In this document: piece by piece, positions 1 to 64,000 of the stretch
Layout of the letters: the number at the start of each line of letters is the position of its first letter
Numbering within the stretch: position 1 is the stretch's first letter
Assembly: GCA_963716175.1 (NCBI GenBank)
Contig: OY970296.1
Location: 452,031 to 516,030 of the forward strand
Length of the DNA stretch: 64,000 nucleotides
From: an uncultured Armatimonadetes bacterium
Lineage (GTDB): Bacteria; Armatimonadota; Hebobacteria; Hebobacterales; Hebobacteraceae
Direction of reading: 5' to 3'
Made by a program: the position numbers and the translations under genes
Notes under the pieces: generated by a model
The model's database searches: none
What the model was told of the DNA's origin: nothing
What the model saw: the letters and a program-made list of their open reading frames with translations, nothing else

Positions 1-52
1 CTCTCCTCCAGCGCTTCCCCGCAGTTCGGACACTTGTTGTCTTGCTTGGTCA
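1..52 (-). CDS. Partial CDS: N-terminal 17 codons of a minus-strand gene that runs off the window start. The N-terminus MTKQDNKCPNCGEALEE suggests a zinc-ribbon protein.
   Basis: Reverse complement of 1-52 reads ATG ACC AAG CAA GAC AAC AAG TGT CCG AAC TGC GGG GAA GCG CTG GAG GAG. It is truncated, so it is absent from the ORF track. Confidence 0.25.
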
Positions 53-288
53 TGAGCCGAGTGCGCATCACAGACCTGGCGCGAAGCCTGCCCCGACGAA
101 TCTCCGACACTGCCTGGTATTGGGCCACATCACAAGCTCACCCGGTCCCGCTGACCCGGGCTGGCGCGGTGTGGAGGCAGCCCCTAAGGCGGTTCTACCC
201 GCCCGGCCCCGCCAGGTAAACGCCCTCGGCCAGCCATCTCGGCCCACTCCAGCTTCACCAACCGCGGCTGCCGCCTGGAGAGGGTCTG

Positions 289-795
289 CTACCCCCACCG
301 ATCGCGGCGGACAATCTCGGCCAGCGACTTGCGAGGACGGCCTTCCGGCTCCTCGTCAGGATAGCCAAGAGGCGTCGTGGCCACCAGGCGTATTGCCTCC
401 GGCACGCGGAGAGCCTGTTTCGCCCTCTGCTCGTCAAACCAGCCAATCCAGCACGTGCCCAATCCCTGCTCGGCTGCCGCCAGCACCAAGTGCTCCATGG
501 CAATGCCGATGTCGAGCAAGTAGTAGCCCTGGTCGCCCTTGGTGCCGCTCTGCTTGGCATCGGCGCAGGCGGCGATAATCACCGGCGCGCCCTCAATCCA
601 CTCGTTGCCGGCCGCGGCCAGGTCGTGCTTCACCTTGGGGTCGGTGACCACCACGAAAGTCCAGCACTGGCCGTTCGCCCAGGAGGGCGCGAGCCGCGCC
701 GCCTCCAACACGTAGTCAACCTTCTCCTGCGGCACTGGATCAGGCCGGTAGCTGCGGACGCTGCGACGCCGGCGCACCACCTCCATGAACTCCAT
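289..795 (-). CDS. Nitroreductase-family (NAD(P)H-flavin oxidoreductase-like) protein
   Basis: The 168-aa ORF starts RRRRSVRSYRPDPVPQEKVDYVLEAARLAPSWANGQCW, a typical nitroreductase fold signature; protein-like composition. Confidence 0.8.
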   Translation of the reverse strand: MEFMEVVRRRRSVRSYRPDPVPQEKVDYVLEAARLAPSWANGQCWTFVVVTDPKVKHDLAAAGNEWIEGAPVIIAACADAKQSGTKGDQGYYLLDIGIAMEHLVLAAAEQGLGTCWIGWFDEQRAKQALRVPEAIRLVATTPLGYPDEEPEGRPRKSLAEIVRRDRWG

Positions 796-973
796 GCTAT
801 ACCCCTTTCCGACAGCGCCCCGTACCGCACCTCGATTATATGCTAGCTAGCCTCCCTGTCAAGCCAAGCCGAGGCCGAGGGGCCGGCCGCGGCCCTGCCG
901 CCATCTGCGAAGCCCAGAACAGGAATACGGCCGGCGGCCAGAGAAGACAGTGCCGAGAGTTTGAGCAGCGCAG

Positions 974-1951
<978 letters not shown>

Positions 1952-2974
1952 ATCCGCTGGTGCCCCATCATCAGCGCCACGCCGGTTATCACCAGCGCCG
2001 CCCCCGCCAGCAGGTAGCGCGTCACGGTCTCTCCGATGAGGAGATGGGCCTCGACCATGGTGAAAACGGGGAGGGTGGAGCCGAGCAACCCCACGGTCGC
2101 CGCCTCCAGGCGGGCCAGCCCCTTGACCAGCAGGACATAGGCCAGCCCGGTTCCGCCAAAGCCGAGGTATACCAGCGCCAACACCGCTGACCCTCGCAGC
2201 GGGTGGTGCGCAATCGGCTGCGTGAGCGCCACCAGGCCGGCGACCGCGGTGCCGACGAGGAAGACCGGCACCAGCGTGCCTCCTGGCGTTCGCGCCAGCA
2301 CGCGCTGACCCAGCCCGTAGGTGGCCCAGCAGCAGGCAGCGGAGAACACCAGCACATTGCCCAGCAGATACTTCGACTGAAGCAGCGCGCTCAGGTTCTG
2401 GCCGTTCCAGCCCACCAGCACCAGCCCGGCCAGCGCGGCCGCCCCCGCGCCGGCCTTCAGCCACGACATCCTTTCCCGCAGCACCAACACCCCCAGCAGG
2501 GCCAGCATGATGCCATCTGTGCTCACGATCAGGGTGGCGGCACTGGCTGTGGTGTAGTACAGCCCAAGCGTGTAGAGCAGCAGATCCCCGCCAATCCCGA
2601 GGCCCACGATCGCAATCCAGGCGCGGAGGCCAATCCAGTTGGGCCCGCCCAGGTCCAGCGCCGCGCGCCGGCCGGGCAAGCGAAGCCCCCGCCCGGCCAC
2701 CACCTCCAAAGCGGCGAAGACGCAGGTGCCGCCGACCAGCCGCGCCAACGCGATGAACCCAGGGTTGAAGCTGACATAGGCGAGCTTGACCGCAAGTGGG
2801 ATCAGGCTCCACAGCCAGACCGTGCCCAGCACCCAGAGGACGGGCATTAGGGAGTTTCGGGCACCACAGTCATGCCGGCGCGAAGTGGACAGCCCCGAAA
2901 CTCCTTTCGTGAGTGCATTCCTGGGGTAGGTCGGGTCCTGCTCACTGCAACTGGAGTGCTCAACGTGCTTTGGG

Positions 2975-3181
2975 TCAGCCGGTTGGCGTCTGCTGCAGGC
3001 AGGCCTCGGGAGGCGGCTGGCGCTGCTCCAGCGCGCGGCGGGTCACCCGATAGACGAATCCGGTGAGCCAAACCAGGAGGTAGAGCGCGATCAGCAGGAG
3101 TAGGCCGTAGCCGATCCGCCGCGCCCAGAGTTCGGACTTCTCCGCTGGCAGCATCCCGGCCCCTAGGAGGCGGGCCCCCAC
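2975..3181 (-). CDS. Small hypothetical membrane protein (68 aa), downstream of the NHL gene
   Basis: Hydrophobic helix LLLLIALYLLVWLTGFVY. Small ORFs in high-GC DNA are unreliable. Confidence 0.25.
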   Translation of the reverse strand: MGARLLGAGMLPAEKSELWARRIGYGLLLLIALYLLVWLTGFVYRVTRRALEQRQPPPEACLQQTPTG

Positions 3182-3200
3182 TTCTGAATGCGGTTGTTCC

Positions 3201-4130
3201 CTAGGTCCAGATGTAGACCGCCTGGTCTGCTCCCACCGCCACGCTGATGGGGCAGTCCAGCTCGCCCTTCCCCTTGCCCCATTTGCCGGAGAATGAGAGC
3301 AGCCGGCCCGAGGGCGTGAACTTCTGGAGGCGGTGATTGCCGAAATCCACTACGTACACATTGCCCTGGGAGTCCACGTTCACCGCATAGGGACGGTCGA
3401 ACTGACCTGGGTCCGCGCCGGCCTCGCCCCACTTGCCGTCGAACTGCATCTTCTTGCCATTGCTGCGGAAGGCCTGCACCCGATCATTGCCCAGGTCGGC
3501 CACATAGAGGCGGTCTTGGCTGTCAACAGCGAGCCCGGCGGGGCGGCTGAACTGGCCGTCCTGCCGGCCCTCCGTGCCCCACATCATCACGAACTTGCCC
3601 TTGGCATCGAACTTGTGGACGCGGTTGTTGTTGAAGTCGGAAACGTAGATAAAGCCCTGGGAGTCCACCGCCACGCCGTAGGGATACACGAACTGGCCAG
3701 GGGCTTCATCATATCCCTTGGGCTCCCCCTGCTCGCCGAACTTGAGCAGGAAGCGGCCCTCCGGCGAGAACTTCTGCACCCGGTGGTTCCAGTTGTCCAC
3801 CACGTAGATGTGGCCAGCTTTGTCCGTGGTCACAGAGCGAGGGCACTCGAACTGACCGGCCTTCTTCCCTCTCTCGCCGAAGCTGGAGATCAGCTTGCCA
3901 TTGGTGTCCACGCGCAGGATGCGGTTGTTCCAGGTGTCGGCCACCAGCAGGTTTCCCTTGGGGTCAATGCTGAGGCCCTCCGGATGGTCAATCCCGCCCG
4001 CCCCGGGATACTGGGTCCACTGAGCGAGGAAGTGCGGCGCCGTCTGGCTCGGTGCCCCGCACCCCAGGATCAGCGCTGCCATCACCAGCACCACCAGCCC
4101 GACCCCCGCTACTCTCCAGGCACCGGCCAT
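3201..4130 (-). CDS. NHL-repeat (six-bladed beta-propeller) lipoprotein
   Basis: Repeated blades containing NNRILRVD, NHRVQKF, NNRVHKFD, NDRVQAF and NHRLQKF. N-terminal signal MAGAWRVAGVGLVVLVMAALILGC has a lipobox. Start chosen at the internal Met (4130) of the 333-aa ORF. Confidence 0.8.
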   Translation of the reverse strand: MAGAWRVAGVGLVVLVMAALILGCGAPSQTAPHFLAQWTQYPGAGGIDHPEGLSIDPKGNLLVADTWNNRILRVDTNGKLISSFGERGKKAGQFECPRSVTTDKAGHIYVVDNWNHRVQKFSPEGRFLLKFGEQGEPKGYDEAPGQFVYPYGVAVDSQGFIYVSDFNNNRVHKFDAKGKFVMMWGTEGRQDGQFSRPAGLAVDSQDRLYVADLGNDRVQAFRSNGKKMQFDGKWGEAGADPGQFDRPYAVNVDSQGNVYVVDFGNHRLQKFTPSGRLLSFSGKWGKGKGELDCPISVAVGADQAVYIWT

Positions 4131-4380
4131 CTCATCCTCCTGTCCACTCAAGGCGGACGCTCGCTCGCTCCGATTATAGCCCCGCCTGCGCGCGGGCGTC
4201 AATGATGGCCTCTACCACTGCGGAAGCGCTTTTCCTGCTGGCGTCCGGGGCGGCTCGAGGGCGAGGCCCAGCCAAGAACAGCCAGGTAGGCACCATAAGG
4301 AGCACGGCCAGCATCAGTGTGCTCCGGTCCCCCGAAATTGACGCTCTCTCTGCCGCGATGCTATAATCCCCGAGGAGGCG

Positions 4381-5316
4381 TTGAGCACAGCCATTGCCAT
4401 GAAGGAAATTGTCGAAGTCTGGCGCTACCGCGAGGTGCTGTGGAACCTGGTGCGCCGCAACCTCAAGGTGCGCTATAAGAACTCCATCCTCGGCTTCCTC
4501 TGGTCTCTCCTTAACCCCCTGATGCAGATCGGGGTCTGGTGGTTCGTCTTCAAGATCATCCTGGATAACCCCGAGCCCAACTACATGGCCTTGCTGATCA
4601 CGGGTTTCTTGCCCTGGCTCTTCTTCTCCCAGACCGTGCTCGACAGCACCGCCTGCGTCACCCAGGAGATGGCGCTGGTGAAGAAGGCCTACTTCCCCCG
4701 CATGGTCCTGCCGCTGTCGGCCTTGTTCTCCAACCTGATCCATCTCGGGCTGGCCTTCGTGGTGCTGCTGGCGCTCTTCGCCGTCTGGCGGGTCGACATC
4801 AACATCAGCTATTTCCTGATCATCCCGGCCACCCTCCTGGTCGCGGTCTTCGCCTATGGCCTGTCGGCGATGCTGGCGGCCTGGAGCGTGTTCTACGCGG
4901 ATGTGAAGTTCATCATCGGTAACCTGCTGGGGCTCTGGTTCTTCCTGACGCCGGTGCTGTACTCGGCGTCCGGTTTGCTCGCCCGGCAGGCCATCTCGGG
5001 ACGGGAGCTGAACTGGCTCCAGCGCCTGATCCAGGCCGGACTGCCGGTGATCAAACAGGTCTACCTCGTGGACCCGGTGACCATTGGCGTGCTCGGGTAC
5101 CGCAGCGGGCTGCTCTACGGCGGCGGAAATCCCCTCCTGGTGCGCGCCGGAGCCACCAGGACCGAGGAGGCGGCGCGTCTGCTGCAGGCCCAGCTCCAGG
5201 CCCAATATCCCATCGGCCACTACATCATCGGGGCCACCATCGTGGCGGTGCTGGTGGCGATCGTCGGCCACCTGATCTTTCGGCGCCTCTCCCACCTCTT
5301 CGCGGAGCGAGGCTGA
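4381..5316 (+). CDS. ABC-2 type polysaccharide/polyol-phosphate export permease (Wzm/TagG-like)
   Basis: Signature RRNLKVRYKNSILGFLWSLLNPLMQIGVWWFVFKII plus six TM helices. Immediately followed by the cognate ATPase. TTG start in track; the alternative ATG is at 4399. Confidence 0.85.
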   Translation: MSTAIAMKEIVEVWRYREVLWNLVRRNLKVRYKNSILGFLWSLLNPLMQIGVWWFVFKIILDNPEPNYMALLITGFLPWLFFSQTVLDSTACVTQEMALVKKAYFPRMVLPLSALFSNLIHLGLAFVVLLALFAVWRVDINISYFLIIPATLLVAVFAYGLSAMLAAWSVFYADVKFIIGNLLGLWFFLTPVLYSASGLLARQAISGRELNWLQRLIQAGLPVIKQVYLVDPVTIGVLGYRSGLLYGGGNPLLVRAGATRTEEAARLLQAQLQAQYPIGHYIIGATIVAVLVAIVGHLIFRRLSHLFAERG

Positions 5317-5324
5317 ACCCTGCC

Positions 5325-6104
5325 GTGAGCGGAATCGAAATCCGAGACCTATGGAAGCAGTACCGCCGCCCTCATCAGCGGGTGAGCACGCTGAAGGAGG
5401 CGATCGTCGCCTTCCTCCGGGGCCAGACGGGCTATGAGGAGTTCTGGGCGCTGAAGAGCATCTCTTTCACCGTGGACGCAGGAGAGGCAGTGGGCGTGGT
5501 GGGGCCCAACGGGTCCGGCAAGAGCACGCTGCTGGCGCTGATGGCCGGTGTGCTCACTCCCACCCGGGGCACGGTGAAAGTGGGAGGGCGCATCTGCCCC
5601 ATGCTGGAGCTGGGCACCGGGTTCCATCCCGACCTGACGGGCCGGGAGAACGTGTTTCTCAACGCCAGCCTGCTGGGTCTGAGCCGCCGGGAGACGGCTC
5701 GCCGCTATCATGCCATCGTGGACTTCGCGGAGCTGGGCGAGTTCATGGACGCGCCGGTGAGGACCTATTCCAGCGGCATGGTGGTGCGGCTCGGGTTCTC
5801 CGTGGCGATGCACCTCGACCCGGACGTGCTGCTGATTGACGAGGTGCTGAGCGTGGGGGACGAGCACTTCCGGCACAAGTCCTTCGAGCGGCTGGTGCGC
5901 TTCAAACAGGAGGGCAAGACCATCTTCGTGGTCTCCCATGATCTCGGGTCGGTGGAGCGACTCTGCGCGCGCGCGATCTGGCTGGACCACGGCCACATGG
6001 TCATGGACAGCCCCAGTGCCCAGGTGGTCCGGAAGTACCGAACCGCGGTGGAGGAGAGCGAGCGCGCGGCGGAGGCCGGGTCTCCCCATGCCCGCCTGGT
6101 CTGA
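5325..6104 (+). CDS. ABC transporter ATP-binding protein (Wzt/TagH-like, short form without a C-terminal carbohydrate-binding domain)
   Basis: Walker A GPNGSGKST, signature SSGMVVRLGFS and Walker B VLLIDEVLSVGD. GTG start 8 nt after the permease stop. Confidence 0.9.
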   Translation: MSGIEIRDLWKQYRRPHQRVSTLKEAIVAFLRGQTGYEEFWALKSISFTVDAGEAVGVVGPNGSGKSTLLALMAGVLTPTRGTVKVGGRICPMLELGTGFHPDLTGRENVFLNASLLGLSRRETARRYHAIVDFAELGEFMDAPVRTYSSGMVVRLGFSVAMHLDPDVLLIDEVLSVGDEHFRHKSFERLVRFKQEGKTIFVVSHDLGSVERLCARAIWLDHGHMVMDSPSAQVVRKYRTAVEESERAAEAGSPHARLV

Positions 6105-7533
6105 GCTCATCCGGACGGCCGGAAACGTCTTCCTCACCCCAGTCGCGCTCTCCGACCTGCCCGGCCGGGAGACCTGGAGGCGCGCGCTGGTGGTGGGGTC
6201 GGGAGAGCCGGCCAGCATTGCCCAGGCCGCCCAGGCGCTGCGCAGGGCCTGCCCTGCGCTCCTGGTGGATCCGCCGGGTCCCCCGCGGCTGTGGCGAATC
6301 CACCGACGCCGCTACGATGTCGTCTGCCTGCTCCTCACCGGCGAGGGGAGACGCAGGGAAAAGCTGGCGGGACTGCTTTCCGGGGCCCGTGTGGCTCTGG
6401 CCTGCAACCGGAGCGGCCGGTGGTACCAGGTCCACCGGCCGGCCTTCCGGCCGCTCAACCTGCGTTGGTGGGCCCGCCTGGTGCTGGCCGGCATGCTGTC
6501 CGGGTGCTACCTGCGGGTGATGCTGTGGGCTCGCGCCTGCGATCTGCTGTGGCGCTTCGGCCCCATGCCGGCGCCGATTCCGGATCCAGGACCCCCGGTG
6601 GGGCGAGGGACCACTTTCATCGTGCCCACCTACAACCAGCGCCACCTGATGGACTTCTGCTTGCCAGCCCTGGTGGCCGAGGCGGGCCGTCAGCACGAGG
6701 TAATGGTAGTAGATGACGCCAGTGCCGATGGCACGGCCGAGTACGTGCGCAAGCAATACCCGCGCGTGCGCGTGCTCCGGCTGGCGCGCAACCAGGGCTT
6801 CGCGGGGGCGGTGCGAGCCGGCATTGCAGCCAGCCGGACGCCGCTCTTCGCCTTGATCAACACCGATGTGCAGGTGCGGCCCGGGTTCCTGAAAGCGATC
6901 CTGCCGCACTTCGCGCGCGAGGACACCTTCGCGGTGTGCTCCCGTATCGAGCTGCCTGGCGGCTCGCAGATGGAGACCGGCAACGTGGCTCCCGCCTTCT
7001 CAGGAATACTGGAACCCTATCATCTGCCTCCCGATCGCCCCGGCCCGATCCTCTATGCCGGTGGGGCCTCATCGGTCTTCCACCGCGCCCGCTATCAGGC
7101 GCTGGGCGGATTCGAGACCATCTACCGGCCCATCTACTGGGAAGACATTGAACTGGGATACCGCGCCTGGCGGCGCGGGTGGCGTTCGCTCTTCGAGCCC
7201 GGGGCGTCGGTGTGGCATGAGCGCCGCGCGTGGGTCGGCCAGCGACTGGGCGATGTCCAGGCCAACGAGACCTTCCTGAAGAACGGCCTGCTCTTCGTCT
7301 GGAAGAACATACGAGACCGGGGGATGCTATCCCAGCACTGGGTCTACGTCTGTGCCAGGCTCTACCGGGAGGTGCTGGCCGGGGAGCGAATGATGTGCTA
7401 CGCGCTGCTGCGGGCGCTGCCGCTGCTGCCCGCCGCGCTGATCAGGCGGTGGCGAGGGCGACATCGCGGCGACCTGATGGACCGCGACATCCTCGCCCTG
7501 GCCACGCCCTCGCAGGAGCGCCACGGGCCGTGA
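6088..7533 (+). CDS. Family 2 glycosyltransferase with an N-terminal GT9-N-like module
   Basis: GT-A motifs TTFIVPTYNQRH and VVDDASADGT. Start taken at the ATG (6088) overlapping the ATPase stop; the track ORF begins further upstream in the same frame. The N-terminal ~170 aa form the recurring module described in findings. Confidence 0.8.
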   Translation: MPAWSELIRTAGNVFLTPVALSDLPGRETWRRALVVGSGEPASIAQAAQALRRACPALLVDPPGPPRLWRIHRRRYDVVCLLLTGEGRRREKLAGLLSGARVALACNRSGRWYQVHRPAFRPLNLRWWARLVLAGMLSGCYLRVMLWARACDLLWRFGPMPAPIPDPGPPVGRGTTFIVPTYNQRHLMDFCLPALVAEAGRQHEVMVVDDASADGTAEYVRKQYPRVRVLRLARNQGFAGAVRAGIAASRTPLFALINTDVQVRPGFLKAILPHFAREDTFAVCSRIELPGGSQMETGNVAPAFSGILEPYHLPPDRPGPILYAGGASSVFHRARYQALGGFETIYRPIYWEDIELGYRAWRRGWRSLFEPGASVWHERRAWVGQRLGDVQANETFLKNGLLFVWKNIRDRGMLSQHWVYVCARLYREVLAGERMMCYALLRALPLLPAALIRRWRGRHRGDLMDRDILALATPSQERHGP

Positions 7534-9260
7534 GGATCCTTTTCGTCAGCCCCTTCCTCCCCTATCCGCCCACGGCTGGCGGCCACGCGCTGATCTGGGG
7601 CTGGCTGCGGCGCCTTGCCAGCAAGCACGAGATCGCGTTCGTGGGATTCTGCGAGCGAGAGGCGGACGCGGTGGGCGCCGACGAGGTGGCGAAGCACTGC
7701 GCCAGCATGCGAATACGTCTCCGCCGGCCGACGCCGCATGCCTACAGCTCCTTCGCGCAGGTCCCCCGATGGGTGAGCGAGTTCTTCTCGGCAGAGCTAG
7801 CAAGTGACCTGCGCGCGCTGGCGCGAGATTTCAGGCCGGAGGTGGCGCAGTTTCTGAGCACCAACATGGCGCAGTATGCGCGCGCGGTTGATGCCGCGCA
7901 TGTCATCACCGCGGTTGACGTCTCTTTTGTCGCCCATCGTAGGCGGATCGCAGCCGCGCGCGGACTCGAGCGTCTCCAGGCCCGGCTGGAGTGGCTGCGC
8001 ATGCTGCGCTATGAGGCGTCCGTCTTTCGCCGCGCCGATCACGTGATCGCAATGTCGCTCCGAGATGCAGAGATCATCAGGGCCGTCTCGCCTCGGGTGC
8101 CGAGCACCATCGTGCCTCCCGGCGTGGACCGGGAACTGCTCGCGCCCCGGCCGCGCCGGCCGGGGCCAGGCAGAGTGCTCTACCTGGGCCAGATGGAGCA
8201 CTTCCCCAACCTCGATGGTCTGCTCTTCCTCTATCGAGAGATCTGGCCCCGGGTTCGGCGCGCTCATCCAGAAGCTCGTCTCACCGTGGCCGGCCGCGGC
8301 GCGCGGGAGGAGCTGGCGCGCGTCGCGCCGCAGACCCTCGCTGCCATGGAGAGCGACCAGAGTGTGGACCTGGCGGGATTCGTGCCCGACCTCCAGGCGA
8401 CCATGGATCTCACCGCGGTCATGGCCGCGCCCCTGCGACTGGGATCGGGCGTGCGCACCAAGGTGATCGAGGCGATGGCCGCGGGGCTGCCGGTGGTGAC
8501 AACCACCCGGGGCGCGGAGGGCCTGGCGGTTGCGCACGAACGCGAGCTGCTCATCGCGGACGAGCCAGAGCAGTTCGCGCGGGAGCTGGTGCGCCTGCTC
8601 CGAGATCCGGAGCTGCAGGCGCGACTCTCCCGGGCCGGCCGCGAGCTGGCAGCTCGCGAGCATGACAACGATCAACTGGCGGCGCGGCTGGAGCGGGCCT
8701 TGATGGCAGCGGCAGGGTCTGCAGGGCGGGCACGTCTCGCATGCCCGCCGCAGGACGGCGAGGCGCGGGAGATGAGAGTCCTGATCCGATACCTCGCCGG
8801 CTATGTCTTCGACTTCTTCCGGGAGCGGGTGACCGCTGACGATTTCCGCGGCGAGCGCGTGCGCCGCGTCCTGGCGACGGCCGCGCTGGATGCGCGCGGC
8901 CAGGCTGCGGTGCGGTGCATGTTCCCGCAGGCCGTCCTGTATGCCGTCACTGCTCGCGCCAGCCTGGCCCAGGTTCGCCGGGGTCGGTTCGAGGCGAGCT
9001 GCATCTCCATGGCCGGCGGCGGCATGCGAGAGCGCTTGCTGGCTCTGCTCAGCGGCGCCCGGCACCAGCTGCTCATCCCTTCGCCGGACTACATCTACCG
9101 TCTGGGCATGCGGCAGGGAGGCCCGGCCCTCGCCTGGGCGGTGATAGACCGCTTCCTGGTCGCACCTGTCGCTCTGATGTGGTTCATCCTACTGGTTTGC
9201 TGGCTCTATGTGAGCGGATTGGTTGAGCGGACCGCGCAGCCAAAGGCGCAGGGAGGGTAG
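7530..9260 (+). CDS. Family 4 (GT-B) glycosyltransferase with a C-terminal GT9-N-like module and a TM helix
   Basis: VRILFVSPFLPYPPTAGGHA N-terminus and an EX7E-type motif IEAMAAGLPVVTTTRGAEGL. GTGA overlap with the upstream stop. The C-terminal 160 aa are the module plus the hydrophobic helix PVALMWFILLVCWLYVSGL. Confidence 0.8.
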   Translation: MRILFVSPFLPYPPTAGGHALIWGWLRRLASKHEIAFVGFCEREADAVGADEVAKHCASMRIRLRRPTPHAYSSFAQVPRWVSEFFSAELASDLRALARDFRPEVAQFLSTNMAQYARAVDAAHVITAVDVSFVAHRRRIAAARGLERLQARLEWLRMLRYEASVFRRADHVIAMSLRDAEIIRAVSPRVPSTIVPPGVDRELLAPRPRRPGPGRVLYLGQMEHFPNLDGLLFLYREIWPRVRRAHPEARLTVAGRGAREELARVAPQTLAAMESDQSVDLAGFVPDLQATMDLTAVMAAPLRLGSGVRTKVIEAMAAGLPVVTTTRGAEGLAVAHERELLIADEPEQFARELVRLLRDPELQARLSRAGRELAAREHDNDQLAARLERALMAAAGSAGRARLACPPQDGEAREMRVLIRYLAGYVFDFFRERVTADDFRGERVRRVLATAALDARGQAAVRCMFPQAVLYAVTARASLAQVRRGRFEASCISMAGGGMRERLLALLSGARHQLLIPSPDYIYRLGMRQGGPALAWAVIDRFLVAPVALMWFILLVCWLYVSGLVERTAQPKAQGG

Positions 9261-11895
9261 ATGGGCCGCCAGAAACAATGGCGCGGGGACCAGGGTTGAT
9301 GCCGTGAGCCATATCCTTATCTGCGGCGCGGCGGGCTATACCAATCTGGGCGATGATGCCATCCTCTGGGGGATGCTCACTCAGCTGCGGCCAGCGGTCG
9401 GGGGCCGTGCCATCAGGGTGGCCGGGGGCCCAGGGCTGGCGCCGCTGCTGACCCTATTCGGGGCTGCGCCCGTCTCCTACATGGACCGCCCGGAGCTGGC
9501 CCGCGCCGTCGAGGAGGCCGGCCTGGTCATCCTCGGGGGCGGCGGGATGCTGTACGATGTGGATTACGAAGCCAGCCTCGCTCGGTTCTTCGGCGACCCG
9601 GCCGATCGTCCCTGGCTCTATGAGCTCGCCCAGATCGCAGCCGCAGCGCGGGTCGCGGCACGGCCGTTGATGCTGTATGGGATGGGAGCAGGCCCACTGG
9701 TGACAGAGGCGGCGCGGCGGGCGGCGCGGTTCGTCGCAGAGCAAGCCTCGGTGGTCACTGTCCGCGACGCCGGCTCGGCTGATCTGCTGGCGGAATGCGG
9801 CGTGCCGCGGGCCCACGTCCAGGTCGCTGGTGACCCGGCCCTGGCCGTGGCTCCCGGATCGGCGGAGAGCGCGGAGAGCTTCCTCAGGGCCACCGGCATC
9901 GCCGCCCGTCCCAGGCCCTGGATCGCGCTGAACCTGAGGCCGTTGGTGGCGGGCATGGGCATGCCCGCCCTACAGGAGGCACAGCTCGTTGCCCGGGCCG
10001 CAGAGCTGGTGCGCCGGCTCACCGACCGGCTCGCCGCCACGGTGGTGCTGATGCCATTCCAGCGAACCAGACACGATGACCGGGAGGTCCTGGGCGCGGC
10101 GCTGGAGGCGGCCGGGAAGCCCGCTAACGCGCTGCTCGTGGCGCCACCCCCTCTGCCGCCCGATCTGGCGGCCGTGCTGGCGCGCTTCGATCTCGTGGTC
10201 GGGATGCGGCTGCACTCTCTGATGCTGGCCATGAACGGGGCCGTGCCCTTCGTCGGGCTCTGCTATGACCCCAAGGTGGCTGAGTTCGCTCGCGAGGCGG
10301 GCCTGGGCGAGTACCTGCATGCCGTTGATGAACTCGACCCGGAATCGGTCGCAGCTTCGTGCCAGCGCCTATTGAGCCGGCGCGCGGAGGCCTCGGGTCT
10401 GCTGGCTCAGCGCAACGAGCAGATGCGGACCGCTGCCGGGCTCTCGGCCGAACTCGCGGCCTGGCTGCTCGCCCGGAGGACCGGGCTCCCACAGGCGCCC
10501 CGCCCCCGCGGCGCGCGGTCTGCGGCCGCACCGCGGCCGGTGAGGCTGCCGCGGGTGCTGATGCAGATCCGGGCCGACTACCAGGACCTCCCAGGCGGCG
10601 ACACGGTGCAGATGACCCAGACCAGGCGCGCCCTGCAGGAGTTGGGGGTAAGGGCGGAGGTGAGCACCGAGGAAGCGCCTGATCTATCAGCATACGATCT
10701 CGTCCACACCTTCAACCTTGGGAGGCCGGGCGAGCCCTACAGGCACTGCCTGAACGCGATGTCACAGGGCAAGCCGGTGGCGCTTTCTACCGTCTACGCC
10801 GACTTTGGGGAGATGTGGGAGTGGGGCGACTCCGATTACTGGGAGCTGCCGCCGCCAGAGGTGGGGCTGCCGGTGCCCAGGAGGGCGCCGCCGGTGGGGC
10901 CAGTCGAGGCCCGCCGCCGGATGCGCTTGGAAGAGCAGCGGCAGGCCGCCATTGACTGGGCGACGGTCTATCTGCCGAATGGGCAGGGGGAGGCTGACTG
11001 GCTGCACGCCGCCCATGGTATGGACCTGAGCCGGACCGTGGTGGTGCCAAACGCGGTCGCGGACATCTTCTTCGACGCGCGGCCGGAGGCATTCGTGGCC
11101 CGCTGCGGGCTGCGGGATTTCGTCCTATGCGCAGCGCGGGTGGAGAAGCGTAAGAACCAGCTCAGTCTGGTGGCTGCCTTGCGAGGGACCGGCCTGCCTC
11201 TGGTGATCCTGGGGTGGGCGAACCCGGAGGCCTACCGCGATCTCTGCCGCCGCTATGCAGACGAGAATGTGCGGTTTATTGACGGGCTGGCCCACGAGGA
11301 GCTGCCTTCGGCCTACGCCGCGGCCAGGGTGCACGTGCTCGCCGGTTGGTTCGAGACCCCCGGCCTCTCCACCCTGGAGGCGGCCGCCGCCGGCTGCAAT
11401 GTCGTGTCCACCGACCGGGGGCTGGCGCGGGAGTACTTCGGCGACCTGGCCTGGTACTGCGACCCGGGCCGCATCGAGTCCATCCGGGAGGCGGTGCTGG
11501 CCGCCTACCAGGCCCCCCGGTCTGACCGCTTGCGGGACCACGTGTGCCAGCACTACACCTGGCGGCATGCCGCAGAGCGAACGCTGGAGGCCTATCAGCT
11601 CGCACTCGCCCTGCACCAGAGCGGAAGCGATCGCGATCGGCAGCCCGAGCTGCTGGCCGCCGCCCGGCGGCACGCGGACTGGCTGGCGCGGCTGGCCGCC
11701 GACCGTCAGTACGAGGCCGACCAGTTGCGCCAATGGGCCTCCGATTTGGACACGCGCAGGAAGGACCTGGAGGCGGAGGTGCAGCGGCTGCAGCGGGAGC
11801 TGGAACTGGTGACCTCGCGGCGGCTGTATCGGTGGTCGGAATCGGTGGGTCGTGCGGGCTGGGGCCTGCTTCGCGCTCTGAGGATCAAGCGGTGA
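9223..11895 (+). CDS. Polysaccharide pyruvyl transferase (CsaB/WcaK-like) fused to a GT4 glycosyltransferase, with a coiled coil and a conserved C-terminal tail
   Basis: N-terminal HILICGAAGYTNLGDDAILWGML resembles the PS_pyruv_trans signature. The C-terminal half carries GT-B motifs (RVEKRKNQLSLV ... ETPGLSTLEAAAAGCNVVSTD). The start may instead be the GTG near 9304. Confidence 0.8.
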   Translation: MSGPRSQRRREGRWAARNNGAGTRVDAVSHILICGAAGYTNLGDDAILWGMLTQLRPAVGGRAIRVAGGPGLAPLLTLFGAAPVSYMDRPELARAVEEAGLVILGGGGMLYDVDYEASLARFFGDPADRPWLYELAQIAAAARVAARPLMLYGMGAGPLVTEAARRAARFVAEQASVVTVRDAGSADLLAECGVPRAHVQVAGDPALAVAPGSAESAESFLRATGIAARPRPWIALNLRPLVAGMGMPALQEAQLVARAAELVRRLTDRLAATVVLMPFQRTRHDDREVLGAALEAAGKPANALLVAPPPLPPDLAAVLARFDLVVGMRLHSLMLAMNGAVPFVGLCYDPKVAEFAREAGLGEYLHAVDELDPESVAASCQRLLSRRAEASGLLAQRNEQMRTAAGLSAELAAWLLARRTGLPQAPRPRGARSAAAPRPVRLPRVLMQIRADYQDLPGGDTVQMTQTRRALQELGVRAEVSTEEAPDLSAYDLVHTFNLGRPGEPYRHCLNAMSQGKPVALSTVYADFGEMWEWGDSDYWELPPPEVGLPVPRRAPPVGPVEARRRMRLEEQRQAAIDWATVYLPNGQGEADWLHAAHGMDLSRTVVVPNAVADIFFDARPEAFVARCGLRDFVLCAARVEKRKNQLSLVAALRGTGLPLVILGWANPEAYRDLCRRYADENVRFIDGLAHEELPSAYAAARVHVLAGWFETPGLSTLEAAAAGCNVVSTDRGLAREYFGDLAWYCDPGRIESIREAVLAAYQAPRSDRLRDHVCQHYTWRHAAERTLEAYQLALALHQSGSDRDRQPELLAAARRHADWLARLAADRQYEADQLRQWASDLDTRRKDLEAEVQRLQRELELVTSRRLYRWSESVGRAGWGLLRALRIKR

Positions 11896-12968
11896 GACTG
11901 ACTGTCATCATCCCCACCTACAATCGCAGCGCGCTCCTGGGTAGGGCGCTGCGCCTGCTGCTGGATGAGCAGACCGCCGCGCCCAGCGACTACGAGCTTG
12001 TCGTGGTGGACGACGGCTCGACCGACGGCACCCCCGAGGTGGTCAAGGCCGTTGGCGCGCCGGAGTCGCGCCTGCGGTATTTCCGCCAGGAGAACCAGGG
12101 CCCGGCGGCGGCGCGCAACCTGGGCGTGCGAGAGGCGAAGGGCAAGATCGTCCTCTTCACCGGGGATGATTGCCTGCCCGACCGGCGGCTGATCGAGGAG
12201 CACCTGCGGGCGCATGATCGGAGCGGGGACGTGGGCGTGGTGGGGCATGTCGCCTGGCACCCCGACCTGGAGCTGACGCCGCTGATGCTCTTCCTCGATC
12301 AGGGAGCGCAGTTCGGGTTCGGGTACATCAACGACCCTGATCATGTGAGCGCCTGGTCGTTCTACACCGCCAACTGCTCGGTGCAGCGCCATTGGATCGA
12401 GGAGGTGGGTGGGTTCGACGAGGACTTCGAGAATGCGGCCTACGAGGACATCGAGCTGGCTTACCGCATGCAGCAGCGGGGCCTGCGTATCATCTACCAT
12501 CGCCCTGCGCTCACCTATCACCACCACGCGCCCACCCTGGAGGGACACCTGGTGCGCCAGCGTCTCTGCGGCCGGTCCTCGGTGATCTTCTGGCGCAAGC
12601 ATCCGGAGCTGAAGGAGGAGCTGGACATCGTCGAGGCGCAGCGACCCAGATATGCCCTTCAGTTCTTCGAGGCCGTGGGCGCCTATGCCAAGGCGCTGGG
12701 GGTGAGAGAGGTGCTGCGGCAGCAGATCCTGCTCAGGGAACAGGGCCAGGAGGCCGAGGGTGGCCCTGCCCCGGACCCCCAGGCCTGGGTGAGGGAGGCC
12801 CTGGGCACGGCCGACCCTGACAGAGAAGAGCTGATCCGTCTGCGGGCCGAACTCCGGGATATGGAGCAGGAGTGGCAGCGCGTCACCTCTCGCCGCCTCT
12901 ACCGATGGTCGGAAGCGGGGGCGCGGGCCGGGTGGAGCTTCCTGCGGCGGCTGGGGATCAGACCATGA
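11892..12968 (+). CDS. Family 2 glycosyltransferase (paralogue 1) with a coiled coil and a conserved C-terminal tail
   Basis: VRLTVIIPTYNRS and VVVDDGSTDGT (GT-A). GTGA overlap. Ends with the shared tail motif (see findings). Confidence 0.85.
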   Translation: MRLTVIIPTYNRSALLGRALRLLLDEQTAAPSDYELVVVDDGSTDGTPEVVKAVGAPESRLRYFRQENQGPAAARNLGVREAKGKIVLFTGDDCLPDRRLIEEHLRAHDRSGDVGVVGHVAWHPDLELTPLMLFLDQGAQFGFGYINDPDHVSAWSFYTANCSVQRHWIEEVGGFDEDFENAAYEDIELAYRMQQRGLRIIYHRPALTYHHHAPTLEGHLVRQRLCGRSSVIFWRKHPELKEELDIVEAQRPRYALQFFEAVGAYAKALGVREVLRQQILLREQGQEAEGGPAPDPQAWVREALGTADPDREELIRLRAELRDMEQEWQRVTSRRLYRWSEAGARAGWSFLRRLGIRP

Positions 12969-14062
12969 GGCTCAGCATCTTGATCCCGACGTACAACCGG
13001 GCCCAGATGCTGGGCCGCACTATCGCCGGCCTCCTGGACCAGTCGGCCCCTACCGAAGACTACGAGATCGTGGTGGTGGACGATGGCTCCACAGATGATA
13101 CCACCGAGGTGATGGCCGGCCTGAGCCGGCCCGGCGTTGCCCTCCAGTACATTCGCCAGGACAACAAAGGGCGGGGGGCCGCCCGGAATACCGGCCTGCG
13201 AGCTGCGCAGGGCAAGATAGCGCTGTTCATGGGAGATGACTGCATCCCGGACCGCCGCCTGGTGGAGGAGCATCTGCGGGCGCATGACAAGGAGGGGGAT
13301 GTGGCCGTGGTAGGTCATGTCTCGTGGCACCCCGAGCTTCCAGTGACACCCCTGATGCGGTTCCTCGACGAGGGCACCCAGTTCGGTTTCGCTCGCATCA
13401 AGGACCCCGATCACGTCTCTTACTGGTTCTTCTATACCAGCAACTGCTCGCTGCAACGGCACTGGATCGAGGACGTCGGCGGGTTCGACGAGGATTTCGT
13501 GCAGTACGGCTTCGAGGACAATGAGGTCGCGTATCGCATGCAGCGGCGGGGCTTGCGGATCATCTACCGGCCCGCGGCTCACTGCTACCATCATCATGCC
13601 ACCGCGCTGGAGCAGTTCCTGGTACGCCAGTGGCTGTGTGGCAAGGCGGCGGTCTCATTCTGGCGCAAGCACCCGGAGCTGAAGGAGCAACTCGGGATCG
13701 TGGAGGCGGGGCGGGCGACGACAGTCATCCAGCTGTTCGAGGCCACCATGGGCTACGCCCAGGCCCTGGGCGTGAAAGAGGAGCTGCGAGGCGAATCCCC
13801 TCTCGCCCAGGCCGACTTGGAGCGACTCTGGAGCAATGCCGAGATGGCGGAGGCCGGGCGCGCCTGGGCGGTCGAGGCCTTCGGCCCGATCGGCCCTGAG
13901 AAGGTAGAGCTGATCCGGCTGCGGGGCAAGGTTTACCTCATGGCTCAGCAGTGGCAGCGGGTCAGCGCGCGGCGCTTCTACCGCTGGTCCGAGTGGCTGG
14001 CGCGACAAGGATGGGGACTGCTACGCTGCCTGGGTTTCGGTCGCCGCGCCAGGACAGGCTAA
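12965..14062 (+). CDS. Family 2 glycosyltransferase (paralogue 2, collinear with 11892..12968)
   Basis: MRLSILIPTYNRAQ and VVVDDGSTDDT. ATGA overlap. Ends with the shared tail motif (see findings). Confidence 0.85.
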   Translation: MRLSILIPTYNRAQMLGRTIAGLLDQSAPTEDYEIVVVDDGSTDDTTEVMAGLSRPGVALQYIRQDNKGRGAARNTGLRAAQGKIALFMGDDCIPDRRLVEEHLRAHDKEGDVAVVGHVSWHPELPVTPLMRFLDEGTQFGFARIKDPDHVSYWFFYTSNCSLQRHWIEDVGGFDEDFVQYGFEDNEVAYRMQRRGLRIIYRPAAHCYHHHATALEQFLVRQWLCGKAAVSFWRKHPELKEQLGIVEAGRATTVIQLFEATMGYAQALGVKEELRGESPLAQADLERLWSNAEMAEAGRAWAVEAFGPIGPEKVELIRLRGKVYLMAQQWQRVSARRFYRWSEWLARQGWGLLRCLGFGRRARTG

Positions 14063-15702
14063 TGCCGACCGCATCGGTCGTCCTCCTCAACTGGAACGGA
14101 GCTCATCTGCTGCCCACCTGCCTGGCCTCGCTGCGCGCCCAGAGCCGCCCACCGGCGGAGATCATCATGCCGGACAACGGCTCCACCGACGGCTCCCTGG
14201 AGCTGGTGGCGAGGCGCTATCCTGAGGTGCGGGTCATCCGGTTTCCGCGGAATATGGGATTCTGCCTGGCCATGAACGCGGGGATGGAGGCCAGCCACGG
14301 CGAGTTCATCCTCTCGCTCAACAACGATACCGAGCTCGACCAGCATTGCCTCCACGAGCTGGTGTCCGCCATGCGGTCCGATCCCGGGCTGGGGATGTGT
14401 GCGCCCAAGATGATCTACTATGACGACCCCGGGTTGATCAACTCCGCCGGACATGCCTGCGGCCCCGATGGGGTGGTGGTGGACATCGGCCGGGGGCAGA
14501 GAGACGGGAAATGGTTCCGCCATCCCCGGGAGGTGCTGGGCGCCTGCGCGGGCGCGGCCCTCTACCGCCGGGAGATGCTGGCCCAGGTGGGGCTGTTCGA
14601 TCCCGACTTCTTCATCAGCTATGAAGACGCCGACCTGAGCTGGCGGGCGCAGTGGGCGGGGTGGCGTGCGCGCTATGTGCCGACCGCAGTGGTACGGCAC
14701 CGGGAGGGAGTCTCGCGAGGAATCCGCAGCCGTCGCGCGGTGTTCCTGGGGATGCGCAACAGCGTCCACGTATGGACCAAGGACTGGCCGCTGTCCTCTC
14801 TCTGGCATCATCTGCCCGCGATCTGGCGCGGCTGGCGCGCCGCTGCCTTGGAGCTGACGCGCCGGGGTGAGGCCGGGGTGGTGGCGGCGGCGACCTGGGA
14901 CGCGCTGGCGCAGACGCCGCGCATGCTGAACCGGAGGCGGCGGATCGGGCGCAGCAGGTCGGTCGCAGCCAGCAGGTTCGAGGCATTGCTGGAGATGGGC
15001 CGCCACCACACTCGTGGCGATTCTGAGCGACGCGAGGAATCGCCTGCCCTGGACAGCGGGGGCGCTTTAGCGCCCCCGCCCGCGTGCCGCCGGAGGAATG
15101 AACCCGTGCCGACGCGCATCCTCGCCATCTCGCTGGTCCCGCCGGAGACGTTCGCCCGAATATTGCGGGCGGTGCGCGACCAGTATCCAGAGGGGGAACT
15201 GGTGGCATTGCTCGGTTCCGAGGGGCGCTATGACAGCGCCGACGAGGTCATGCTCTGGCGATCCTCCGGCGCCCGAAGGCTGATCAAGGAGCTGCGGCGC
15301 CGGCGGCCTGACCTGGTGGTGGTGGCCCATGGCGGCGACCAGTGCCTGACCCGCGCTTACTGGAAGGCAGTGCTTTTGGCACTGCTGGCGGGAGCGCGGC
15401 AGCAGTTGCTCTGGCGAGACACCTGTAGGGTGGGCATGTCTCTGCATGCCCGCCGCCAGGGGGCGACGCCAGCGGTTCGCGCTTGCTCGAAGGCGGGATT
15501 CGTGCTGCGCGCAGCCGGCCAGGCGGTCGCCCAGTTGGCGGCCGAGGCCTATGTGGCCGCCACAGGCTTGCTGCTGGCGCCTATACTGGCAGCGGTCGCC
15601 ATCACCGATATCACTGAGTACTTGGCGCGGGCCGGGCGGCTGGGGCCGCCACGCGGCCAGCGGGAGAGAAGGAGCGTCCCCCGGCGGCGGCAAACTGGCT
15701 AG
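14062..15702 (+). CDS. Family 2 glycosyltransferase with a C-terminal GT9-N-like module and a TM helix
   Basis: VVLLNWNGAHLL and MPDNGSTDGS (GT-A). TAATG overlap. C-terminal module TRILAISLVPPETF...RRRRPDLVVVAHGGDQ...LLALLAGARQQL, then hydrophobic LLLAPILAAVAITDI. Confidence 0.8.
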   Translation: MPTASVVLLNWNGAHLLPTCLASLRAQSRPPAEIIMPDNGSTDGSLELVARRYPEVRVIRFPRNMGFCLAMNAGMEASHGEFILSLNNDTELDQHCLHELVSAMRSDPGLGMCAPKMIYYDDPGLINSAGHACGPDGVVVDIGRGQRDGKWFRHPREVLGACAGAALYRREMLAQVGLFDPDFFISYEDADLSWRAQWAGWRARYVPTAVVRHREGVSRGIRSRRAVFLGMRNSVHVWTKDWPLSSLWHHLPAIWRGWRAAALELTRRGEAGVVAAATWDALAQTPRMLNRRRRIGRSRSVAASRFEALLEMGRHHTRGDSERREESPALDSGGALAPPPACRRRNEPVPTRILAISLVPPETFARILRAVRDQYPEGELVALLGSEGRYDSADEVMLWRSSGARRLIKELRRRRPDLVVVAHGGDQCLTRAYWKAVLLALLAGARQQLLWRDTCRVGMSLHARRQGATPAVRACSKAGFVLRAAGQAVAQLAAEAYVAATGLLLAPILAAVAITDITEYLARAGRLGPPRGQRERRSVPRRRQTG

Positions 15703-15783
15703 GCCAGTGCCGCCGCGGCGGCCGCTTGCCGCGGCCTAGCCGCTGATGGGGCGGGGCCAGCAGACCGGAGTGACGGGAGAGCG

Positions 15784-16845
15784 ATGCGCGTTCTGGTTAC
15801 TGGGATTGCAGGCTTCATCGGCAGCCACGTGGCCGAGGGACTGGTCGCGGCCGGACACGAGGTGGTGGGGATAGACGATCTCGCCGGCGGGTTCAAGCGC
15901 AACGTGCCCGCCCAGGCGAAGTTCCTCCGGCTCGATCTGCGCGATGCCGCTGAGACCGAGCGCGTGGTGAGCGAGCATCCGGCGGACGTGCTCTGTCACC
16001 TGGCCGCCAATGCCCGCGAGGGCGCCTCTCAGTTCCAGCCCCGGGATGTCTGCGGCCGGAACCTGATGGCCTACGTCAATGTGCTGGTGCCGGCCATGCG
16101 CGGCGGAATGAAGAAGGTGGTGCTCTACAGCTCGATGGCGGTCTACGGCGATCAGCAGGCGCCCTTTGATGAGACTATGCCGCGCCAGCCGGTGGACATC
16201 TACGGGGTGAACAAGGCGGCAATGGAGGAGATCACCGGGATTCTGGCGGAGGTGCACGATTTCTCCTATACCATCATCCGCCCACACAACGTCTTCGGCG
16301 AGCGGCAGAGCCTGCGAGATCGCTTCCGTAATGTGGTGGCCATCTTCATGAATCGCATCATGCGGGGCGAACCGCTGTATATCTATGGAGACGGAGAGCA
16401 GACCCGGGCTTTTAGCTACATCGCGGACTCCCTGCCCGCCTTCCTGGCCGCGGTCGAGCTGCGGCCCGAGCTCGACCGGCAGGCCATCAACGTGGGTGGG
16501 AGAAAGGCGGTGAGTGTCAACGACTTGGTGCGGCTCGTGTGCGCCGCCTTCGGGGCCAAACCGGAGGTGGTGCACCTGCCCGACCGGCCTCGGGAAGTGA
16601 GGAACGCCTACTGCACCTGGCAGAAGTCCGAGGCGCTGCTGAACTACCAGGAGCACTACGATCTGGAGCAGGCGATTGGCCGCATGGCGCAGTGGGCCAG
16701 GATGATAGGGCCACAGCCCTGGAGCGAAGAGGAGCTGGAGCTGCCCAGCGCGAAGGCGCCTGTCATCTGGATGAGCGACGACCCGCCAGGCGAGATCACC
16801 AGCAGGCCCGCCACGCCGCCGGCGGGCAAGCCCGATAGCCCGTGA
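15784..16845 (+). CDS. NAD-dependent epimerase/dehydratase (SDR family, UDP-sugar epimerase-like)
   Basis: MRVLVTGIAGFIGSHV Rossmann motif, catalytic YxxxK region (SMAVYGD...YGVNKAAME), Pro-rich tail. Confidence 0.85.
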   Translation: MRVLVTGIAGFIGSHVAEGLVAAGHEVVGIDDLAGGFKRNVPAQAKFLRLDLRDAAETERVVSEHPADVLCHLAANAREGASQFQPRDVCGRNLMAYVNVLVPAMRGGMKKVVLYSSMAVYGDQQAPFDETMPRQPVDIYGVNKAAMEEITGILAEVHDFSYTIIRPHNVFGERQSLRDRFRNVVAIFMNRIMRGEPLYIYGDGEQTRAFSYIADSLPAFLAAVELRPELDRQAINVGGRKAVSVNDLVRLVCAAFGAKPEVVHLPDRPREVRNAYCTWQKSEALLNYQEHYDLEQAIGRMAQWARMIGPQPWSEEELELPSAKAPVIWMSDDPPGEITSRPATPPAGKPDSP

Positions 16846-19775
16846 GCGCTCCCCGTGCCAGCCTGATCATCTCCACCTGGAATGGCCGACACCTGTTGGA
16901 GACGTGTCTGCCGCGGGTGCTGCGCGCGGTAGAGCAGGCGGGTGGCGACCACGAAGTGATCGTGGTGGACGACGCCAGCTCCAATGACACGGTGGAGTTC
17001 GTCCGGCGCGAGTTCCCCCAGGTCCGGCTGTTGGCCCTGCGGCGCAACCTACGATTCGCGGGGGCGAACAACGCCGCCGCCCGGGCCGCCAGGGGCGAGG
17101 TCCTGGTCTTCCTGAACAACGACATGCTGGTCGAGCCGGACTGCCTGGAACCCTTGCTGCGCCACTTCCAGGATCTCACCGTGTTCGCGGTCACCGCCCA
17201 GATCGAGATGACGCCGCGGCGAGTGGCCGGGGAGGTGATCCGGGAGACGGGACTGGTGAGGGCGAGATTCGAGGACGGGCTGTTCGTGCTGCAGCACGAG
17301 GACGCGACCTCGCAGGAGCCGGTGCGCGTGATCTACGCGGGGGGCGGCTCCAGCGCCTGGCGGCGGGAGGTCTTCTTCGGACTCGGCGCATTCGGCCGCC
17401 TCTTTCGGCCTTTCTACTTCGAGGATCTCGATCTCTCCTACCGGGCCCAGAAGGCGGGGTGGAAAGTGCTCTTCGAGCCCGCCAGCCGCATGACCCACCA
17501 GCACAGACAGACCAATGCCCCGCGGAACTTCCCCGGCGGCTACGTGGACTTGATCTTCGGCAAGAATGGCCTGCTCTTCACGTGGAAGGCACTCACCGAT
17601 CCTGACCTGCTGAGCGCTCATTTCCGGGGGCTCTGGCGCAGGCTGATGCGCTCCCGCGCACACCCGCGGCTGGGGGCCTGCTTCCTGCGCGCGGCGGCCC
17701 AGTTGCCCGAGCTATTAGTGAAACGCCAGCAGGCACGAGCGCAGATGGCGCTCTCCGACAAGGAGGTGCTGCGGCTGGGCGCCAGCCCCCCGCCGCCGGA
17801 GGCGGCCGACGGCGGCGAGCTGCCATATGGCTCTGACGGCACCGGCAAGCGCCTGCTGGTGATCGGGTTCTCGCCCCTGCCCTTCGAGCCCGAGCTCCGG
17901 CTGGGTGCGCTCTGCTTCCGCACCTGGCATCTGGCGCAGGCGTTACTGGCAGAAGGGCACGAGGTGACGGTGGTGGGAGTTCGGATGGCCGCGGCTTACC
18001 GGGAAGAGGCGCAGCGTCCCTCGGTGCTGCGGTTCCGGGGCCGGCACTTCACCTACTACTCGGCCACGCACGCCGCCTTTGAGCCCTCCCCGCGGCCGGC
18101 GGGCAAGGGCAGTGACCTGCTCTCGCGCATCTGCGACCAGTGGCAGCCTGATGGGATCGTCGCCGTCCACGCCTACGGGGCCTGGGCGGCCTCGCGGCTC
18201 AAGACCGGGGCGCCGCTGTGGGCCGACCTGACCGGCTACGCGATGGCGGAAGCCCAGGCGCGCGCGGGCCTGGAGGGCAGCGACGCTCCCATGGCCGAGG
18301 CCTGGCAGCAGGAGCGGGCCGCCCTGGCGCGGGCCGACGTGTTCTCTGTGGTCACGCAGCGCCAGAAGTACGCGCTGATCGGCGAGCTCTTCGCCATCGG
18401 GCGACTGGGAGCCGCGAACTGCGGCGAAGACCGTGTCCATGATATTCCGCTCGCCATCGAGAACCTGCCCTATCGTCATCGGCAGGTGGTGCTGCGAGGG
18501 AAGCTGGTGGGAGAGGACGACTTCGTGATCCTGTGGGCCGGGGGCTACAACACCTGGACGGATGTAGACACGCTCTTCCAGGGGCTGACCGCGGCGATGC
18601 GGCAGCATCCTGGCATCAGGTTCGTTTCCCTGGGGGGCGCGCTGCCGGGTCGGGATGAGCAGACCTTCTATCGCTTTCGCCAGCAGGTCGAGGAAAGCGA
18701 GCTGAGCGGCCGCTTCGTCTTCACCGGCTGGGTGCCCAACGAGGAGGTGCCCAACTACTACTTCGAGAGTGATGTCGGGATCAACATTGATCGCTTCAGC
18801 TACGAGATGCTGATCGGGTGCCGCTACCGCATCCTCGACATGCTGCGCGCCGGGCTGCCGGTGATCACCACCCTGGGCACCGAGATCAGTCACATCGTGC
18901 GCGAGGAGCGGCTGGGTCTGACCTTTGCACCAGGAGACGCGCAAGGCCTGAAAGAGGCCATCCTGACACTGGCGCGAGACGAGGCGCTGCGGCGGCGCTG
19001 CGCCTACCGCGCCAAGGAGCATGTTTTCAGGCACCGCACGGTGGACCAGGTGATGGGGCCTCTGCGGCAATGGGCGCAGGCACCGGAGCGGTCCGCGGAT
19101 CGGATGCCTGTTGCGGCCGAGGCGGCGGGCGACGAGGCCCCGCGCTCTCTCCGCCTGCGAGAGCTGGCGCGATCAGTCACCGCCGGGCTGGCCGATATCG
19201 CGGCCCAGGCCTGGGTTCGGCGGCGCGGTACGCACGCCTGGGGGCTGGACCCGCGAGAGCCCCCACACGCGGTGCTGGTGATCCGGGCCGGGTCTCTCCT
19301 CCTGGTCCGGGAAGTGGTGGCGCGCCTCCGCGCACGCTACCCCGCAGCCGCGACCACGGTGCTGGCTCCCGAGGCCCTGACTGCGGAGACCGCCTACGAG
19401 ACCGGTGCCCGCGTGATCTCCGCGCCCGGCGCGGGGATGGTGAGCTATCGGGTCAGCAGGGCCGCCATCGGCCGGGTGCGGCAAGGAAGGTTCGACACCG
19501 TGGTGGTGGCCGGCGAGGGCAACCGGAGAGCCGAGCTGCTCGCGCTGCTCGCGGGTCCCGCGCGGCGAGTCGAGGTGCGAGACGATGGCGCCGCCCATGT
19601 CTTCTCGTTCGCCGCTTACAAGCCACTCGTCGTGCTGGCCATAGCCATCGCCAGCCTGCTGGAGAAGATCACGCTCACCGCGCTGGTGGGCCTGGTATGG
19701 GGAAGCATCCAACTGGAAGGGCGGCTGTGGAGGTTCCGCCAGCGGCGGGGCGCATCCACGCGCGCCACGCGGTGA
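16842..19775 (+). CDS. Tandem GT2-GT4 fusion glycosyltransferase (977 aa) with a C-terminal GT9-N-like module and a TM helix
   Basis: N-terminal GT-A (LIISTWNGRHLL, VVDDASSNDT); central GT-B (KRLLVIGFSPLPFE ... GLPVITTLGTE); C-terminal module HAVLVIRAGSLLLV...RQGRFDTVVVAGEGN...LLALLAGPARRV; hydrophobic helix VVLAIAIASLLEKITLTALVGLVWG. GTGA overlap with the epimerase stop. Confidence 0.8.
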   Translation: MSAPRASLIISTWNGRHLLETCLPRVLRAVEQAGGDHEVIVVDDASSNDTVEFVRREFPQVRLLALRRNLRFAGANNAAARAARGEVLVFLNNDMLVEPDCLEPLLRHFQDLTVFAVTAQIEMTPRRVAGEVIRETGLVRARFEDGLFVLQHEDATSQEPVRVIYAGGGSSAWRREVFFGLGAFGRLFRPFYFEDLDLSYRAQKAGWKVLFEPASRMTHQHRQTNAPRNFPGGYVDLIFGKNGLLFTWKALTDPDLLSAHFRGLWRRLMRSRAHPRLGACFLRAAAQLPELLVKRQQARAQMALSDKEVLRLGASPPPPEAADGGELPYGSDGTGKRLLVIGFSPLPFEPELRLGALCFRTWHLAQALLAEGHEVTVVGVRMAAAYREEAQRPSVLRFRGRHFTYYSATHAAFEPSPRPAGKGSDLLSRICDQWQPDGIVAVHAYGAWAASRLKTGAPLWADLTGYAMAEAQARAGLEGSDAPMAEAWQQERAALARADVFSVVTQRQKYALIGELFAIGRLGAANCGEDRVHDIPLAIENLPYRHRQVVLRGKLVGEDDFVILWAGGYNTWTDVDTLFQGLTAAMRQHPGIRFVSLGGALPGRDEQTFYRFRQQVEESELSGRFVFTGWVPNEEVPNYYFESDVGINIDRFSYEMLIGCRYRILDMLRAGLPVITTLGTEISHIVREERLGLTFAPGDAQGLKEAILTLARDEALRRRCAYRAKEHVFRHRTVDQVMGPLRQWAQAPERSADRMPVAAEAAGDEAPRSLRLRELARSVTAGLADIAAQAWVRRRGTHAWGLDPREPPHAVLVIRAGSLLLVREVVARLRARYPAAATTVLAPEALTAETAYETGARVISAPGAGMVSYRVSRAAIGRVRQGRFDTVVVAGEGNRRAELLALLAGPARRVEVRDDGAAHVFSFAAYKPLVVLAIAIASLLEKITLTALVGLVWGSIQLEGRLWRFRQRRGASTRATR

Positions 19776-19787
19776 GGACGGAGACCG

Positions 19788-20423
19788 ATGGCGCGGCCCG
19801 CGGTGTTTCTCGATCGCGACGGCACCGTGCTGCGCGAGCGCGATTACCTGACATCCGCGCACGAGATGCGGCTGCTGCCAGGGGCAGGAGCTGCGATCCG
19901 CCGGCTGAATGAGGCCGGCTTTGCGGTGGTGGTGATCACGAACCAGTCGGGGATCGCGCGGGGTCTGCTGAGCGAGCGCGACCTCGACCACATGCACCAG
20001 GTCCTGCGCCGGCGACTCGCGCGCTCGGGTGCACAGCTCGACGGCATTTACTACTGCCCCCATCATCCCGAGGCGCCGCTCCGGCGGTATCGCCGCCGCT
20101 GCGGCTGCCGCAAACCGGCGCCCGGCCTGCTACGCCGGGCAGCGCGGGAGCTGAACCTCGATCTCCCACGCTCCTTCGCCATCGGCGACAGCCCACGCGA
20201 CCTGGAGGCAGGGCGGCGCGCCGGTTGCCGCGCGATCCTGGTGCGCACGGGCTATGGCATGCTCACCGAGACCACCGTGAATGCCAGGGCCTTCGACCAC
20301 GTGGCGGACGACCTGCCCGCGGCCGTCACTTGGGTACTGGCGCAGAGGCGGCGGGCATGCAGAGACATGCCCACCCTACAGGAGAGGCAAAGGCGCACAC
20401 AGGCCCCATGCAAGCGACCCTGA
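19788..20423 (+). CDS. gmhB: D-glycero-D-manno-heptose 1,7-bisphosphate phosphatase (HAD-IIIA, GmhB-like)
   Basis: FLDRDGTV, VVVITNQSGIARG and the CxH...C...C zinc-binding insert (YYCPHHPEAPLRRYRRRCGCRKP) match the GmhB/histidinol-phosphatase-like family. Confidence 0.8.
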   Translation: MARPAVFLDRDGTVLRERDYLTSAHEMRLLPGAGAAIRRLNEAGFAVVVITNQSGIARGLLSERDLDHMHQVLRRRLARSGAQLDGIYYCPHHPEAPLRRYRRRCGCRKPAPGLLRRAARELNLDLPRSFAIGDSPRDLEAGRRAGCRAILVRTGYGMLTETTVNARAFDHVADDLPAAVTWVLAQRRRACRDMPTLQERQRRTQAPCKRP

Positions 20424-21349
20424 TCGTGGTCAACTACAATGGGCGGGAGCTGCTGGTGAAATCCGTGCCCGCGGCCCTCGAGGCCGCGCGCCAGGCCGGC
20501 GGTCACCGCGTCGTGGTGGCCAATGACGGCAGCACGGATGACAGCCTCCACTATCTGCCTACCACTCACCCGGAGGTGGATGTGCTCGCCCTTCCCCACC
20601 GCGGCTTCGGCGCCACCTGCAACGCGGCCGTGGCGGCCGCGCAGACAGATGCCGTCCTGCTGCTGAACAGCGATGTCGTGGTCGCCCCGGATTTCCTGCC
20701 GCCCCTGCTTGAGGACCTGACGGGGCGTGATGTCTTCGCGGTCGGAGGCAAGTTCCTCAATCCGGATGGCTCGTTGACCGACGCCCTGGGCAATCGCACC
20801 TCGTGCCAGTGGCGCCGCGGCCTGCCCTACATCCACCACGAGACCGACCCCGCGCTGCTCGCAGCAACTTGTCCCCAGCTCTATGCCAATGGCGCCATGA
20901 TGGCCTTCTGGCGAGATAAGTGGCTCGCGCTCGGCGGCTTCGATCCCCTCTATCGGCCGTTCTACTGGGAGGATGCCGATCTGGGCTATCGCGCCTGGGG
21001 ACGTGGCTGGCGCGTGCTCTACGAACCGGCGAGCGTGGTCTTCCATGCCCAGGGCAGCACCATGAGGCGGACTCACCAGGTTCGCCACATCGAGCTGATG
21101 TCCGCCAAGAACGCCATCCTCTTCACCTGGAAGAATCTGCTCGATCCCGGCTTGCTGCGGCGCGCCCTGGCCGCTCAGGCCCGGTGGGCCGCGGATGACG
21201 TGCTGATCGGAGGCCTGCCGCCCCGCACCCGCGCTTTGCTGTGCGCCTCGCGCCAGCTCGCCGAGGCGGCCCGGGGCCGGGCCCGGGAAGCCCGCGAGCG
21301 CAGGCGCGCCGATTGGGAAATCCTGGCTGCCAGCGGAGCTGATCGGTGA
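20408..21349 (+). CDS. Family 2 glycosyltransferase
   Basis: MQATLIVVNYNGRELL, VVANDGSTDDS and the FYWEDADLGYRA region. Start at the internal ATG overlapping the gmhB 3' end by ~16 nt. Confidence 0.8.
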   Translation: MQATLIVVNYNGRELLVKSVPAALEAARQAGGHRVVVANDGSTDDSLHYLPTTHPEVDVLALPHRGFGATCNAAVAAAQTDAVLLLNSDVVVAPDFLPPLLEDLTGRDVFAVGGKFLNPDGSLTDALGNRTSCQWRRGLPYIHHETDPALLAATCPQLYANGAMMAFWRDKWLALGGFDPLYRPFYWEDADLGYRAWGRGWRVLYEPASVVFHAQGSTMRRTHQVRHIELMSAKNAILFTWKNLLDPGLLRRALAAQARWAADDVLIGGLPPRTRALLCASRQLAEAARGRAREARERRRADWEILAASGADR

Positions 21350-21855
21350 ACGCGCGGGGGCCCACGATACTGCTCTTGACGTTCGCGCGGCAGGGCGAGG
21401 AGGGTGCCATCCGGGGAGCGTTGGCATGGCTCAGCCAGCAAGCGCCCGGGGCCGAGTTCGTCGCGGTCGGGACTCCCGTGTCCGCTCCTGTTCTCAACCG
21501 CCTCGGCCTGACAGATGTGATCATCTTCGGGGACGGGGCCTCCACGCGGCAAGTGGTGGGAGAGGCAAGGGCGCGGCGGCCCAAGATCACCGCCATTGTC
21601 TACGGCGGCCCTGGCAGCAGCGCCCATCTCAAGCTGGAGCTGGTGGCCCTGGGCGCGGCCGCGCCGGTCACCTATCGGTTCGTGCCCGACACACCGCCGC
21701 GGCCAATCGGCAGATGGGCGCTGCTCGCGTCGGTCGCGACCAAAGCGCTGTCGGCGGCAGGCCGCCTGGTCGTGGGGTGCGTGATCTGCGGGATCGCGCT
21801 CTGCCGGCTGCGCCTGGCGCAGCTCCTGACGGGAGGGCAGCATGCGCGTGGCTAG
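21346..21855 (+). CDS. Stand-alone GT9-N-like module protein with a C-terminal TM helix (169 aa)
   Basis: PTILLLTFARQGEEGAIRGALAWLSQQAPGAEFVAV...RRPKITAIVYGGPGSS...LELVALGAAAPV, then GRLVVGCVICGIALC. GTGA overlap with the preceding stop. Confidence 0.6.
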   Translation: MNARGPTILLLTFARQGEEGAIRGALAWLSQQAPGAEFVAVGTPVSAPVLNRLGLTDVIIFGDGASTRQVVGEARARRPKITAIVYGGPGSSAHLKLELVALGAAAPVTYRFVPDTPPRPIGRWALLASVATKALSAAGRLVVGCVICGIALCRLRLAQLLTGGQHARG

Positions 21856-23005
21856 GTCTTGCCGCCACGGCGGCCCGAAGGGCCTAGCCGTCGGCCTTGA
21901 TGCCCGCACCCTGGCCTCCGAGGTGCACTCCGGGGTAGAAGAGTACGTGATCAACCTGGTGAGCGCGCTGTCGCGCCTGACCGAGGCCCCGGAGATCATC
22001 GCCTATGTTGACCGCCCGATCCCTGACCCCGAGACTGCGGAGGCCGCTTCCTCCGGACCGCTGCGAACCAGCATCGTGCGGGCCCGCCGCGGCTGGCTGC
22101 GAGCCGCTCTCCCCTGGCGGCTATGGCGAGACCGGGTGAACCTGGTGCACCTCCCCAGCACCATCCTGCCGCCGCTCCTTCCCTGTCCGGCCGTGGTGAC
22201 AGTCCACGATCTGGCCTGGGTGCGATACCCAGAGACCTATGAACCCAAAGACCTGGTGATGCAGCGACGGGCGGTAGCCGGGGCCGCGGCGCGGGCCGGT
22301 CACATCATCGCGGTCTCGGACGCCACCGCGCGCGATCTGCGCCAGCACTATCCGCGGTCCGGGGACAGAGTCTCGGTCATCCCTCTCGGCGTCTCGCCCC
22401 GATTCTCGCCAGACGGGCCGCGGCTGAGCACCGCAGCCTTCCCGGGCGCGGAGCGGCTCACCCGCGGCTATGTCCTCTACGCCGGCGGGCTGCAGCCCAG
22501 GAAGAATGTCCTGCGTCTCCTGGTGGCCTACGAGAAGGTGCTGGCCGAGACGTCGGCGCCGCCGCTAGTGCTGGCCGGGGCCGTCTCCCCCCACGCGCAC
22601 GAGCTGCGGCAGGCTTCCCAGAGGCTCGGGATCGAGCGCCACGTGGTCTTCCCGGGCTATGTGGCCCAGGACCTGCTGCCGGCCCTCTACCGCAGCGCGA
22701 CCGTGTTCGTCTATCCCTCGCTCTACGAGGGCTTTGGGCTCCCCGTGCTGGAGGCGATGGCCTGCGGCGTCCCGGTCGTCACCTCGAACGTGTCCGCCCT
22801 GCCCGAGGTGGCCGGGGAGGCGGCGCTGCTGGTGGACCCAGAGAGCGTGGAGCGGCTCTCGTGGGCGGTTTCGCTGCTGCTGGCGGACCAGGCGCTGCGC
22901 CAGACCCTGGGCCAGCGCGGCCCGGCGCGCGCCCGGCAGTTCACCTGGGAGCAGACCGCGCGCCAGACCGTGGGAGTCTACCAGCGGTTTGCGGCAGAAG
23001 AATAG
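21842..23005 (+). CDS. Family 4 (GT-B) glycosyltransferase; last gene of the operon
   Basis: C-terminal GT4 signature GYVLYAGGLQPRKNV ... SLYEGFGLPVLEAMACGVPVVTSN. Confidence 0.85.
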   Translation: MRVARSCRHGGPKGLAVGLDARTLASEVHSGVEEYVINLVSALSRLTEAPEIIAYVDRPIPDPETAEAASSGPLRTSIVRARRGWLRAALPWRLWRDRVNLVHLPSTILPPLLPCPAVVTVHDLAWVRYPETYEPKDLVMQRRAVAGAAARAGHIIAVSDATARDLRQHYPRSGDRVSVIPLGVSPRFSPDGPRLSTAAFPGAERLTRGYVLYAGGLQPRKNVLRLLVAYEKVLAETSAPPLVLAGAVSPHAHELRQASQRLGIERHVVFPGYVAQDLLPALYRSATVFVYPSLYEGFGLPVLEAMACGVPVVTSNVSALPEVAGEAALLVDPESVERLSWAVSLLLADQALRQTLGQRGPARARQFTWEQTARQTVGVYQRFAAEE

Positions 23006-23074
23006 GCGCGATCCGCGCTGGCTGTGAAACTTCCTGCCAGCCATTTCCGTATCCCACAGTGGCGGAGGCCGTGG

Positions 23075-23644
23075 ATGAGTGGGACACAGGTCCCAGAGGA
23101 TGAGGGACAGCTAATCCGGCTCTGCCGCGAGGGCGACCAAAGCGCCTTCGATAGCCTGGTTTCCCGCCATTACCGCGGGATCTACAACATGACCTACCGC
23201 ATGCTGGGAAATGCCGAAGATGCCTCGGACCTGACTCAGGAGACCTTCCTGAGGGCCTACACACGGTTGGAGACCTTCCAGCTGGGCCGCCCCTTCACCG
23301 CCTGGATCAGGCGGATCGCCACCAATCTCTGCATAGATCACCTGCGCCAGCGCGGTCAGCCCACCTTGTCCCTGGAGGAACGGCTGGAGTCGGGTGTGGA
23401 GGAGGCCGATAGCCGCCCGGAGGGCTCCCCGGTGGAGCGAATGGAGATGGCCGAGGATTCCCAGCGGGTGCTGGCAGCGGTGCAGCGGCTGCCGGCAAAG
23501 CAGCGGGCGGTGCTCGTCATGAGGCACATCGAAGGCATGACCCTGGAAGAGATCGCGGCCGCGCTGCGCTGGCCGCTGGGCACGGTGAAGGTGAACCTGT
23601 TCCGCGGCCGCCAGGCGGTCCGCGAGATGGTGGGTGAGCTATGA
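23075..23644 (+). CDS. ECF (sigma-70 family group IV) RNA polymerase sigma factor
   Basis: Region 2 (DLTQETFLRAYTRLETF) and region 4 (MTLEEIAAALRWPLGTVKVNLFRGR). Start placed at the internal Met; the track ORF begins at 23024. Confidence 0.85.
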   Translation: MSGTQVPEDEGQLIRLCREGDQSAFDSLVSRHYRGIYNMTYRMLGNAEDASDLTQETFLRAYTRLETFQLGRPFTAWIRRIATNLCIDHLRQRGQPTLSLEERLESGVEEADSRPEGSPVERMEMAEDSQRVLAAVQRLPAKQRAVLVMRHIEGMTLEEIAAALRWPLGTVKVNLFRGRQAVREMVGEL

Positions 23645-24258
23645 AGCGAAATGTGATGACTTGCTCCGCGGTGGCCGATCTGCTGGAAGCTTACTTCGAG
23701 CAGGTGCTTCCGGAGGGCAAGGCAGCGCTGGTGGCAGCCCATCTCCGGCAGTGCCGCGCCTGTTCCGGCAAGCTGGCCCAGATCGAGAAGATCACGGCGG
23801 CTCTGGCTGCGGTGCCGAGCAGCGAGCCGAGCGCAGACCTGGCGCGGTTGATCTCAGCTCGCGTGGCCGCGCTGCCGCCGGCCGCTCGACGTCGCTGGCT
23901 GGTGGTGGGATGGCGCCGCCTGGAGGTGCTGGCCGCAGCGTTCATGGTCTTCCTGGCGGCCTGGCGCTATGCCCTGCCGCTGCTCCTCTCCGAAGAGGCA
24001 GGCCGACTCCGGATCATCATCTGGGCCAAGCATGCCACCGCTCAGTTGGCGATCTGGGCGACGGCCCTGGCCGAGCCCTGCCACCGCCTCTGGCTGGCGC
24101 TACGAGGAACGCCGGAGGCGCTGAGGCCGGTTGTCACTGCGGTCGCGCCGACGGTCGCGCTCTACGCGGCGGCCGAGGTCGTCATCATCGCCGCCGTCAT
24201 CGTGATCGCTCATCGCACTCATCGCGCTCGTTTCGCTTCCGCAACCATCCTGCTGTGA
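23641..24258 (+). CDS. Anti-sigma factor (zf-HC2 type) with TM segments
   Basis: ATGA overlap with the sigma factor gene. HLRQCRACSG zinc-finger motif near the N-terminus, with hydrophobic helices after it. Confidence 0.7.
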   Translation: MKRNVMTCSAVADLLEAYFEQVLPEGKAALVAAHLRQCRACSGKLAQIEKITAALAAVPSSEPSADLARLISARVAALPPAARRRWLVVGWRRLEVLAAAFMVFLAAWRYALPLLLSEEAGRLRIIIWAKHATAQLAIWATALAEPCHRLWLALRGTPEALRPVVTAVAPTVALYAAAEVVIIAAVIVIAHRTHRARFASATILL

Positions 24259-24271
24259 AGGAGGAAGCTAC

Positions 24272-25811
24272 CATGAAAGGGTACTGCAGCGAGACTGTGG
24301 GGAGACGCGACTTGCGCTGGACAGCATGCCTGCTGATGGTGTTGGCGGCGAGCGCGCTGCTCTGGAGCCAGCTCGCGCTCGCGGCCGGCCCGCCCCTAGA
24401 CCTGTCCGGCACCTGGAAGTTCAAGGCCGACTGGGAAGAGAACGGCCAGGCCCTGGGGTGGCAGAAGCCCGAGTTCGATGATTCCACCTGGCGCGACCTG
24501 GCGGTGCCTGGAACCTGGGAAGGGCAGGGCGTCACTACCACCAACCCCCGCTGGCCGGGATCGGAGCCGTACAACGGCTACGCCTGGTACCGGCGCCACT
24601 TCTCCGTCCCGGCGGATTGGGGCCAACCGAACGAGAGCCTGCACATCGGGGCGATTGACGATATGGACTGGGTGTACATCAACGGCCAGCTGGTCGGGTC
24701 CACCAGCGGCGAGAGGGCCTTTGAACAGGAGCGGGAGTACGACCTCAAGCCCGGCCTGCTCAAGCCCGGCGCCGATAACGTGATCGCCATCCGCATCCTG
24801 GACACAGCAGGCAAGGGGGGCATCGTAGAGGGGCCGGTGGAGCTGGTCGGGTCCGCGCCGGAGTCAGCAGCAGAAGAGGAGCCAGGCGAAGCGGCTCCGC
24901 CCCCCGGCAAGTACCCCGAGAAGCGGGGCGACATGGTGCAGGTGGTGGGCAGTGTCACCGTGCCGCCTGGCAGCCAAGTGGACGGAGATGCGGTGGCGGT
25001 GGGCGGCTCGGTTGATGTCAAAGGATATGTCACCGGAGACGTGGTCGCGGTGGGCGGCTCAGTCACGATCCGGCCGGGGGCGAGGGTGGATGGAGACGCC
25101 GTGGCCGTGGGCGGCACCGTCAAGACCGAAGGGGATGGCATAGTCAAGGGTCAGGTCACCCAGGTCACCCTCTTCCCCTGGGCCATCCCGGGTATCTTCG
25201 GGCTCGCCTTCCTCACTGGCTCGTCTTCTCTCGTCTTCGTGCTGGTGAAGAGGCTGATCCTGTGGGGGCTGCTGGCGGTGCTGCTCGCGCTGATCTGCCC
25301 TAAGCGCCTGCAAGTGATGGCGCGGGCCCTGCCGCTTTACCCGGGATGGGTGGCCGGGCACGGCGTGGTGGGCTGGGTATTGACCCCGGCGGTGGTGCTG
25401 CTGGTGGCGCTGGTGGCGGCCGCCGTCTGCGTGGTGCTTGCCATCACCATCATTGGCATCGTGCTGATCCCGGCCGTGGCGCTGGTGCTGGTGGCGGTGG
25501 TGCTTGGCCTATTCCTCCTGCTCTGCCTCGGGCTGGGCGGGGTCTGGGTGAGCATAGGGCAAGCGCTCATCGCCCGCATGGGCCGGCCGGAGGCGAGCGT
25601 GCTGCCGGCGGCGCTGCTAGGTGTGGTATTGACCGCGGTCGCTTCGGCGGTCCCCGTGGCGGGGACGCTGGTGCTGATCACGCTTGTGATCTTCGCCTAC
25701 GGGCTGGGGCTGATGACCGGAGGGGGAACGAGACCGGAATGGACTCATCGGCGCCTGGGAATCCGCCGCGCTCCCGAGGCTGCTCCGGCCTCGCAGACTC
25801 CCACCGCCTAG
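24272..25811 (+). CDS. Polytopic membrane protein with a signal peptide, a GH2-N-like (galactose-binding jelly-roll) domain and bactofilin-like beta-helical repeats
   Basis: The real start is an ATG about 640 nt inside the 725-aa track ORF (23634..25811), just after the anti-sigma stop. LSGTWKFKADWEENG...NGYAWYRRHFSVP...WVYINGQLVGS...DLKPG..NVIAIRILD resembles the Glyco_hydro_2 N-terminal sugar-binding domain. Repeats (VDGDAVAVGGSV)x3 are bactofilin/DUF342-like. At least 6 TM helices follow. Confidence 0.6.
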
Positions 25812-25837
25812 CCTAGCAGCGAGAACCAGTCCCAACG

Positions 25838-25872
25838 AGCAGCGCTGGCGGCAGGATCGCCAGCGCTGCTCT
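25838..25872. terminator. GC-rich 13-bp perfect inverted repeat (AGCAGCGCTGGCG-n7-CGCCAGCGCTGCT) between convergent genes; candidate bidirectional terminator
   Basis: Perfect palindrome read directly from the sequence. No U-tract, which is common for high-GC terminators but lowers confidence. Confidence 0.35.
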
Positions 25873-25896
25873 GCTCCCTGCGCTGCGGCTGATCTG

Positions 25897-26523
25897 TCAC
25901 TGGCCCAGGCCGAGAGTTCGCCTCCGCCCTCCCCGCTGCAGCGTTACGCTCTTGGCGCTGATCCTCACCACTCGGTAGCCGCCCGAGATGGTGTCACCCT
26001 CGCGGACCAGGTACCGGCTCTCGCCTTGCCTTAGCACTGCCACCTTCCGCTCATCGCCCACCACGCCTGAGAGCCTGAGCACATTCGGAGGAGGACCGCC
26101 AGAGGTGCCGGCGGCCAGCTGAGGCCCGCCAAATGGCAGCAACGGCGGCAGGGGCCCTCGTGCGTCCACACTTGCCCGCGCCACTACCCGCTTGACGCCG
26201 GCGCGCTGGCGAGTGGGAACGACCTTCACAGGCAGGCGGCCCGTGACCTGTGGTTGGGGAGCTCCTGGCGAAGTAGAAGTATTGGCACTGAGCGCAGACC
26301 CCTCGCCCGGAGGACCGGACTCCCGTAGGCGGCGGTTAGCCGCTGGCTTCGGGTTGACCGGGGACAAGGCCGGCTGGGGTGTCTGCGTGATCCGCACTCG
26401 ATCAGCTGGAACTGCGAGCCTGAGAGGCGCGCCGGAGTGGCTCGTGACGGCGCCGATGACGATTACCACCAGGGCCGCCGCGAAGACAAGCAAGCTGGAT
26501 AGGTTCCGCGTAGTGGACTTCAT
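25897..26523 (-). CDS. Hypothetical membrane-anchored protein (N-terminal TM helix, Pro-rich linker, C-terminal beta-rich domain)
   Basis: MKSTTRNLSSLLVFAAALVVIVIGAV anchor; the C-terminal GVVGDERKVAVLRQGESRYLVREGDTISGGYRVVRISAKSVTLQRGG resembles PilP/GspC-like small beta domains. No family assignment possible. Confidence 0.4.
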   Translation of the reverse strand: MKSTTRNLSSLLVFAAALVVIVIGAVTSHSGAPLRLAVPADRVRITQTPQPALSPVNPKPAANRRLRESGPPGEGSALSANTSTSPGAPQPQVTGRLPVKVVPTRQRAGVKRVVARASVDARGPLPPLLPFGGPQLAAGTSGGPPPNVLRLSGVVGDERKVAVLRQGESRYLVREGDTISGGYRVVRISAKSVTLQRGGRRRTLGLGQ

Positions 26524-26671
26524 GATCTCCCTCCCGGCGACCACGGCCTCCGTGCCGCTTCATACCATAACCAGGGCGTGATCCCACACAGAAGAGGCGG
26601 CCCCAGGCAGCGCGAATCTGTGCCCAGGGCGCCTGGCTTGCCGGCTCCCGGCTGGTTATGGAATATAGCCC

Positions 26672-27650
26672 TTGGCCCCGGAGCGGTGGGGCCTGCGCGC
26701 CGCAGACTCATGGGATTCTGCGGACGCGTGCCATTGGGAGGTGCGGGTCGGCATGAGGTCTCATGCCGGAGAGAGCCACACCCGCTCCCAGCGGCTAGTG
26801 GCGCGGGAGAACCAGGTGGTCAGGCGAGCAGCTCTCGAAAACACCCGGTGCGACGCTGAGGGATACCGTCGCCTCTGGCGGCGCGACCCGCACTCACTTC
26901 GCTTCGCCGAGCTGGCCGACTTGGCCCGCCGCCAGGGCCACCTCCCGCAGGCGGCAGCACTCTCCGCGCGCGGGCTCCTGCTGCACCCGGGCTATGCCAC
27001 CGGGCGCGTGGTAATGGGCGATATCTTCTGGGATCAGAACCTGGAGCACAGGGCCGAGCAGGAATGGCAGGAAGCGCTGCGGATTGACCCTCGGCATCCT
27101 CGGGCTCATCTCCGCCTGGGTGAACTCTACCTGCGCCGCGGCGATCTTCCCCGCGCGGGCCGCGGTGGAGGCGGCGCTCATCTGGAACCCGGAATCGGCC
27201 GAAGCGCGAGCCCTGCTGGCAAGAGTGAGTGGGCGCCCATCCGCTCCTGCTGAGGCAGGTGCTGCGCGCGCTGCCCCGCCCGCGATGTCGCCGGCGAGGT
27301 GCGAAGAAGTGCTAGCGGCCGTCTCCGCCTGCATCTCGGTGTCGCGCGCGGCTGTGGTCAACTCCGACGGCTCGACAGTTGCCGGGACCGACGCCCACCC
27401 GGAGGCAGGGTCGGCGGCGGTGGCGCAACTGATCCGCGAAGCCCGGAGGATAACGCCCCAGCTCGGTGGGGGGCGGCTGCGAGGCGCGCTGCTGCAAGGC
27501 ACCGGGGGCAGCCTGCGCTGTCTCGTGCTGGAGCAGCTGCTGCTGATTGCTGGACTTGAGCCTGGGGTTTCGCCGAGCGCGGCCGATGCTGAGATCGAAC
27601 AGGCCATTGCCGGCCTGGGTGGCTGTCAGGGGGAGCAGGCGTATGCCTGA
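26672..27650 (+). CDS. TPR-repeat plus Roadblock/LC7 domain protein, split across two frames by an apparent +1 frameshift near 27155-27160
   Basis: Frame 2 reads TPR helices ...HLRLGELYLRRGDLPRA; frame 0 continues the same TPR motif (AVEAALIWNPESAEARALLARV), then a Roadblock/LC7 domain (VVNSDGSTVAGTDAHPEAGSAAVAQLIREARRI...LRCLVLEQLLL). The shift lies in the run ccccgcgcgggccgcgg. Confidence 0.5.
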
Positions 27651-28047
27651 GGGGTCGCGATTCGAGCTGCCGCTCAATGTGCTGACCGCGACGCCAGGTG
27701 TGTGCGGAGGCGTGGTCGCCACTGATGACGGCCTGCCGCTGGCTGTGCGGCTCCAGGCCGGACACGACCAAGAGGCCCTATCGGCGGCCGCGGCGGTGCT
27801 CGGTCGTCTCGCGGCTATGGTCATTGCCACCCTCGATCGCGGGGAGCTCGAGCTCGGTGTGCTGGAGGGGGAGAAGCTGCGACTTATGGTCAGGCCGCTC
27901 TCGCTCGGCTTCCTCCTCGTGCTCACTGAGCCGGAGGCGAACCTCGGCCTGATCGCGCGCGAGATTGCGCGGGCGGCCGAGGCCCTGGAACAGGCGGCCG
28001 CAGCGGTTGGTGCGGATTGGATGGCGGCGCAGGGAGGTGCAGCATGA
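27643..28047 (+). CDS. Roadblock/LC7 (MglB-like) domain protein
   Basis: LNVLTATPGVCGGVVATDDGLPLAVRLQAGHDQEALSAAAAVLGRLAAMV...RLMVRPLSLGFLLVLTEP matches the Roadblock/LC7 pattern. ATG overlaps the upstream stop. Confidence 0.7.
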   Translation: MPEGSRFELPLNVLTATPGVCGGVVATDDGLPLAVRLQAGHDQEALSAAAAVLGRLAAMVIATLDRGELELGVLEGEKLRLMVRPLSLGFLLVLTEPEANLGLIAREIARAAEALEQAAAAVGADWMAAQGGAA

Positions 28048-28484
28048 CAGAGATCCTTGACCTGGTGATCCGAGAGCAGGACCTGTTGCAGGTGAACCGC
28101 GCGCTCGCGGCGATGCTGCGCGACTCTCGCGCCCGGTGTGTAATCCTGATCAACCGCAATGACGGCAGCGTGCTGGCGGCCCAGGGATTCCTCGATTCCC
28201 TGGACACCACCTCACTGGCGGCCCTGGCCGCAGGGGCGTTTGCCTCCGCGCGGGAGATTGCCCGGCTGATCGGAGAGCCCGAGTTCAGCGTGCTTTTCCA
28301 CCAGGGCCAGCGCGAGCATGTCCACGTCAACCTCGCGGGAGCGCACGGGCTGCTGATGACCTTGTTCAACGACACCAGCACGGTAGGGCTGGTGCGCCTG
28401 TGCGCGCGCCAGGCCTGCACCGTGATCGAACGCGCCCTGCATGGACGGGCCCCCGGAGAAAGCGGCGACCCCGCCAGACCGTAG
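28044..28484 (+). CDS. Roadblock/LC7 (MglB-like) domain protein
   Basis: MTEILDLV...ARCVILINRNDGSVLAAQGF...SLAALAAGAFASAREIARLIGE...HVHVNLAGAHGLLMTLFND. ATGA overlap with the previous gene. Confidence 0.7.
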   Translation: MTEILDLVIREQDLLQVNRALAAMLRDSRARCVILINRNDGSVLAAQGFLDSLDTTSLAALAAGAFASAREIARLIGEPEFSVLFHQGQREHVHVNLAGAHGLLMTLFNDTSTVGLVRLCARQACTVIERALHGRAPGESGDPARP

Positions 28485-28514
28485 CGGGGTCGCCAACCGC
28501 GCCTGACAGCAGGG

Positions 28515-28739
28515 CTAATCAGCCCAGCTGATCGCCTCCGCCGGGCAGCCATCAATCGCTTCCTGGATCGCGCTCTCGCCGGCCCCGGTGGGATTCTTCA
28601 CCACGGCGATGTCATCGTCCCCCATCTCGAACACTTCCGGGCAAGTCTCGACACAAGCCCCGCAGCCAGTGCAAAGATCGGCATCAACCACAGGTACTCT
28701 CATTGCAGCCTCCCCGGCCATGATCTCGGTGTGCTCCAT
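28515..28739 (-). CDS. Ferredoxin (single [4Fe-4S]/[3Fe-4S] cluster type)
   Basis: DADLCTGCGACVETCPEVFEMGDDDIAVVKNP...IDGCPAEAISW gives a CxxCxxC...CP ligand pattern. Start could be 28739, 28721 or 28703. Confidence 0.8.
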   Translation of the reverse strand: MEHTEIMAGEAAMRVPVVDADLCTGCGACVETCPEVFEMGDDDIAVVKNPTGAGESAIQEAIDGCPAEAISWAD

Positions 28740-29219
28740 ACCCCGGCGCCCGGTAGTTCTGTGGGCGCCAGTTGACTTCCTCCCAGACCACTCAGCGCGC
28801 GGGCGCGGCCTGCGGTAGCAACGGCTGGGCGGCAGCCGAAGCAACGGGCACCGCCAGGCCAACGCTACGACCGCCCCGGTTGGTGTGCCCTGTCAAGGAG
28901 GCGAGGAATTCGTAACTGCTTCGAACCACTCACACCCGGGACGGTCGCACTAACATCATACCCTACTGACCATTACGATGTGCGCGCAATTCTGGACACA
29001 TTCACACTGCTCTGTGATAGAAATACGACACGATGGTAATTGCTGGTACCAGACGGCAAAGGACTGTCACAAAGACGCCCACAGGCGAACGGAAAACGAC
29101 CAACCAGGAAGGCGGCGAGGTGGAAAGCAGTGCCAACGCCAGCCAGAGCGGCTGGCAGCGCTTCTGCGCCAGTCCTGGCAGGCCCCGCCCGGAGACCTAG
29201 ACCGGACTCCTCAGGGCCC

Positions 29220-29294
29220 TGGTGGCACCGGCTGGGCTCGAACCAGCGACATAGCGGTTATGAACCGCTCGCTCTACCACTGAGCTACGGTGCC
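29220..29294 (-). tRNA. tRNA-Met, anticodon CAT (elongator type, or tRNA-Ile2 if lysidinylated)
   Basis: Reverse complement: GGCACCG-TAGCTCAGTGGTAGAGCG-AGCGGTTCATAACCGCT-ATGTC-GCTGGTTCGAGCCCAGC-CGGTGCC-ACCA. 7-bp acceptor stem, GTTCGAG T-loop, encoded CCA. Position 1-72 is base-paired, so it is not an initiator tRNA. Confidence 0.8.
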
Positions 29295-29359
29295 CCACCA
29301 GCGATGATACATCAGCAGGACCGTCGCGACAAGTGATCTCCGCCAAGGCACTCGGGCCG

Positions 29360-31630
29360 TCACGGCTTCATGGTGGCCAGTCGCGCCAGGCTGGCGCGCT
29401 GCTGCCAGCGCTCGGCCGCCGCGAGGTCGGGCCAGGGCAGCTCGATGCGGTAGTCGTTCTCGTCGAGCGCAAGCTGGAAGCTGTGCCGGAAGGCGGCCAC
29501 TTTGAGCGGGAAATGCAGGGCTCGCTTCCTCCGGTCAATGGGCCGCATCACCATCTCCTGGTCGTCGTACGCGGAGAACCGCGTGGCCTCCCGCATGCGG
29601 GCATAGGCGGGCGAAAGGCGAGTCACCTCCCGCCACTGCTCCACCGCGTTCTCAGTTTCGCCCTTGAAGTAGTAGACCAGGCCCAGGTTGCTGCGCGCGA
29701 TGGGGTTGCTGGGGCGCCAGTCTACGACCTGTACCAGATGACGTACCGACTCCGCCAGCATCTTTCCCTTGGCATAGGCCAGGCCCAGGTCGTTGTGTCC
29801 CTCCGGGGAGCGGGGGGAGAAGATCAGCACCCGCTTGAAGCACTCCAGGGCCTCGTTCAGCCGGTCATCCTTGTAATAGGCGAGGCCAAGGTTGGCGTGG
29901 CCGTCCGGGTTGGGAGGCTCGAGCTTCACCAGGGCTCGGAAGTGCTCTATCGCCTCCGGCAATTCCCCTAGGTCCACCGCGGCATGGCCCACGAGGTCGT
30001 GGGCGGCCGCGAGCTGAGGGTCAAGGCTGGCCGCGTAACGGGCCTGCTCGGCCGCGGCCGCCAGGTCGCCTTCGAGGTAGTAGGTCAGCCCGAGATTGCA
30101 GCGGGCAATGGCGCTGCGCGGCATGGCGTCGGCCACAATCCGGAACTGCTCGGCCGCCTCCACTAGCCGGTCCTGAGAGAGCCGGAGGATGCCGATGGCA
30201 TTGTAGACCTCAGGGAAGCCGGAGTAGAGCCTGATCAGCTCATCGAGCTGCTCCTGGGCCTCGTCGAACATGTCCAGCATATGGTAGGCGGTGGCGCAGT
30301 TATACCGGGCCAGGGCGTGCCTGGGGTTCATCCTCACCGCAGCCCGGAAGTGGTCGAGCGCTTGCCTCAGCCGCTCGTCGAGGTAGACGGCCACGCCCAG
30401 GTTCAGCACTACGTCCGCGCTCTTGGACTCCAGCTCGTAGGCCCTTTCCAGCTCCCGCACCGCCTGGTCTACAATGCCCTCGCGCACCAGCAAGGTGCCA
30501 GCATTGTACCTGACCTGGAAATCGCCAGGGGCGACCCGGACCGCCTGGCGAATGGCATCAAGCGCGCGCCCGGTCTGGCCCAAGCGGTACCAACAGCTCC
30601 CCTTCTGAACCAGGGCCCAGCCGTGGTCGGGGGCGACCCGACCCACCGCGCTGAAGTCCTCGATCGCGGCCTGGCACCGACCCTGGAGCATGGCGCACAC
30701 ACCCCGGTTGTAGCGAGCGGCGACGTGGGCCGGCTGGCGCTGAAGCGCGCCGGTGAAGCATCGCTCCGCTACCGTGAGATCGCCTCGCGCCTGATGAATG
30801 ATGCCCAGGTTGCACAGCGCGTCGGGGTGCCGGCGCCGGATCGCGAGCGCCTCCTCCAGCTCTGCCACCGCCTGGTCTGGCATTCCTTGCCGCGCCAGCA
30901 CCAGGGCCAGGGCATTGCGGGCGGCGAGATGACTCGGGTCGAGTTCCAGCAGCTCCCGGAAGCACTGGGCGGCCTCCGAGAACTGCGCCAATTGCCAGTG
31001 ACAGAGCCCGAGGTTCCAGAGCGGCGTCTGTGAGCTGCTCATGCGGGGGCGGGCCCGTTCCAGCTCCTCGATGGCGCGAGTATGACGGCCGGCCGCGGCT
31101 TGGGTAGCGGCGAAGTTGTGGCGCACCAGAGCCGGCACCTCGGCCGCTCCCATCAGCCGCAGCAGCACCTGCTCGGCACGGTCTCTTCCGCTCTCGACCC
31201 AGAGCACGGCGGCGAGCCGCATCTGGGCCTCAGTATCATTGGGCTCAGCTTCGAGGGCGCGGTCGCAAGCGCGCCTGACGCGGGACAGGTTGCGCTTTGC
31301 CAGATAGGTGAAGAGGCCGAGGAGGGCACCGGCCCATCTGCGCCGCAGCACCCGCAGACCCGGGCCCGGTAGGCTTCCCACTGCCGAGCCCGCCGCCGCT
31401 CCAATCACGGCCCCGGCCAGGAGCACGCCGACAGGCAGAGGCGCGTCCCCCGCCCGTGTACCACCACCAGCCCCAGGCCGGCACCGAGCACGAAGCACAG
31501 ACCCGCCCAGATGAGCCACGCGGCGCGCGGCTCGGCATGCCTGCGCACACCCCGCGTCTCTGGTGCATGTTCTAGGGGCGTGCCGCAGACGGTGCAGCTG
31601 GCTTGCTGTGCTGTGTTGGCCGCCCCGCAC
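29360..31630 (-). CDS. Large TPR-repeat protein (at least 18 TPR units) with an N-terminal hydrophobic segment
   Basis: Long succession of W-LG-Y...A-F..AL...P motifs. The N-terminal boundary is uncertain: a GTG near 31426 or a fusion with the upstream zinc-ribbon ORF. Confidence 0.8.
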   Translation of the reverse strand: MRGGQHSTASQLHRLRHAPRTCTRDAGCAQACRAARRVAHLGGSVLRARCRPGAGGGTRAGDAPLPVGVLLAGAVIGAAAGSAVGSLPGPGLRVLRRRWAGALLGLFTYLAKRNLSRVRRACDRALEAEPNDTEAQMRLAAVLWVESGRDRAEQVLLRLMGAAEVPALVRHNFAATQAAAGRHTRAIEELERARPRMSSSQTPLWNLGLCHWQLAQFSEAAQCFRELLELDPSHLAARNALALVLARQGMPDQAVAELEEALAIRRRHPDALCNLGIIHQARGDLTVAERCFTGALQRQPAHVAARYNRGVCAMLQGRCQAAIEDFSAVGRVAPDHGWALVQKGSCWYRLGQTGRALDAIRQAVRVAPGDFQVRYNAGTLLVREGIVDQAVRELERAYELESKSADVVLNLGVAVYLDERLRQALDHFRAAVRMNPRHALARYNCATAYHMLDMFDEAQEQLDELIRLYSGFPEVYNAIGILRLSQDRLVEAAEQFRIVADAMPRSAIARCNLGLTYYLEGDLAAAAEQARYAASLDPQLAAAHDLVGHAAVDLGELPEAIEHFRALVKLEPPNPDGHANLGLAYYKDDRLNEALECFKRVLIFSPRSPEGHNDLGLAYAKGKMLAESVRHLVQVVDWRPSNPIARSNLGLVYYFKGETENAVEQWREVTRLSPAYARMREATRFSAYDDQEMVMRPIDRRKRALHFPLKVAAFRHSFQLALDENDYRIELPWPDLAAAERWQQRASLARLATMKP

Positions 31631-31779
31631 AGCCTACAGACCAAACCGCCCTCCCTGCCGGTCGTTCTCCTTTGCGCCCAGCGCACTATCAGGATACCAC
31701 AATCAGAGTGCTGTCGCAAAACGGCCAGCGACCGGGTCTGACGACTGCCAGTCTGCGAAACGGCTTCGCTGCCTGGCAC
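31405..31779 (-). CDS. Zinc-ribbon plus TM protein; possibly the N-terminal part of the TPR protein
   Basis: CRLCGAANTAQQASCTVCG (two CxxC pairs), then TM AAWLIWAGLCFVLGAGLGLVVV. The ORF ends inside the start region of the TPR ORF. Confidence 0.45.
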   Translation of the reverse strand: MPGSEAVSQTGSRQTRSLAVLRQHSDCGILIVRWAQRRTTGREGGLVCRLCGAANTAQQASCTVCGTPLEHAPETRGVRRHAEPRAAWLIWAGLCFVLGAGLGLVVVHGRGTRLCLSACSWPGP

Positions 31780-31871
31780 CAGCCGCGCGCTGAGCCGGGC
31801 CAGGGACGCGGGCCAGGCCTCCGGCCTCGCCGCCTCGACCGGAGCAGCCAGTCTGCCATGCCCCGAGTCGG

Positions 31872-32438
31872 CTACTGCGCCTTCAGCAGCTCGACCTCGA
31901 AGATGAGTATGGAGTTGGGTGGGATGGGGCCGATACCGCGGGCCCCGTACCCCAGAGCGGCCGGGATGATAAGCTTGCGCACCCCGCCCGGCTTCATGCC
32001 CGCTACCCCTTCATCCCACCCCTTGATCACCCGGCCCGCGCCGAGCGGGAAGGAGAAGGGCTGACCCCGATCCCGCGAGCTGTCGAACTTGGTGCCGTTC
32101 ACCAACCAGCCGGTGTAGTGCACGGTGACAGTCCCGCCGGCCTTGGCCTCTGCCCCTTCACCAACCTTGACGTCTATGTACTGCAGGCCGGAGGCGGTGG
32201 TGACAACCGGGTTGCTGCTGGGCGTTCCCAGCTTGCGGGCGGCCTGCACCGCCTCACTCTCAGTGGGTTTCATCTGGGTCTCCTTTGGCGCCTCGGCCGC
32301 GGGCGCTTTCGCAGCCTGGGGCGGAGCCGCAGGGGGCGGGGGCGCGGTTTCGACGGCCGTTCTCCGGCAGCCCAGCGCGGGTAGGGCTGCCAGCAATGCC
32401 GCGATCAGCAGACCATGGACGACGTTCCTGCGCGTCAT
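31872..32438 (-). CDS. FKBP-type peptidyl-prolyl cis-trans isomerase (secreted/lipoprotein)
   Basis: GLQYIDVKVGEGAEAKAGGTVTVHYTGWLVNGTKFDSSRDRGQPFSFPLGAGRVIKGWDEGVAGMKPGGVRKLIIPAALGYG is the canonical FKBP domain. Signal with LGC lipobox. Confidence 0.85.
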   Translation of the reverse strand: MTRRNVVHGLLIAALLAALPALGCRRTAVETAPPPPAAPPQAAKAPAAEAPKETQMKPTESEAVQAARKLGTPSSNPVVTTASGLQYIDVKVGEGAEAKAGGTVTVHYTGWLVNGTKFDSSRDRGQPFSFPLGAGRVIKGWDEGVAGMKPGGVRKLIIPAALGYGARGIGPIPPNSILIFEVELLKAQ

Positions 32439-32508
32439 GCTCGTTCCCTCCGAGTAGTATGGGCCGGGATGATAGCACGGGAGGCATGCCGGAACAAGAG
32501 CGTCCCGC

Positions 32509-33543
32509 TCACGCGGCCTGTTGCCGGCGACGCGGCCACACATTGACCGCGTTGCCGACCACGATCAGCGCCGCGCCCTGCCAGAAGCCTGGGCCGAAAG
32601 ACTCGCGCAGCACCAGCCAACCCAGGCTCACGCCCAGCACTGGCGTGAGATAGGTGATGGGCGGCAGCTTGTGCGCTTCGCCGAAACGGGCCCCCAGCTC
32701 GAGCGCACACAGCCAAAGGGTGTAGCTGCCGCAGTACACGGCTATCCCCATTAGCAGAATCAGAGCCCAGGCCGCAACTGGCGCCGGTCCCCATGGGCCC
32801 AGGAAAAGCGGAACGGCGTAGCCGGTGACGGGTCGCAGCTCGTGCCTGATGGTGACCACTGCGGCCAGCATGGCTAGACCCAGGGTCATGGCCAGGAAGG
32901 AGTGCACATCCGACAGGCCGCGCCGCTCGTATCCGGGCCGCAGCGGGACAAACCGGTCCAGGTTCGAGTAGACTCCCCAGGAGAAAGCCGCGAACAGCGC
33001 CAGCAGCGCGCCGAGAAGGGAGGTGATGCCGCCCAGGCGCGCGAGATGTCCCTCGGTGGCGATGGTCGCCACCCCCAGCAGGCACAGCAGCAGGCCCGCG
33101 CCCAGCCGCGCCGGCCCGGGCCGGCGCCGCAAGTCGGACTTCCACTCCCAGCCGGTGATCGGCCGTACCAGCGCGCCGAAGGCGGCCCCCTGGAACAGGA
33201 CCACGAACACCGGATGCAGGTAGTTGATGATGATGGCGTCGGGCAGGGGCAAGCGCACGAAAGCTGCATTCAGCGCCACCGGGTAGGCGGCCCAGCCGAA
33301 GAAACCCATCGCCGCCAGCGCCACCCAGCCCCGGGCTGCAATCGCGTGGATATGGTGAAGCCGGCGCCTGATCGCCAGCACGGCGAGCAGCGCCACCCAC
33401 CCCAGGCCGACCCCCCAGAAGGCCACCTGAAGCGGGGTCAGCCTTCCGCCGTCCCGCATGGCCAGCAGCAGCGCCTTGTTGGTAACCAGCGAGATCGCCC
33501 AGACCAGCACGATCAGCAAGGTGTAGGCATAGGCTCGTCTCAT
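32509..33543 (-). CDS. EamA/DMT-family transporter
   Basis: 10 predicted TM helices, duplicated EamA halves. Confidence 0.75.
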   Translation of the reverse strand: MRRAYAYTLLIVLVWAISLVTNKALLLAMRDGGRLTPLQVAFWGVGLGWVALLAVLAIRRRLHHIHAIAARGWVALAAMGFFGWAAYPVALNAAFVRLPLPDAIIINYLHPVFVVLFQGAAFGALVRPITGWEWKSDLRRRPGPARLGAGLLLCLLGVATIATEGHLARLGGITSLLGALLALFAAFSWGVYSNLDRFVPLRPGYERRGLSDVHSFLAMTLGLAMLAAVVTIRHELRPVTGYAVPLFLGPWGPAPVAAWALILLMGIAVYCGSYTLWLCALELGARFGEAHKLPPITYLTPVLGVSLGWLVLRESFGPGFWQGAALIVVGNAVNVWPRRRQQAA

Positions 33544-33716
33544 TGCCGCTCGCTGACCCAACTGCTCGCCAAGAAGTGCATGGCTGCCCTATCGCCTCGT
33601 CGCCGGCTCGCCTGAGGGCTGTGTTTCGGCCCGCGGCCAATCCCATCCTGCCGCCCCAAGCCGGAGGCAAGGGACGAGCGACGGGCGGAGCCTGACCCAC
33701 ACTTGCTCCGCCCGGC

Positions 33717-36269
33717 TTGCCCGCCTCCGGCGGGGACGGCGCTGTCGAATCTCGCGACAGGCGGGAAACCGCGCCCCAACGAAGAACCAAGCGCCAGATC
33801 AGGGAGGGCCTAGAGGTGGCGATACAAGACTTCGAGCTCAGTGCCGACCAACTCCGCGTGGTCTGCGATGCCAGCAGCCTGGGGTTCGAGACCACGGCGG
33901 AGCTGCCCACGCTGGAGGACAGCGTGGGCCAGGACCGCGCCATGGCCGCGATAGACTTCGGGCTGGAAGTGAAGACGCCGGGCTACAACATCTTCGCGGT
34001 GGGGCCGACTGGGACGGGGCGCATGTTCGCGGTGCTATCCCGGGCCCGGGAGGCAGCGGCGAAGCAGCCCACCCCGGATGACTGGTGCTATGTCAACAAC
34101 TTCGACGATGCCCGCCGGCCGGTGGCGCTGCGCCTGCCGGCGGGCCGCGCGGTCGAGTTCTCCCGGGAAGTGGAAGAGCTAATCCAGATGTGCAAGCAGG
34201 AGATTCCGCGCGCCTTCGAAAGCGAGGCCTACGAGCAGCGCAAGGAAGCGGCGATCGGGGACGTGCAGGCCGAGCGCAACCGCTTGCTGCGCCAACTGGA
34301 CGAGGAGGCGCGGGCCGAGGGGCTGGTGATCCAGGCCACGCCCATGGGGATTATCTCGCTGCCGCTGGCCGACGGCAAGGCCATGTCCCGGGAGCAGTAC
34401 ATGCAACTCCCTCCCGAGGAGCGAGACGCGATAGACAAGAAGATGGAGCGGCTCCGCGACCGGATCGCGGAAGGGCTGGGGCAGGCGCGGCAGCTTGAGA
34501 AAGAGGCGCGAAAGCGGGTGGAGGAGCTGGATGCTCAGATCGCGATGATGACTATCGGCCATCGCTTCGAGGAAGTGAAGGCCAAGTACCAGGACCATGC
34601 CAGTGTGGTGACGCATCTCGACCGCCTGGCTCAGGATGTGCTGCAGCACCTGGACGAGTTCCGCCCCGGGGAATCACCCCAGGGCGAGGCGCCGCCCACG
34701 GAGGCGGTTCCGCCCCGCTATCGGGTCAACGTCCTGGTGACCAACGAGAAGGGCGCCGGGGCGCCAGTGATGCAGGAGCAGAGCCCCACCTACTACAACC
34801 TGGTCGGAAAGCTGGAGTACCGGCCGGTGGCCGGGGGCGCGATCACGGATTTCACCTTGATCAAGCCAGGCGCATTCCACCTCGCCAACGGCGGCTACCT
34901 GATCCTCCAGGCACTGGAGGTGCTGCTCAACCCCTTCGCCTGGGAGGCGCTCAAGCGGACCATGCGCAGCCGCAAGGCCACCATCGAGAACATCGGAGAG
35001 CAGTACAGTCCGGTCCCGGCCGCCACTCTGCTCCCGGAGCCGATCCCCCTTGACACCAAGGTGATCCTGGTGGGCTCGCCCCTGCTCTATTTCCTGCTCT
35101 ACCAGTGGGATGAGGATTTCGGCAAGCTGTTCAAGGTGAAGGCCGACTTCGATGTGGACATGACGGCCAGCACCCAGGCCAACCGCAGCTATGCCGCCTT
35201 CATGGCCACCCACTGCCGCAACCACGGCCTCCGCGAGCTGACCAAGGAAGCCGTGGCCAGGGTGATCGAATACGGGATGCGGCTGGCGGCCGATCAGGAG
35301 CGGCTCTCCACTCGCTTCGCCGCCGTCGCCGACCTGCTCACCGAGGCCAACTTCTGGGCCCAGCGGGCGGGAGCCGAGTTGATCGGGGCCGAGCACGTGG
35401 ACCAGGCCTTGGAGCACAAGGAGTACCGCTCCCGCCGGCTCGCGGACCGCCTCTTCGAGTTCATCGCACGGGGCGATCTCATCGTGGACGTGACCGGCGC
35501 GGTGCCCGGGCAGGTCAACGGTCTGGCCGTGCTGGATCTGGGGGATTACGCCTTCGGACGACCCTCGCGCATCACCGCCCGGGTCACGCCCGGCCGCTCC
35601 GGTGTGGTCAACATCGAGCGCGAGGCGCGCCTGGGCGGGGATATCCAGCACAAGGCGGTGATGATCCTCACCGGCTATCTCGCTGGCAGCTATGCCTCGG
35701 AGGCCCCCCTCTCTGTTACCGCCAGCCTCTCCTTCGAGCAATCGTACGAGCTGGTGGAGGGGGATTCCGCCTCCTGCGCCGAGCTCTACGCCATCCTCTC
35801 CATGCTCGCCGACGCGCCCATTCGCCAGGGCATCGCGGTCACCGGCTCCATGGACCAGAATGGGAACGTGCAGCCCATCGGCGGGGCCAATCAGAAGATC
35901 GAGGGCTTCTTCGCCACCTGCAAGCTGAAGGGATTAGCCGGGGATCAGGGGGTGATGCTCCCGCGCCAGAACATCAAGAACCTGACGCTGAAGCCAGAGG
36001 TGGTGGAGGCCGTGAGGGAGGGTAAGTTCCACATCTGGGCGGTCTCCACTGTGGACGAGGGTGTCGAGGTTCTCACTGGCGTGAGAGCCGGCTCGCCCAG
36101 AGAGGCGGATACCATCCACGGGCGGGTGGCCGCCCGGCTGCGCAAGTTCGCGGATGCCCTGAGCGGTGTGAAAGAAGAGAGAATCAAGCAGATCATTGAG
36201 CTGCCTCCCAGCGCCGCCACCCCCCGTCCCCCCACCCCTCCGCCACCACCCATACCGCGACACGGTTGA
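33717..36269 (+). CDS. Lon-like ATP-dependent protease (AAA+ module plus S16 Lon_C peptidase domain), Pro-rich C-terminal tail
   Basis: GQDRAMAAIDFGL and NIFAVGPTGTGR (Walker A) AAA+ region. Lon_C proteolytic domain with catalytic Ser context TGSMDQNGNVQPIGGANQKIEGFF. Tail PRPPTPPPPPIPRHG. Confidence 0.8.
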   Translation: MPASGGDGAVESRDRRETAPQRRTKRQIREGLEVAIQDFELSADQLRVVCDASSLGFETTAELPTLEDSVGQDRAMAAIDFGLEVKTPGYNIFAVGPTGTGRMFAVLSRAREAAAKQPTPDDWCYVNNFDDARRPVALRLPAGRAVEFSREVEELIQMCKQEIPRAFESEAYEQRKEAAIGDVQAERNRLLRQLDEEARAEGLVIQATPMGIISLPLADGKAMSREQYMQLPPEERDAIDKKMERLRDRIAEGLGQARQLEKEARKRVEELDAQIAMMTIGHRFEEVKAKYQDHASVVTHLDRLAQDVLQHLDEFRPGESPQGEAPPTEAVPPRYRVNVLVTNEKGAGAPVMQEQSPTYYNLVGKLEYRPVAGGAITDFTLIKPGAFHLANGGYLILQALEVLLNPFAWEALKRTMRSRKATIENIGEQYSPVPAATLLPEPIPLDTKVILVGSPLLYFLLYQWDEDFGKLFKVKADFDVDMTASTQANRSYAAFMATHCRNHGLRELTKEAVARVIEYGMRLAADQERLSTRFAAVADLLTEANFWAQRAGAELIGAEHVDQALEHKEYRSRRLADRLFEFIARGDLIVDVTGAVPGQVNGLAVLDLGDYAFGRPSRITARVTPGRSGVVNIEREARLGGDIQHKAVMILTGYLAGSYASEAPLSVTASLSFEQSYELVEGDSASCAELYAILSMLADAPIRQGIAVTGSMDQNGNVQPIGGANQKIEGFFATCKLKGLAGDQGVMLPRQNIKNLTLKPEVVEAVREGKFHIWAVSTVDEGVEVLTGVRAGSPREADTIHGRVAARLRKFADALSGVKEERIKQIIELPPSAATPRPPTPPPPPIPRHG

Positions 36270-36463
36270 GAGGGGTTCCGCCGCTGGGCAGGGGCTTGCC
36301 TCTGCCATTCCGGGGCGGTATGTCAGAGTTCACCCGCCTCACGAGGGCATGCCGGCCATTTCCCTTGGGGTTGGGCAGGAGACTCGCTCCTGCCCCTGCC
36401 AGGCCTCGTCCCACATCGAGCCTACGCCATTGGGCGCGGTCGTGTCCAGGCGCTAGCTCGAGG

Positions 36464-37252
36464 TCACCGGTCGTGCAGAGATGTCTGTTTCGAGAATCTC
36501 GCATCAAGGTAGCTGATTATGGTTCTCGAAGCATTGATCACCAGCAGGGCCTCTTCTTCTTCTAGCAATGCTTGGCTAGGGTGAGCGACGCTCGCGGCGT
36601 TCCTGATAGGGTTGAGGGCATCCAATATCCCACCAAATGCTTGAAGGATTCTCTCGATATCCTGTCGTCTTGAGCCCAGGTCCTGTAGCGCAACGTGTTG
36701 CTGGCGTAAGAGTCTGAGCAACCTAGCGGGTGAGTCATCTCTTGAGTATGGAATGCTGGCATCCTCACACACTGCTCGCAGGTAGCCGTGCACGGCTGTA
36801 TGTATACGATCAACGCCGCTGACTGCTCCGCTTGCTCGAAGCAGCGTTTCGGTATCGCTGATCGCTCGCTCGACTACGCGCGAGGTGATCTTGGGTGCCG
36901 GGCTTCCAACTGGCTGCCCCTCCAGTCTGCTTATCATCTTGCGAATCTCGCTCTGTAACTCCTGAGTACGAGTGGACGCGGCCGACTTCGTTGACACAGG
37001 AAATCTCTCAATGACCCCGCGGAGTATCTGGGCCTGTACGTTTGGGGGAGAACCTTTCAGAACCGCTATGAACCTTTCCCGCGTCGTTCCTTCATACTGA
37101 TACGGGTCGATGTCAAGCTCGCAGTACTCCGGGTAGAACTCCGCGTGTGTCCGATAGCTGAAATCCCCAAGGTAGCCGCCAGATACCCCTATATAGCGGT
37201 TGACTACTTTCATGATCTCGGCATTGGTCAGTCCTGATGCTGGCATTGGCAT
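36464..37252 (-). CDS. AbiJ-like abortive-infection protein with a C-terminal HEPN (Abi_C) domain; lies in a low-GC island
   Basis: C-terminal Rx4-6H HEPN motif (IRNAASVAHPSQALLEEEEALLVINASRTIISYLD). Region GC is visibly below the flanking DNA. Start taken at the internal Met of the 296-aa ORF. Confidence 0.55.
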   Translation of the reverse strand: MPMPASGLTNAEIMKVVNRYIGVSGGYLGDFSYRTHAEFYPEYCELDIDPYQYEGTTRERFIAVLKGSPPNVQAQILRGVIERFPVSTKSAASTRTQELQSEIRKMISRLEGQPVGSPAPKITSRVVERAISDTETLLRASGAVSGVDRIHTAVHGYLRAVCEDASIPYSRDDSPARLLRLLRQQHVALQDLGSRRQDIERILQAFGGILDALNPIRNAASVAHPSQALLEEEEALLVINASRTIISYLDARFSKQTSLHDR

Positions 37253-37256
37253 GCTC

Positions 37257-37293
37257 TCCGTAGGGCAGGAGCGTTTCTCCTGCCAGTTGTACG
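37257..37293. repeat. REP-like palindromic element, GTAGGGCAGG family (GTAGGGCAGGAG-cgttt-CTCCTGCC)
   Basis: 8-bp perfect stem with a 5-nt loop; shares the GTAGGGCAGGAG head with the copy at 53321. Confidence 0.6.
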
Positions 37294-37302
37294 GTAGCGG
37301 GC

Positions 37303-37375
37303 CTGGACCGCCCGCCCTACAGAACCGCGGTCCTGCAAACGGCCCAGCGGGCATGGAATGCCCGCCCTACAGCGG
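37303..37375. repeat. REP-like element, GGGCAT-n4-ATGCCCGCCCTACA family; overlaps the radical-SAM stop codon
   Basis: CGCCCGCCCTACAG ... GGGCATggaaATGCCCGCCCTACAG; same arm as the copies at 47516 and 53355. Confidence 0.6.
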
Positions 37376-38392
37376 CGGCCCCTCATACGCTAGATAGCAG
37401 GCGCGGCAGAAGGCCGGGTTGCGGCCGGTGCGAATCTGCTCCCGCAGGCGCTGCATCGCCGAGCCGTTCCAGGCGGTGGCGAAGCTGGCGCCCGACTCCA
37501 GCGCATTGCCCAGCAGCAAGCCCTCTGGGCCCGCGGCATAAGGACACGGGGCCACGTCTCCCCGGACCGTGATCGCAGTCCTGCCCCAGGGCCAGCGGCA
37601 GGGCCTGCCCTCCGCCGGCTTCCGCGGCGGGGGAGGCGCTTCGGGACAGCGGAACTCGAGATTCGCCGCCAGGGCGAGGCGGCGGGCCTCGGGGAGCACG
37701 CGCTGTAGATCCTGGCCCAGCACGCGGCGCTCCGCCACCACGCGCTCCAGGGACTCAGACCCGAAGTTGGTGAGCTTGGCGGTGCACAGCAGGCCGTCCA
37801 CTCCCCACTCCGCGCAGCGCTGAACCAGCGCCGGAATCTGTGGGGCCGATTCCCGCTGGATCACATGCCAGACCCGGATCACCGGGGACCGCCGCCGGCC
37901 TCGCTCCCGCACCAGGGCCGCGATCCCCTGGGAGATGCGCTCCAGGTCGGACCCAGGCCGCAGCCGGGCATGAGTCTCTGGATCGGCGGCATCAACCGAG
38001 ATGTTGAGATGGTTGAGGCCACAGGTGAGGAGCTGGCGACGTGTCTCCTCGCCCAGCACGCTGCCATTGGTGGTGGTGAGCACCCGCACTCGGCGGCGCC
38101 GCGCCTCCTGCACCAGGCCGAAGAAATCCGGGTTCAGCAAGGGCTCGCCCAGCCCCACCAGCTTGATCCGATAGACGGTGGGAAGCTGGTCGAGCAGTCG
38201 GGAGAAATCGGCGAGTGAGAGGTGGGCGCGCGGGAAAGCGCCATCGGTGCTGGGGCAATGGGGACAGCGGTAGTTGCAGAAGCTGGTGGGCTCGATGTCC
38301 GCCCGCGCCGGGAGCGCGCGGCTCGCCGCCGGGCGGTGGCGGTAGGCTTGCCGCAGGCGCAGGGAGTTCAGCAAGGCGGAAGCTGGCCGCAT
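37367..38392 (-). CDS. Radical SAM enzyme with a C-terminal SPASM/twitch-like Cys cluster
   Basis: CNYRCPHC (CxxxCxxC) radical SAM motif. C-terminal CRWPWGRTAITVRGDVAPCPY...CRACY auxiliary cluster cysteines. Start at the internal Met (MRPASALL) of the 427-aa ORF, which itself opens on TTG. Confidence 0.8.
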   Translation of the reverse strand: MRPASALLNSLRLRQAYRHRPAASRALPARADIEPTSFCNYRCPHCPSTDGAFPRAHLSLADFSRLLDQLPTVYRIKLVGLGEPLLNPDFFGLVQEARRRRVRVLTTTNGSVLGEETRRQLLTCGLNHLNISVDAADPETHARLRPGSDLERISQGIAALVRERGRRRSPVIRVWHVIQRESAPQIPALVQRCAEWGVDGLLCTAKLTNFGSESLERVVAERRVLGQDLQRVLPEARRLALAANLEFRCPEAPPPPRKPAEGRPCRWPWGRTAITVRGDVAPCPYAAGPEGLLLGNALESGASFATAWNGSAMQRLREQIRTGRNPAFCRACYLAYEGPPL

Positions 38393-38403
38393 GCCGCGTC
38401 CCC

Positions 38404-39139
38404 TCAGAACAGCAGCGAGAAGGTGATGGGGCGAACCCGCCAGGATCCCTCTTCCTTCACCAGCCAGAGGTTCCCGCTGACGTGCTTGCGGAGAAGCCCG
38501 GCGAAGCGCAGGGTGGCATCGAAATCCACCCGGATCCCGTTCAGGGTAGTGGGCCGCCCGGCCACCTCCAGGCGGGTCATCTTCACCCAGTGGGGTGGGC
38601 GGCGAGGCACATTCCACCAGTGGAAGGTGAGTGCCTTCATCCCCCCCCAATCAGACCGCAGCCAGGCGTGCAAGAAGTCGAACGCCGCCTGCCGCACCGC
38701 GGGCTCCTGGCGCCGGTCGGCCTTCGTGGGGCTGCGGTCGGGGACCTGCGCCTCCGGAGGCAGCTCGTTGAACCAGTAGAGCTGGCGCACCTGCCAGCTC
38801 TTGCTCGCGCCCTCCTCCACGTAGCGCAGCACCATGATGCCGCGGGTCGGGAGATTGGGGTCGGTCATGGGTCCCGCGGAACTCAATCGCCCCGATCCTC
38901 CCATCCGCCCTCTGTTTGTCGAGCTGAGGCATGTGCGCGAACGGGCAGGGGCCATAGAGATTGGCCTTCTGATTGGGAAGCATGCGCTTGATCGCGTCTC
39001 GGTCGTTGCGGCTGAAGGCGAAGAGGAAATCCCGCGCCACCTGCGCCGCCTCCGGGGGCATACCCTGGGCCCTGCTCGGACTCCCCCAGGCCATCGCCAG
39101 TCCAACAGTCAGCATCACGGCCGCGATTTTGGTCTTCAT
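38404..39139 (-). CDS. Secreted hypothetical protein (signal peptide plus NTF2/SnoaL-like region), apparently split over two frames
   Basis: Frame X: MKTKIAAVMLTVGLAMAWGSPSRAQG signal plus AAQVARDFLFAFSRNDRDAIKRML. Frame Y from about 38869: MVLRYVEEGASKSWQVRQLYWFNE...LWLVKEEGSWRVRPITFSLLF. Both look protein-like and the join is near 38870-38930. Confidence 0.35.
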
Positions 39140-39453
39140 GGCTCTCCCGAAGCTGATGTTACCTGGTTTCGACGAGAAAGCCAAGCACTTGGGCCAGGAG
39201 CTGCCGATTGCGCGCAGGCAAAGAGGAAGGAGGCCGCGGCGCGAGGTATAAAGTCTACTGGTGGTTGCGGTGCCGTCGCAGTTACCAGACCGACGAGCAG
39301 CCCCCTGGCCACACCTTGCAAGGCGGCTCGACCTCGCAGGCGGTGCACCTGCTGGCAAGGCGAGCCGCAGACGGCGGGCCACCGGGATGCAGCGCAGCCT
39401 GGCGGGCTTGCGCGCGGGCCGCAGTAGCTCTAGTAGGAGGCAAGATATCCATC

Positions 39454-40896
39454 ATGTCAGTGGTAGCGCGACCCACGCCCCGCGCGCGGCCGCGGACCGC
39501 GGGTGAAGCCCGAGCGCGACAGATCCGGTGGTGGCACTACCTGCTCGCCGGCACCGGCCTGGTGACGCTGGGTGGAATGGCCTATGGCTTCTACGCCGCC
39601 TGGTTCGCCGTCACCCATGTCCGGACCAGCTACGCGCGGGTCAGTGGCTATGTTGTAGTTCTGTCGGCGAAATCCGACACCCGCGTCAAGCGGGTGCTGG
39701 TGCGGACGGGAGAGAAGGTCCGCGAGGGGCAAACGCTGGCCATCCTGGACAACGCCGATGTCGCCGCCCAGGCCGAGCAGGCCAAGGCCACGCTGCTGGC
39801 GCGGGAAAGCGCCCTCAACCGGGCGGAGGCCGAGCTGGATATGACCATCCGGCAGAGCGCGGCCAGCATCGAGGAGGCGGAGGCGCAGCTGGCCGCCTCC
39901 CAGGCGCGGCTCTCCCAGGCGGAGGCAGAGAAGGAGATGGCCTCCCGCACCGAGCGGGATGAAGTGAAGCGCGCCCAGGCCGAGCTGGCCGTGGCCAAAG
40001 CGCGGCTGAGGCAAGTGGAGGTGGGCCCCCGTCCCCAGGAGATCGAGCAGGAGAAGGCCGACCTGGCTTCCGCGGAGTCCCAATCGGCCAGTGCCGCGGC
40101 CACCTTGCGGCGGATGGAGAAGCTGCAGAAAGAAGGCGCGGTCTCGGAGCAGGCGCTGGACGCGGCTCGCACGGATCTGGAGGTGGCCCAGGCCGCGGTG
40201 AACTTGCGTCGCCAGAAGTTGAGCCTGCTGCAAGCCGGCAGCCGGCCGGAGGATATCGAGGCCGCACGACAAGCAGTGACCTCCGCCGAGGCCGCCGTGG
40301 CGCTGGCCACGGCCAAGAGCTTCGACAGCGAGATGAAGGTCCAGCAAGTGGCCACCCGGGTGGCGGAGAAGCGGCAGGCTGCGGCTGGAGTTCGGGGGGC
40401 CCAGTCCCTGCAGCGCACGGTAGCCCTCAAGGAACAGGACGTGGTGGCACAGCGAGCCGCAGTGGCCGAGGCGAAGGCCGCCCTGGAAGCGGCCAAGGCT
40501 CGTGTCTCGGACACGGAGCTGCGCAGCACGGACAACGGGGTAGTGGTGGCGGGACAGGGCCAGAGTATTCACGAGGGCGAGTCAGTCACCAACGGACAGC
40601 CCATCGTCACCATCGTCTCCACCGCGCGGCCTTTCTGGATCAGCGCCTCCGTCTCCGAACTGCAGGTGTCCCAGGTGAAGGAAGGGCAGCCGGCGCTGAT
40701 CTGGATTGACGCCTTCCGCAGGCAGGTCTTCCATGGCACGGTGTCACAAGTGGGAGGGGCCACCGAGTTCTCGGCCGCGGACACCCCGTGGGCCTTGAAG
40801 CAGGTACCACTGAGGCTCAGCTTCGACCCCGGCAAAGTGAAGGACAGTCTCAAGCCCGGCATGAGCTGTCGGGTGTGGATAGACGTGCGGCACTGA
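39454..40896 (+). CDS. HlyD-family secretion protein / efflux periplasmic adaptor (membrane fusion protein)
   Basis: N-terminal TM anchor, long coiled-coil region (AEAQLAASQARLSQAEAEKE...) and a C-terminal beta-barrel region (VTIVSTARPFWISASVSELQVSQVKEGQPALIWIDAF). AGGAGG RBS upstream. Confidence 0.85.
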   Translation: MSVVARPTPRARPRTAGEARARQIRWWHYLLAGTGLVTLGGMAYGFYAAWFAVTHVRTSYARVSGYVVVLSAKSDTRVKRVLVRTGEKVREGQTLAILDNADVAAQAEQAKATLLARESALNRAEAELDMTIRQSAASIEEAEAQLAASQARLSQAEAEKEMASRTERDEVKRAQAELAVAKARLRQVEVGPRPQEIEQEKADLASAESQSASAAATLRRMEKLQKEGAVSEQALDAARTDLEVAQAAVNLRRQKLSLLQAGSRPEDIEAARQAVTSAEAAVALATAKSFDSEMKVQQVATRVAEKRQAAAGVRGAQSLQRTVALKEQDVVAQRAAVAEAKAALEAAKARVSDTELRSTDNGVVVAGQGQSIHEGESVTNGQPIVTIVSTARPFWISASVSELQVSQVKEGQPALIWIDAFRRQVFHGTVSQVGGATEFSAADTPWALKQVPLRLSFDPGKVKDSLKPGMSCRVWIDVRH

Positions 40897-40900
40897 CGCG

Positions 40901-40929
40901 GTGGGGCGCGGGCCCAGGCCGCGCCCCCA
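40901..40929. terminator. GC hairpin GGGGCGCGG-gcccagg-CCGCGCCCC between convergent genes
   Basis: 9-bp perfect stem read from the sequence; no strong U-tract. Confidence 0.35.
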
Positions 40930-40933
40930 ACTG

Positions 40934-41527
40934 CTATACCTGTTGGTCCAGGATTCTCCTGCTGCGCTCGTCGAGGGCGTGCATATCCTCAATCTCGTAG
41001 CGGTTGCCATCGGCGTCCTGGAGCATGAGGCGCCCCTTTGCCAGCACCCGCAAGTCCTCCCGGTCTCGCACATCGAAAACGCGATAGCCGCGGTCGGTCT
41101 CCACCTCCCAGCGGGAGGCGCCGTGAGCGTCCTCGATGTCGTAGATGACGGTGATCTTGGGCACGAAGTAGGCCCGGCTTAGCTCCTCGGTCAGCACCCG
41201 CCGGCTCTCGCAGTCGAGCCCCTTGGGGTTGCGCAGCAGCACCGCCTCCCGCCCTTTCTCGTCCACCAGGCTCAGGTAGTCGGCGACCTCGGAGATGGGG
41301 AAAACCGGCGCCGGCTTCAGGTCCACGTGTTCGGTCTTGCCATCCACCAACACGTGGAGCCGCCGGAACTCGTCTCGCCAGATGCGCAGCCGGCTGGCAT
41401 CAACGATCTCCAGCCGCTGCAGTTCCTGGTCCCAGCTCGCGGCGCTGCCCAGGCGCTCCTGGGAGGGCCCAGTCTCGCCCGGCGCCGGCGCGCCAGTCTG
41501 CTCTGTCTGATCCTGGGGATCTTCCAC
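40934..41527 (-). CDS. DUF1854-like protein (commonly paired with ABC transporter genes)
   Basis: Composition and motifs (LRNPKGLDCESRRVLTEELSRAYFVPKITVIYDIED) recall DUF1854 proteins found next to ABC exporters. Co-directional with the adjacent ABC gene. Assignment from memory only. Confidence 0.5.
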   Translation of the reverse strand: MEDPQDQTEQTGAPAPGETGPSQERLGSAASWDQELQRLEIVDASRLRIWRDEFRRLHVLVDGKTEHVDLKPAPVFPISEVADYLSLVDEKGREAVLLRNPKGLDCESRRVLTEELSRAYFVPKITVIYDIEDAHGASRWEVETDRGYRVFDVRDREDLRVLAKGRLMLQDADGNRYEIEDMHALDERSRRILDQQV

Positions 41528-41583
41528 GGGTTTCCTCGCGAGGGCGTGACCCTCGCCTCGCCGGGTACTGCTAGCTGCGGTCC

Positions 41584-43851
41584 CTACCAGGCCCGCACTC
41601 TGGACAGCTCCGACTGGAGCTTGCAGAGCCGGCTGTAGAGCCCATCGGACTCCAACAGCTCATCGTGGCTGCCGATCTCGCCGATGCGGCCATGCTCCAT
41701 CACGACGATCTTTGTCGCCTTGCGCAGGGTCGAGAGCCGGTGCGCGATGGCGAACGTGGTCCGATTCGCCACCAGGCGCTCCAACGCCTCCTGGATCAGC
41801 ATCTCGGTCTCGGTGTCAACCGAGGAGGTGGCCTCGTCCAGGATGAGAATCCGCGGGTTCTTGAGAATGGCGCGGGCGATGGAGACGCGCTGGCGCTCGC
41901 CACCGGACATCAACTGCCCCCGCTCGCCGGTGAGGGTATCGTAGCCATGGGGCAGGTTGACGATGAAGTCGTGGGCGTTGGCCGCCTTGGCGGCGGCCAC
42001 GATCTCCTCTGGCTTGGCCTCGGGCGCCCCGTAGGAGATGTTCTCGGCCACCGTGCCGTGGAAGAGGAAGGGCTCCTGCAGCACCACGCCGATCTGCTGG
42101 CGCAGGGAGCGCAGGGAGAGCTCCCGCACGTCATATCCGTCTATCCGGACCTCGCCCTCGTCGACATCGTAGAAGCGGCTCAGCAGTTGCACCAGGGTGC
42201 TCTTCCCGGCTCCGCTGGGACCCACCAGCCCGATCACTTCCCCCGGCTCGGCCACGAAGCTGACCTCCTGGAGTACGGGCTTGCCGGGCTCATAGCTGAA
42301 GGTGACGTTGTCGAACTCCACCCGCCCCTCGAGCCGGGGCAGGACCACCGAGCCCGGCGCCTCCGGGATCTCGGGCGCGGTATCGAGCACCTCGAACACG
42401 CGCTCCGCGGCGGTGAGGGCGTGCTGCACCCGGTGGTTCATCTCGCCCAGCATCTGCACCGGCATGTAGAACTGCCACATGAGCTGGGTGAACATGACCA
42501 GGGTGCCCACCGTGGTCAGGCCCAGCACCGCCTGGTAGCCGCCATAGCCGTAGACCACGAGCGAGCCCACGGAGGTGATAAGGCCGATGGCCGGGAAGAA
42601 AAACGTCCACAGCTTGGCCGCATTCAGCTCCTGGGTGAACAGCGCGCCGCTGCGATCCCGGAATCGCTTCGACTCCCGGTGCTCCTGAGCGAAGGACTTG
42701 ACCACTCTGATCCCCGGGATGGAATCGGCCAGCACCGCGCTCAGGCCCGCCCACCGTCGCCACACCTTCTGGTAGACCTGGTGGATCAGGCGGCCAAACC
42801 AGTAAGTGCCGATGGCGATGAAGGGGGTGGGCAAGAGGGTAAGCGCGGCCAGCGCGGGGTTGGCCGCGAACAGCATCACGCAGATCACGGGGATGGTCAG
42901 CAGGTTGATGATGATCTGCTGCAGGCCATCGGCGATGAAGTACTGCAAGCGCATGATGTCGTTGGTGACGCGGGACATGATCTGGCCGGTCTGCTTCCGG
43001 CTGAAGAACCCGAGCGAGAGCATCTGCAGGTGGTCGTAAAGCTCGGTTCGCATGTCCAGCACCACCCGCGCCCCCAGCCACTCCATCATGTAGCCGCGGG
43101 CCATGCTCACCACGGTCCGCACCAGGTAGATCAAGAGCAGCCAGGTCACCACCAGGGAGAGCCCCGGCAGGTACTTGGGCCTGAGCACGCCGTCGAAGAG
43201 ATAGCGGGTGACGTAGGCCGGCAGCAGGTTCAGCACAGTCAGGACGATGCTCAGGAGGAAGCCCACGATCGCCACCGTGTGGTAGGGCCGCAGGTAGCCG
43301 ATGAGGCGCGCGAGCAGTTGCCCTCGCTTCATGCAGAAAGGGCAGACCTCAGACCAGCGAGGCAGCGCCCGCCCGCAGGTGGGGCAGCGGACGCTGCGCT
43401 GCGGGCCGTGTCCCTTGCGGCCGCCCTCTTCCTGTTTCTCGTCCTCCGAAGAGAGGCGGCGCAGGATGTAGTAGGCGCGCGACATCTGCGGAGCCACAGA
43501 GCGGCTGAACCGCAGCAGCTCCACCGACTCCGAGCCCGTGACCGCCTCCAGCGAGCCGCTGCCGATGAAATCGCGCAGGCGGAAGCGGCGGACATCGGAC
43601 AGAGGCAAGTCTACCTCCACCCGGGCCGCGCCGTTCTCGGGCGCCAGAGTCGCCAGCCGCCGGTCAGTGACCAGCAGCCACCGGTCGCCGTACTCCCCCT
43701 CAGGCGTGATGTCGCTGCGGAGGCTGATCAGGCGCCGCTCGTCCTCCTGCATCAGGCGAGCGACCTCCGCCTCCACGGCCGCAGGCAGCTCCTGCTGGAG
43801 CTCGGCGTCGAGCAGCTTATCTATCTGTTGGCGTTGGGCTTCTGTCATCGT
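41584..43851 (-). CDS. ABC exporter (fused permease and ATPase) with an N-terminal bacterial PH-like domain and a zinc ribbon
   Basis: Walker A GPSGAGKSTL, signature LSGGERQRVSIARA and Walker B ILILDEATS. Six TM helices. N-terminal RWLLVTDRRLATL...VELLRF (PH-like) and CPTCGRALPRWSEVCPFC. Confidence 0.85.
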   Translation of the reverse strand, partial: TMTEAQRQQIDKLLDAELQQELPAAVEAEVARLMQEDERRLISLRSDITPEGEYGDRWLLVTDRRLATLAPENGAARVEVDLPLSDVRRFRLRDFIGSGSLEAVTGSESVELLRFSRSVAPQMSRAYYILRRLSSEDEKQEEGGRKGHGPQRSVRCPTCGRALPRWSEVCPFCMKRGQLLARLIGYLRPYHTVAIVGFLLSIVLTVLNLLPAYVTRYLFDGVLRPKYLPGLSLVVTWLLLIYLVRTVVSMARGYMMEWLGARVVLDMRTELYDHLQMLSLGFFSRKQTGQIMSRVTNDIMRLQYFIADGLQQIIINLLTIPVICVMLFAANPALAALTLLPTPFIAIGTYWFGRLIHQVYQKVWRRWAGLSAVLADSIPGIRVVKSFAQEHRESKRFRDRSGALFTQELNAAKLWTFFFPAIGLITSVGSLVVYGYGGYQAVLGLTTVGTLVMFTQLMWQFYMPVQMLGEMNHRVQHALTAAERVFEVLDTAPEIPEAPGSVVLPRLEGRVEFDNVTFSYEPGKPVLQEVSFVAEPGEVIGLVGPSGAGKSTLVQLLSRFYDVDEGEVRIDGYDVRELSLRSLRQQIGVVLQEPFLFHGTVAENISYGAPEAKPEEIVAAAKAANAHDFIVNLPHGYDTLTGERGQLMSGGERQRVSIARAILKNPRILILDEATSSVDTETEMLIQEALERLVANRTTFAIAHRLSTLRKATKIVVMEHGRIGEIGSHDELLESDGLYSRLCKLQSELSRVRAW

Positions 43852-44198
43852 GCTCTTCCCGCGCGCACGCCGGCTTGGCCACAGGCCGGGCCGGCGCACC
43901 TCATCATGCCCTAATTTCCACGAGAATGCAAGTTCTTCCCTCCTTGCTCCGTTGGATATGGGCGGCCACATATACCGCGGACACAGCCAAAAAACTTGTG
44001 CGCGAATGCCAGGGATGTGGTATCCTCACACGGAAATGCAGTCTGGAATCGCGGTGGTCCCGCGGACGTTAACTCCCTCTTGAAAGGGGGTGGCACGGGT
44101 GAGCTGTGGAAGCTGTGGGAAGAAGGCGGCCCCGAAGAAGACCAAGAAGAAGAAGTAGGCCGCAGCAGTAGCGCCCGCCACGCGCGGGAACTGAACCG

Positions 44199-44227
44199 AG
44201 GCCGGCCTCCCAAGCAGGAGGCCGGCC
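44199..44227 (+). terminator. Intrinsic-terminator-like hairpin GAGGCCGGCCTCC-caagc-AGGAGGCCGGCC followed by TTCGCTTTCC
   Basis: 11-bp perfect stem; sits downstream of a Lys-rich sORF and at the 3' end of the convergent membrane protein gene. Confidence 0.4.
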
Positions 44228-44266
44228 TTCGCTTTCCGCTCACATGTTCAAGCAGCCGACCGGTGA

Positions 44267-46258
44267 TTAGCTGGGCGGCTGATGGATGCCGAAGATGGCC
44301 GAGAGCAGGGCCAGGCCAGCGTCGGTGAGATAATCCCCCAGCACCAGGCCCAGGAAGGCCGGGCGGAAGGCCCGGTACAACCTGAGCCCGCCGTAGCGCC
44401 GGATCAGAGTCGTCAGCGCCCAGGCGATGAACACATTCACCCACATGGAGCGGTTGGTCTCATAAGAGCTGGCGATGAGAAAGCCCACCGGGCTCAGGGG
44501 CCACCACACGAAACTGCTGTGGAGCCACACCAGCAGCACGGTGAAGGCTCCCCCTAGCACCAGGGCGACGCGAAGCCAGTTGTCCGGCGCCTCCGGAGCG
44601 CGCAGGCTGGAGTCCAACTCCCCGAAAGCCCAGTGCGGGTAGCTGTAGAAGGGCCAGCTCTCGAGGCTGGTGGCACCGTGCTGGTAGAGCACGTAGATCA
44701 AGGCCGGGATGCCAAACCCCACCATCGCGACCAGCGCCAGCGCCGCAGCCCACGGCCAGGCGCGGCCCCGCAGCCGGCCGGCCTGGAGCAGCTTGAAGCT
44801 GTCCATGATCTGGGGCATGGCCAGGTTCATGGGGTCATACATGTAGATGACAGAAAGATAGGAGTACAGGGTGAGCGAAGGCGCGCCTATGGGCACCGCG
44901 CCCACCGTCCGCATCATCACCATCCGGGGGAAGAAGCCAGTGTCCACGTACATCACTCCCCCGGCCGCCACCAGCCGCGAGGCCCCCACCAGCACCGCGT
45001 AGAACATCCCTATCAGTCCCGCAAACGCCCACCAGGACATGCCCGCCTTCACCGCCCACCAGACCATGAAGCCGTTGGCCAGCAAGAACCCCATCACCGC
45101 CCAGCGGCCCGCCAGCGGCCCGTACGGGTCCGCCTCCTTGGGCCCCCGCCCCACCAGTCCCAGCAAGCCTGACGCGATGGCCTTGCGGGACTGATAGAGG
45201 AGCACCGCGGTGAGGGCGATGAAACCCCCCGCTTCCTCGAAGCCGACAAAGACGCGGGGGTTGATCGCCACCGCCGCCGTGCCTCCCTCCTCCGCCACCC
45301 CGAACGCGCCCCACACCAGCAGCTGCAGCCGGAAGAAGGCATAGAAGAACCAGAGGCTGAGGGACACTTCTGCCGGAAGCAAGCAGGTGATACCGATGAT
45401 GGGGAAGATGATGGAGAACGACATGTCGGAGAGCACGTTCCAGGGCAGGCTCATACCGGAGAAGTAGCGCCCTATCCGCAGATCCCAGAGCGCAGGGGAC
45501 GGGATGCTGGGGAAGATGCGGTGGAACCAGCCCAGCAGCGAGAGAGTGGCGGGAAGGGCGAATCCCAGCCAGAAGATGCGGTTGCTGAGCAAGCTGCCAC
45601 GAAGGGTGGGGCGGGGTTCACTGCCGGTGATGGAGAGAGGCACGTCCACCAGGGGAAAGGCCAGCCGCTGGCGCTCGATCCAGTCTCTACTCAGCAGCGC
45701 ACCCAGACAGAAAATGCCGGCCATCAGGGCCAGGGTGAAGGCCGACCAGGCCACCATCGGTGCCGCCCAGGCGGCCCAGGGCAGAGGGAGGCCCTGGGGC
45801 AGACCTTCCCAGAACCAGTCGTTCGCCTGGAGCGGCTCGAGCCTCAGCCACAGCGGCACGTTGGGCCAGATCGAGTGCTGCCAGTTATTCTCTGGCCGGG
45901 CCATGTAGAAGGGAAAAGTGGTGGCCGAGACCAGGTAAGGCAGCCCGCCCTGCATCGCCAGCCCCACGGAGATGATCAGCATGCCATAGGCCACCAGCAG
46001 CTCGCCGCGAGTGAAGGCGCGGCCCGGCCAGAACCGGAGCAGGGCCCCGTTTAGCAGCACCAGCACGAATAGAACCACCACCGGGCTGCTCAGCAGGGAA
46101 CCGGAGCCTACCGACCAGGTGCGGCTGACGAAGGCGAGATAGGGGTTGATGGAGGCGAGGAGAGCGACGCTGAGAGCTCCGAGCAACACCGCCCGCGGGG
46201 TAATGGGGTTGACAGTCCGATCCTGGGCCTCGAGCTGTGCCGGATTGCCGCGTTCCAC
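44267..46258 (-). CDS. Large polytopic membrane protein (663 aa, at least 14 TM), function unknown
   Basis: Almost entirely hydrophobic helices rich in aromatic and Gly residues; no recognisable catalytic motif. Confidence 0.7.
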   Translation of the reverse strand: MERGNPAQLEAQDRTVNPITPRAVLLGALSVALLASINPYLAFVSRTWSVGSGSLLSSPVVVLFVLVLLNGALLRFWPGRAFTRGELLVAYGMLIISVGLAMQGGLPYLVSATTFPFYMARPENNWQHSIWPNVPLWLRLEPLQANDWFWEGLPQGLPLPWAAWAAPMVAWSAFTLALMAGIFCLGALLSRDWIERQRLAFPLVDVPLSITGSEPRPTLRGSLLSNRIFWLGFALPATLSLLGWFHRIFPSIPSPALWDLRIGRYFSGMSLPWNVLSDMSFSIIFPIIGITCLLPAEVSLSLWFFYAFFRLQLLVWGAFGVAEEGGTAAVAINPRVFVGFEEAGGFIALTAVLLYQSRKAIASGLLGLVGRGPKEADPYGPLAGRWAVMGFLLANGFMVWWAVKAGMSWWAFAGLIGMFYAVLVGASRLVAAGGVMYVDTGFFPRMVMMRTVGAVPIGAPSLTLYSYLSVIYMYDPMNLAMPQIMDSFKLLQAGRLRGRAWPWAAALALVAMVGFGIPALIYVLYQHGATSLESWPFYSYPHWAFGELDSSLRAPEAPDNWLRVALVLGGAFTVLLVWLHSSFVWWPLSPVGFLIASSYETNRSMWVNVFIAWALTTLIRRYGGLRLYRAFRPAFLGLVLGDYLTDAGLALLSAIFGIHQPPS

Positions 46259-46378
46259 CTGCTCTCCTGCCGCGCTCTATTCTCCGGTGCTTCCGCCGGG
46301 TCCTGTTGCGGAGGAGTTGGCTGCGCAGCGGCGAACGGAGGCCGCCACCGTTGCTCGCGAAGCCCCCGGGGAGGACGA

Positions 46379-47423
46379 CATGAGAAGAGCGAAGGCGAAG
46401 CTGCGCGCGGGCGTGATCGGGATCGGCATGGGCCGGCTGCATATGGAGGGATATGCCACCCATCCGCGCAGCGAGCTGCTGGCGGTATGCGATCTCAATG
46501 TGGCCAGGGCAAAGGCATTGGCGGAGAGATGCGGCGCCCGCTACGTCTTCCGCGACTGGCGCCAGCTCATCGCCATGGATGAGCTCGACCTGGTCTCGGT
46601 GGCAGTTCCCAATTATCTCCATGCCCGCATGACCATCGCCGCCCTGCGGGCCGACAAACACGTGCTGTGCGAAAAGCCGATGGCCACCCGGCTGGAGGAC
46701 GCGGAGATCATGGCCCGGGAGGCGAAGCGGGCGAAGAAGCGGCTGATGGTAGACATGAGCTATCGTTTCGACCCGCTGCAGCAGGAGATGTGGCGCCGCA
46801 TCCGGCGGGGCGACCTGGGCCGCATCTACTACGCCAAGTCGCACTACACGCGGCGCAAGGGCATCCCGCTGGGGGCCAGCGCCTGGTTCATCAACAAGCG
46901 CCAGGCCGGGGGAGGACCCAGCGTTGATCTCGGTGTCCACGCCTTCGATCTGGTGTGGTGGCTGATGGGGTCGCCCAGGCCCACCTGGGTGCTGGGCTCG
47001 ACCTATGCCGAACTGCTGCCAGAGCGAGCGTCGCAGATGGGGGTGAAGGGCGATGTGGACGATCTCGCTGCTGCCGTGGTGAAGTTCGATACCGGCCAGA
47101 CCATCTTCTTCGAGGCGAGCTGGGATGGGCACGTTCCTGGGCATGAGGGCTACGAGCTTTACGGGACCAAGGCCGGGGCCACTTGCCACGACTGGGAGAG
47201 CGATCTCAAGGTGACCATCCATTCCGACGACCGCCGCGGCAGGTCGGTGGACAGGCCGGTGAAGGCCACCCGCAAGACGCCTAGCGCCTATTGGCACTTC
47301 GTAGATGCCTGCTTGGATCGGCGCCTGAAGATGACCGCCTCCGCCGAAGAGTGCTTGCACGTGGCCCGGGTGCTGGATGCCATGAACCGATCGCAGAAGA
47401 CCGGCAAAGCGATCATGCTGTAG
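46379..47423 (+). CDS. Gfo/Idh/MocA-family NAD(P)-dependent oxidoreductase
   Basis: LRAGVIGIGMGRLHMEGY Rossmann start and the EKP motif (VLCEKPMA). Confidence 0.9.
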
Positions 47424-47515
47424 GGCGGGGTCTCCCGATGGCTAGGCCCTTCGGGCCGCCATCCCGGCCTCTACAGGCTTAGGGACCCCGCCAGGTGTGT
47501 CCAGAAGACAGCGCT

Positions 47516-47552
47516 CACTACACGGCGGGCATGGGAATGCCCGCCCTACAAG
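47516..47552. repeat. REP-like palindrome CTACACGGCGGGCAT-ggga-ATGCCCGCCCTACAA
   Basis: 9-bp stem with CTACA flanks; same family as 37303-37375 and 53355-53383. Confidence 0.6.
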
Positions 47553-47580
47553 GGCTTGCCACTCAGAAAGGAATCGCCCA

Positions 47581-48435
47581 ATGATGCCTCCCGCCATCTG
47601 GACCGGGATCTATGCGGCGAAGAACACCTGCGACACACTGCGGGCACTGCGCGCCATGGGCTGGCAGTGGTTCGAGCTTTCCACCGAGCACTTGCACCAG
47701 ATCGAGCAGCACAGCCGCCAGCAGGAGCAGATCGGGGCCGTGCGGGCGACTTTGGAAGAGTTAGCAGCGAGAATGCCCCAGGCCCACGCCCACCTGGAGG
47801 CGGACATCGCCCATCCTGATGAGTCACGGCGCGAGGCCGACATGGAGCGCATCCGGCGCGAGCTGATCTGCTGCGCGGACCTGGGCGTTGAGTACGTCGT
47901 TCTTCATCCCGGCACCGGCGAAGGGCACAGCAGCCCGGAGGAGCTTCGCCCTATCTACCAGCTCGATCTGCGGAATCTGTCACGCCTCGCCGACCAGGCC
48001 GGGGAGCTGGGGGTGAGGATCGGGCTGGAGAACACCATGGATTACTCGGGGAGGCGGCACTTCGGCGCCAGGCCTAGCGAACTGCTGGACTTGCTGGCCG
48101 ACCTCGACCACCCCGCGCTGGGCATCTGCGTTGACACCTCCCATGCCCATGTCCAGAAGCTCGATATCGGGGCCGCGATACGGGAGTTCGGCCAGCACCT
48201 GTGCGCGACCCATATCTCTGACAACGACGGCTCCGGGGACCAACACCTCACCCCTGGGAAAGGCACCATCAACTGGCCCGCGGTGATGGCCGCCTTCAAG
48301 GAGATCGGCTACCAGGGCATCTTCAACCTGGAGATCCCGGGCGAGTCCGAGTTTGGCACGCCGCCCACCCCGGAGGTGCTGGAGGCGCGCATTCGGGGCG
48401 CTTTCGAAGTCGCCCAGCGGCTAGTCAGTTCGTAG
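47581..48435 (+). CDS. Sugar phosphate isomerase/epimerase (xylose-isomerase-like TIM barrel)
   Basis: GLENTMD...CVDTSHAH...HISDNDGSGDQHLTPGKGTINW metal-binding pattern typical of the AP_endonuc_2 / xylose isomerase-like family. Confidence 0.85.
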   Translation: MMPPAIWTGIYAAKNTCDTLRALRAMGWQWFELSTEHLHQIEQHSRQQEQIGAVRATLEELAARMPQAHAHLEADIAHPDESRREADMERIRRELICCADLGVEYVVLHPGTGEGHSSPEELRPIYQLDLRNLSRLADQAGELGVRIGLENTMDYSGRRHFGARPSELLDLLADLDHPALGICVDTSHAHVQKLDIGAAIREFGQHLCATHISDNDGSGDQHLTPGKGTINWPAVMAAFKEIGYQGIFNLEIPGESEFGTPPTPEVLEARIRGAFEVAQRLVSS

Positions 48436-48467
48436 GGGAGCTGGTAGGGCAGGTCCGCGACCTGCCC
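48428..48467. repeat. REP-like element TTCGTAGGGGAGC TGGTAGGGCAGGTC-cgc-GACCTGCCC; overlaps the stop of the upstream gene
   Basis: 9-bp perfect stem, shared GTAGGG head. Confidence 0.6.
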
Positions 48468-48490
48468 AGCAATCTGGGTATGCTCCTGGC

Positions 48491-49699
48491 TCAAGCACCG
48501 GCGAGAACCTGCGCGATCCTCTCCCCCAAGAGCTGCTCGATCCATGGCTCGACCTCCCAGAAGCTCTTCAGGTCCTGGTACTCGCGGATGAACCTCTTGT
48601 CTCCCGCTTTGAGGCCTGACCTCGCCCGGATCATCAGGTTTTTCGTGGTGTGCTCGGGGGAGGCGAATTGCACCACATCGGTGCGATAGCCCACGATGCG
48701 CAGCACCAAGGCGCGGAAAGCGTCGGTGAGAATGTCGGCGGTTCTCTCCCCCAGAATGCCGTGGCGCAGCACCGGGCGCATGACCTCGGCCTTGAGCTGG
48801 GTATGAAGCTCGTGCTGGCAGCACGGAGCGGCGAGGATGACGCGGCTTCCCCAGAGGATGCCCTGCGCGAGGGCCTCATCGGTGGCGGTGTCGCAAGCGT
48901 GCAGGCTCAGCACCACATCCGGCCGAGTCTGAGGCGCGAACTCGGCAATGCGAGCGACGTGGAACCCCAGGCCATCCCAGCCCAGGGAATCCCGCAGTTG
49001 GTCGCACTTCTCGATGATCTCTCGGTTGCTATCAACCCCGGTGACATGAGCAGGGATGCCGCGCAGGTGGTTCAGGTAGTGGTAGGCGCCGAAGGTGAGG
49101 TAGGCGTTGCCACACCCGCAGTCCACGATCTCAAGCGGGCCGGCAGCGAAGTCCGCCGGTTGCAGCATCTGCTGCATTAGCGTGAGAAACTCGTTGATCT
49201 GGTGGAACTTGCCCTGCATCGTCGCCCGCACCCGGCCGTTGCGATCCATGATGCCGATGGCCTGGAGGAAAGCGTCGGGCGCGTTGGCCGACAGCGGGTA
49301 GGCCTTCACCCGGTCGTGCGAGAGGTCGGGCTCGGATTCGGCGCGCGAGGGCTTGCCTCTCCCAATCAGCACTCGGCCCCGCTTGGTGATGCGGACATGC
49401 AAATCACCCGAGGTGGACTGCGCCAGGAACTGAGTGAACGGGAGCGCGAGCAGCTCGTCCAGCCTGGCTGCAACGTCGTCTCCTGCGAAGTTCTTGGTGA
49501 TGTCCTTGCGGCCATCGAAGTAGGAGAACTGCATCCGGCGCCGGCCCCTCAGCAGGACAGGGCGCACCACTGCCTTGATCCACGGCACCTCCGCTCCCCG
49601 CAGCTTGCCGCTCACGGTGAGGCGCAGGAAGGTGGGCTCGTCGAGCACGGCCGCTCTCACCATCGCTCTGTAGTCTGCCTGCCGCTCGGACTTAGCCAT
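48491..49699 (-). CDS. Class I SAM-dependent methyltransferase with an N-terminal extension
   Basis: Motif I LEIVDCGCGNAYLTF; acidic motif II region VTGVDSN. Confidence 0.7.
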   Translation of the reverse strand: MAKSERQADYRAMVRAAVLDEPTFLRLTVSGKLRGAEVPWIKAVVRPVLLRGRRRMQFSYFDGRKDITKNFAGDDVAARLDELLALPFTQFLAQSTSGDLHVRITKRGRVLIGRGKPSRAESEPDLSHDRVKAYPLSANAPDAFLQAIGIMDRNGRVRATMQGKFHQINEFLTLMQQMLQPADFAAGPLEIVDCGCGNAYLTFGAYHYLNHLRGIPAHVTGVDSNREIIEKCDQLRDSLGWDGLGFHVARIAEFAPQTRPDVVLSLHACDTATDEALAQGILWGSRVILAAPCCQHELHTQLKAEVMRPVLRHGILGERTADILTDAFRALVLRIVGYRTDVVQFASPEHTTKNLMIRARSGLKAGDKRFIREYQDLKSFWEVEPWIEQLLGERIAQVLAGA

Positions 49700-50726
49700 G
49701 CACGTCTCCAGCACGCCATCGGGCCGGGCTCTCGATCCCGGCCAGTATCGTCTCGGCCGCCCATGCCAGCTCGCCTGGCGGCGCGTTCTTCCCCCCGATC
49801 AGCCAATCGAGGGCCGCGTCCAACGCAAATGCGAGCGCAAGAGCCACGGACCCTTGTTCCGCGGCCGCACCCACCTCGGACCAGTAGCGGCGCAGGAATC
49901 GCCGAACCAGCCCCGTCCGCTCTCGAGGCACGACAGGGAGAGTCGCCAGCAGGCCGATGATGCAGCTTCCCAGATCGCGCTCGCACGGGTCCAGCCCCGC
50001 GTGGTCCCAGTCTATGATGCCCGAAAAGTGCTCACCTGTCACCATGATGTTGGGAGCCGAGAGATCGCGGTGTGCGAGGCCCGCGCGGCTTACGGAGACC
50101 GGGGTCGCAGCCAGCACTGCAGCTCCCTTGAGTATGATCTCCGCGATGCGCTGGTCGCCCCCGGTCGCCCGCTCCGTATACCACTGTGCGTCCTCCGCGA
50201 ACATCGCCGCGACGCGCCGGCTGACTTCGTCGAGCGCGATCCCGCGCGAGCCAGCAGCCTTGCCATCAAGTCTTGTCAGGCGGGCGATTGAGGTGGCAAG
50301 CTCATCCACCAGCCTGGTCCTGCTAATCCCGCGGATCGCTCCGATGCAGCGATCCAGCGGCTCACCGCTATAGCTGGTAAGGAGCGTTGGCAGGCCAAAC
50401 AGGGCCGCTTCCCTCTCTATGCCAATGCTTGTGGGGACAGGTACTACGCCGCGCACAAGTTCGAGGGCCTTCGCATGGCGCCCCAGGCCGTCCTTTCCCG
50501 CATCCGAATCTTCATAGAACTTGATGCATATGCGGCCAGCTCGCGCGTCCTCACAGATGACTACGCGGCTCGCCGCTGGCGTCACCCCATCATCGCGGCC
50601 AGAGGTAGGATTCGTGATCGCTCGCACCTCACGCAGCCCGTACCTCGCCAGGCCGGTGACGACTCGCCGCCGGGCATCCGAGCCCGCCCTGGCGACATCC
50701 GCCGCATAGTCAACCGGGTTCATCAT
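49692..50726 (-). CDS. Phosphotransferase enzyme family protein (APH/choline-kinase-like small-molecule kinase)
   Basis: Brenner motif HRDLSAPNIMV and the downstream IIDWDHAG. Confidence 0.75.
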   Translation of the reverse strand: MMNPVDYAADVARAGSDARRRVVTGLARYGLREVRAITNPTSGRDDGVTPAASRVVICEDARAGRICIKFYEDSDAGKDGLGRHAKALELVRGVVPVPTSIGIEREAALFGLPTLLTSYSGEPLDRCIGAIRGISRTRLVDELATSIARLTRLDGKAAGSRGIALDEVSRRVAAMFAEDAQWYTERATGGDQRIAEIILKGAAVLAATPVSVSRAGLAHRDLSAPNIMVTGEHFSGIIDWDHAGLDPCERDLGSCIIGLLATLPVVPRERTGLVRRFLRRYWSEVGAAAEQGSVALALAFALDAALDWLIGGKNAPPGELAWAAETILAGIESPARWRAGDVHG

Positions 50727-50918
50727 AGCTGTCAGCCCCATCGTCGAAGAGCTGCTCCCGATCCTGGGTGTTCACGCGCATTCCCTTCCTAGTGCCTCGG
50801 CGCTCTGTGCTGCCTGCGTTCCAGGCCTCGTCATGCCACCGGCGTCCACGCCGTCGGGTCCAGCGAGCGCCCCGGCGGCGCGGTGCGGCCCGAGGTTTGT
50901 CCTCGCGGTCCGGTGTCC

Positions 50919-51527
50919 TCATCGCGCCCCTCCTCTTCTCTCCTCCCATCTCTCGCGGGTGAGGTGAAAGCTGAGCCCGTCGTACCAGTCGCCGCGCACC
51001 TCGCGGCACCGGAGATCGCGCTGGATCAGCACGAAGCCGCACTTCTCGGCCACGCGCACCATGCGCAGGTTTCCGGACCAAGTCGCGGTATGAATGCTGG
51101 CAAAGTTGACTTGAGTGAACAGGTAGTCCATCCACAACCGAAAGGCCTCAGTGCCGAGGCCTCGGCCCCAGTAGGCGGACTCGCAGATATCCACGCCGAT
51201 CCAGATGGTGCGCTCGGCCGGATCATAATGGTAGGAGTTGACCCAGCCAAGGAGCGGGCCGCCAATCGCCTGGATCCAGAGCTGCTTGCGGGGGGTGGGA
51301 AGCGGCTCGACCAGCTTCTCCAGGAAGCGGATTCGGGCCGCCTCGTGCTGCTCCGGCGGATCGGGAGAAGAGACACTCTTGCCCTCCCAAGGGGCATCCC
51401 AATCCTGCCAGATAGTCTCTACCGTATACCAGCGGCACCGCGCGTCGAAGTCCTCGGGAAGGGCATCGCGCAGCAGTACCCTCCGGCCCCGGATCTCGAT
51501 CCGGCCGGTGTCTCCGCTTAGAGGCAT
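50919..51527 (-). CDS. GNAT-family N-acetyltransferase (RimJ/RimL-like)
   Basis: Acetyl-CoA-binding motif region WGRGLGTEAFRLWMDYLF. Confidence 0.8.
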   Translation of the reverse strand: MPLSGDTGRIEIRGRRVLLRDALPEDFDARCRWYTVETIWQDWDAPWEGKSVSSPDPPEQHEAARIRFLEKLVEPLPTPRKQLWIQAIGGPLLGWVNSYHYDPAERTIWIGVDICESAYWGRGLGTEAFRLWMDYLFTQVNFASIHTATWSGNLRMVRVAEKCGFVLIQRDLRCREVRGDWYDGLSFHLTRERWEERRGGAR

Positions 51528-52432
51528 TACCTTCCTCCCATCTCCAGGAAGCTCTTCAGCCGCTGAGCGTCAACGGCGCCGGCGCGCACCGCTGCGGTCA
51601 GCGCACAGCCCTCCTCCCCTCCGTGGCCACAGTTGGAGAACCGGCAGTGGCCCAGATAGGGCCGGAGATCGGGAAAGGCGGCGGCCACCTGATCCGGCGA
51701 GACTTCCCACAGGGCGAGCTGTCGCAGCCCTGGGGTGTCGGCGATCCATCCGCCGAAAGGAAGCTGAAGGTAGGTGATAGAGGTGGTGGTGTGCCTTCCT
51801 TTGTGGGTCACCTCCCCTACTTCCCCTGTGCGCAGACGCAGACCGGGAGCGATGGTGTTGAGCAGTGACGACTTGCCCACGCCAGAGGGCCCGATGATCA
51901 CCGATCTGCGGTCCTTCAGCAGCTCCCGCAGCCCGCCCGTCCCCTCGCCCCGCAGGGCAGAGGTGTAGAGCAGGTGATCGGCCACTCGCTGATAGGTGAC
52001 GATGCGCTGGCGGAGCCAGGAGGGCGGCGCCAGATCGCACTTGTTGATGCACACCACCCGGCGCAGGCCGGCCGCGGTCGCCACCACCAGCAACCGGTCG
52101 AGCATGGAGAAGTCGGGGCGCGGCTCAGCCGCCGCGAACACGATGATCGCCTGGTCCACATTCGCCGCGAGCGTCTGCTGGAGCGGCTCATTGCCGGCCG
52201 CGGTGCGAGAGAAGTCAGAGCCGCGCGGCAGCACTTGCTCGATCACGCCGCGATCGCACTCCAGCAGGCTGACATTCACCCGGTCGCCGGCAGCGACCGG
52301 CGCCGCCTTCCGGCGCTTATCTTTCTTCAGTTTTCCTCGCAGCACGCAGCGCACCACGCGCTGGTTCAACAGCACATCGAAAACCGCCCCGTGATTCTCG
52401 ATCACGGTCCCTTCGAGCAACTGATTGGTCAA
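51527..52432 (-). CDS. rsgA: Ribosome small-subunit-dependent GTPase A (RsgA/YjeQ)
   Basis: Circularly permuted GTPase: NKCDL (G4) comes before GPSGVGKSSLLN (G1); N-terminal OB fold; C-terminal zinc finger CRFSNCGHGGEEGC. Confidence 0.9.
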   Translation of the reverse strand: MTNQLLEGTVIENHGAVFDVLLNQRVVRCVLRGKLKKDKRRKAAPVAAGDRVNVSLLECDRGVIEQVLPRGSDFSRTAAGNEPLQQTLAANVDQAIIVFAAAEPRPDFSMLDRLLVVATAAGLRRVVCINKCDLAPPSWLRQRIVTYQRVADHLLYTSALRGEGTGGLRELLKDRRSVIIGPSGVGKSSLLNTIAPGLRLRTGEVGEVTHKGRHTTTSITYLQLPFGGWIADTPGLRQLALWEVSPDQVAAAFPDLRPYLGHCRFSNCGHGGEEGCALTAAVRAGAVDAQRLKSFLEMGGR

Positions 52433-52443
52433 CTGGTCTTCCT

Positions 52444-52468
52444 CTCTGTCTAGGTAGGGCAGGTCCGG
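52444..52468. repeat. REP-like palindrome GGTAGGGCAGGTCC-g-GGACCTGCCC just upstream of rsgA
   Basis: 10-bp arms, nearly perfect palindrome. Confidence 0.6.
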
Positions 52469-52702
52469 GACCTGCCCGATTGGTCAGGCCAAAGCAAACG
52501 CCACAGGCCTCTCGGCCTGTGGCGGTAGATCGGCGTTCCGCTGACGAAAGGCGTCAGCGCGCTATCGCGTCCTCAGGCATAGGAGGCAGGTGGTGAGCTA
52601 TTGGGTATAGGATGTAGGTGTTCTTGGTCATCTCACACCCCCTCCTTTCCTGGGGAATGCACTGCCAGCCGAGCGACAGTATACGCGCTGCGCCCAGCCT
52701 CG

Positions 52703-53308
52703 TCAAGGCCTTCCCTCTGTGTCTTGCAGTCGTCGAAAGGCCTGATAGTCCGGCTTGTCGTAGGGCGTCCCCAGACCGGTGATGAAGCTTGGCACGCCGA
52801 CCGGCCGCCGGCCTTCCAGCAGGTCGCGGGCCAGGGCACGCAGTTCGGAGGGGAAGAGCGGCTCGTGCTCGATCTGCTCCAGAGTCACCCACTCGGCTGT
52901 GGCACCGCGGATGTCATCAGGCCTGGGGTCTGCCGAAGCGCTCGGGGAGAGCTCGGCCCACAGGTACGCCTCAAGCCCATAGGCGTGGCCAGGGCACGGT
53001 CCCTTCTCCTGCTCGAATCCCCACGCCTCCACCTCTGCTCTCATCTCTTCCAGAGACACCATCTTCGGTATCACCCACTCGCGCAGGAACGCGACCGACC
53101 GAACTCTGACCTGGAGGCCGGTCTCCTCCAATACCTCCCGCTGGCCGCACTCATAGAGGCTTTCGTTCGGCTCCAGGCCTCCGCCAGGTAAGCACCGGTA
53201 GGGATCGCGACCGCTGCCGTCCGGCAGCGGTGGGAACAAGAGCATTCGCCCATTCCGCAAGATGATCACTCGCGTTCGCACATTGCGATAGATGTTGTGG
53301 GTGAACAT
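52703..53308 (-). CDS. NUDIX hydrolase
   Basis: Nudix box GGGLEPNESLYECGQREVLEETGL (GX5EX7REUXEEXGU). Confidence 0.85.
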   Translation of the reverse strand: MFTHNIYRNVRTRVIILRNGRMLLFPPLPDGSGRDPYRCLPGGGLEPNESLYECGQREVLEETGLQVRVRSVAFLREWVIPKMVSLEEMRAEVEAWGFEQEKGPCPGHAYGLEAYLWAELSPSASADPRPDDIRGATAEWVTLEQIEHEPLFPSELRALARDLLEGRRPVGVPSFITGLGTPYDKPDYQAFRRLQDTEGRP

Positions 53309-53320
53309 GTCGGATCAGTT

Positions 53321-53383
53321 TCGTAGGGCAGGAGCCTGCCTCCTGCCCCCTTCTCTGTAGGGCGGGCATGCCTATGCCCGCCG
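53321..53383. repeat. Two adjacent REP-like palindromes: TCGTAGGGCAGGAG-cctgc-CTCCTGCCC and TGTAGGGCGGGCAT-gcct-ATGCCCGCC
   Basis: The first matches the 37257 copy and the second the 37303/47516 copies, which links the two sub-families. Confidence 0.65.
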
Positions 53384-53457
53384 CGGGGTACGACCATCAT
53401 GGCGGGTAAGGTTCACCCGCTTGCTGTGCGGACACGGCCGCAGGCTGGGAGCCTGCG

Positions 53458-54225
53458 CTACTGAAGCCCGCCCCACTGCGGCTTCCGCGCCTTCCAGATG
53501 ATGGTCGCCGGGACCATGCGCTGGCGCGCCGGGGAGTAGTAGTCGCCCCAGTCCTGGCCGCTGCCCTGGTCCACCGGCTCCGGCTCGATGATGTCCAGCA
53601 CCTCCAAACCGGCCGCTCGCAGCAATCGGAACCACTCGCCAACAGTGCGCTGAAACTGGGCGACGCGGGGGTGGGACTTCATCCCTTTCTGCTCCCAGGT
53701 GTAGGAATAGGCGGTATCGAAGTAGCTGCTCTCGATCCGCAGCTCATCGTCTGCCAGGCAGTACCAGAACGGGTGGTCCAGGCTGAAGACGAACAGCCCC
53801 CCCGGCCGCAGCACCCGCGCCACCTCCGCGAAGCACCGGGCGATGTGCTCGACGTACATGAGAGCGTAGGCCGAGAAGACGATGTCCTGGCTCGCGTCTG
53901 CGAGGGCCGACAGGTCGTCGGCTGAGCCCTGCAGGAAGGTCGCCTCTACCCCATTGTCGGCGGCCAGCTTGCGGCCAAACTCAATCTGGGCATCAGACAG
54001 ATCGAGGCCGGTGGCGATGGCGCCGCGCTTGGCGAAGGCGATGCTGCACTGCCCTCCTCCGCAGCCGATTTCCACCACACGTTTCCCGCGTACATCGCCG
54101 ATCAACTGAAGCTGATCCTCGTTCGGGCAGTGCGGGCCATAGTGCACGAAATCGGTCGGGATCTTATGCTCGGCCTGGTAGTGAGGCGAGATCTTATTCC
54201 AGGCCTTGCGCATGTCAATTCGCAT
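53458..54225 (-). CDS. Class I SAM-dependent methyltransferase
   Basis: Motif I VVEIGCGGGQ; motif post-I GLDLSD. Confidence 0.8.
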   Translation of the reverse strand: MRIDMRKAWNKISPHYQAEHKIPTDFVHYGPHCPNEDQLQLIGDVRGKRVVEIGCGGGQCSIAFAKRGAIATGLDLSDAQIEFGRKLAADNGVEATFLQGSADDLSALADASQDIVFSAYALMYVEHIARCFAEVARVLRPGGLFVFSLDHPFWYCLADDELRIESSYFDTAYSYTWEQKGMKSHPRVAQFQRTVGEWFRLLRAAGLEVLDIIEPEPVDQGSGQDWGDYYSPARQRMVPATIIWKARKPQWGGLQ

Positions 54226-54236
54226 ATCAGCCTCCG

Positions 54237-55076
54237 TCACAGCTTCACCGCCACCACTCGCCCATCGCCCATCTCGCCCGATTGCCACTGGGCGATATCG
54301 GTGTGCAGGCTTTGATAGGCCTTCCCCACCCAGGCCTCGCCCATCAGCTTGCGATAGCGCCCTTCCTGCTCCTCCAGCTTTCGCCTAGCAGGGAGCCAGC
54401 CGCACTCCAGATCGAACCCCGAGATGTCCTCGGCGCTGATCACCCGATACCCCATGTGCGTGACCCTCTCAGCCACCTCGTCAAGGGAGAGAAGTCCGGG
54501 ATCCCTGCTGGCCGCGCGGCGGATGATCCCAGTGAAAGCCACCCGTCCGCCTGGTACCAGGAGGCGCGTAATCTCCCTCATCCAGCTCAGGTCCGCCGGG
54601 AAGGTGCACTGCGACCAGGCCACAGTGAAGGAAGTATCGGGCAAGGGCACTGCCTCCACGCTGCCGCAGATGAAACTCACCTTGTCATCTGAACGACGGA
54701 GGCGCGTCAGCCGCTTGGCTACCGCGACATGCACGGGCGAGATATCAACACCCACCACCGTGCAGCCGTAATCGCGCGCCAACTGCCGCGCCGGCCCGCC
54801 CACGTAGCAGGCGAGATCCACCACCCGATCGGCCGCGGTGAGGCGCACCAGTTCCGCCATCCGCGTGGTATCCTCCGCGCCTCCGAGATGGTACTGCTCG
54901 CCCAGCAGAATGGCGTCAACGGACTCGTGATTATGCGGCAGCAAGCCGGCGGCCAGCAGCGGTTCGAGCAGTGCGGCGATCTGCTGCTCCGTATCTCCAG
55001 CCAGCTCCAGGCGCCAGCCCTCAATCAGCTTCTGGACCCTTCTCACCTCGGCCCCTTCTGTTGCCGCGCCGCTCAT
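54237..55076 (-). CDS. Class I SAM-dependent methyltransferase
   Basis: VVDLACYVGGPARQLA (motif I variant), VGVDISP, LLVPGGRVAFT. Confidence 0.7.
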   Translation of the reverse strand: MSGAATEGAEVRRVQKLIEGWRLELAGDTEQQIAALLEPLLAAGLLPHNHESVDAILLGEQYHLGGAEDTTRMAELVRLTAADRVVDLACYVGGPARQLARDYGCTVVGVDISPVHVAVAKRLTRLRRSDDKVSFICGSVEAVPLPDTSFTVAWSQCTFPADLSWMREITRLLVPGGRVAFTGIIRRAASRDPGLLSLDEVAERVTHMGYRVISAEDISGFDLECGWLPARRKLEEQEGRYRKLMGEAWVGKAYQSLHTDIAQWQSGEMGDGRVVAVKL

Positions 55077-55975
55077 TTTGCCTTCAATTCCTTGCGGAAG
55101 CTAAAGGTGCGGTCCAGGAAGCGATAGCCCACGTTGGTGTAGCAGAGGGCGGCGCGGTGATTGTCGTGATCGGTGCTGATGATGGCGTGCCGGCAGCCGA
55201 CGTTTCGCATCTCCTGCAGCGACTGCGCGAGCAGATACTTGCCCAGCCCTTGCCCGCGGAATGGCTCCTCGACAAACAGGTGGTCGCAGAAGCACCACTG
55301 CTGAAGCTCCGGCCGCCACGAGCCATAGCCCAGCCAGTTCATGGTGGAGTGGCCCATCTCGCACCCCACCTGCATCGCCCGCACCGTCACGCCAGGCCCC
55401 ATCGGGCTTTCTTCATGCCAATCGCTGGAGACCTCGAACTCTATGGGCGGCCTGGCGACGGAGGGTGCCTCGAAGTCCGGCCACTCGAAGAATACCTCGC
55501 TCTCCTCCACCCGGTATCCGGCCATGCCGAACAGGGGAGGCAGATGACAGATGCGCTCGGACAGGTGCCCGTAGGGAAGATGGTAGGACGGGTACAGGTA
55601 GTCCCAGTGCCCGGCAATGATCTCCGATCGCGCCTTCTCCCGCAGCCAGGACTCCGCGGCCTCAAGCAGCGCGGCCCCCACGGCCCTCTGCCCGGGACGG
55701 TAGGCAAGGAAGCGAATCACCCCCGGCTCGCCTTTGACATGCCAGTCCTCTGTCGCGGGCGCGGCCACGCCCAGATGGACGAAGCCCGCGATCTCCCCGC
55801 CGCGCTCCCGGGCCACCAGTATCTCTTCTTGGGAGCATGGCTGCCGCGCCAGCCGCGCGGGGTCGCGGAACCAGCCCTCCCCTATCGGCCCGCAGTGCGG
55901 CGCTGGCGCTACCAGTTCGTTGTAGCAGCGCGCCACGCCCGCGGCCATGCCAGGCTCAAAAGCAACGATCTCCAT
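55073..55975 (-). CDS. Tandem-GNAT acetyltransferase (two acyl-CoA N-acyltransferase halves)
   Basis: The C-terminal half has FRGQGLGKYLLAQSLQEM; the N-terminal half is GNAT-like. Similar in style to mycothiol synthase or aminoglycoside acetyltransferase architectures. Confidence 0.65.
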   Translation of the reverse strand: MEIVAFEPGMAAGVARCYNELVAPAPHCGPIGEGWFRDPARLARQPCSQEEILVARERGGEIAGFVHLGVAAPATEDWHVKGEPGVIRFLAYRPGQRAVGAALLEAAESWLREKARSEIIAGHWDYLYPSYHLPYGHLSERICHLPPLFGMAGYRVEESEVFFEWPDFEAPSVARPPIEFEVSSDWHEESPMGPGVTVRAMQVGCEMGHSTMNWLGYGSWRPELQQWCFCDHLFVEEPFRGQGLGKYLLAQSLQEMRNVGCRHAIISTDHDNHRAALCYTNVGYRFLDRTFSFRKELKAK

Positions 55976-56234
55976 CTCAGTTTTCTCCTCCCACAAGGTC
56001 GGACGCGCCTGCCTCTCACCACCCGGAATTCCCAGTGGCGTGAAGCAGGCGCGTCAAGGGCTGAGGTCGCGTTTCTCCTGCGCGCGGCTATGGTTCTGTC
56101 GCTGGTCAGCCGCCGGGATTATCCCGGATCAGACGCTGTCGGTCAAGAGGCCGAACCATCGCGCGACGGGCAGGAATGGAGCGGACTGCGCCCGAAAGGT
56201 CTTCGGGGATTCTGAACTGGAAGATCGAGCGATG

Positions 56235-57437
56235 AACTCCTTGCAGCGACTGCTGTCCTTGAGTGCGGCGGAGAAGGCGCGCCTCGGCATCGAGGCCACT
56301 CCCGCCGAGATTGCCCAGCAACCGGAGATGTGGCGCGACACGGCCCGCCGCTTCGCGGCAGCCGCGCCCGACATCCGCAAGCTCCTGGCGCAGATCGGGC
56401 TTCCCGGCGGCTCATCGGAGATCATCTTCAGCGGGGCCGGCACGTCGGATTTCGTCGGCCGGTGCGTGCAGGGCCCGGTCAGCGCCGCGCTGGCCACCCG
56501 CGGGATCGCCTGCCCCACTACCGACATCGTCACCCATCCCGAGTACGCCTTCCCCGCCGACCGGCCCGCGCTGATGGTCTCGTTCGCCCGCTCGGGCAAC
56601 AGCCCGGAGAGCGTCGCCGCCCTCGATATCGCGGTGGCCGAACGACCGCAGACCCGCCACCTTGTGATCACCTGCAATGAGCAGGGCGAGCTGGCGCGCA
56701 GGGCCCGCCAGCTCGCGGATCGCGCCTTCTGCCTGGCGCTCGACCCTCGCACCAACGACCGCGGCCTCGCCATGACTAGTGCTTTCACCTCTATGGTCGT
56801 CGCCGGCCTCGGCCTCGCGTACCTATATCAGACCGAGGACTACCTGGCACTGGTCGAGCGTCTGGCCGATGCAGGAGAATGCGTCCTCCGGCTCGCGCCC
56901 GACATCACGCAGTCACTCATCAAGCGCAGGCCGCGCCGGGCCTGCTTCCTCGGGTCCGGTGCGCTCTACGGCGCCGCGGTCGAGTCCCACCTCAAGCTTC
57001 AGGAGCTGACGGATGGGAATATCATCTGCCTCTGCGACACCTTCCTCGGCATTCGTCACGGCCCCCGCGCCGCCATTCATGACGACACCCTTGTGGTCTG
57101 CTTTCTCTCTTCCGACTCCTATGTCCGGCGCTACGAGCTGGATCTGGTCCGCGGCAATCGCCAGCAGAAGGTGGGCCTCGCGCATCTCGTGATCGCCGAC
57201 CGTGCGGACGACGAACTCACCGGTCTCGCCGACGAGGTCATCGCCTACGACCCGGAGGGGAAGCTGAAACTGCCGGATCACATGCTTCCACCCGCTGCCA
57301 CCATCGTGGGCCAGCTCCTGGGGCTGTTCGCCTCCCTGGACCATGGGCTGAAACCGGACGCGCCCAGCGCCAGCGGCGTCATCAGCCGCGTGGTGCAGGG
57401 TGTGACCATCTACCCGCGGGAGCGGCGCGCCCGATGA
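56235..57437 (+). CDS. SIS-domain sugar isomerase (AgaS/GlmS-C-like double SIS)
   Basis: Two SIS repeats (IIFSGAGTSDFVG ... ALMVSFARSGNSPESV; FLGSGALYGAAVESHLKLQELT). Confidence 0.8.
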   Translation, partial: NSLQRLLSLSAAEKARLGIEATPAEIAQQPEMWRDTARRFAAAAPDIRKLLAQIGLPGGSSEIIFSGAGTSDFVGRCVQGPVSAALATRGIACPTTDIVTHPEYAFPADRPALMVSFARSGNSPESVAALDIAVAERPQTRHLVITCNEQGELARRARQLADRAFCLALDPRTNDRGLAMTSAFTSMVVAGLGLAYLYQTEDYLALVERLADAGECVLRLAPDITQSLIKRRPRRACFLGSGALYGAAVESHLKLQELTDGNIICLCDTFLGIRHGPRAAIHDDTLVVCFLSSDSYVRRYELDLVRGNRQQKVGLAHLVIADRADDELTGLADEVIAYDPEGKLKLPDHMLPPAATIVGQLLGLFASLDHGLKPDAPSASGVISRVVQGVTIYPRERRAR

Positions 57438-58102
57438 TCCAGGCCGTGCTGTTCGATATGGATGGGCTGATGGTGGACACCGAGCCCATTCACTTCCAGG
57501 CCTTCCGCGCCATGATGGGAGAGTACGGCTACGAAATCGTCGAAGACCTGATGCCAGGCTTCGTGGGCTTTCCGGAGGCCGATAACATCCGCGACCTGAA
57601 GCGCATTTACCATCTGGACGCCCCCCCACAGGAGATGGCGGCCCGCCGCTATGCCATCTTCATGCAGCTCATCAGGACCGAGCCCTTCAGTGTCTTCGCG
57701 GGATTCTGGGAGCTGTCGGAAGAGGCGCGCCGCCGTGGCCTCAAGCTGGCCGTGGTCTCGTCGAGCACCGCGGAGCAGGTGGAGGTGATCCTGCGTCGCC
57801 TCTTCGCCACTCGGCCCGAGCTGGGTGCCCCTGAGGGCTACTTCCAGGCCATCGTCACCGGCGACGACATCGCGCGCAACAAGCCCGCGCCGGACATCTA
57901 CCTGCTGGCAGGGGAACGCCTGGCGGTCCCGCCGGGCCGGTGCCTGGTATTCGAGGACACTCCGCCTGGCGTGGAGTCCGCGGTAGCGGCGGGGATGATC
58001 GCCGTCGGCGTGCCCAATGATTACAGCCGCAATCTGGACTTCCCCGGCGCCCGCGCGGTTATCGGCAGCTTGCTGGAGGCGGCGCCCTATCTCGACATCT
58101 GA
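57434..58102 (+). CDS. HAD-IA hydrolase (beta-phosphoglucomutase / sugar phosphatase-like)
   Basis: Motif I VLFDMDGLMVDTE, motif II SSST, motif III/IV K...FEDTPPGVESAVAAGM. Confidence 0.85.
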   Translation: MIQAVLFDMDGLMVDTEPIHFQAFRAMMGEYGYEIVEDLMPGFVGFPEADNIRDLKRIYHLDAPPQEMAARRYAIFMQLIRTEPFSVFAGFWELSEEARRRGLKLAVVSSSTAEQVEVILRRLFATRPELGAPEGYFQAIVTGDDIARNKPAPDIYLLAGERLAVPPGRCLVFEDTPPGVESAVAAGMIAVGVPNDYSRNLDFPGARAVIGSLLEAAPYLDI

Positions 58103-58117
58103 AGTGTTGGAGGAACT

Positions 58118-59056
58118 GTGCCGTCCGTCGCCATCATCGGTGAGCTCAACCTGGACCTGATCGTGACCGGCGCGCCCGGCCTGCCGGAGCCCGGCCTGGA
58201 GAAGCTGGTCGAGGGGATGGAGCTAACCCTGGGCAGCTCCTCCGCCATCATCGCCGCCCAGTTCGCGCGGCTGGGCGATGATGTGCTCTTCATCAGCAAA
58301 GTGGGGGGCGATGACTTCGGCCGCCGGGCGCTGGAGTTCCTGCGCAGCATCGGCGTGCCCACCGGCGCCGTTGCCGTCCAGCCGCCCCTACGGAGCGGCC
58401 TGACGATCTCGATTGCGGTCGCCGGCGAGCGCGCCATGCTCACTCAACTGGGCTGCATCGAGGAGATGCGCTGGCAGGATGTGGACTTCGATCTCCTGCG
58501 CGGCCGCCAGCACCTGCACATCAGCTCCTTCTACCTCCAGCGCAACCTGCGCCCGGACATCGGCCGCATCTTCGCGCGCGCCCACCAGATCGGCCTCACC
58601 ACCTCCCTCGATACCGGCTGGCCCAGCGGGGGCGAGGTCAACGGCAACCTGGAGAGCTGCTGGCCGCACCTCGATGTCTTCCTGCCCAATGAAGTGGAGG
58701 CGATGCATCTCACCGGGCGCGACTCCGTGGAAGAGGCGCTGGAGGTGTTGGGCCAGCGTGTGCCCACCGCGGTGGTCAAGCTGGGCGCCAGTGGCGCCAT
58801 TGCCCGCCAGGGAGAGCGGATCGCCCGGCGCGCTGCCTTCGCAGTAGACGTGGTCGAGACCACCGGGGCCGGCGATTCGTTCAACGGCGGCTTCCTCCAC
58901 GGTTACCTGTCCCGCGTCGACCTCACCGATTGCCTCGACCTGGGCCTGGCTTGTGGCGGGTTGTCCACCCGCGCGGCTGGAGGCACAACCTCACAAGCCA
59001 CGCTCGCGGAGGCGATGCGGTTCATCCACACCGCCCCACGGCGGGCCGCGGCGTAG
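58118..59056 (+). CDS. PfkB-family carbohydrate kinase (ribokinase/fructokinase-like)
   Basis: N-terminal GELNLDL and C-terminal VVETTGAGDSFNGGFLHG (the PfkB signature). Confidence 0.85.
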   Translation: MPSVAIIGELNLDLIVTGAPGLPEPGLEKLVEGMELTLGSSSAIIAAQFARLGDDVLFISKVGGDDFGRRALEFLRSIGVPTGAVAVQPPLRSGLTISIAVAGERAMLTQLGCIEEMRWQDVDFDLLRGRQHLHISSFYLQRNLRPDIGRIFARAHQIGLTTSLDTGWPSGGEVNGNLESCWPHLDVFLPNEVEAMHLTGRDSVEEALEVLGQRVPTAVVKLGASGAIARQGERIARRAAFAVDVVETTGAGDSFNGGFLHGYLSRVDLTDCLDLGLACGGLSTRAAGGTTSQATLAEAMRFIHTAPRRAAA

Positions 59057-59189
59057 GGGCGCAATTCATTGCGCCCAGAGGACGGCTGGGCGTGATGAAT
59101 CACACCCCTACAGGTCTCTGTTGCCCTGCTGCTCGTTCTCCATTAGAATGTCACCAGTCCTGCGCAAGCGCGCGGCAAGGGGCGGTGCT

Positions 59190-60458
59190 ATGCAAGCCAT
59201 CTTCCTCATCATTGGCATACTGGTCGGGGCAGCGGTGGGGTGGTTGTGGGCGAACTGGCGCGGGGCGGGGCGCCTGCAGGCCGAACGGGAGCGACTCGGG
59301 GCGGCTCAGGCCGAGGCCGAGACGAGGGCGCAGGCCGAGCGCGAGCAGCGCGTCGCCGCCGAGACCCGGCTTCAAGAGGTGGGAAAGCAGCTCACCGATC
59401 GGGACACTCTGATCGCTGCGGCAAAACAACAGCTTGCTGACACCTTCAGAGCGTTGTCTTCTGATGCCCTGCGCGACAACAGCCAGGCCTTCGTGGAGCG
59501 AGCGGAGCAGTCTCTCGAACCGGTGAGGGAGACGCTGAGGCGCTACGAAGACCAGATACGCTCACTGGAAGGGCTCAACCGAGAGGTCTATGGGAACATC
59601 AGCCGCCAAGTGACAAGTCTGCTAACGAGCGAGCAGCAGTTGCAGCGAGAGACGGTTAACCTCGTCAACGCGTTACGACGGCCGCATGTGCGCGGTAAGT
59701 GGGGCGAGTTGACCTTGCATCGCGCGGTTGAACTGGCAGGGATGTCAGAGCACGTAGACTACCTTGAGCAAGTGACCTCTTCGGCCGACAGCGGGAGGAT
59801 CCGGCCCGACATGGTCGTCACACTTCCGAACGGAAGGCAGGTGCTGGTGGATGTAAAGACTCCCCTTGACGCCTATCTCACCGCGTTGGAAGCCAGCTCG
59901 GAAGAGGAACGAAAGGCCTGTCTATTGCGGCACTGCCAGCAGATTCGCCAGCATATGAACGCATTGGCAGGCAAGTCGTATTGGGAAGGGTTCAGATCGG
60001 CTGCTGATTTCGTGGTGATGTTCATACCGGGCGAGTCCTTCCTCTGCGAAGCGGCCGCCAGCGACCCGGCCCTGCTGGATGACGGCGCACAGAAGAACGT
60101 CATCCTTGCAACTCCCACTACTTTCATTGCCCTGTTGCGAGCCATAAACTTGGGCTGGAGGGAGGAAAGGCTCGCCAAGAACGCTGAGAAGATCAGTGAA
60201 GCGGGCCGACAGCTTTACGACGGGGTTCGCACTTTCACTGATCATCTTCTGGAGGTGGGCCAAAGGCTAGACACTGCTGCCAAGTCATATAACAAGGCGA
60301 TTGCCTCGCTCATGAGCCGCGTCTTACCGAGGGCACGCAGGCTCCGGGAACTGGACGCCGGAACCGGCGCGGATTTGCCGGAACCGGCGCTGATAGAGAC
60401 TCAAGTCCGGTATCTGGAGAGACCAGAGGAGCCAGAGGAGCCCGCACAAGGCCCGTGA
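59190..60458 (+). CDS. rmuC: DNA recombination protein RmuC
   Basis: N-terminal TM, long coiled coil and C-terminal RmuC nuclease-like region (VRGKWGELTLHRAVELAGM...FVVMFIPGESF...ILATPTTFIALL). Start at the internal Met of the 501-aa ORF. Confidence 0.85.
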   Translation: MQAIFLIIGILVGAAVGWLWANWRGAGRLQAERERLGAAQAEAETRAQAEREQRVAAETRLQEVGKQLTDRDTLIAAAKQQLADTFRALSSDALRDNSQAFVERAEQSLEPVRETLRRYEDQIRSLEGLNREVYGNISRQVTSLLTSEQQLQRETVNLVNALRRPHVRGKWGELTLHRAVELAGMSEHVDYLEQVTSSADSGRIRPDMVVTLPNGRQVLVDVKTPLDAYLTALEASSEEERKACLLRHCQQIRQHMNALAGKSYWEGFRSAADFVVMFIPGESFLCEAAASDPALLDDGAQKNVILATPTTFIALLRAINLGWREERLAKNAEKISEAGRQLYDGVRTFTDHLLEVGQRLDTAAKSYNKAIASLMSRVLPRARRLRELDAGTGADLPEPALIETQVRYLERPEEPEEPAQGP

Positions 60459-60468
60459 CGGCCGTGGT

Positions 60469-60498
60469 TCGTAGGGGAGCCCCTCTGCGGGCTCCCGG
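60469..60498. repeat. REP-like palindrome TTCGTAGGGGAGCCC-ctctgc-GGGCTCCC between convergent genes
   Basis: Shares the TTCGTAGGGGAG head with the copy at 48428. Confidence 0.55.
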
Positions 60499-60538
60499 CC
60501 GGAGCGTGAGGGCGGCAGATAAGCTCCTGCCGCACGGG

Positions 60539-61330
60539 TCAGGAACCGATCCCTTCGGAAGCGCCGGCCACTTGGCGTTTGACCTTCTCCCTGCCGGCCG
60601 CCAGAGCCTTCTTGATGTCGGCCTGGGAGAGAGCCGTGAAGCCGGAAACCGCTAGGTCCTTCTCAATTGCCTTGGCAGTGGCTTCGTAGAGGTTCTCCAG
60701 CGCGTTCATCACGGCCTCTAGGTGCGTCCCATAGAGACGCCCTAGCTCTTGGTCCGTTCGTGTCTGTACCTTGATCCTCCAGGAAGAGAAGCTAGAGAAC
60801 GCCTCCCAGAACGCAAACTGCACCCGGGCGGCAAGAATCACCGGATTCGAGTGCACGAAGCGGGCCAGCTCGACTAGGCGCGTATCCGTGCGCCGCGCGT
60901 CTTCCCGCTGGACATCAAGATCCGGGGTACTGGGCTCTTCGAAGAACCGAGGCGAGCAGTGCTGGTTCTTGGGCCACCGCAGGAGTTCAAGGCCGGTCTG
61001 TATCAACGGGAGCTCGTGGACCAGTTCGGCTAGGCACCGCATAAGTTCGCCGTACGCTGCGATTCTCTGCGCTAGCAGCAACTCCTGAAGGCGCTCCCTC
61101 CTCAGTCGGCGATGCCGCAGCAGATCGGCCAACAACATCATGCCTCCCGTTAGGAGGCTGCCCACTAACACGCCGACGAATGCGCTCCAGCCCGCCGGAA
61201 TGTCTCTTAGGTCTCGCGGCGGTGCCGCCGTGTTCACTCCATGCCCTGCAACTCTCCCCGCGTCACAAAAGGGGGGCGCTAGCAGCAGGAGCAAGTAGCT
61301 CATCGCAAGGACCACACGCCATCTTCTCAT
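60539..61330 (-). CDS. Hypothetical protein with an N-terminal signal/TM segment and a helical cytoplasmic region
   Basis: Protein-like composition; somewhat lower GC than the flanks; no recognisable domain. Confidence 0.45.
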   Translation of the reverse strand: MRRWRVVLAMSYLLLLLAPPFCDAGRVAGHGVNTAAPPRDLRDIPAGWSAFVGVLVGSLLTGGMMLLADLLRHRRLRRERLQELLLAQRIAAYGELMRCLAELVHELPLIQTGLELLRWPKNQHCSPRFFEEPSTPDLDVQREDARRTDTRLVELARFVHSNPVILAARVQFAFWEAFSSFSSWRIKVQTRTDQELGRLYGTHLEAVMNALENLYEATAKAIEKDLAVSGFTALSQADIKKALAAGREKVKRQVAGASEGIGS

Positions 61331-61383
61331 CGCCCCTCCTCTCGCTTCCGCAAGGGATCCTTCCATCTTCCGGCCCGGCTGGT

Positions 61384-62226
61384 CTATCCCTCGAAATCCA
61401 CAGCGATCTCTTTCGCCAGCCCCATCACATATCTCCGCGCCTGATCGTACTCCTCCGCGGTCTCCAGGTGCTCCAGCAGCACCGGCGGCTGGTGGGGTAG
61501 CTTCTGAACCTCCAACAGATGAGTCTTGATGTCGAATCCGCCCTGCCCCACCATCACCTCGTCCAGATGCACGGTGAGCTTCTGGTCCAGCCGCACGTCC
61601 TTGAGATGGCAGCACAGGATCTGCGGGCCGAGTTTGGCAAAGCACTCGCGGATCAGCGCAGCGTTGTCGTAGTAGCGCCGCGGGCTGTTGACGATATTCA
61701 CCACGTCCAGGTGCACGCCGAAGGCGGGCCGGCCAATAGCTTTGACCAGATCGAGATAGGAATCGGGGCTGTCCGGGATCGCCCAGGGCATCATCTCATA
61801 GGTCAGCTTAGCCCGCTTCGGACGCACCGCGTCGACGATCTCGCGGGCATTGGCCACCGCCAGGTCGAAGGTGTCCTGAGAGAAGTTGTGGGGGTGGTGG
61901 CCAGCCCAGTAATCGGCGTCGCGAGAGCCGGCGATGTTCACGCAGCAGAGCGCGCCGACCGCATCCGCCAACGCCAGAGCGCGCTTCATCCCCTCCAGGT
62001 TGGCGGCGCGCTTCGCCTCATCCGGGTCCATCAGGTTGTTCCACACTCCCACTTCCGCGATCACCACATCGTGCTTGGCGAACGCCTCCCGCACCGCGCG
62101 AGTCCCTGACTGGTCCTCGGGGTCGAGATGGGGGCAGTAGGCCGCCCGGTAGCCGAGCGCGCGGTGGGCGCGGGCAAGCTCCTCCGGGTCGGCTGTGTCA
62201 ACGAAGACCGGTCCACCTAGTCTCAT
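61384..62226 (-). CDS. Sugar phosphate isomerase/epimerase (xylose-isomerase-like TIM barrel)
   Basis: HLDVVNIV, CHLKD and the EHLET pattern of the AP_endonuc_2 family. Confidence 0.75.
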   Translation of the reverse strand: MRLGGPVFVDTADPEELARAHRALGYRAAYCPHLDPEDQSGTRAVREAFAKHDVVIAEVGVWNNLMDPDEAKRAANLEGMKRALALADAVGALCCVNIAGSRDADYWAGHHPHNFSQDTFDLAVANAREIVDAVRPKRAKLTYEMMPWAIPDSPDSYLDLVKAIGRPAFGVHLDVVNIVNSPRRYYDNAALIRECFAKLGPQILCCHLKDVRLDQKLTVHLDEVMVGQGGFDIKTHLLEVQKLPHQPPVLLEHLETAEEYDQARRYVMGLAKEIAVDFEG

Positions 62227-62540
62227 CTCACTCCTCCCATCCCCTGGCTTCCGCAAAGCTCCCCTCTGCCCTGCACGGCGCCGCTCTGGGCCCAGGCAGG
62301 AGGCTGCTGACTTGGTCCCGAACTCTGCGGCCGGAGGAACGCGCATGCAAGCTTGGCTGTCCAGTTCATTGGTTCGCCACTATCCCGGGTCGCGGCCCCG
62401 AAAGCGCAGCAGCCCTCGACCCGGGCGGCGGGCAGGCCTCACGCTCCACGCCGCGCGGGGAGAGCGTTTCGTTTCAGGCTGCGTTCCGCAGCGATGATCG
62501 AGACCTCAAGGTTCGCGCCTCCGCGAGCTCACGGGAGCCG

Positions 62541-63962
62541 GTGGCAGTGCGAGTGCGGCGCGTCGGCTACGTGCCGCTGGCTCACTTCTCCACAGAGACG
62601 CCGCCGGAGGAACTGGAGGGCCTGGGGTATCTGCCCGGCCTGGCGCCGGATCCGCTCTTCCCAGAGTCGGAAATCCATGCGGGACCATACGAGACCAACG
62701 CCTTCTGGATCAACGCCGATGTGCCGGCCGATACCCGCCCGGGCCCCTATCCAATCAGCGTGACCCTGTCGGCGGAGGGCGAGGAGACGCAGACACTGAC
62801 CGCGACGGTGAGAGTCCACCGCGGGGTGCTGGCCCTGCGCCGCGACTTTCCCGTCACCCACTGGTTCTACGCCGACGCGCTCTGCGACTGGTATAAGACT
62901 GCGCTCTGGCAGGAATCGTTTTGGCCCCTCCTCGATGCCTATCTCCGGGACCTGGCGCTTCATAACCTGGATACCACCCACATTCCTGCTTTCACTCCAC
63001 CCACCGACGGGGTGAAGAGGCCCACCCAACTGCTGGGAGTGAGCCGTCAGGACGACCGCTACCTCTTCGACTGGACCCTGGTGCGCCGCTGGATCAGGGC
63101 GGCCCGGGCCCAAGGCCTGTCACACGTCGAGTGGAACCACCTCTTCACCCAGTGGGGTGCGAAATGCGCCATCCGCGTCTACCAGGGCCATGGCGAGGAC
63201 GAGAAGCTGCTCTGGGCGCCCGAGACGCCGGCCGTTTCGGCCACCTACCGCGGCTTCCTGGCCCAGTACCTGCCCCAGCTCCGGCGCTTCCTGGAGGAGG
63301 AAGGGCTGACGGAAAGCAGCTTCTTCCACCTCTCGGACGAGCCGCATGGGGAGGAGCACCTCGCCAGCTACCGCGCCGCCCGCCAGATGCTGCGCGAGCT
63401 GGCGCCCTGGATGAAGGTGATGGACGCGCTCTCTCAGATTGAGTTCGCGCGCGAGGGGCTGACCGACGTCCCCATCCCGATTCTCGACGAGGCGCCGCAG
63501 TTCGTGCGAGAGGGCTTCCCGGCCTGGGCTTACTTCTGCTGCGGCCCCCGCGGCCGCTACCTGAACCGCCTCCTGGATACGCCCCTGCAGAAGATTCGCA
63601 TGGCCGGCTGGCTTTTCTACAGGAACCGCGCCCGTGGCGTCCTCCACTGGGGGTACAACTACTGGTACAAGTCGCAGACCAGAGAGCTGATTGACCCCTA
63701 TCAGGTGAGCGACGCGCTGGCCTGGCCCAGTTGGGCCTCAGGCGACCCCTTCCAGGTCTACCCGGGGAAGGCCGGGCCGGTGGACTCGATGCGATGGGAG
63801 GTGTGGGGGGAGAGCCTCCAGGATTACGGGCTGCTGCAGACGGCCGGTCTTGATCCTGATGACGCTCTGCTCGCGGACATCCGGGACTATGCCGATTTTC
63901 CGAGAGACGCAGGATGGATCAGCTCGCGCCGGAGACATTTGGTCTCCCGGCTGGGCGCGTAG
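62541..63962 (+). CDS. DUF4091-like putative glycoside-hydrolase-family protein
   Basis: HWGYNYWY and the surrounding aromatic-rich C-terminal region recall DUF4091. The N-terminal boundary is uncertain: an alternative frame upstream has MIETSRF... Confidence 0.45.
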   Translation: MAVRVRRVGYVPLAHFSTETPPEELEGLGYLPGLAPDPLFPESEIHAGPYETNAFWINADVPADTRPGPYPISVTLSAEGEETQTLTATVRVHRGVLALRRDFPVTHWFYADALCDWYKTALWQESFWPLLDAYLRDLALHNLDTTHIPAFTPPTDGVKRPTQLLGVSRQDDRYLFDWTLVRRWIRAARAQGLSHVEWNHLFTQWGAKCAIRVYQGHGEDEKLLWAPETPAVSATYRGFLAQYLPQLRRFLEEEGLTESSFFHLSDEPHGEEHLASYRAARQMLRELAPWMKVMDALSQIEFAREGLTDVPIPILDEAPQFVREGFPAWAYFCCGPRGRYLNRLLDTPLQKIRMAGWLFYRNRARGVLHWGYNYWYKSQTRELIDPYQVSDALAWPSWASGDPFQVYPGKAGPVDSMRWEVWGESLQDYGLLQTAGLDPDDALLADIRDYADFPRDAGWISSRRRHLVSRLGA

Positions 63963-64000
63963 CCAGGCAGAGATGGTGGTCAGCAGCGCGATGATGTTTG

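Follow-up and report, generated by a model that had tools for sequence, protein, structure and literature searches.

What becomes of a set of Roadblock proteins when no gene for a small GTPase lies beside them? The question is raised by three adjacent Roadblock genes (genes 1–3) in the 64-kb stretch of Armatimonadota DNA analyzed here (hereafter the window). The MglA/MglB pair is the model for the Ras-like switch that sets bacterial cell polarity, and to our knowledge what is understood of it has been learned almost entirely in Myxococcus and Thermus. We find that the region is a three-gene operon derived from a type IV pilus-associated MglA/MglB front–rear polarity module, and that the trio is a cut-down form of this switch, in which MglB and two helper proteins have been kept and the GTPase gene is gone from the locus.

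Gene 3 (28044–28484, plus strand), which encodes 146 aa and scores 42.7 bits against Robl_LC7, is by its sequence an orthologue of the motility and polarity GAP MglB, of the group 1 type. A phmmer search of the PDB aligned its residues 6–129 (124 residues) with M. xanthus MglB (6izw, 6h5b, and 6hjm) at E 2e-20 and recovered T. thermophilus MglB at E 1e-13, with no comparable score from other families. The sole NCBIfam match was the MglB model (a Thermus-type equivalog; 60 bits, the clade-specific cut-off being 200), and by blastp the protein is 49–52% identical to the MglBs that adjoin MglA in two related loci (L009 and L010). MglBs encoded, as in the window, in an mglA-less cassette of the three genes (cassette-type MglBs) form ~95 protein clusters with 57–82% identity, within which helix α2 (residues 52–88) stands out: the mean consensus frequency is 0.90 among 104 cassette-type sequences versus 0.86 among 62 MglA-linked ones, and 23 of its 37 columns hold the same residue at ≥80% in both sets, as against 1 of 23, 5 of 19, 5 of 24, and 6 of 19 columns in the other segments of the protein. 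This helix, the "two-helix side," is the main MglA contact of MglB (PMC3199381), and the MglA-binding face therefore appears to be retained in gene 3. Conservation of α2 does not by itself prove MglA binding, because the helix also mediates MglB self-association in crystals (PMC3199381).

The tail of gene 3 is 27 aa long and is without the D-x-[ILVF]-F motif, which occurs at 0 of 17 short-tail loci versus 78 of 86 long-tail loci; the MglB of the window lineage has lost the acidic C-terminal helix. This helix, an allosteric, exchange-promoting element, is not universal among MglBs. Its only known role is MglA binding, and it gives M. xanthus MglB its exchange-promoting function (PMC6785124).

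Gene 2 (27643–28047, plus strand) encodes a small Roadblock protein of 134 aa (Robl_LC7, 39.6 bits) and is the counterpart of Robl2, the Roadblock gene immediately 5′ of mglA at loci of the ancestral type. By blastp it is 30–31% identical to one such protein (Robl122 of L010), and a second (Robl112 of L009) is reached through the gene 2 proteins of L008 and L011. The gene-2 profile matched 7f8m in the PDB at 2e-15 and also CvnB5 (3leq, E 1e-8), dynein LC7, and LAMTOR2 (E 1e-4); no MglC-named chain was among its 60 PDB matches at E ≤ 1, in a PDB copy whose MglC entry is unconfirmed. Any likeness to MglC would thus be one of gene position only, that of a second Roadblock gene coupled to a group 1 mglA. 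A D-G signature tried as a marker of the MglC clade was discarded, as the same motif occurs in these MglBs and it does not discriminate.

The preliminary description read gene 1 as a single gene fusing TPR repeats to a Roadblock domain. This holds for the intact form found in relatives; in the window, a frameshift that had been missed splits the two halves. The interval 26672–27650 comprises two ORFs in different frames, 26672–27253 (TPR) and 27084–27650 (Roadblock). The 5′ part (TPR domain; 26816–27253, plus strand) likely starts at GTG 26816, which is preceded by GGGAG at 26805–26809 and near which most homologues start in the alignment (other possible starts are ATG 26755 and TTG 26672, the latter giving the longest ORF), and it ends at an early TGA (27251–27253). 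The 3′ part (27159–27650, plus strand, frame 0) takes in the last of the TPR region, then a linker and the Roadblock domain, and runs to the TGA at 27648–27650. Reading passes from frame 2 to frame 0 at a GCGCG tract (27153–27157) that is 2 bp shorter than in near-identical metagenome contigs; alignment with these (L001, L002, and L003) places the missing CG in the tract CCCCGCGCGCGGG. The deletion is private to the window, as the near-identical contigs of three other assemblies do not have it, and it reflects either a mistake in assembly or inactivation of the gene in this strain. The TPR–Roadblock ORF is intact in L002 and L003 (called at 299 aa, at most 326 aa), and a programmed frameshift was ruled out, since in relatives one uninterrupted frame codes for the protein. 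As the gene stands in the window, the sole route to expression of its 3′ part could be an internal ATG at 27285 (121 aa), before which no obvious ribosome-binding site was seen.

The TPR half of gene 1 matches four Pfam models above their cut-offs (TPR_16, 34.5 bits; TPR_19, 30.5; TPR_2, 27.8; TPR_17, 26.0). The AlphaFold2 model of gene 1 (pLDDT 80.5) has helices at residues 35–159 with pLDDT > 90, paired over residues 51–159, and shows ~3.5 TPR units, more than the two N-terminal units counted previously. A Foldseek search with this model against the PDB returned TPR proteins as the best matches; the TPR half dominates the top 50, and the Roadblock half was therefore tested by profiles. Against Robl_LC7 (PF03259; gathering threshold 23 bits) it scored 17.7 bits (E 0.003), so that of the three proteins put to this HMM, as the preliminary description had proposed, genes 2 and 3 match and the gene 1 part falls below threshold. 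A precomputed PF03259 match exists for 13 of 18 close members of the gene 1 family, however; hhalign paired the gene 1 Roadblock domain with the gene-2 family at 97.6% probability (E 3e-12), and at E 2e-6 the gene 1 family profile recovered two Roadblock proteins of solved structure, 7f8f and 7f8m. Profile methods support assigning the C-terminal domain as a Roadblock domain, and the model agrees, with the predicted topology α-β-β-α-β-β-β-α at residues 181–290. By the same comparisons this domain is a paralogue of gene 2.

The three genes are tightly packed. The gene 1 stop and the gene 2 start share 8 nt (ATGCCTGA, 27643–27650), and the gene 2 stop and the gene 3 start overlap in an ATGA at 28044–28047; both overlaps had been reported before and can be read directly in the sequence. 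Shine–Dalgarno-like sites precede the ATG of gene 2 (GGGGAG, 27630–27635) and of gene 3 (GGGAGG, 28032–28037), and the spacing between the genes is similarly tight in three related loci (L003, L006, and L011). The view of the trio as three coupled Roadblock genes stands for genes 2 and 3, whereas gene 1, lying in two frames, is not one ORF here. A scan of 26400–28900 for promoter and terminator consensus sequences found nothing.

The two genes that flank the trio, both on the minus strand, are essentially those named in the preliminary description, a PilP-like membrane protein and a ferredoxin. The former (25897–26544) is transcribed divergently from the trio and has a weak GspC/PilP-like C-terminal domain (Pfam T2SSC at E 1.5e-4 and the NCBIfam GspC and PilP models, all under their cut-offs); the C-terminal ~50 aa of the protein are kept in L004, L006, L008, and L012. 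It is part of the conserved context of the cassette, and any role for it is putative only. The idea that it might be left over from a pilMNOPQ cluster was not supported, as no match to it was found in the pilus clusters of L010, L014, and L048. The small 4Fe-4S ferredoxin (28515–28739; Fer4_13, E 1e-15) is convergent with gene 3; a ferredoxin lies 3′ of mglB in every cassette locus, and the copies in the same position in L004, L006, L008, L011, and L012 are 71–81% identical.

Comparison with related loci indicates how this arrangement arose. By blastp, genes 1, 2, and 3 lead respectively to the TPR–Roadblock protein, the Robl122 or Robl112 protein, and the MglB of L010 and L009, where the order is TPR–Roadblock … Robl2–MglA–MglB–PATAN–pilMNOPQ/pilBTC. 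Every Armatimonadota locus with MglA has this order, as do the Zixibacteria loci, and Fibrobacterota loci have the order Robl2–MglA … MglB. A cassette without mglA occurs at 12 distinct loci or lineages, and none of the three ORFs is interrupted in L002, L003, L004, L006, L008, L011, L012, L049–L052, and L056; the mglA-less cassette is a conserved, intact state. By these gene orders, one high-GC Armatimonadota lineage has cleanly lost the mglA that stood between genes 2 and 3. In the window lineage, the membrane-bound Roadblock genes, the PATAN gene, and the pilus genes no longer adjoin the trio either. The neighbouring mglA and the acidic C-terminal helix of MglB were lost exactly together, as the motif counts above show. 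All 40 long-tail MglB loci flanked by 1.5 kb or more on both sides have MglA within 1.5 kb, whereas none of the 12 cassette loci so flanked holds MglA anywhere. This joint loss is what we would expect if the partnership with MglA had changed or ended. A literature search on the genome accessions found no papers.

Has the GTPase gene moved rather than vanished? The preliminary description, looking 5 kb to either side of the trio, saw no GTPase, DUF742 protein, or histidine kinase, and allowed that an MglA-like gene might sit just outside the portion examined, possibly on the other strand. Pfam scans of ~50 ORFs, a Walker A scan, and tblastn with MglA extend the negative finding to the whole 64 kb: no Ras/Arf/MglA-like GTPase, DUF742 protein, or histidine kinase was detected in the window, and its only GTPase is RsgA (51527–52483). 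Likewise, mglA is absent within ±10 kb of the trio in L004, L006, L008, L011, L012, L049, and L051, and searches of the loci and the window found no MglA in any cassette-bearing genome. A protein search with the MglA domain of L009 gave at least 8,000 matches at E < 1e-10, of which the best 120 are Zixibacteria-like and 70–81% identical; the closed cassette genome CP070816.1 (3,149,615 bp) is not among the matches listed (the best 120 of at least 8,000). A scan of genome contigs for exact 8-mers of the L010 MglA (such as FNTKFQLY) yielded 35 loci, with the cassette genomes not included. These 35 loci also helped to establish the ancestral gene order.

We consider it rather likely that an MglA-type GTPase is encoded at some other place in the genome and that it is still under the control of the trio, a reading favoured by the conserved MglA-binding face of gene 3. 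Translational coupling would keep the three proteins in a fixed ratio, and gene 1 may pair with gene 2 through their Roadblock domains, as a heterodimer or in mixed dimers. Such a pair would offer its TPR domain as an arm for docking and would bind the MglB dimer, analogous to the bridging of MglB and RomR by MglC in Myxococcus, where MglC binds both of these and not MglA (PMC4719450). The MglB dimer would act in trans on the distant GTPase and, since it is without the C-terminal helix, would have no exchange-promoting function and serve as a regulator with GAP activity only. In a published count, 328 of 749 MglB-family genes had no mglA beside them, and yet MglA is also present in 200 of 238 genomes with an MglB-family gene (PMC4316618); second, MglC-clade Roadblock genes coupled to a group 1 mglA are likewise known (PMC4719450).

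Loss of a helix that binds MglA nonetheless keeps alive the idea of a different client, and it is a credible, if lesser, possibility that MglA has been lost from the whole genome and that the trio is a Roadblock platform without it, either a pilus or envelope scaffold using the TPR arm or the regulator of a non-MglA GTPase. Such a loss would accord with the lack of mglA at the cassette loci and throughout the window, with the disappearance, on the same branch, of a helix whose only known function is docking on MglA, and with the departure of the pilus, PATAN, and membrane-Roadblock genes from the neighbourhood. MglC provides an example of a Roadblock paralogue that functions without binding MglA (PMC4719450), and an MglA-family gene was missing from 38 of the 238 genomes that have MglB-family genes (PMC4316618), although many of the Roadblock proteins counted in that family are not orthologues of MglB. 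What is hard to explain without a partner is the α2 face, which is equally conserved, with the same residues, despite an overall identity of 57–82%; moreover, absence from the locus is uninformative about the other ~3 Mb of the genome. About as probable as such a loss is the bolder proposal that an Armatimonadota clade without any MglA keeps a three-Roadblock complex (TPR–Roadblock, MglC-like, and helix-less MglB) under purifying selection, a complex that would either form a scaffold at the pole independently of nucleotide or regulate another, unrecognised GTPase. If true, this would be a natural survival of the GAP and scaffold half of a Ras-like polarity switch without its GTPase; indeed, should MglA prove absent, the trio could show what Roadblock platforms do on their own.

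Two further readings carry much less weight. In the first, the cassette would be what is left of a vanished motility system, now functionless and in decay; this might be suggested by the frameshift in gene 1, by the absence of mglA, pilus genes, and PATAN nearby, and by the poor conservation (30–50% identity) of the gene 1 Roadblock domain and the gene-2 family. We think this very unlikely, as the three ORFs are intact in the dozen loci listed above, MglB retains its 57–82% identity over ~95 clusters, the start/stop coupling and Shine–Dalgarno sites are kept, and the frameshift is absent from the near-identical contigs of the three other assemblies. The preliminary description had also drawn a comparison with actinobacterial conservons (CvnA–D, Mfp), in which, as here, a Roadblock protein occurs that partners a small GTPase there, and the gene-2 profile does weakly match CvnB5, among many other Roadblock proteins. 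The comparison does not apply: no CvnA-like kinase, DUF742 protein, or CvnD GTPase is encoded in the window or any related locus, gene 3 belongs to the motility-type (group 1) MglB clade, related loci sit inside type IV pilus clusters, and the organism belongs to another phylum. The trio is a remnant of a pilus-associated module, and a conservon fragment, rejected on gene content, has a probability that we would put near zero.

Set beside the MglA/MglB systems of M. xanthus and T. thermophilus, the trio shares with them a gene 3 that aligns with both MglBs and keeps the α2 contact helix, and relatives that adjoin MglA and type IV pilus genes; it differs in having no mglA within four genes, nor in the 28–35 kb on either side, in the two extra Roadblock genes of its operon, and, relative to M. 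xanthus, in the missing C-terminal helix of MglB. A second parallel is with group 1 MglA systems coupled to two genes of the MglB family (PMC4316618, PMC4719450), since in the ancestral-type loci, too, an MglB-clade gene and a divergent Roadblock gene flank mglA. In contrast to those systems, the window keeps the Roadblock pair with mglA gone and adds a third, TPR-fused Roadblock protein, and gene 2 has no detectable match to solved MglC (MglB_orphan1 clade) among the 60 PDB matches noted above, with the same proviso on the MglC entry. TPR–Roadblock fusions are not mentioned by Wuichet and Søgaard-Andersen (2014), where the term "TPR" does not occur (PMC4316618), or by McLoon et al. (2016). 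At the level of the fold only, as the LAMTOR2 match (E 1e-4) indicates, the trio also resembles Ragulator/LAMTOR and MP1–p14, the eukaryotic Roadblock heterodimer platforms for Rag GTPases, in that its genes encode a group of unlike Roadblock proteins side by side, which could form heterodimers that scaffold a small GTPase.

In several little-studied phyla the switch, encoded beside the pilus machinery, is always accompanied by the same additional Roadblock proteins, one of them a TPR–Roadblock fusion, and in one lineage the regulators have been uncoupled from the GTPase gene while MglB was trimmed to its GAP core. This natural "ΔCt, unlinked" variant could reveal MglB functions that need the C-terminal helix or co-expression with MglA. 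We know of no characterised orphan MglB of the coupled (true MglB) clade. Orphan mglB genes, defined by the absence of mglA within four genes, have been known since 2014, when none had been studied (PMC4316618), and gene 3 is an orphan by this definition. It is unlike those orphans in being a true orthologue of coupled MglB, traceable to a precise excision of mglA, and in having lost the C-terminal helix while two partner Roadblock genes were retained. MglC, for its part, has been studied since 2014.

The cassette lies at 26672–28484 in DNA whose G+C content is ~67% across the window, and the preliminary description had recognized in it three tandem Roadblock genes. The Roadblock content holds, but the interval contains four long plus-strand ORFs rather than three: 26672..27253 (frame 2), the TPR part of gene 1 (TPR-Roadblock, 26672–27650); 27084..27650 (frame 0), its Roadblock part; 27547..28047, containing gene 2 (small Roadblock) with its ATG at 27643; and 28017..28484, containing gene 3 (mglB) with its ATG at 28044. 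The start/stop overlaps described for genes 2 and 3 are present, both ATGs overlapping the preceding stop (ATGCCTGA and ATGA, respectively), and Shine–Dalgarno-like sequences lie upstream (GGGGAG at 27630–27635 and GGGAGG at 28032–28037). With Pfam Robl_LC7 (gathering score 23), the proposed family assignment stands for genes 2 and 3 (39.6 and 42.7 bits), and the second ORF of gene 1 scores below the threshold (17.7 bits, E 0.003); the first ORF of gene 1 is matched by Pfam TPR models.

Three metagenome contigs of near-identical populations, retrieved by exact matching to the gene 3 protein (L001 and L002 from JGI, L003 from ENA), read CCCCGCGCGCGGG in alignment where the window reads CCCCGCGCGGG, and 2 bp are therefore missing from the window's GC tract at 27153–27157. 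In L002 and L003 the TPR and Roadblock ORFs form a single reading frame (≤326 aa, called as 299 aa); the TPR fusion claimed for the first gene is thus intact in the lineage and frameshifted in the window as given. The shortening of this GC-dinucleotide tract reflects either misassembly or a strain-level lesion or slipped-strand variant, and a programmed frameshift is unlikely because relatives encode the protein without any. The C-terminal half of gene 1 is a real Roadblock domain: a precomputed PF03259 match exists in 13 of 18 close family members (the family is small, with 18 clusters at 42–55% identity), and its profile aligns with the gene 2 family (97.6% probability, E 3e-12) and matches solved Roadblock proteins at E 2e-6. 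An AlphaFold2 model of gene 1 (mean pLDDT 80.5) places helical repeats at residues 35–159, followed by a low-confidence linker and an α-β-β-α-β-β-β-α arrangement at residues 181–290.

Gene 3 is an orthologue of MglB, the GAP of the Ras-like GTPase MglA. Its best match among solved structures is Myxococcus xanthus MglB (E 2e-20, residues 6–129), followed by Thermus thermophilus MglB (E 1e-13) with other structures far behind, and its sole NCBIfam match is the MglB model. Homologues form about 200 clusters, roughly 95 of them at 57–82% identity to gene 3, and those with a named source are Armatimonadota MAGs. Gene 2 encodes a small Roadblock protein of generic type; its family profile matches 7f8m at 2e-15 as well as CvnB5, dynein LC7 and LAMTOR2, and MglB more weakly.

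The earlier observation that no partner GTPase lies nearby extends to the full 64 kb: a Pfam scan of ~50 candidate ORFs that together span most of the window, a Walker A motif search in all six frames and tblastn with MglA found no Ras/Arf-like protein, the only GTPase being the unrelated ribosome small-subunit biogenesis factor RsgA (51527–52483, −). The Pfam scan also found no DUF742 protein or histidine kinase, as had been stated for 5 kb on either side, and gene content excludes the conservon comparison that had been raised. The same trio occurs in four further loci (L004, L006, L012 and, from the closed genome CP070816.1 of 3.15 Mb, L008), none with a GTPase within ±10 kb of the cassette, in a shared order of glycosyltransferase operon, ECF sigma/anti-sigma pair, GH2_N-like membrane protein, PilP-like gene, cassette, ferredoxin and large TPR protein. 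A more distant relative, L011, keeps the cassette and ferredoxin among different neighbours.

MglB homologues at ~50% identity are found in richer loci. L010, from an Armatimonadota MAG, encodes TPR-Roadblock, two membrane proteins with Roadblock-like C-termini, Roadblock, an MglA-like GTPase, MglB and PATAN, then PilM, PilN, two unassigned genes, secretin PilQ and PilB; L009 encodes PATAN, TPR-Roadblock, one membrane protein with a Roadblock-like C-terminus, Roadblock, MglA, MglB, PilB, PilT and PilC; and L048 encodes pilins, PilM, two unassigned genes, secretin PilQ, a response regulator, Roadblock, a Ras-like GTPase, MglB and PATAN. By blastp, gene 1 pairs with the first, gene 2 with the mglA-proximal and gene 3 with the last Roadblock gene of these loci, and the same order recurs in all recovered MglA-bearing Armatimonadota loci, in Zixibacteria and Fibrobacterota loci and in most of 80 metagenome loci. 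From this correspondence and conserved order, we infer that the window operon is an MglA/MglB module from which mglA was removed exactly between genes 2 and 3, now joined by the ATGA overlap at the former mglA site.

The additional membrane proteins between the TPR-Roadblock and mglA-proximal Roadblock genes (L010, 2870–6166 and 6209–6943; L009, 7369–8334), one of them of 1098 aa with a long acidic repeat-like middle, have C-termini that look like further Roadblock domains, which would raise the number of Roadblock proteins in a module to as many as five.

MglBs encoded beside mglA carry a 42–69 aa tail beyond the Roadblock core, with the acidic motif D-x-[ILVF]-F at its end; cassette-type MglBs end 13–32 aa past the core without it. 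Long tails occur in 86 loci (motif in 78), and MglA lies within 1.5 kb in 40/40 of those with at least 1.5 kb on both sides. Short tails occur in 17 loci from 12 distinct lineages (motif in none), and MglA was found nowhere in the 12 loci with at least 1.5 kb on both sides. The long tail is the counterpart of the C-terminal helix in M. xanthus MglB, a helix that sits in an allosteric pocket on MglA and stimulates nucleotide exchange; MglB lacking this helix binds MglA-GTP only (PMC6785124). Helix α2, through which MglB chiefly contacts MglA in the crystal structure (PMC3199381), is virtually identical in cassette-type and MglA-linked MglBs: mean consensus frequency at gene 3 residues 52–88 is 0.90 in 104 cassette-type versus 0.86 in 62 MglA-linked sequences, and both groups share the dominant residue in 23/37 columns, against 1/23, 5/19, 5/24 and 6/19 in other segments.

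The operon is best read as encoding the regulatory and scaffolding half of a polarity module of the MglA/MglB type, the kind that positions type IV pili. MglB would act as a dimer with GAP activity only; its partner subunits, plausibly heterodimeric, would be the gene 2 protein and the Roadblock domain of gene 1, which is paralogous to it, and the gene 1 TPR domain might serve as a docking arm, by analogy with MglB–MglC–RomR of Myxococcus and Roadblock heterodimers in general. The conservation of the α2 face speaks for the continued existence of an MglA-type partner, probably encoded elsewhere in the genome. Separation of the two genes is frequent: orphans account for 328/749 MglB-family genes, and MglA is also present in 200/238 genomes with an MglB-family gene (PMC4316618). 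No mglA was found for any cassette genome in a protein search saturated by very similar MglAs of other phyla and a genome scan limited to exact query 8-mers. Complete loss of MglA, with the trio now in another role, seems to us rather improbable, and is kept alive mainly because the MglB C-terminal helix was lost together with the adjacent mglA. That the cassette is a decaying relic is unlikely, since its ORFs are intact in 11 other lineages.

Orphan mglB, 1:2 coupling of MglA to MglB, MglC and the link of such modules to pilus genes are already in the literature, as is the coupling of group 1 mglA to a second Roadblock gene of the MglC clade (PMC4719450). We found no description of a conserved TPR-Roadblock fusion as a module member, of a clade-wide, precisely excised and translationally coupled mglA-less cassette, or of a loss of the C-terminal helix of MglB that coincides with it. 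These features concern the bacterial polarity field, and would be startling only if MglA proves absent from the genome.

The flanking genes are the PilP-like membrane protein and ferredoxin originally described. The former (25897–26544, −), divergent from the cassette, has a middle part rich in proline and a C-terminal domain of ~50 aa with weak similarity to GspC/PilP; it is kept beside the cassette in five lineages and has no counterpart in the pilMNOPQ clusters of MglA-retaining loci. The small single-cluster ferredoxin (Fer4_13; 28515–28739, −), convergent with mglB, adjoins it in every cassette locus (window, L004, L006, L008, L011 and L012), even in L011, whose remaining neighbours all differ, and is absent from this position in MglA-linked loci. 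Beyond it lie a tRNA-Met (CAT) gene (29220–29294, −) and a 756-aa protein composed almost wholly of TPR repeats (29360–31630, −), 61–64% identical to its counterparts in L004, L006, L008 and L012. Upstream, within 5851–25811 (+), a ~17-kb glycosyltransferase run (GT2, GT4, pyruvyl transferase, epimerase, HAD phosphatase) precedes genes for an ECF sigma factor (23024–23644, +), a zf-HC2 anti-sigma factor (23641–24258, +) and a polytopic membrane protein carrying a sugar-binding domain of GH2_N-like type; synteny in the same four loci covers the 3′ portion, namely the last glycosyltransferase genes, the sigma/anti-sigma pair and the GH2_N protein. Downstream, a LonC-type Lon-like protease (33717–36269, +; LonC_helical, AAA_32, LonB lid and Lon_C domains), in which the six-frame scan found no [AG]xxxxGK[ST] Walker A motif, is consistent with a Lon variant whose ATPase is degenerate. 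A radical SAM/SPASM enzyme (37367–38650, −), an HlyD-like protein (39157–40896), a DUF1854 protein (40934–41659, −) and a fused ABC exporter (41584–44025, −) may together form a peptide-maturation and export cluster.

Follow-up and report, generated by a model that had tools for sequence, protein, structure and literature searches.

A horizontally acquired single-gene insertion lies between two convergent chromosomal housekeeping genes, those for a Lon-like protease and a radical SAM/SPASM protein, in the 64-kb window (the whole stretch of DNA that was analysed). The inserted gene probably encodes a self-contained Abi_C/HEPN RNase defence protein that is regulated by its own N-terminal domain. 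The protein belongs to the known Abi_C/HEPN family and is not a new kind of system. The locus is nonetheless a clean, well-bounded case of a single, predicted defence gene entering a chromosome: among related sequences the site can be seen empty, filled and with another cargo, and the gene also as a nonsense allele. The features of the insert and its gene are as follows.

36270-37366, no strand: inserted accessory segment, between the Lon-like stop codon (TGA, 36267-36269) and the radical SAM/SPASM stop codon (37367-37369)
36464-37246, minus strand: Abi_C/HEPN defence gene (predicted function), 260 aa; an alternative ATG at 37252 would give 262 aa
36917-37234, minus strand: N-terminal domain, residues ~5-110, of five helices, the first followed by a beta hairpin
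36479-36886, minus strand: C-terminal HEPN domain, residues ~121-256, containing the Pfam Abi_C match at 36506-36712
36581-36604, minus strand: predicted catalytic motif R215-N216-x5-H222 (RNAASVAH), in 260-aa numbering
36988, minus strand: site of a nonsense polymorphism in contig L173, codon 87 AAG to TAG, with just one other difference over 510 nt

The base composition of the gene is revealing of its foreign origin. At 54.5% its GC content is the lowest of all 789-nt windows in the 64 kb (mean 67.0%, sd 2.7; z = -4.6), and its GC3 is 58.6% as against 78-86% in four neighbouring genes. The dip is limited to approximately 36450-37260, which is the gene itself, and ends with it. The compositional anomaly is therefore real and far outside the local background, and the low-GC island described in the earlier note holds up, GC being far from uniform across windows. 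The six homologues checked have GC contents of 38-53%, which suggests that the gene probably came from a donor of lower GC and has since been partially adjusted to the composition of its host.

On the minus strand the gene has its stop codon at 36464-36466 and most likely starts with the ATG at 37246, which follows a GGAGAG by 7 nt and is also the start of a 100%-identical database fragment (P0196); the gene is therefore taken as 36464-37246 (260 aa). Alignments of homologues begin approximately 5-8 residues into the 262-aa reading. The gene had previously been placed at 36464-37252, correctly as to the minus-strand open reading frame and its stop, but with a start two codons upstream of the likelier one. 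An exact database look-up of both the 262-aa and the 260-aa products returned no match. No sigma-70-like promoter was found upstream of the gene and no intrinsic terminators around it, and a search with Rfam recovered no family in the window except one tRNA. This tRNA, the only one in the window, lies 7 kb from the Abi_C gene.

In the window the Abi_C gene is found directly downstream of the radical SAM/SPASM gene and on the same strand, a position that had been read correctly from the start and was confirmed when the neighbouring genes were scanned with Pfam. Its surroundings comprise the Lon-like protease and a radical-SAM/HlyD/ABC cluster, with no defence island. Relatives of the Lon-like protease in a scan of GTDB species representatives are all at most 49% identical, and a scan of metagenomes yielded five contigs in which the Lon-like protease is 75-79% identical. 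In three of these (L090, L093 and L094) the gene order is Lon-like protease, radical SAM/SPASM on the opposite strand, small protein and HlyD, while L091 stops inside the radical-SAM gene and L092 stops just after Lon. The Lon-like and radical-SAM genes of L090, L091 and L093 are separated by 0-60 nt according to protein-match coordinates and have no Abi gene between them; these are empty sites. Read at the level of single bases, the two stop codons in L090 overlap in CTAG, leaving no intergenic DNA at all.

At the same junction, L094 contains approximately 930 nt with a 250-aa open reading frame that is oriented like the Abi gene of the window and can be read, from its sequence motifs, as a SAM-dependent methyltransferase. 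The GC content of this open reading frame (58.8%) is lower than that of its surroundings (67.2%). When the window is aligned to L090 and L094, homology stops exactly at both gene ends, and the Abi insert and the methyltransferase insert share nothing. Given the empty sites and the different gene in L094, the junction between the Lon-like and radical-SAM genes is a recurrent insertion point; given the empty sites, the alternative cargo and the homology that ends at the gene ends, 36270-37366 is accessory DNA. The comparison with syntenic relatives that the earlier note had called for thus found three (L090, L091 and L093) without the island, and these empty sites together with the atypical GC3 bear out its claim of horizontal acquisition.

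The manner of insertion was considered from several directions. Cassette exchange between conserved flanks was ruled out, since the spacers of the Abi gene and of the L094 methyltransferase are non-homologous. The insert has none of the marks of an integrase-type genomic island, that is, an adjacent tRNA or att site, an integrase or direct-repeat borders, and among the neighbouring genes scanned with Pfam none has an integrase or transposase domain. The Lon-like neighbour was also considered as a defence protease of the BREX BrxL type; this was dropped, as its domains are of the LonB/LonC type and relatives without the island have it in the same gene order.

The C-terminal half of the protein carries the evidence for its family. 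Pfam Abi_C (PF14355) matches with 50.6 bits (cut-off 24; E 2.1e-13) over model positions 3-81 of 83, corresponding to residues 181-249 of the 262-aa reading or 179-247 in 260-aa numbering. The AlphaFold2 model of the 260-aa protein has a mean pLDDT of 82.5; its C-terminal domain has the helical-bundle fold of HEPN proteins, and the R-(polar)-x3-6-H motif that goes with that fold is present as RNAASVAH. R215, N216 and H222 are invariant in 69 aligned homologues and are kept in distant plasmid homologues. Both the reading of IRNAASVAH as a HEPN motif and that of the C-terminus as an Abi_C-like region, made initially from the sequence alone, are thereby substantiated. The HEPN toxins 8xdj, 5yep and 7ae2 are among the best structural matches of the protein, while a profile search of PDB sequences gave nothing significant, NCBIfam gave 0 matches and PHROGs none that was meaningful. 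The label 'AbiJ-type' that was attached to the gene fits its C-terminal half and fails for its N-terminal half: the PADLOC AbiJ model (PDLC02347) matches weakly, with 22.1 bits (E 2.5e-5) over model positions 140-273 of 281 only, leaving its N-terminal 139 positions unmatched, so that the protein is not a full-length AbiJ.

The family to which the protein belongs is large and well conserved. A database search returned 1938 homologues, with a best identity of 72-73%. The best 120 of these are 58-73% identical, and their sources are Anaerolineales, Planctomycetes and cyanobacteria. Most are approximately 250 aa long, the alignment spans 92-98% of the query in nearly every case, and those with a name are called 'abortive infection family protein'. 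At 50% identity, 1197 clusters match the whole protein, a number that includes proteins with only one of the two domains. The homologues stand alone as single genes, and eight neighbourhoods that were compared have no conserved partner gene. In most of the eight, genes of defence or of toxin-antitoxin systems lie no more than a few kb away, namely CRISPR-Cas with PemK; YafQ, GmrSD and HEPN_RiboL-PSP; BrnA; a ResIII restriction enzyme with a caspase-like protease; HsdR; and Gabija-like OLD and UvrD with Schlafen. The exceptions are one neighbourhood with no defence gene (L087) and one in which only two families are read as defence-associated (L083).

Homologues are also found on mobile DNA. The protein has matches on 154 plasmids, 38 of which cover at least 80% of it, and no match in a collection of phage genomes. 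Two of the plasmid proteins are full-length homologues that include the N-terminal domain: WP_015060232.1 from Enterobacter kobei pSTW0522-60-3 (29% identity, E 2e-22) and WP_301102281.1 from Geobacillus zalihae pJS1-2 (37% identity, E 6e-59). Both share the R-N-x5-H motif and differ from the protein described here in being distant in sequence and plasmid-borne rather than chromosomal. The former is encoded on a mobilizable plasmid, two small genes downstream of a restriction-modification pair consisting of an Eco57I-type methylase and a type-2 endonuclease; the latter lies among IS elements.

The present computations establish the match to Abi_C, a HEPN fold with invariant catalytic residues, the foreign base composition, the vacant junctions of the relatives, and homologues that stand alone, in defence islands or on plasmids. 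By analogy with SadR and Taranis, two systems considered at the end of this text, the protein is predicted to be an RNase acting on ssRNA and to have an anti-phage role. In the proposed mechanism, two HEPN domains would pair in a putative dimer, bringing their R-N-x5-H motifs together into a single composite RNase site. The N-terminal domain would act as a regulator or sensor, presumably by auto-inhibition, and would hold the enzyme off until infection supplies some trigger. The released RNase would then cut ssRNA indiscriminately, and translation and phage production would stop. Counted against the defence reading are the position of the window gene outside a defence island, the lack of a recognised promoter, an AbiJ match of only 22 bits with PADLOC and the nil result with NCBIfam; the conserved N-terminal domain and the premature stop in a near-identical strain were counted on the same side.

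The last of these points bears directly on whether the gene is used at all. A contig from a sister strain (L173; ENA ERZ27248180 k141_673646) is 98.8% identical to window positions 36737-40038 and has the same insert and the same REPs, and in it codon 87 of the Abi_C gene has changed from AAG to TAG. This change is either a very recent inactivation or an artefact of sequencing or assembly; if genuine, it is consistent with a defence gene that carries a cost and can be dispensed with, and a premature stop in so similar a strain suggests that the gene may be one or the other. The recently acquired gene might then be a decaying or silent passenger, unexpressed or unused in its host, and the lack of a recognisable promoter, together with three stable hairpins that fill approximately 120 nt upstream, would agree with this. 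Such a history is unlikely, however, because the open reading frame in the window is intact and retains every family-invariant residue, its Shine-Dalgarno sequence is correctly spaced, and read-through from the radical-SAM gene is possible given that the two genes share a strand. An assembly error or a minority variant in the sister strain may moreover explain the nonsense allele.

It is quite improbable that the gene encodes the toxin of a toxin-antitoxin addiction module, whether of a HEPN-MNT-like type II/VII or of type III like AbiF and AbiV, the latter two being type III toxin-antitoxin systems (PMC13064643). The HEPN toxins among the best structural matches and the frequent location of homologues beside toxin-antitoxin genes are what such a module would predict. 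Its second component is nevertheless missing: the eight homologue contexts contain neither a conserved adjacent antitoxin gene nor a tandem-repeat RNA, and no MNT nucleotidyltransferase adjoins the gene. Tandem Repeats Finder, run on 700 nt upstream and 500 nt downstream, detected no non-coding array in the window or at the eight homologue loci, and the single tRNA is all that Rfam recovers. The fused N-terminal domain is, in addition, an obvious regulator in cis, which agrees better with a self-contained defence protein.

The hairpins around the gene raise the separate question of how it moved. Five units flank the gene within the insert, the outermost upstream one running into the radical-SAM gene.

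37346-37372, minus strand: REP unit (GTAGGGCGGGCAT-n3-ATGCCCGC on the minus strand), containing the radical-SAM stop
37296-37322, minus strand: degenerate REP unit (AGCGGGCCTGGACCGCCCGCCCTACAG on the plus strand), direct repeat family D1, GCCCGCCCTACAG family
37260-37284, plus strand: REP unit GTAGGG-CAGGAG-n5-CTCCTGCC, just upstream of the Shine-Dalgarno sequence and start codon
36370-36394, plus strand: REP-like hairpin GTTGGG-CAGGAG-n5-CTCCTGCC, downstream of the Abi_C gene, direct repeat D2
36287-36306, plus strand: hairpin GGCAGGGG-CTTG-CCTCTGCC, just past the Lon-like stop, related to D4 and I4

Two REP-like palindromes had been reported upstream of the gene. These are real, and the outermost does overlap the radical-SAM stop codon (CTA, 37367-37369), but the count was too low, as there are three units upstream and two further hairpins downstream. 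The unit at 37260-37284 forms an 8-bp hairpin in the minus-strand RNA and has the same orientation as that at 36370-36394, to which it is 80% identical over 25 nt with an exact stem match; the unit at 37296-37322 is 89% identical to the next one. A GTAGGG or GTTGGG lead is present in all of the flanking units except 36287-36306. The upstream region of approximately 120-134 nt, with its three strong hairpins, is more stable than expected (z = -2.8), whereas the downstream spacer is unexceptional (z = -1.3).

These units belong to a family that is widespread in the window, in which GTAGGG is followed by a GC-rich stem of 8-10 bp; approximately 15 hairpin-bearing copies occur among 31 GTAGGG sites, and the core GCCCGCCCTACAG is found in 9 copies where 0.3 would be expected. 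Stem variants include GGCGGGCATG, GGCAGGAG and GGCAGGTCC among others. The GTAG lead, the imperfect palindrome and the many extragenic copies identify the family as REP elements. REP elements with a GTAG lead are recognised by REP-associated tyrosine transposases (RAYT), and those in the window are like them in the GTAG(GG) lead, the GC-rich stem of 8-10 bp, the short loop and the many extragenic copies, as well as in having several stem variants and forming clusters beside stop codons. No RAYT gene was identified among the open reading frames scanned in the 64-kb window. REPs of the GTAGGG type are rare in the contigs of all relatives and absent at the empty site of L090. Being widespread in the window, rare in relatives and absent from that site, they appear to be later colonists that spread into the intergenic DNA made by the insertion, and they probably did not create the hotspot. 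The 'repeat hotspot' of the earlier note was thus half right: the L094 methyltransferase at the same junction confirms a hotspot, while the lack of REPs in L090 speaks against repeats as its cause.

An imperfect inverted repeat, GAGGGG[TT]CCGCCGCTG, has one copy precisely at each end of the insert. Its score is reached by approximately 1% of controls, and its right copy lies partly inside the last radical-SAM codons, which are conserved in L094; the repeat is marginally above background and is left without explanation. It is very unlikely that the gene was moved by REP machinery, with 36370-36394 and 37260-37284 as subterminal hairpins of the IS200/IS605 type and a RAYT mobilising the cargo: GTAG-type REPs with identical stems do flank the gene in direct orientation, the inverted repeat does fall at the insert ends, and REPs bracket another gene of mildly low GC as well, RmuC (59.1-60.5 kb), but the REPs are GC-rich, occur throughout the window and also where there is no such gene (for example at 53323), the low-GC tract ends at the gene ends, which means that gene and hairpins did not come together, the end repeat has the weaknesses just given, no transposase was identified among the window open reading frames scanned, and the L094 methyltransferase insert has no adjacent GTAGGG REPs in the sequence read.

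The interpretation of the gene as a horizontally acquired, self-contained defence gene does not overturn current understanding. The main remaining thread is the N-terminal domain, which is common to the homologues of this protein and to TIR effectors. Modelled alone, this domain folds confidently (pLDDT 85.8, pTM 0.82). Its description from the outset as a helical domain without assignment remains accurate: none of the N-terminal domains of 35 family members has any Pfam match even at E <= 10, and no AbiJ_NTD match was found in these 35 sequences at that threshold or in the two plasmid homologues. The domain therefore falls outside the AbiJ_NTD families that are detectable by Pfam or CD-search (NTD3, 4 and 5 according to PMC13590631). 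Used alone as a query, it matches short proteins and fragments only. In three cluster representatives (P0269, P0207 and P0223) it precedes TIR domains, at 60-64% identity, and in P0222 it occurs at 68% identity with a weak, sub-threshold AbiJ_NTD4 match downstream. In reciprocal fashion, the HEPN half follows unrelated N-terminal domains in P0193 and P0205, and some members have an extra N-terminal extension of approximately 120-230 aa. Judged from these architectures, the N-terminal domain is modular and exchangeable between HEPN and TIR effectors, and a signature common to the HEPN-RNase and TIR effectors can be written as L..E...(x9)G...GY...F.......F...(x15)GT.

Mean pairwise identity is 73% in the core of the N-terminal domain versus 67% in the RNase domain. 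A sensor of phage proteins, which evolve fast, would not usually be conserved at or above the level of the RNase. In comparisons with PDB structures the N-terminal domain exhibits a weak but recurrent likeness to CARD, PYD and bacterial death-like domains, which could be genuine. It is conceivable, if doubtful, that the domain is an undescribed immune module of a death-fold-like kind that drives homotypic assembly of effectors in response to a conserved trigger. If true, bacterial defence proteins made of a single polypeptide would contain signalling of the death-fold type, and this would account for an N-terminal domain that is conserved at least as much as the nuclease. Without a Pfam model and swapped between HEPN and TIR effectors, the domain is in any case a sensible place to look for what Abi_C proteins detect.

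Comparison with known systems places the gene among single-gene Abi_C proteins that differ chiefly in their N-termini. Abi_C proteins have been sorted by N-terminal domain into those with none and those with AbiJ-NTD3, -NTD4, -NTD5 or Sdh5 (PMC13590631). Features described for the AbiJ-NTD2 and AbiJ-NTD5 architectures (Anantharaman et al. 2013, PMC3710099) are also seen here, a comparison made by description only, with 0 of 35 members matching the Pfam AbiJ_NTD families. AbiJ itself (Abi-859, Lactococcus lactis) is an abortive-infection determinant whose C-terminal HEPN/Abi_C half is homologous to that of the protein described here, and both are single-gene systems. The mechanism of AbiJ is not known, and escape mutations fall in phage ssDNA-annealing proteins (PMC13064643).

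Taranis, from the superintegron of Vibrio cholerae, is a single-gene Abi_C cassette listed among the anti-phage systems of Vibrio integrons, and its N-terminus is reported to be distantly related to AbiJ_NTD5 (bioRxiv 10.1101/2024.07.02.601686). The two are alike in being single-gene Abi_C proteins with a variable N-terminal domain, Taranis being a small mobile cassette. They differ in that the N-terminal domain here has no Pfam match, and in context, which is an attC integron for Taranis and a gene junction with REPs in the window.

SadR of S. aureus, an Abi_C protein with the motif RNEYGDAH, cleaves ssRNA and total RNA and protects against phage and plasmids; the substitutions R225A, N226A and H232A abolish both ssRNA cleavage and defence (PMC13590631). 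On native PAGE it runs at approximately 66 kDa, about twice the 30 kDa of its chain (PMC13590631). The protein described here differs from SadR in an N-terminal domain without a Pfam match and in the phylum and GC content of its host, and the two are likened by description. They are alike in size (260 versus 266 aa), in being encoded by a single gene, in the C-terminal Abi_C/HEPN domain and in the same R-N-x5-H spacing, and the SadR gene, too, occupies an insertion hotspot next to a chromosomal gene that is conserved.

The segment carrying the Abi gene is bounded exactly at its two ends (36270-36286 and 37369-37385) by an imperfect inverted repeat, GAGGGG[TT]CCGCCGCTG, the alignment score of which is attained by approximately 1% of control sequences, shuffled or random. 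At the right-hand end, the repeat overlaps the final codons of the radical SAM/SPASM gene, the first member of the following block:

37367-43971, gene block: radical SAM/SPASM, small conserved protein, HlyD-family protein, ABC transporter (ABC_membrane and ABC_tran)

This block resembles a gene cluster for the maturation and export of a peptide, and synteny with relatives covers it from the radical SAM/SPASM gene as far as HlyD. At 37367-37372, a REP unit contains or abuts the radical SAM/SPASM stop codon and final residues (…EGPPL*). In related metagenomic contigs the gene ends differently, as …YEGPAAP* in L094 and as …WSGP* in L090, both unlike the ending in the window. Judging by these differing endings, the radical SAM/SPASM C-terminus was remodelled, either by the insertion or by the REP.

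The same junction has also received other material. In L094, a 250-aa ORF (8030-8782, minus strand) has been inserted precisely at this Lon/radical-SAM junction, in the same orientation as the Abi gene. Its sequence, read by eye, suggests a SAM-dependent methyltransferase, and its GC content is 58.8%, versus 67.2% elsewhere in the contig. This ORF is an independent cargo at the Lon/radical-SAM site. In a near-identical strain (contig L173, ENA ERZ27248180 k141_673646; 98.8% identity), the Abi gene is interrupted by a nonsense mutation that converts K87 to a stop at window-equivalent position 36988; apart from this mutation, the REPs and the remainder of the insert are the same as in the window.

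REPs of the GTAG type, in several stem variants, are spread across the whole window, with about 15 hairpin-bearing copies in its 64 kb, and are far less frequent in the 75-79%-related contigs L090-L094. Like the Abi gene, an RmuC-family gene is flanked on both sides by GTAGGG-hairpin REPs:

About 59100-60458 (+), RmuC-family gene (Pfam E 1.5e-91)
59053 (+), 59111 (-) and 60471 (+), GTAGGG-hairpin REPs around the RmuC-family gene
9963, 15423, 20369, 47539, 48444, 52454, 53323 and 53357, examples of GTAG-type REPs

A second low-GC stretch of the window, milder at 56-60% GC, lies at 59350-60400 and codes for this RmuC-family protein.

Among database proteins related to the Abi protein, some (P0127, P0129, P0130, P0145 and P0182) possess an extra domain of 120-230 aa, without family assignment, ahead of the N-terminal domain. 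The N-terminal domain is also found alone, as proteins of ~110-140 aa encoded on long contigs (e.g. P0297 and P0324).

Follow-up and report, generated by a model that had tools for sequence, protein, structure and literature searches.

Probable REP elements of the GTAG super-family in an uncultured Armatimonadota-like chromosome

Described REP systems and the repeats of the window

REP elements of the GTAG super-family have an unpaired GTAG at one end and a stem of 6-13 bp, mostly perfect, with a short loop; complementary stem changes set their sub-families, and they occur as singletons and in head-head, head-tail and clustered layouts, also flanking the genes of REP-associated tyrosine transposases, RAYTs (main text of Di Nocera, De Gregorio and Rocco 2013, PMC3733652). 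The same text also describes TAG stop codons supplied by the head, occasional copies in frame inside genes, and dimers joined head-head, tail-tail or head-tail. The repeats studied here lie in a 64-kb stretch of DNA (the window), and we consider it very probable that they are short non-autonomous DNA units of this super-family in the chromosome of an uncultured Armatimonadota-like bacterium, for which Candidatus Hebobacteria is the nearest group. They are most like short perfect-stem families such as the Stenotrophomonas maltophilia SMAG / GTAG-6 to -9 elements, and their unpaired GTAG head, GC-rich hairpin, covarying stems, dimers and clusters, and TAG stops bear out an earlier sequence-only reading that had called them REPs. 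Every feature of the window REPs is already known for GTAG-type REPs. Among the elements compared there is no counterpart to the window stems (GGCGGGCAT, GGCAGGAG, GGCAGGTC and others), and the string GTAGGG is absent from the main text of PMC3733652. The host phylum, Armatimonadota, lies outside the eight phyla reported in that text.

In the S. maltophilia Group 3 REPtron (Corneloup et al. 2021, PMC8266576) the REP is 23 nt long, its perfect palindrome of 8 bp encloses a 3-nt loop, and its TnpA_REP cuts at CT; RAYTs cleave at this dinucleotide in three systems that have been studied (PMC8266576). The window family shares the short perfect palindrome directly after GTAG and, in its main sub-family, a CT immediately 5' of GTAG. 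A folded single strand would be the expected substrate here too. The window loops are more variable, in sequence as well as in length (2-7 nt).

The REP/BIME elements of E. coli (GTAG-3, TnpA_REP YafM) resemble those of the window in having a GTAG head, in forming clusters, in lying mostly outside genes and in being linked to effects at mRNA 3' ends. E. coli REPs are about 35-40 nt long and imperfect, with an obligatory bulge, and in these respects they are unlike the window REPs. The label 'BIME-like' given by the sequence-only reading suits the clusters and dimers, but the regular alternation of orientation and the defined spacer motifs of E. coli BIMEs are not seen in the window. As in the Pseudomonas fluorescens REPINs (Bertels and Rainey 2011, PMC3116915), one window pair (59053-59111) folds as one long hairpin, and the RAYTs of relatives are single genes with flanking repeats. 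Unlike REPINs, the window copies are mostly singletons or heterodimers of differing stems, and no conserved spacer was found among them.

Number, anatomy and independence of the repeats

We count 17 REP elements within the window. The features are:

9948-9973, minus strand: REP type A, GTAG GGCGGGCATG-CC-CATGCCCGCC; encodes VAGMGMPALQ in ORF 9223-11895
15425-15454, plus strand: REP type A', GTAG GGTGGGCATGT-CTCT-GCATGCCCGCC with G.T wobbles; within long ORF 13951-15702
20350-20379, minus strand: REP type A', twin of 15425; within HAD-like ORF 19788-20423, in its 3' tail, where it meets the next glycosyltransferase gene
36370-36395, plus strand: REP type B with degenerate head, GTTG GGCAGGAG-ACTCG-CTCCTGCC(C), hairpin 36373-36395; repeat family D16; between a Lon-like gene and an Abi_C gene
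37260-37284, plus strand: REP type B, GTAG GGCAGGAG-CGTTT-CTCCTGCC; opens a three-REP cluster in the radical-SAM/SPASM–Abi_C spacer
37296-37320, minus strand: REP type D, GTAG GGCGGGC-GGTCCAG-GCCCGCT; heterodimer with 37260, GTAG ends outward, 11 nt between stems
37346-37370, minus strand: REP type A, GTAG GGCGGGCAT-TCC-ATGCCCGCT
47420-47474, plus strand: composite 55-nt palindrome beginning GTAGGGCGGGGTC and closing CTCTAC, with a second palindrome inside (GATGGC-TA-GGCCC-TTC-GGGCC-GCCATC); repeat pair I3; predicted fold -18.8 kcal/mol, z -2.96
47524-47549, minus strand: REP type A, GTAG GGCGGGCAT-TCCC-ATGCCCGCC; fold z -5.58; Candidatus Hebobacteria MAG contigs carry copies identical to it over 27-29 nt
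48432-48443, plus strand: head-only remnant GTAGGGGAGCTG, directly upstream of the next feature
48444-48467, plus strand: REP type C, GTA GGGCAGGTC-CGC-GACCTGCCC; convergent genes on either side
52454-52477, plus strand: REP type C, GTA GGGCAGGTC-CGG-GACCTGCCC; between NUDIX stop and RsgA start, antisense to both
53323-53348, plus strand: REP type B, GTA GGGCAGGAG-CCTGC-CTCCTGCCC; repeat family D16; leading unit of three clustered REPs in the methyltransferase–NUDIX spacer
53357-53382, plus strand: REP type A, GTAG GGCGGGCAT-GCCT-ATGCCCGCC; repeat pairs I6 and I9; in tandem with the type B unit 8 nt upstream
53439-53461, minus strand: REP type E, GTAG CGCAGGCT-CCC-AGCCTGCG
59053-59076, plus strand: type F half of an inverted dimer, GTAG GGGCGCAAT-TC-ATTGCGCCC
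59088-59111, minus strand: type F' half of the same REPIN-like dimer, GTAG GGGTGTGAT-TC-ATCACGCCC; 11 nt gap, the 59 nt foldable as a single long hairpin of -37.5 kcal/mol
60471-60496, plus strand: REP type G, GTAG GGGAGCCC-CTCTGC-GGGCTCCC; 12 nt 3' of the RmuC stop codon

All sites named by the sequence-only reading exist, with coordinates right to about 10 nt. Its list was incomplete by at least four elements, which lay beyond its range or had gone unlisted; the copies at 9948, 15425, 20350, 36370, 47420 and 53439, and the pair 59053/59088, are missing from it.

The family is real and enriched. The decamer GTAGGGCRGG occurs 11 times on the two strands of the window, against 0.29 ± 0.57 expected from dinucleotide shuffles, and none of 100 shuffles reached 11. 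Hairpins of 7 or more pairs with a GTAG in front were found 18 times (3.1 ± 2.0 in shuffles), and control tetranucleotides in the head position gave 1-12 hits, although most are commoner than GTAG. Short hairpins are indeed plentiful in GC-rich DNA: the window has 42 perfect hairpins with stems of 8 bp or more, and a GTAG adjoins 12 of them, leaving 30 headless, as might be expected if palindromes had clustered by chance in a 67% GC genome. The counts nevertheless refute this explanation, and units exactly identical to window REPs are present in other genomes. The related proposal that the copies are fragments of one larger duplication fails as well. Repeat identity ends at the unit borders, at 26-36 nt, with no likeness between the flanks, and each copy is therefore a unit of its own; the 15425 copy and the copy at 20347-20382 (pair I1) are identical in 36 of 36 nt in inverted orientation, down to a shared G.T wobble, with unlike flanks. 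We regard the probability of either explanation as negligible.

A unit consists of a 5' GTAG, usually GTAGGG, and a GC-rich hairpin of 7-11 bp with a loop of 2-7 nt; the commonest sub-family has CT immediately 5' of GTAG. The conserved head is GTAG(GG) and not the one that had been proposed; TCGTAGGG shows no enrichment, occurring only four times in the window, once within a gene where no hairpin follows it. The 'CTACA tails' of the sequence-only reading are the GTAG heads of minus-strand copies, and its two stem types have become at least seven. All units fold with the head unpaired and a hairpin after it, and the RNA hairpins have predicted energies of -12 to -19 kcal/mol. The weakest member is the 60471 REP (z -1.15), which folds no better than many shuffles.

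The stem types differ by compensatory changes: six of 11 stem pairs are altered on both sides, in 29 cells, compared to at most 4 cells with slid partners and 6.5 ± 2.2 in shuffles. The underlying alignment was registered by hand using the hairpins, so that its '100% paired' stems are true by construction. The 47420 composite and the units of types E, F and G have only head and architecture in common with types A-D and could be members of separate REP families.

Genes around the repeats

The TAG of a REP head is the stop codon of five of the 12 window genes that end in TAG: the radical-SAM/SPASM ORF (head TAG 37369-37367 of the 37346-37370 REP), the GFO/IDH/MocA gene (47420 composite), the AP_endonuc_2 gene (48432 remnant), the methyltransferase ORF 53458-54288 (53439-53461 REP) and the PfkB gene (59053 REP). 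The statement that all copies are intergenic or overlap stop codons holds for those originally listed, but not for 9948-9973, which lies in frame within a polysaccharide pyruvyl-transferase domain (Pfam, aa 41-349). In the homologue alignment this copy falls in a loop of variable sequence that the closest protein homologues have without the repeat, and it leaves the net length unchanged. The copy within ORF 13951-15702 (15425-15454) is probably a further exception. Of the 'several' copies placed between convergent genes, only 48444 clearly is, and 60471 may be; the other intergenic copies lie between genes of the same direction.

A lone Abi_C / AbiJ-like gene does stand between two copies of type B; its start is likely the in-frame ATG at 37252, beside the 37260 REP. 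The view of this gene as a defence island framed by repeats is weak: PADLOC gives only weak matches there, and mobilisation of the Abi_C gene by the REPs has no support.

A Candidatus Hebobacteria contig (L043) is syntenic with the window at 72-77% nucleotide identity. Its ABC/DUF6785 spacer contains 5-6 REPs, and the orthologous spacer of the window contains none. At the sequence level this difference shows turnover; it is no proof of recent transposition, the compared genome being only about 75% identical.

RAYT genes of relatives and the origin of the repeats

In the 64-kb window we found no RAYT gene by tblastn (no match) or profile search (best E-value 1.1). RAYTs are usually single-copy genes, so most stretches of 64 kb would be expected to lack one in any case. 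The proposal that the repeats are RAYT targets gains indirect support from relatives, in which the same REPs, in inverted orientation, stand on either side of RAYT genes. One locus (L112) encodes a 166-aa RAYT between carA and carB that scores 91.7 bits on NF047646, an NCBIfam equivalog profile with a cut-off of 80 bits, and is flanked by GTAGGGCGGGCATACCCATGCCCGCC (+) and GTAGGGCGGGCGTACCTACGCCCGCC (-). Armatimonadetes fen_943 (L019) has a RAYT of 94.3 bits with inverted GTAGGGCGGGGC-type REPs on both sides. Across the metagenomic loci of the RAYT clade, a GTAG hairpin is present upstream in 66/80, downstream in 60/80 and on both sides in 56/80. The GTAGGGCGGGGTC stem type is common to the window and the RAYT flanks of L117, L119, L138, L139 and L160; a GTAGGGCTGGCG stem at RAYT loci recurs in the syntenic contig L043, and GTAGGGCGCGCATGTCTCTGCATGCGCGCC at RAYT loci has the same apical stem and loop as window type A'. 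Across 16 RAYT sequences there is no variation in the HUH motif, the Tyr motif and some other residues. The RAYTs of relatives are only about 25% identical to an approximate version of the E. coli enzyme. The dinucleotide before GTAG is CT in 18/19 Hebobacteria copies and in 8/9 window copies with those stem types; in fen_943 the C is present in 39/45 copies and the T in 45/45.

It is unlikely that the repeats are relics, made by a RAYT since lost and now persisting immobile as neutral DNA or co-opted RNA hairpins. Such an origin would agree with a window that lacks the gene, with REPtron loss in many E. coli strains (as described in the main text of PMC3733652), and with several degenerate copies: the GTTG head at 36370, the head-only remnant at 48432, the 47420 composite, and the G.T wobbles at the stem base of the 37296 and 37346 copies. 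Most stems are perfect, however, and together with the 36/36 identity of the two A' copies this argues for recent copying; moreover, RAYT genes have been kept beside such REPs in related Armatimonadota MAGs. Less probable still, and in our view very improbable, is that the repeats are host regulatory hairpins only, that is, terminators, attenuators, mRNA 3' stabilisers or host-protein sites selected one by one and never mobile. Stable RNA hairpins directly 3' of many ORFs would suit such a role, and E. coli REPs are partly Rho-dependent terminators and also stabilisers (bioRxiv 10.64898/2026.03.23.713779). Near-identical asymmetric GTAG units of 26-36 nt at unrelated sites, in both orientations and including antisense and intra-ORF positions, speak against it, as do the same units beside relatives' RAYT genes and the 5-6 unit difference at one orthologous spacer. 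As to the terminator role suggested earlier, the repeats are not canonical intrinsic terminators: the hairpins lack a T tract, and only one of 17 was flagged as terminator-like, on the other strand from its neighbouring genes.

For REPs served by a RAYT, we infer the mechanism from the E. coli, S. maltophilia and Marinomonas systems. A RAYT, a REP-associated tyrosine (HUH/Y1) transposase, would be encoded elsewhere in this genome between inverted REPs of its own and would bind the hairpin and GTAG on single-stranded DNA. By cutting at a nearby CT and rejoining the strands it could copy, excise or rearrange units, which may still be mobile. Stem variants would arise by paired changes, and more than one RAYT may serve them. 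Any RNA-level effect would be secondary: since many REPs lie directly 3' of ORFs in sense orientation, five of them giving the TAG stop, they would be transcribed as stable 3' hairpins, which could shield the upstream mRNA or partly block read-through.

GTAG-headed hairpins in the window

The window contains 17 elements at 12 separate sites, in which a GTAG head precedes a GC-rich stem-loop. The head is exact in 16 of them and reads GTTG in the other. Sixteen units measure 23-30 nt, within the 20-40 nt usual for REPs of the GTAG super-family, with stems of 7-11 bp, and one is a 55-nt composite. Every unit, folded as single-stranded DNA or as RNA, shows a free head followed by a 7-11 bp stem. 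RNA folding had been proposed as a check in an earlier, sequence-only reading of this DNA. All the sites it named are present, to within about 10 nt. Its two stem types have become at least seven, and its 'CTACA tails' are the heads of minus-strand copies. The interval that it gave for the family (37257-60498) holds the copies it listed, which are real, and four more lie outside.

Stem types and positions of the GTAG-headed units (strand in brackets)
Type A, GTAG-GGCGGGCAT-loop-ATGCCCGCC: 9948-9973 (-), 37346-37370 (-), 47524-47549 (-), 53357-53382 (+)
Type A', GGTGGGCATGT-CTCT-GCATGCCCGCC: 15425-15454 (+), 20350-20379 (-)
Type B, GGCAGGAG / CTCCTGCC: 37260-37284 (+), 53323-53348 (+), 36370-36395 (+, head mutated to GTTG)
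Type C, GGGCAGGTC / GACCTGCCC: 48444-48467 (+), 52454-52477 (+)
Type D, GGCGGGC / GCCCGCT: 37296-37320 (-)
Type E, CGCAGGCT / AGCCTGCG: 53439-53461 (-)
Type F, GGGCGCAAT / ATTGCGCCC: 59053-59076 (+)
Type F', GGGTGTGAT / ATCACGCCC: 59088-59111 (-)
Type G, GGGAGCCC / GGGCTCCC: 60471-60496 (+)
Composite, GTAGGGCGGGGTC ... CTCTAC: 47420-47474 (+)

The motif is far above chance within the window. Both strands of the 64 kb together have 11 matches to the decamer GTAGGGCRGG, compared to 0.29 ± 0.57 in dinucleotide-preserving shuffles, none of which reached 11. The longer head favoured in the sequence-only reading, TCGTAGGG, is rare (four occurrences) and not enriched, and we therefore take the conserved head to be GTAG, usually GTAGGG. 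A scan for hairpins (at least 7 pairs, at most one mismatch) that begin no more than a few bases after a GTAG gave 18 matches in the window and 3.1 ± 2.0 in 30 shuffled controls. GTAG is enriched in the head position relative to other tetranucleotides: nine controls gave 1-12 matches each, though most of them are commoner than GTAG. The window has 42 perfect hairpins of 8 bp or more, and 12 of them adjoin a GTAG. The end of the ABC-transporter gene at 41584-41590 (-) also reads GTAGGG (ggcctgGTAGGGACCGC), with no hairpin after it; this may be a head-only remnant.

The sub-families differ by complementary stem changes, as in the GTAG super-family of REPs. Plain MAFFT mis-registered the stems, which were registered by hand with the loops padded with N. 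In the resulting alignment both sides have changed at six of the 11 stem positions, in 29 cells, giving 16 extra pair types. With the 3' partner displaced by 1-3 columns, no more than four such cells remained, and shuffling left 6.5 ± 2.2. An alignment built on the hairpins is bound to show 100% pairing, but not so many double changes of such variety.

Identity between repeats always stops within 26-36 nt, and beyond it the flanks are unrelated. This makes the copies independent units, and not pieces of a longer duplication, the possibility against which the sequence-only reading had asked for a check. Copies 15422-15457 and 20347-20382 are identical at 36 of 36 positions, down to the same G.T wobble, and lie inverted 4.9 kb apart. 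These twins bracket a part of the polysaccharide cluster with an epimerase, a GT2+GT1 fusion and a HAD-like gene, and might allow its inversion.

Most units are singletons. The pair at 59053-59111 is inverted, with a spacing of 11 nt, and can fold into one 59-nt hairpin (-37.5 kcal/mol), much like a REPIN (inverted pair, short spacer, one long hairpin). At 37260/37320 two units of different type are paired, and each folds into a hairpin of its own. There are two clusters of three units with mixed stem types, at 37260-37370 (orientations + - -) and 53323-53461 (+ + -). The REP/BIME of E. coli, to which the family had been likened, has a long bulged stem, regular alternation and spacer motifs; the units described here have none of these, and their spacers are unrelated.

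At 48429-48490, the first (5') half of type G, as found at 60468, recurs as TTCGTAGGGGAGC, with a matching GCTCC some 40 nt further on. The type-C REP lies between these two halves, which pair in the predicted fold; one REP may have been inserted here into another's loop. A different palindromic repeat, CGAYGGCTAGGCCCTTCGGGCCGCC, has two inverted copies (34 nt, 88% complementary): 47435-47468, embedded in the GTAG...CTAC composite after the GFO gene, and 21861-21894, at the start of ORF 21842-23005.

Genomic setting and alternative readings

The window has a GC content of 67% and carries ordinary chromosomal genes.

Genes of the window
7-23 kb: polysaccharide-synthesis cluster
29220-29294: tRNA-Met
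36464-37252 (-): Abi_C / weak AbiJ-like gene
Other genes: TPR, FKBP, EamA, Lon-like; radical-SAM/SPASM, HlyD, DUF1854, ABC transporter, DUF6785; oxidoreductase, sugar-phosphate isomerase-like, methyltransferase, GNAT, RsgA, NUDIX; SIS, HAD, PfkB, RmuC, GH123

Within the polysaccharide region, 12071-12370 and 13141-13440 belong to GT2 glycosyltransferase paralogues in tandem, which are 72% identical over 300 nt and spaced by 1070 nt.

The sequence-only reading had placed all copies between genes or over stop codons. This is true of 14 of the 17, which are intergenic or overlap a gene by its stop codon alone; the units at 9948, 15425 and 20350 lie inside ORFs. Among 35 genes checked, 12 end in TAG, and a REP head supplies this stop codon in five of the 12, namely those for radical SAM, GFO/IDH/MocA, AP_endonuc_2, a methyltransferase and PfkB. 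A position between convergent genes, claimed for several copies, is clear for 48444 only, and 60471 may be another; all other intergenic copies are flanked by co-directional genes, some units being sense and some antisense to their transcription.

Copy 9948-9973 is a complete REP, in frame, inside the Pfam-covered domain of a polysaccharide pyruvyl-transferase, where it encodes VAGMGMPALQ. It is absent from the closest homologues (56% and 52% identity), and an alignment with seven homologues places it in a variable loop with no net change of length. We found no solved structure for this pyruvyl-transferase. Copy 15425-15454 lies in a long glycosyltransferase ORF, 13951-15702, with coding-like third-position GC on both sides, and is probably coding; copy 20350-20379 forms the last codons of the HAD-like ORF, at a gene junction. 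REPs explain short identical repeats, apparent ORF extensions and shared TAG stops in this genome, as well as an odd 10-residue stretch inside a pyruvyl-transferase.

Several other identities were considered for these elements. The suggestion that they terminate transcription is not supported: no T tract follows any unit, and the single unit flagged (53326-53348) was flagged on the strand opposite to the flanking genes. The total of terminator-like sites in the window is no higher than expected from shuffles. An intrinsic (Rho-independent) terminator is a GC-rich hairpin with a T/U tract after it on the transcribed strand, which these units lack. CRISPR, MITE, integron attC and operator sites were rejected on anatomical grounds, the spacing being irregular and terminal inverted repeats and target duplications being absent, and they are also contradicted by the asymmetric head and the covarying stems. 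For MITEs (70-300 bp, with terminal inverted repeats and target-site duplication), size also disagrees, as the units are 23-30 nt long and identity ends at the hairpin borders. In an Rfam search of the window only tRNA-Met passed the gathering thresholds, and therefore no curated RNA family covers the REP units.

It had also been proposed that one pair of copies frames a defence island. Direct type-B copies at 36370 and 37260 do bracket the Abi_C gene, which stands alone in a stretch of slightly lower GC (0.638), but PADLOC recognised no system; it returned a weak AbiJ match (E 3.5e-5), a partial match to pVip (the viperin model), which is due to the radical-SAM core, and a generic RmuC match. 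Two type-C copies bracket methyltransferase, APH, GNAT and RsgA genes. We saw no signs in the window of REPs delimiting or moving an island. The ORF-list start of Abi_C (37354) would overlap the REP cluster, and the in-frame ATG at 37252 is the likelier start.

RAYT genes and REP turnover in related genomes

A type-A pattern scan of 185,579 species genomes returned at least 111 loci. One of them, L043, from a MAG of Candidatus Hebobacteria (a class of Armatimonadota), is syntenic with 41.0-47.4 kb of the window at 72-77% nucleotide identity, and in its type-A copies the 4-nt loop follows the same pattern as in the window's. Between the ABC-transporter and DUF6785 genes, L043 has 5-6 GTAG-headed units and the window none, so that related genomes differ in REP content at an orthologous site, which indicates turnover. 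In the window, this spacer instead has a tiny ORF and a headless hairpin. The ORF, 44099-44158 (+), encodes VSCGSCGKKAAPKKTKKKK* and is preceded by a Shine-Dalgarno-like AAAGGGGGTG; the 11-bp hairpin after it, at 44199-44228, is AGGCCGGCCTCC-CAAGCA-GGAGGCCGGCCT. In 289 kb of the Armatimonadetes MAG fen_943, made up of loci chosen for the repeat, we counted at least 45 type-A copies.

Neither tblastn with an approximate E. coli RAYT query (used as a lead only) nor a profile of 16 RAYTs run against the six-frame translation found a RAYT in the window. Three fetched type-A loci do contain a RAYT gene. In L112, the gene (166 aa) lies between carA and carB, flanked by type-A REPs, with GTAGGGCGGGCATACCCATGCCCGCC (+) just upstream and GTAGGGCGGGCGTACCTACGCCCGCC (-) just downstream. 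In L019, a fen_943 locus, an ORF of 184 aa is flanked by REPs of the GTAGGGCGGGGC type, with two GTAGGGCG(G/C)GG units upstream and an inverted one downstream. L091 has a truncated E. coli-like RAYT gene with GTAGGG(C/T)GGGCA(C/T) units upstream. The L112 and L019 proteins score 91.7 and 94.3 bits against the NCBIfam equivalog for REP-associated tyrosine transposase (cut-off 80), and both are above the Pfam Y1_Tnp cut-off. The L019 protein has 1053 relatives at E <= 1e-10, of which many bear the name RayT in their source records, and MPDH.H, WQ..FFDH and KW.YV..NP are invariant in the alignment of 16 RAYTs.

We then scanned JGI metagenomes with this alignment, kept the best 80 loci and looked for GTAG hairpins within 250 nt of the RAYT. 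Among these best 80 loci, 66 have such a hairpin upstream, 60 have one downstream and 56 have both, and the commonest arrangement is + upstream and - downstream. Some of the stems are familiar: GTAGGGCGGGGTC also occurs in the window, GTAGGGCTGGCG in the syntenic Hebobacteria contig, and GTAGGGCGCGCATGTCTCTGCATGCGCGCC has the same apical stem and loop as window type A'. RAYT loci L114 and L115 have no perfect hairpins; L114 has imperfect inverted GTAG units on both sides of the gene. RAYT genes flanked by inverted cognate REPs are found in relatives, and none lies in the window.

The dinucleotide directly 5' of GTAG is also conserved. In the fen_943 type-A copies, C is present in 39 of 45 and T in all 45, and CT precedes 18 of the 19 Hebobacteria copies and eight of the nine window copies with these stem types. 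It is not conserved before the same REP in Hydromonas, Desulfatirhabdium or an Actinomycetes MAG. CT is the cutting dinucleotide of the E. coli, S. maltophilia and Marinomonas RAYTs, and GTAG is thought to guide the choice of site (PMC8266576). The CT before GTAG is possibly a cleavage-site signature.

Taken with these loci, an interpretation of the window repeats as a REP/RAYT system is supported. By analogy with the studied systems, a putative RAYT encoded elsewhere in this genome would bind the folded single strand, read GTAG and the hairpin, and then cut and rejoin at the adjacent CT, which would generate new REP copies. More than one RAYT may lie behind the variety of stem types, for which species with several GTAG families provide a precedent (PMC3733652). 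Sense copies after ORFs, such as those at 37370, 47420, 48444, 53461, 59053 and 60471, would be transcribed, and might then make the mRNA before them more stable or lessen read-through, effects shown for REP325 of E. coli (bioRxiv 10.64898/2026.03.23.713779).

Comparison with known REPs and occurrence across phyla

To our knowledge, REP/RAYT systems have been studied almost only in Proteobacteria. We found no description in the searchable literature that joins Armatimonadota with REP or RAYT, and searches with REP sequence strings returned unrelated primer matches only. Every feature of the window REPs nevertheless has a precedent in GTAG-type REPs, for which the head, short perfect stems, sub-families with complementary changes, dimers and clusters, TAG stops, in-frame intragenic copies and REP-flanked RAYT genes have already been described (PMC3733652). 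More than 100 copies per genome are typical of the GTAG super-family; the window has its 17 units in 64 kb. In architecture they come closest to the short perfect palindrome of S. maltophilia (23 nt, with an 8-bp stem and a 3-nt loop; PMC8266576). What is new are the particular stem sequences and the host lineage. The window REPs add a GC-rich example with multiple sub-families in an uncultured lineage, and leave the understanding of REPs unchanged. The one point of possible wider interest, which needs confirmation, is the identical REP core across phyla beside different RAYT clades.

The type-A REP, GTAGGGCGGGCAT-loop-ATGCCCGCC, recurs in MAGs labelled as at least seven phyla, and taxon labels with the exact sequence include Armatimonadota, Chloroflexota, Actinomycetota, Bacillota, Desulfobacterota, and Beta- and Gammaproteobacteria. 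It is also present, between AT-rich flanks, in genomes of 47-50% GC (Hydromonas, Desulfatirhabdium, and MAGs labelled Pseudomonas and Anaerolineae), and the 24-mer GTAGGGCGGGCATTTATGCCCGCC is identical in fen_943 and Hydromonas. The loop sequences are lineage-specific, and among the loci listed CT before GTAG is kept in the Armatimonadota copies only. The RAYTs beside type-A-like REPs come from different clades; those of L091 and L112 share 33% identity over 58 residues. One clade comprises the E. coli-like RAYT of a gammaproteobacterial MAG, and the other the RAYTs of Armatimonadota, Planctomycetota, Chthoniobacterales, Bacteroidota and soil metagenomes.

Provided that the labels are correct, either REP/RAYT modules crossed phyla while keeping their DNA specificity or unrelated RAYTs converged on one hairpin, a proposition that we regard as rather unlikely. 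Either case, if true, would be a natural experiment on how RAYTs read their substrate. Some MAG labels are doubtful, for example 'Bacillota', whose contigs with the type-A REP have 65% GC and also a type-B unit, and it has been suggested before that RAYTs pass horizontally over long time scales (PMC5581495). For these two reasons, we treat the cross-phylum REP as a lead and not as a finding. A phage vector is unsupported, as a search of 2.9 million viral contigs for the REP gave one match. Among the published RAYT groups, highly abundant flanking repeats have reportedly been seen for groups 2 and 3 only; the Armatimonadota-type RAYT clade, which we could not assign to any published group, appears to maintain an abundant REP population.

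A metagenome contig of this lineage (ENA ERZ27247687, contig k141_311071) encodes an identical DUF1854 protein, and its locus ends inside the radical-SAM gene, just before the REP cluster at 37260-37370. Samples SRR33367050, JGI 3300051019 and ERZ27247687 contain contigs that either are about 99.5% identical or encode an identical protein. Exact-protein look-ups for near-identical strains yielded, where anything matched, short contigs free of REP sites. Other metagenome contigs of the lineage are 1-1.6 kb long. REP clusters may break short-read assemblies in this lineage, and probably account for the contig breaks in its metagenome assemblies.
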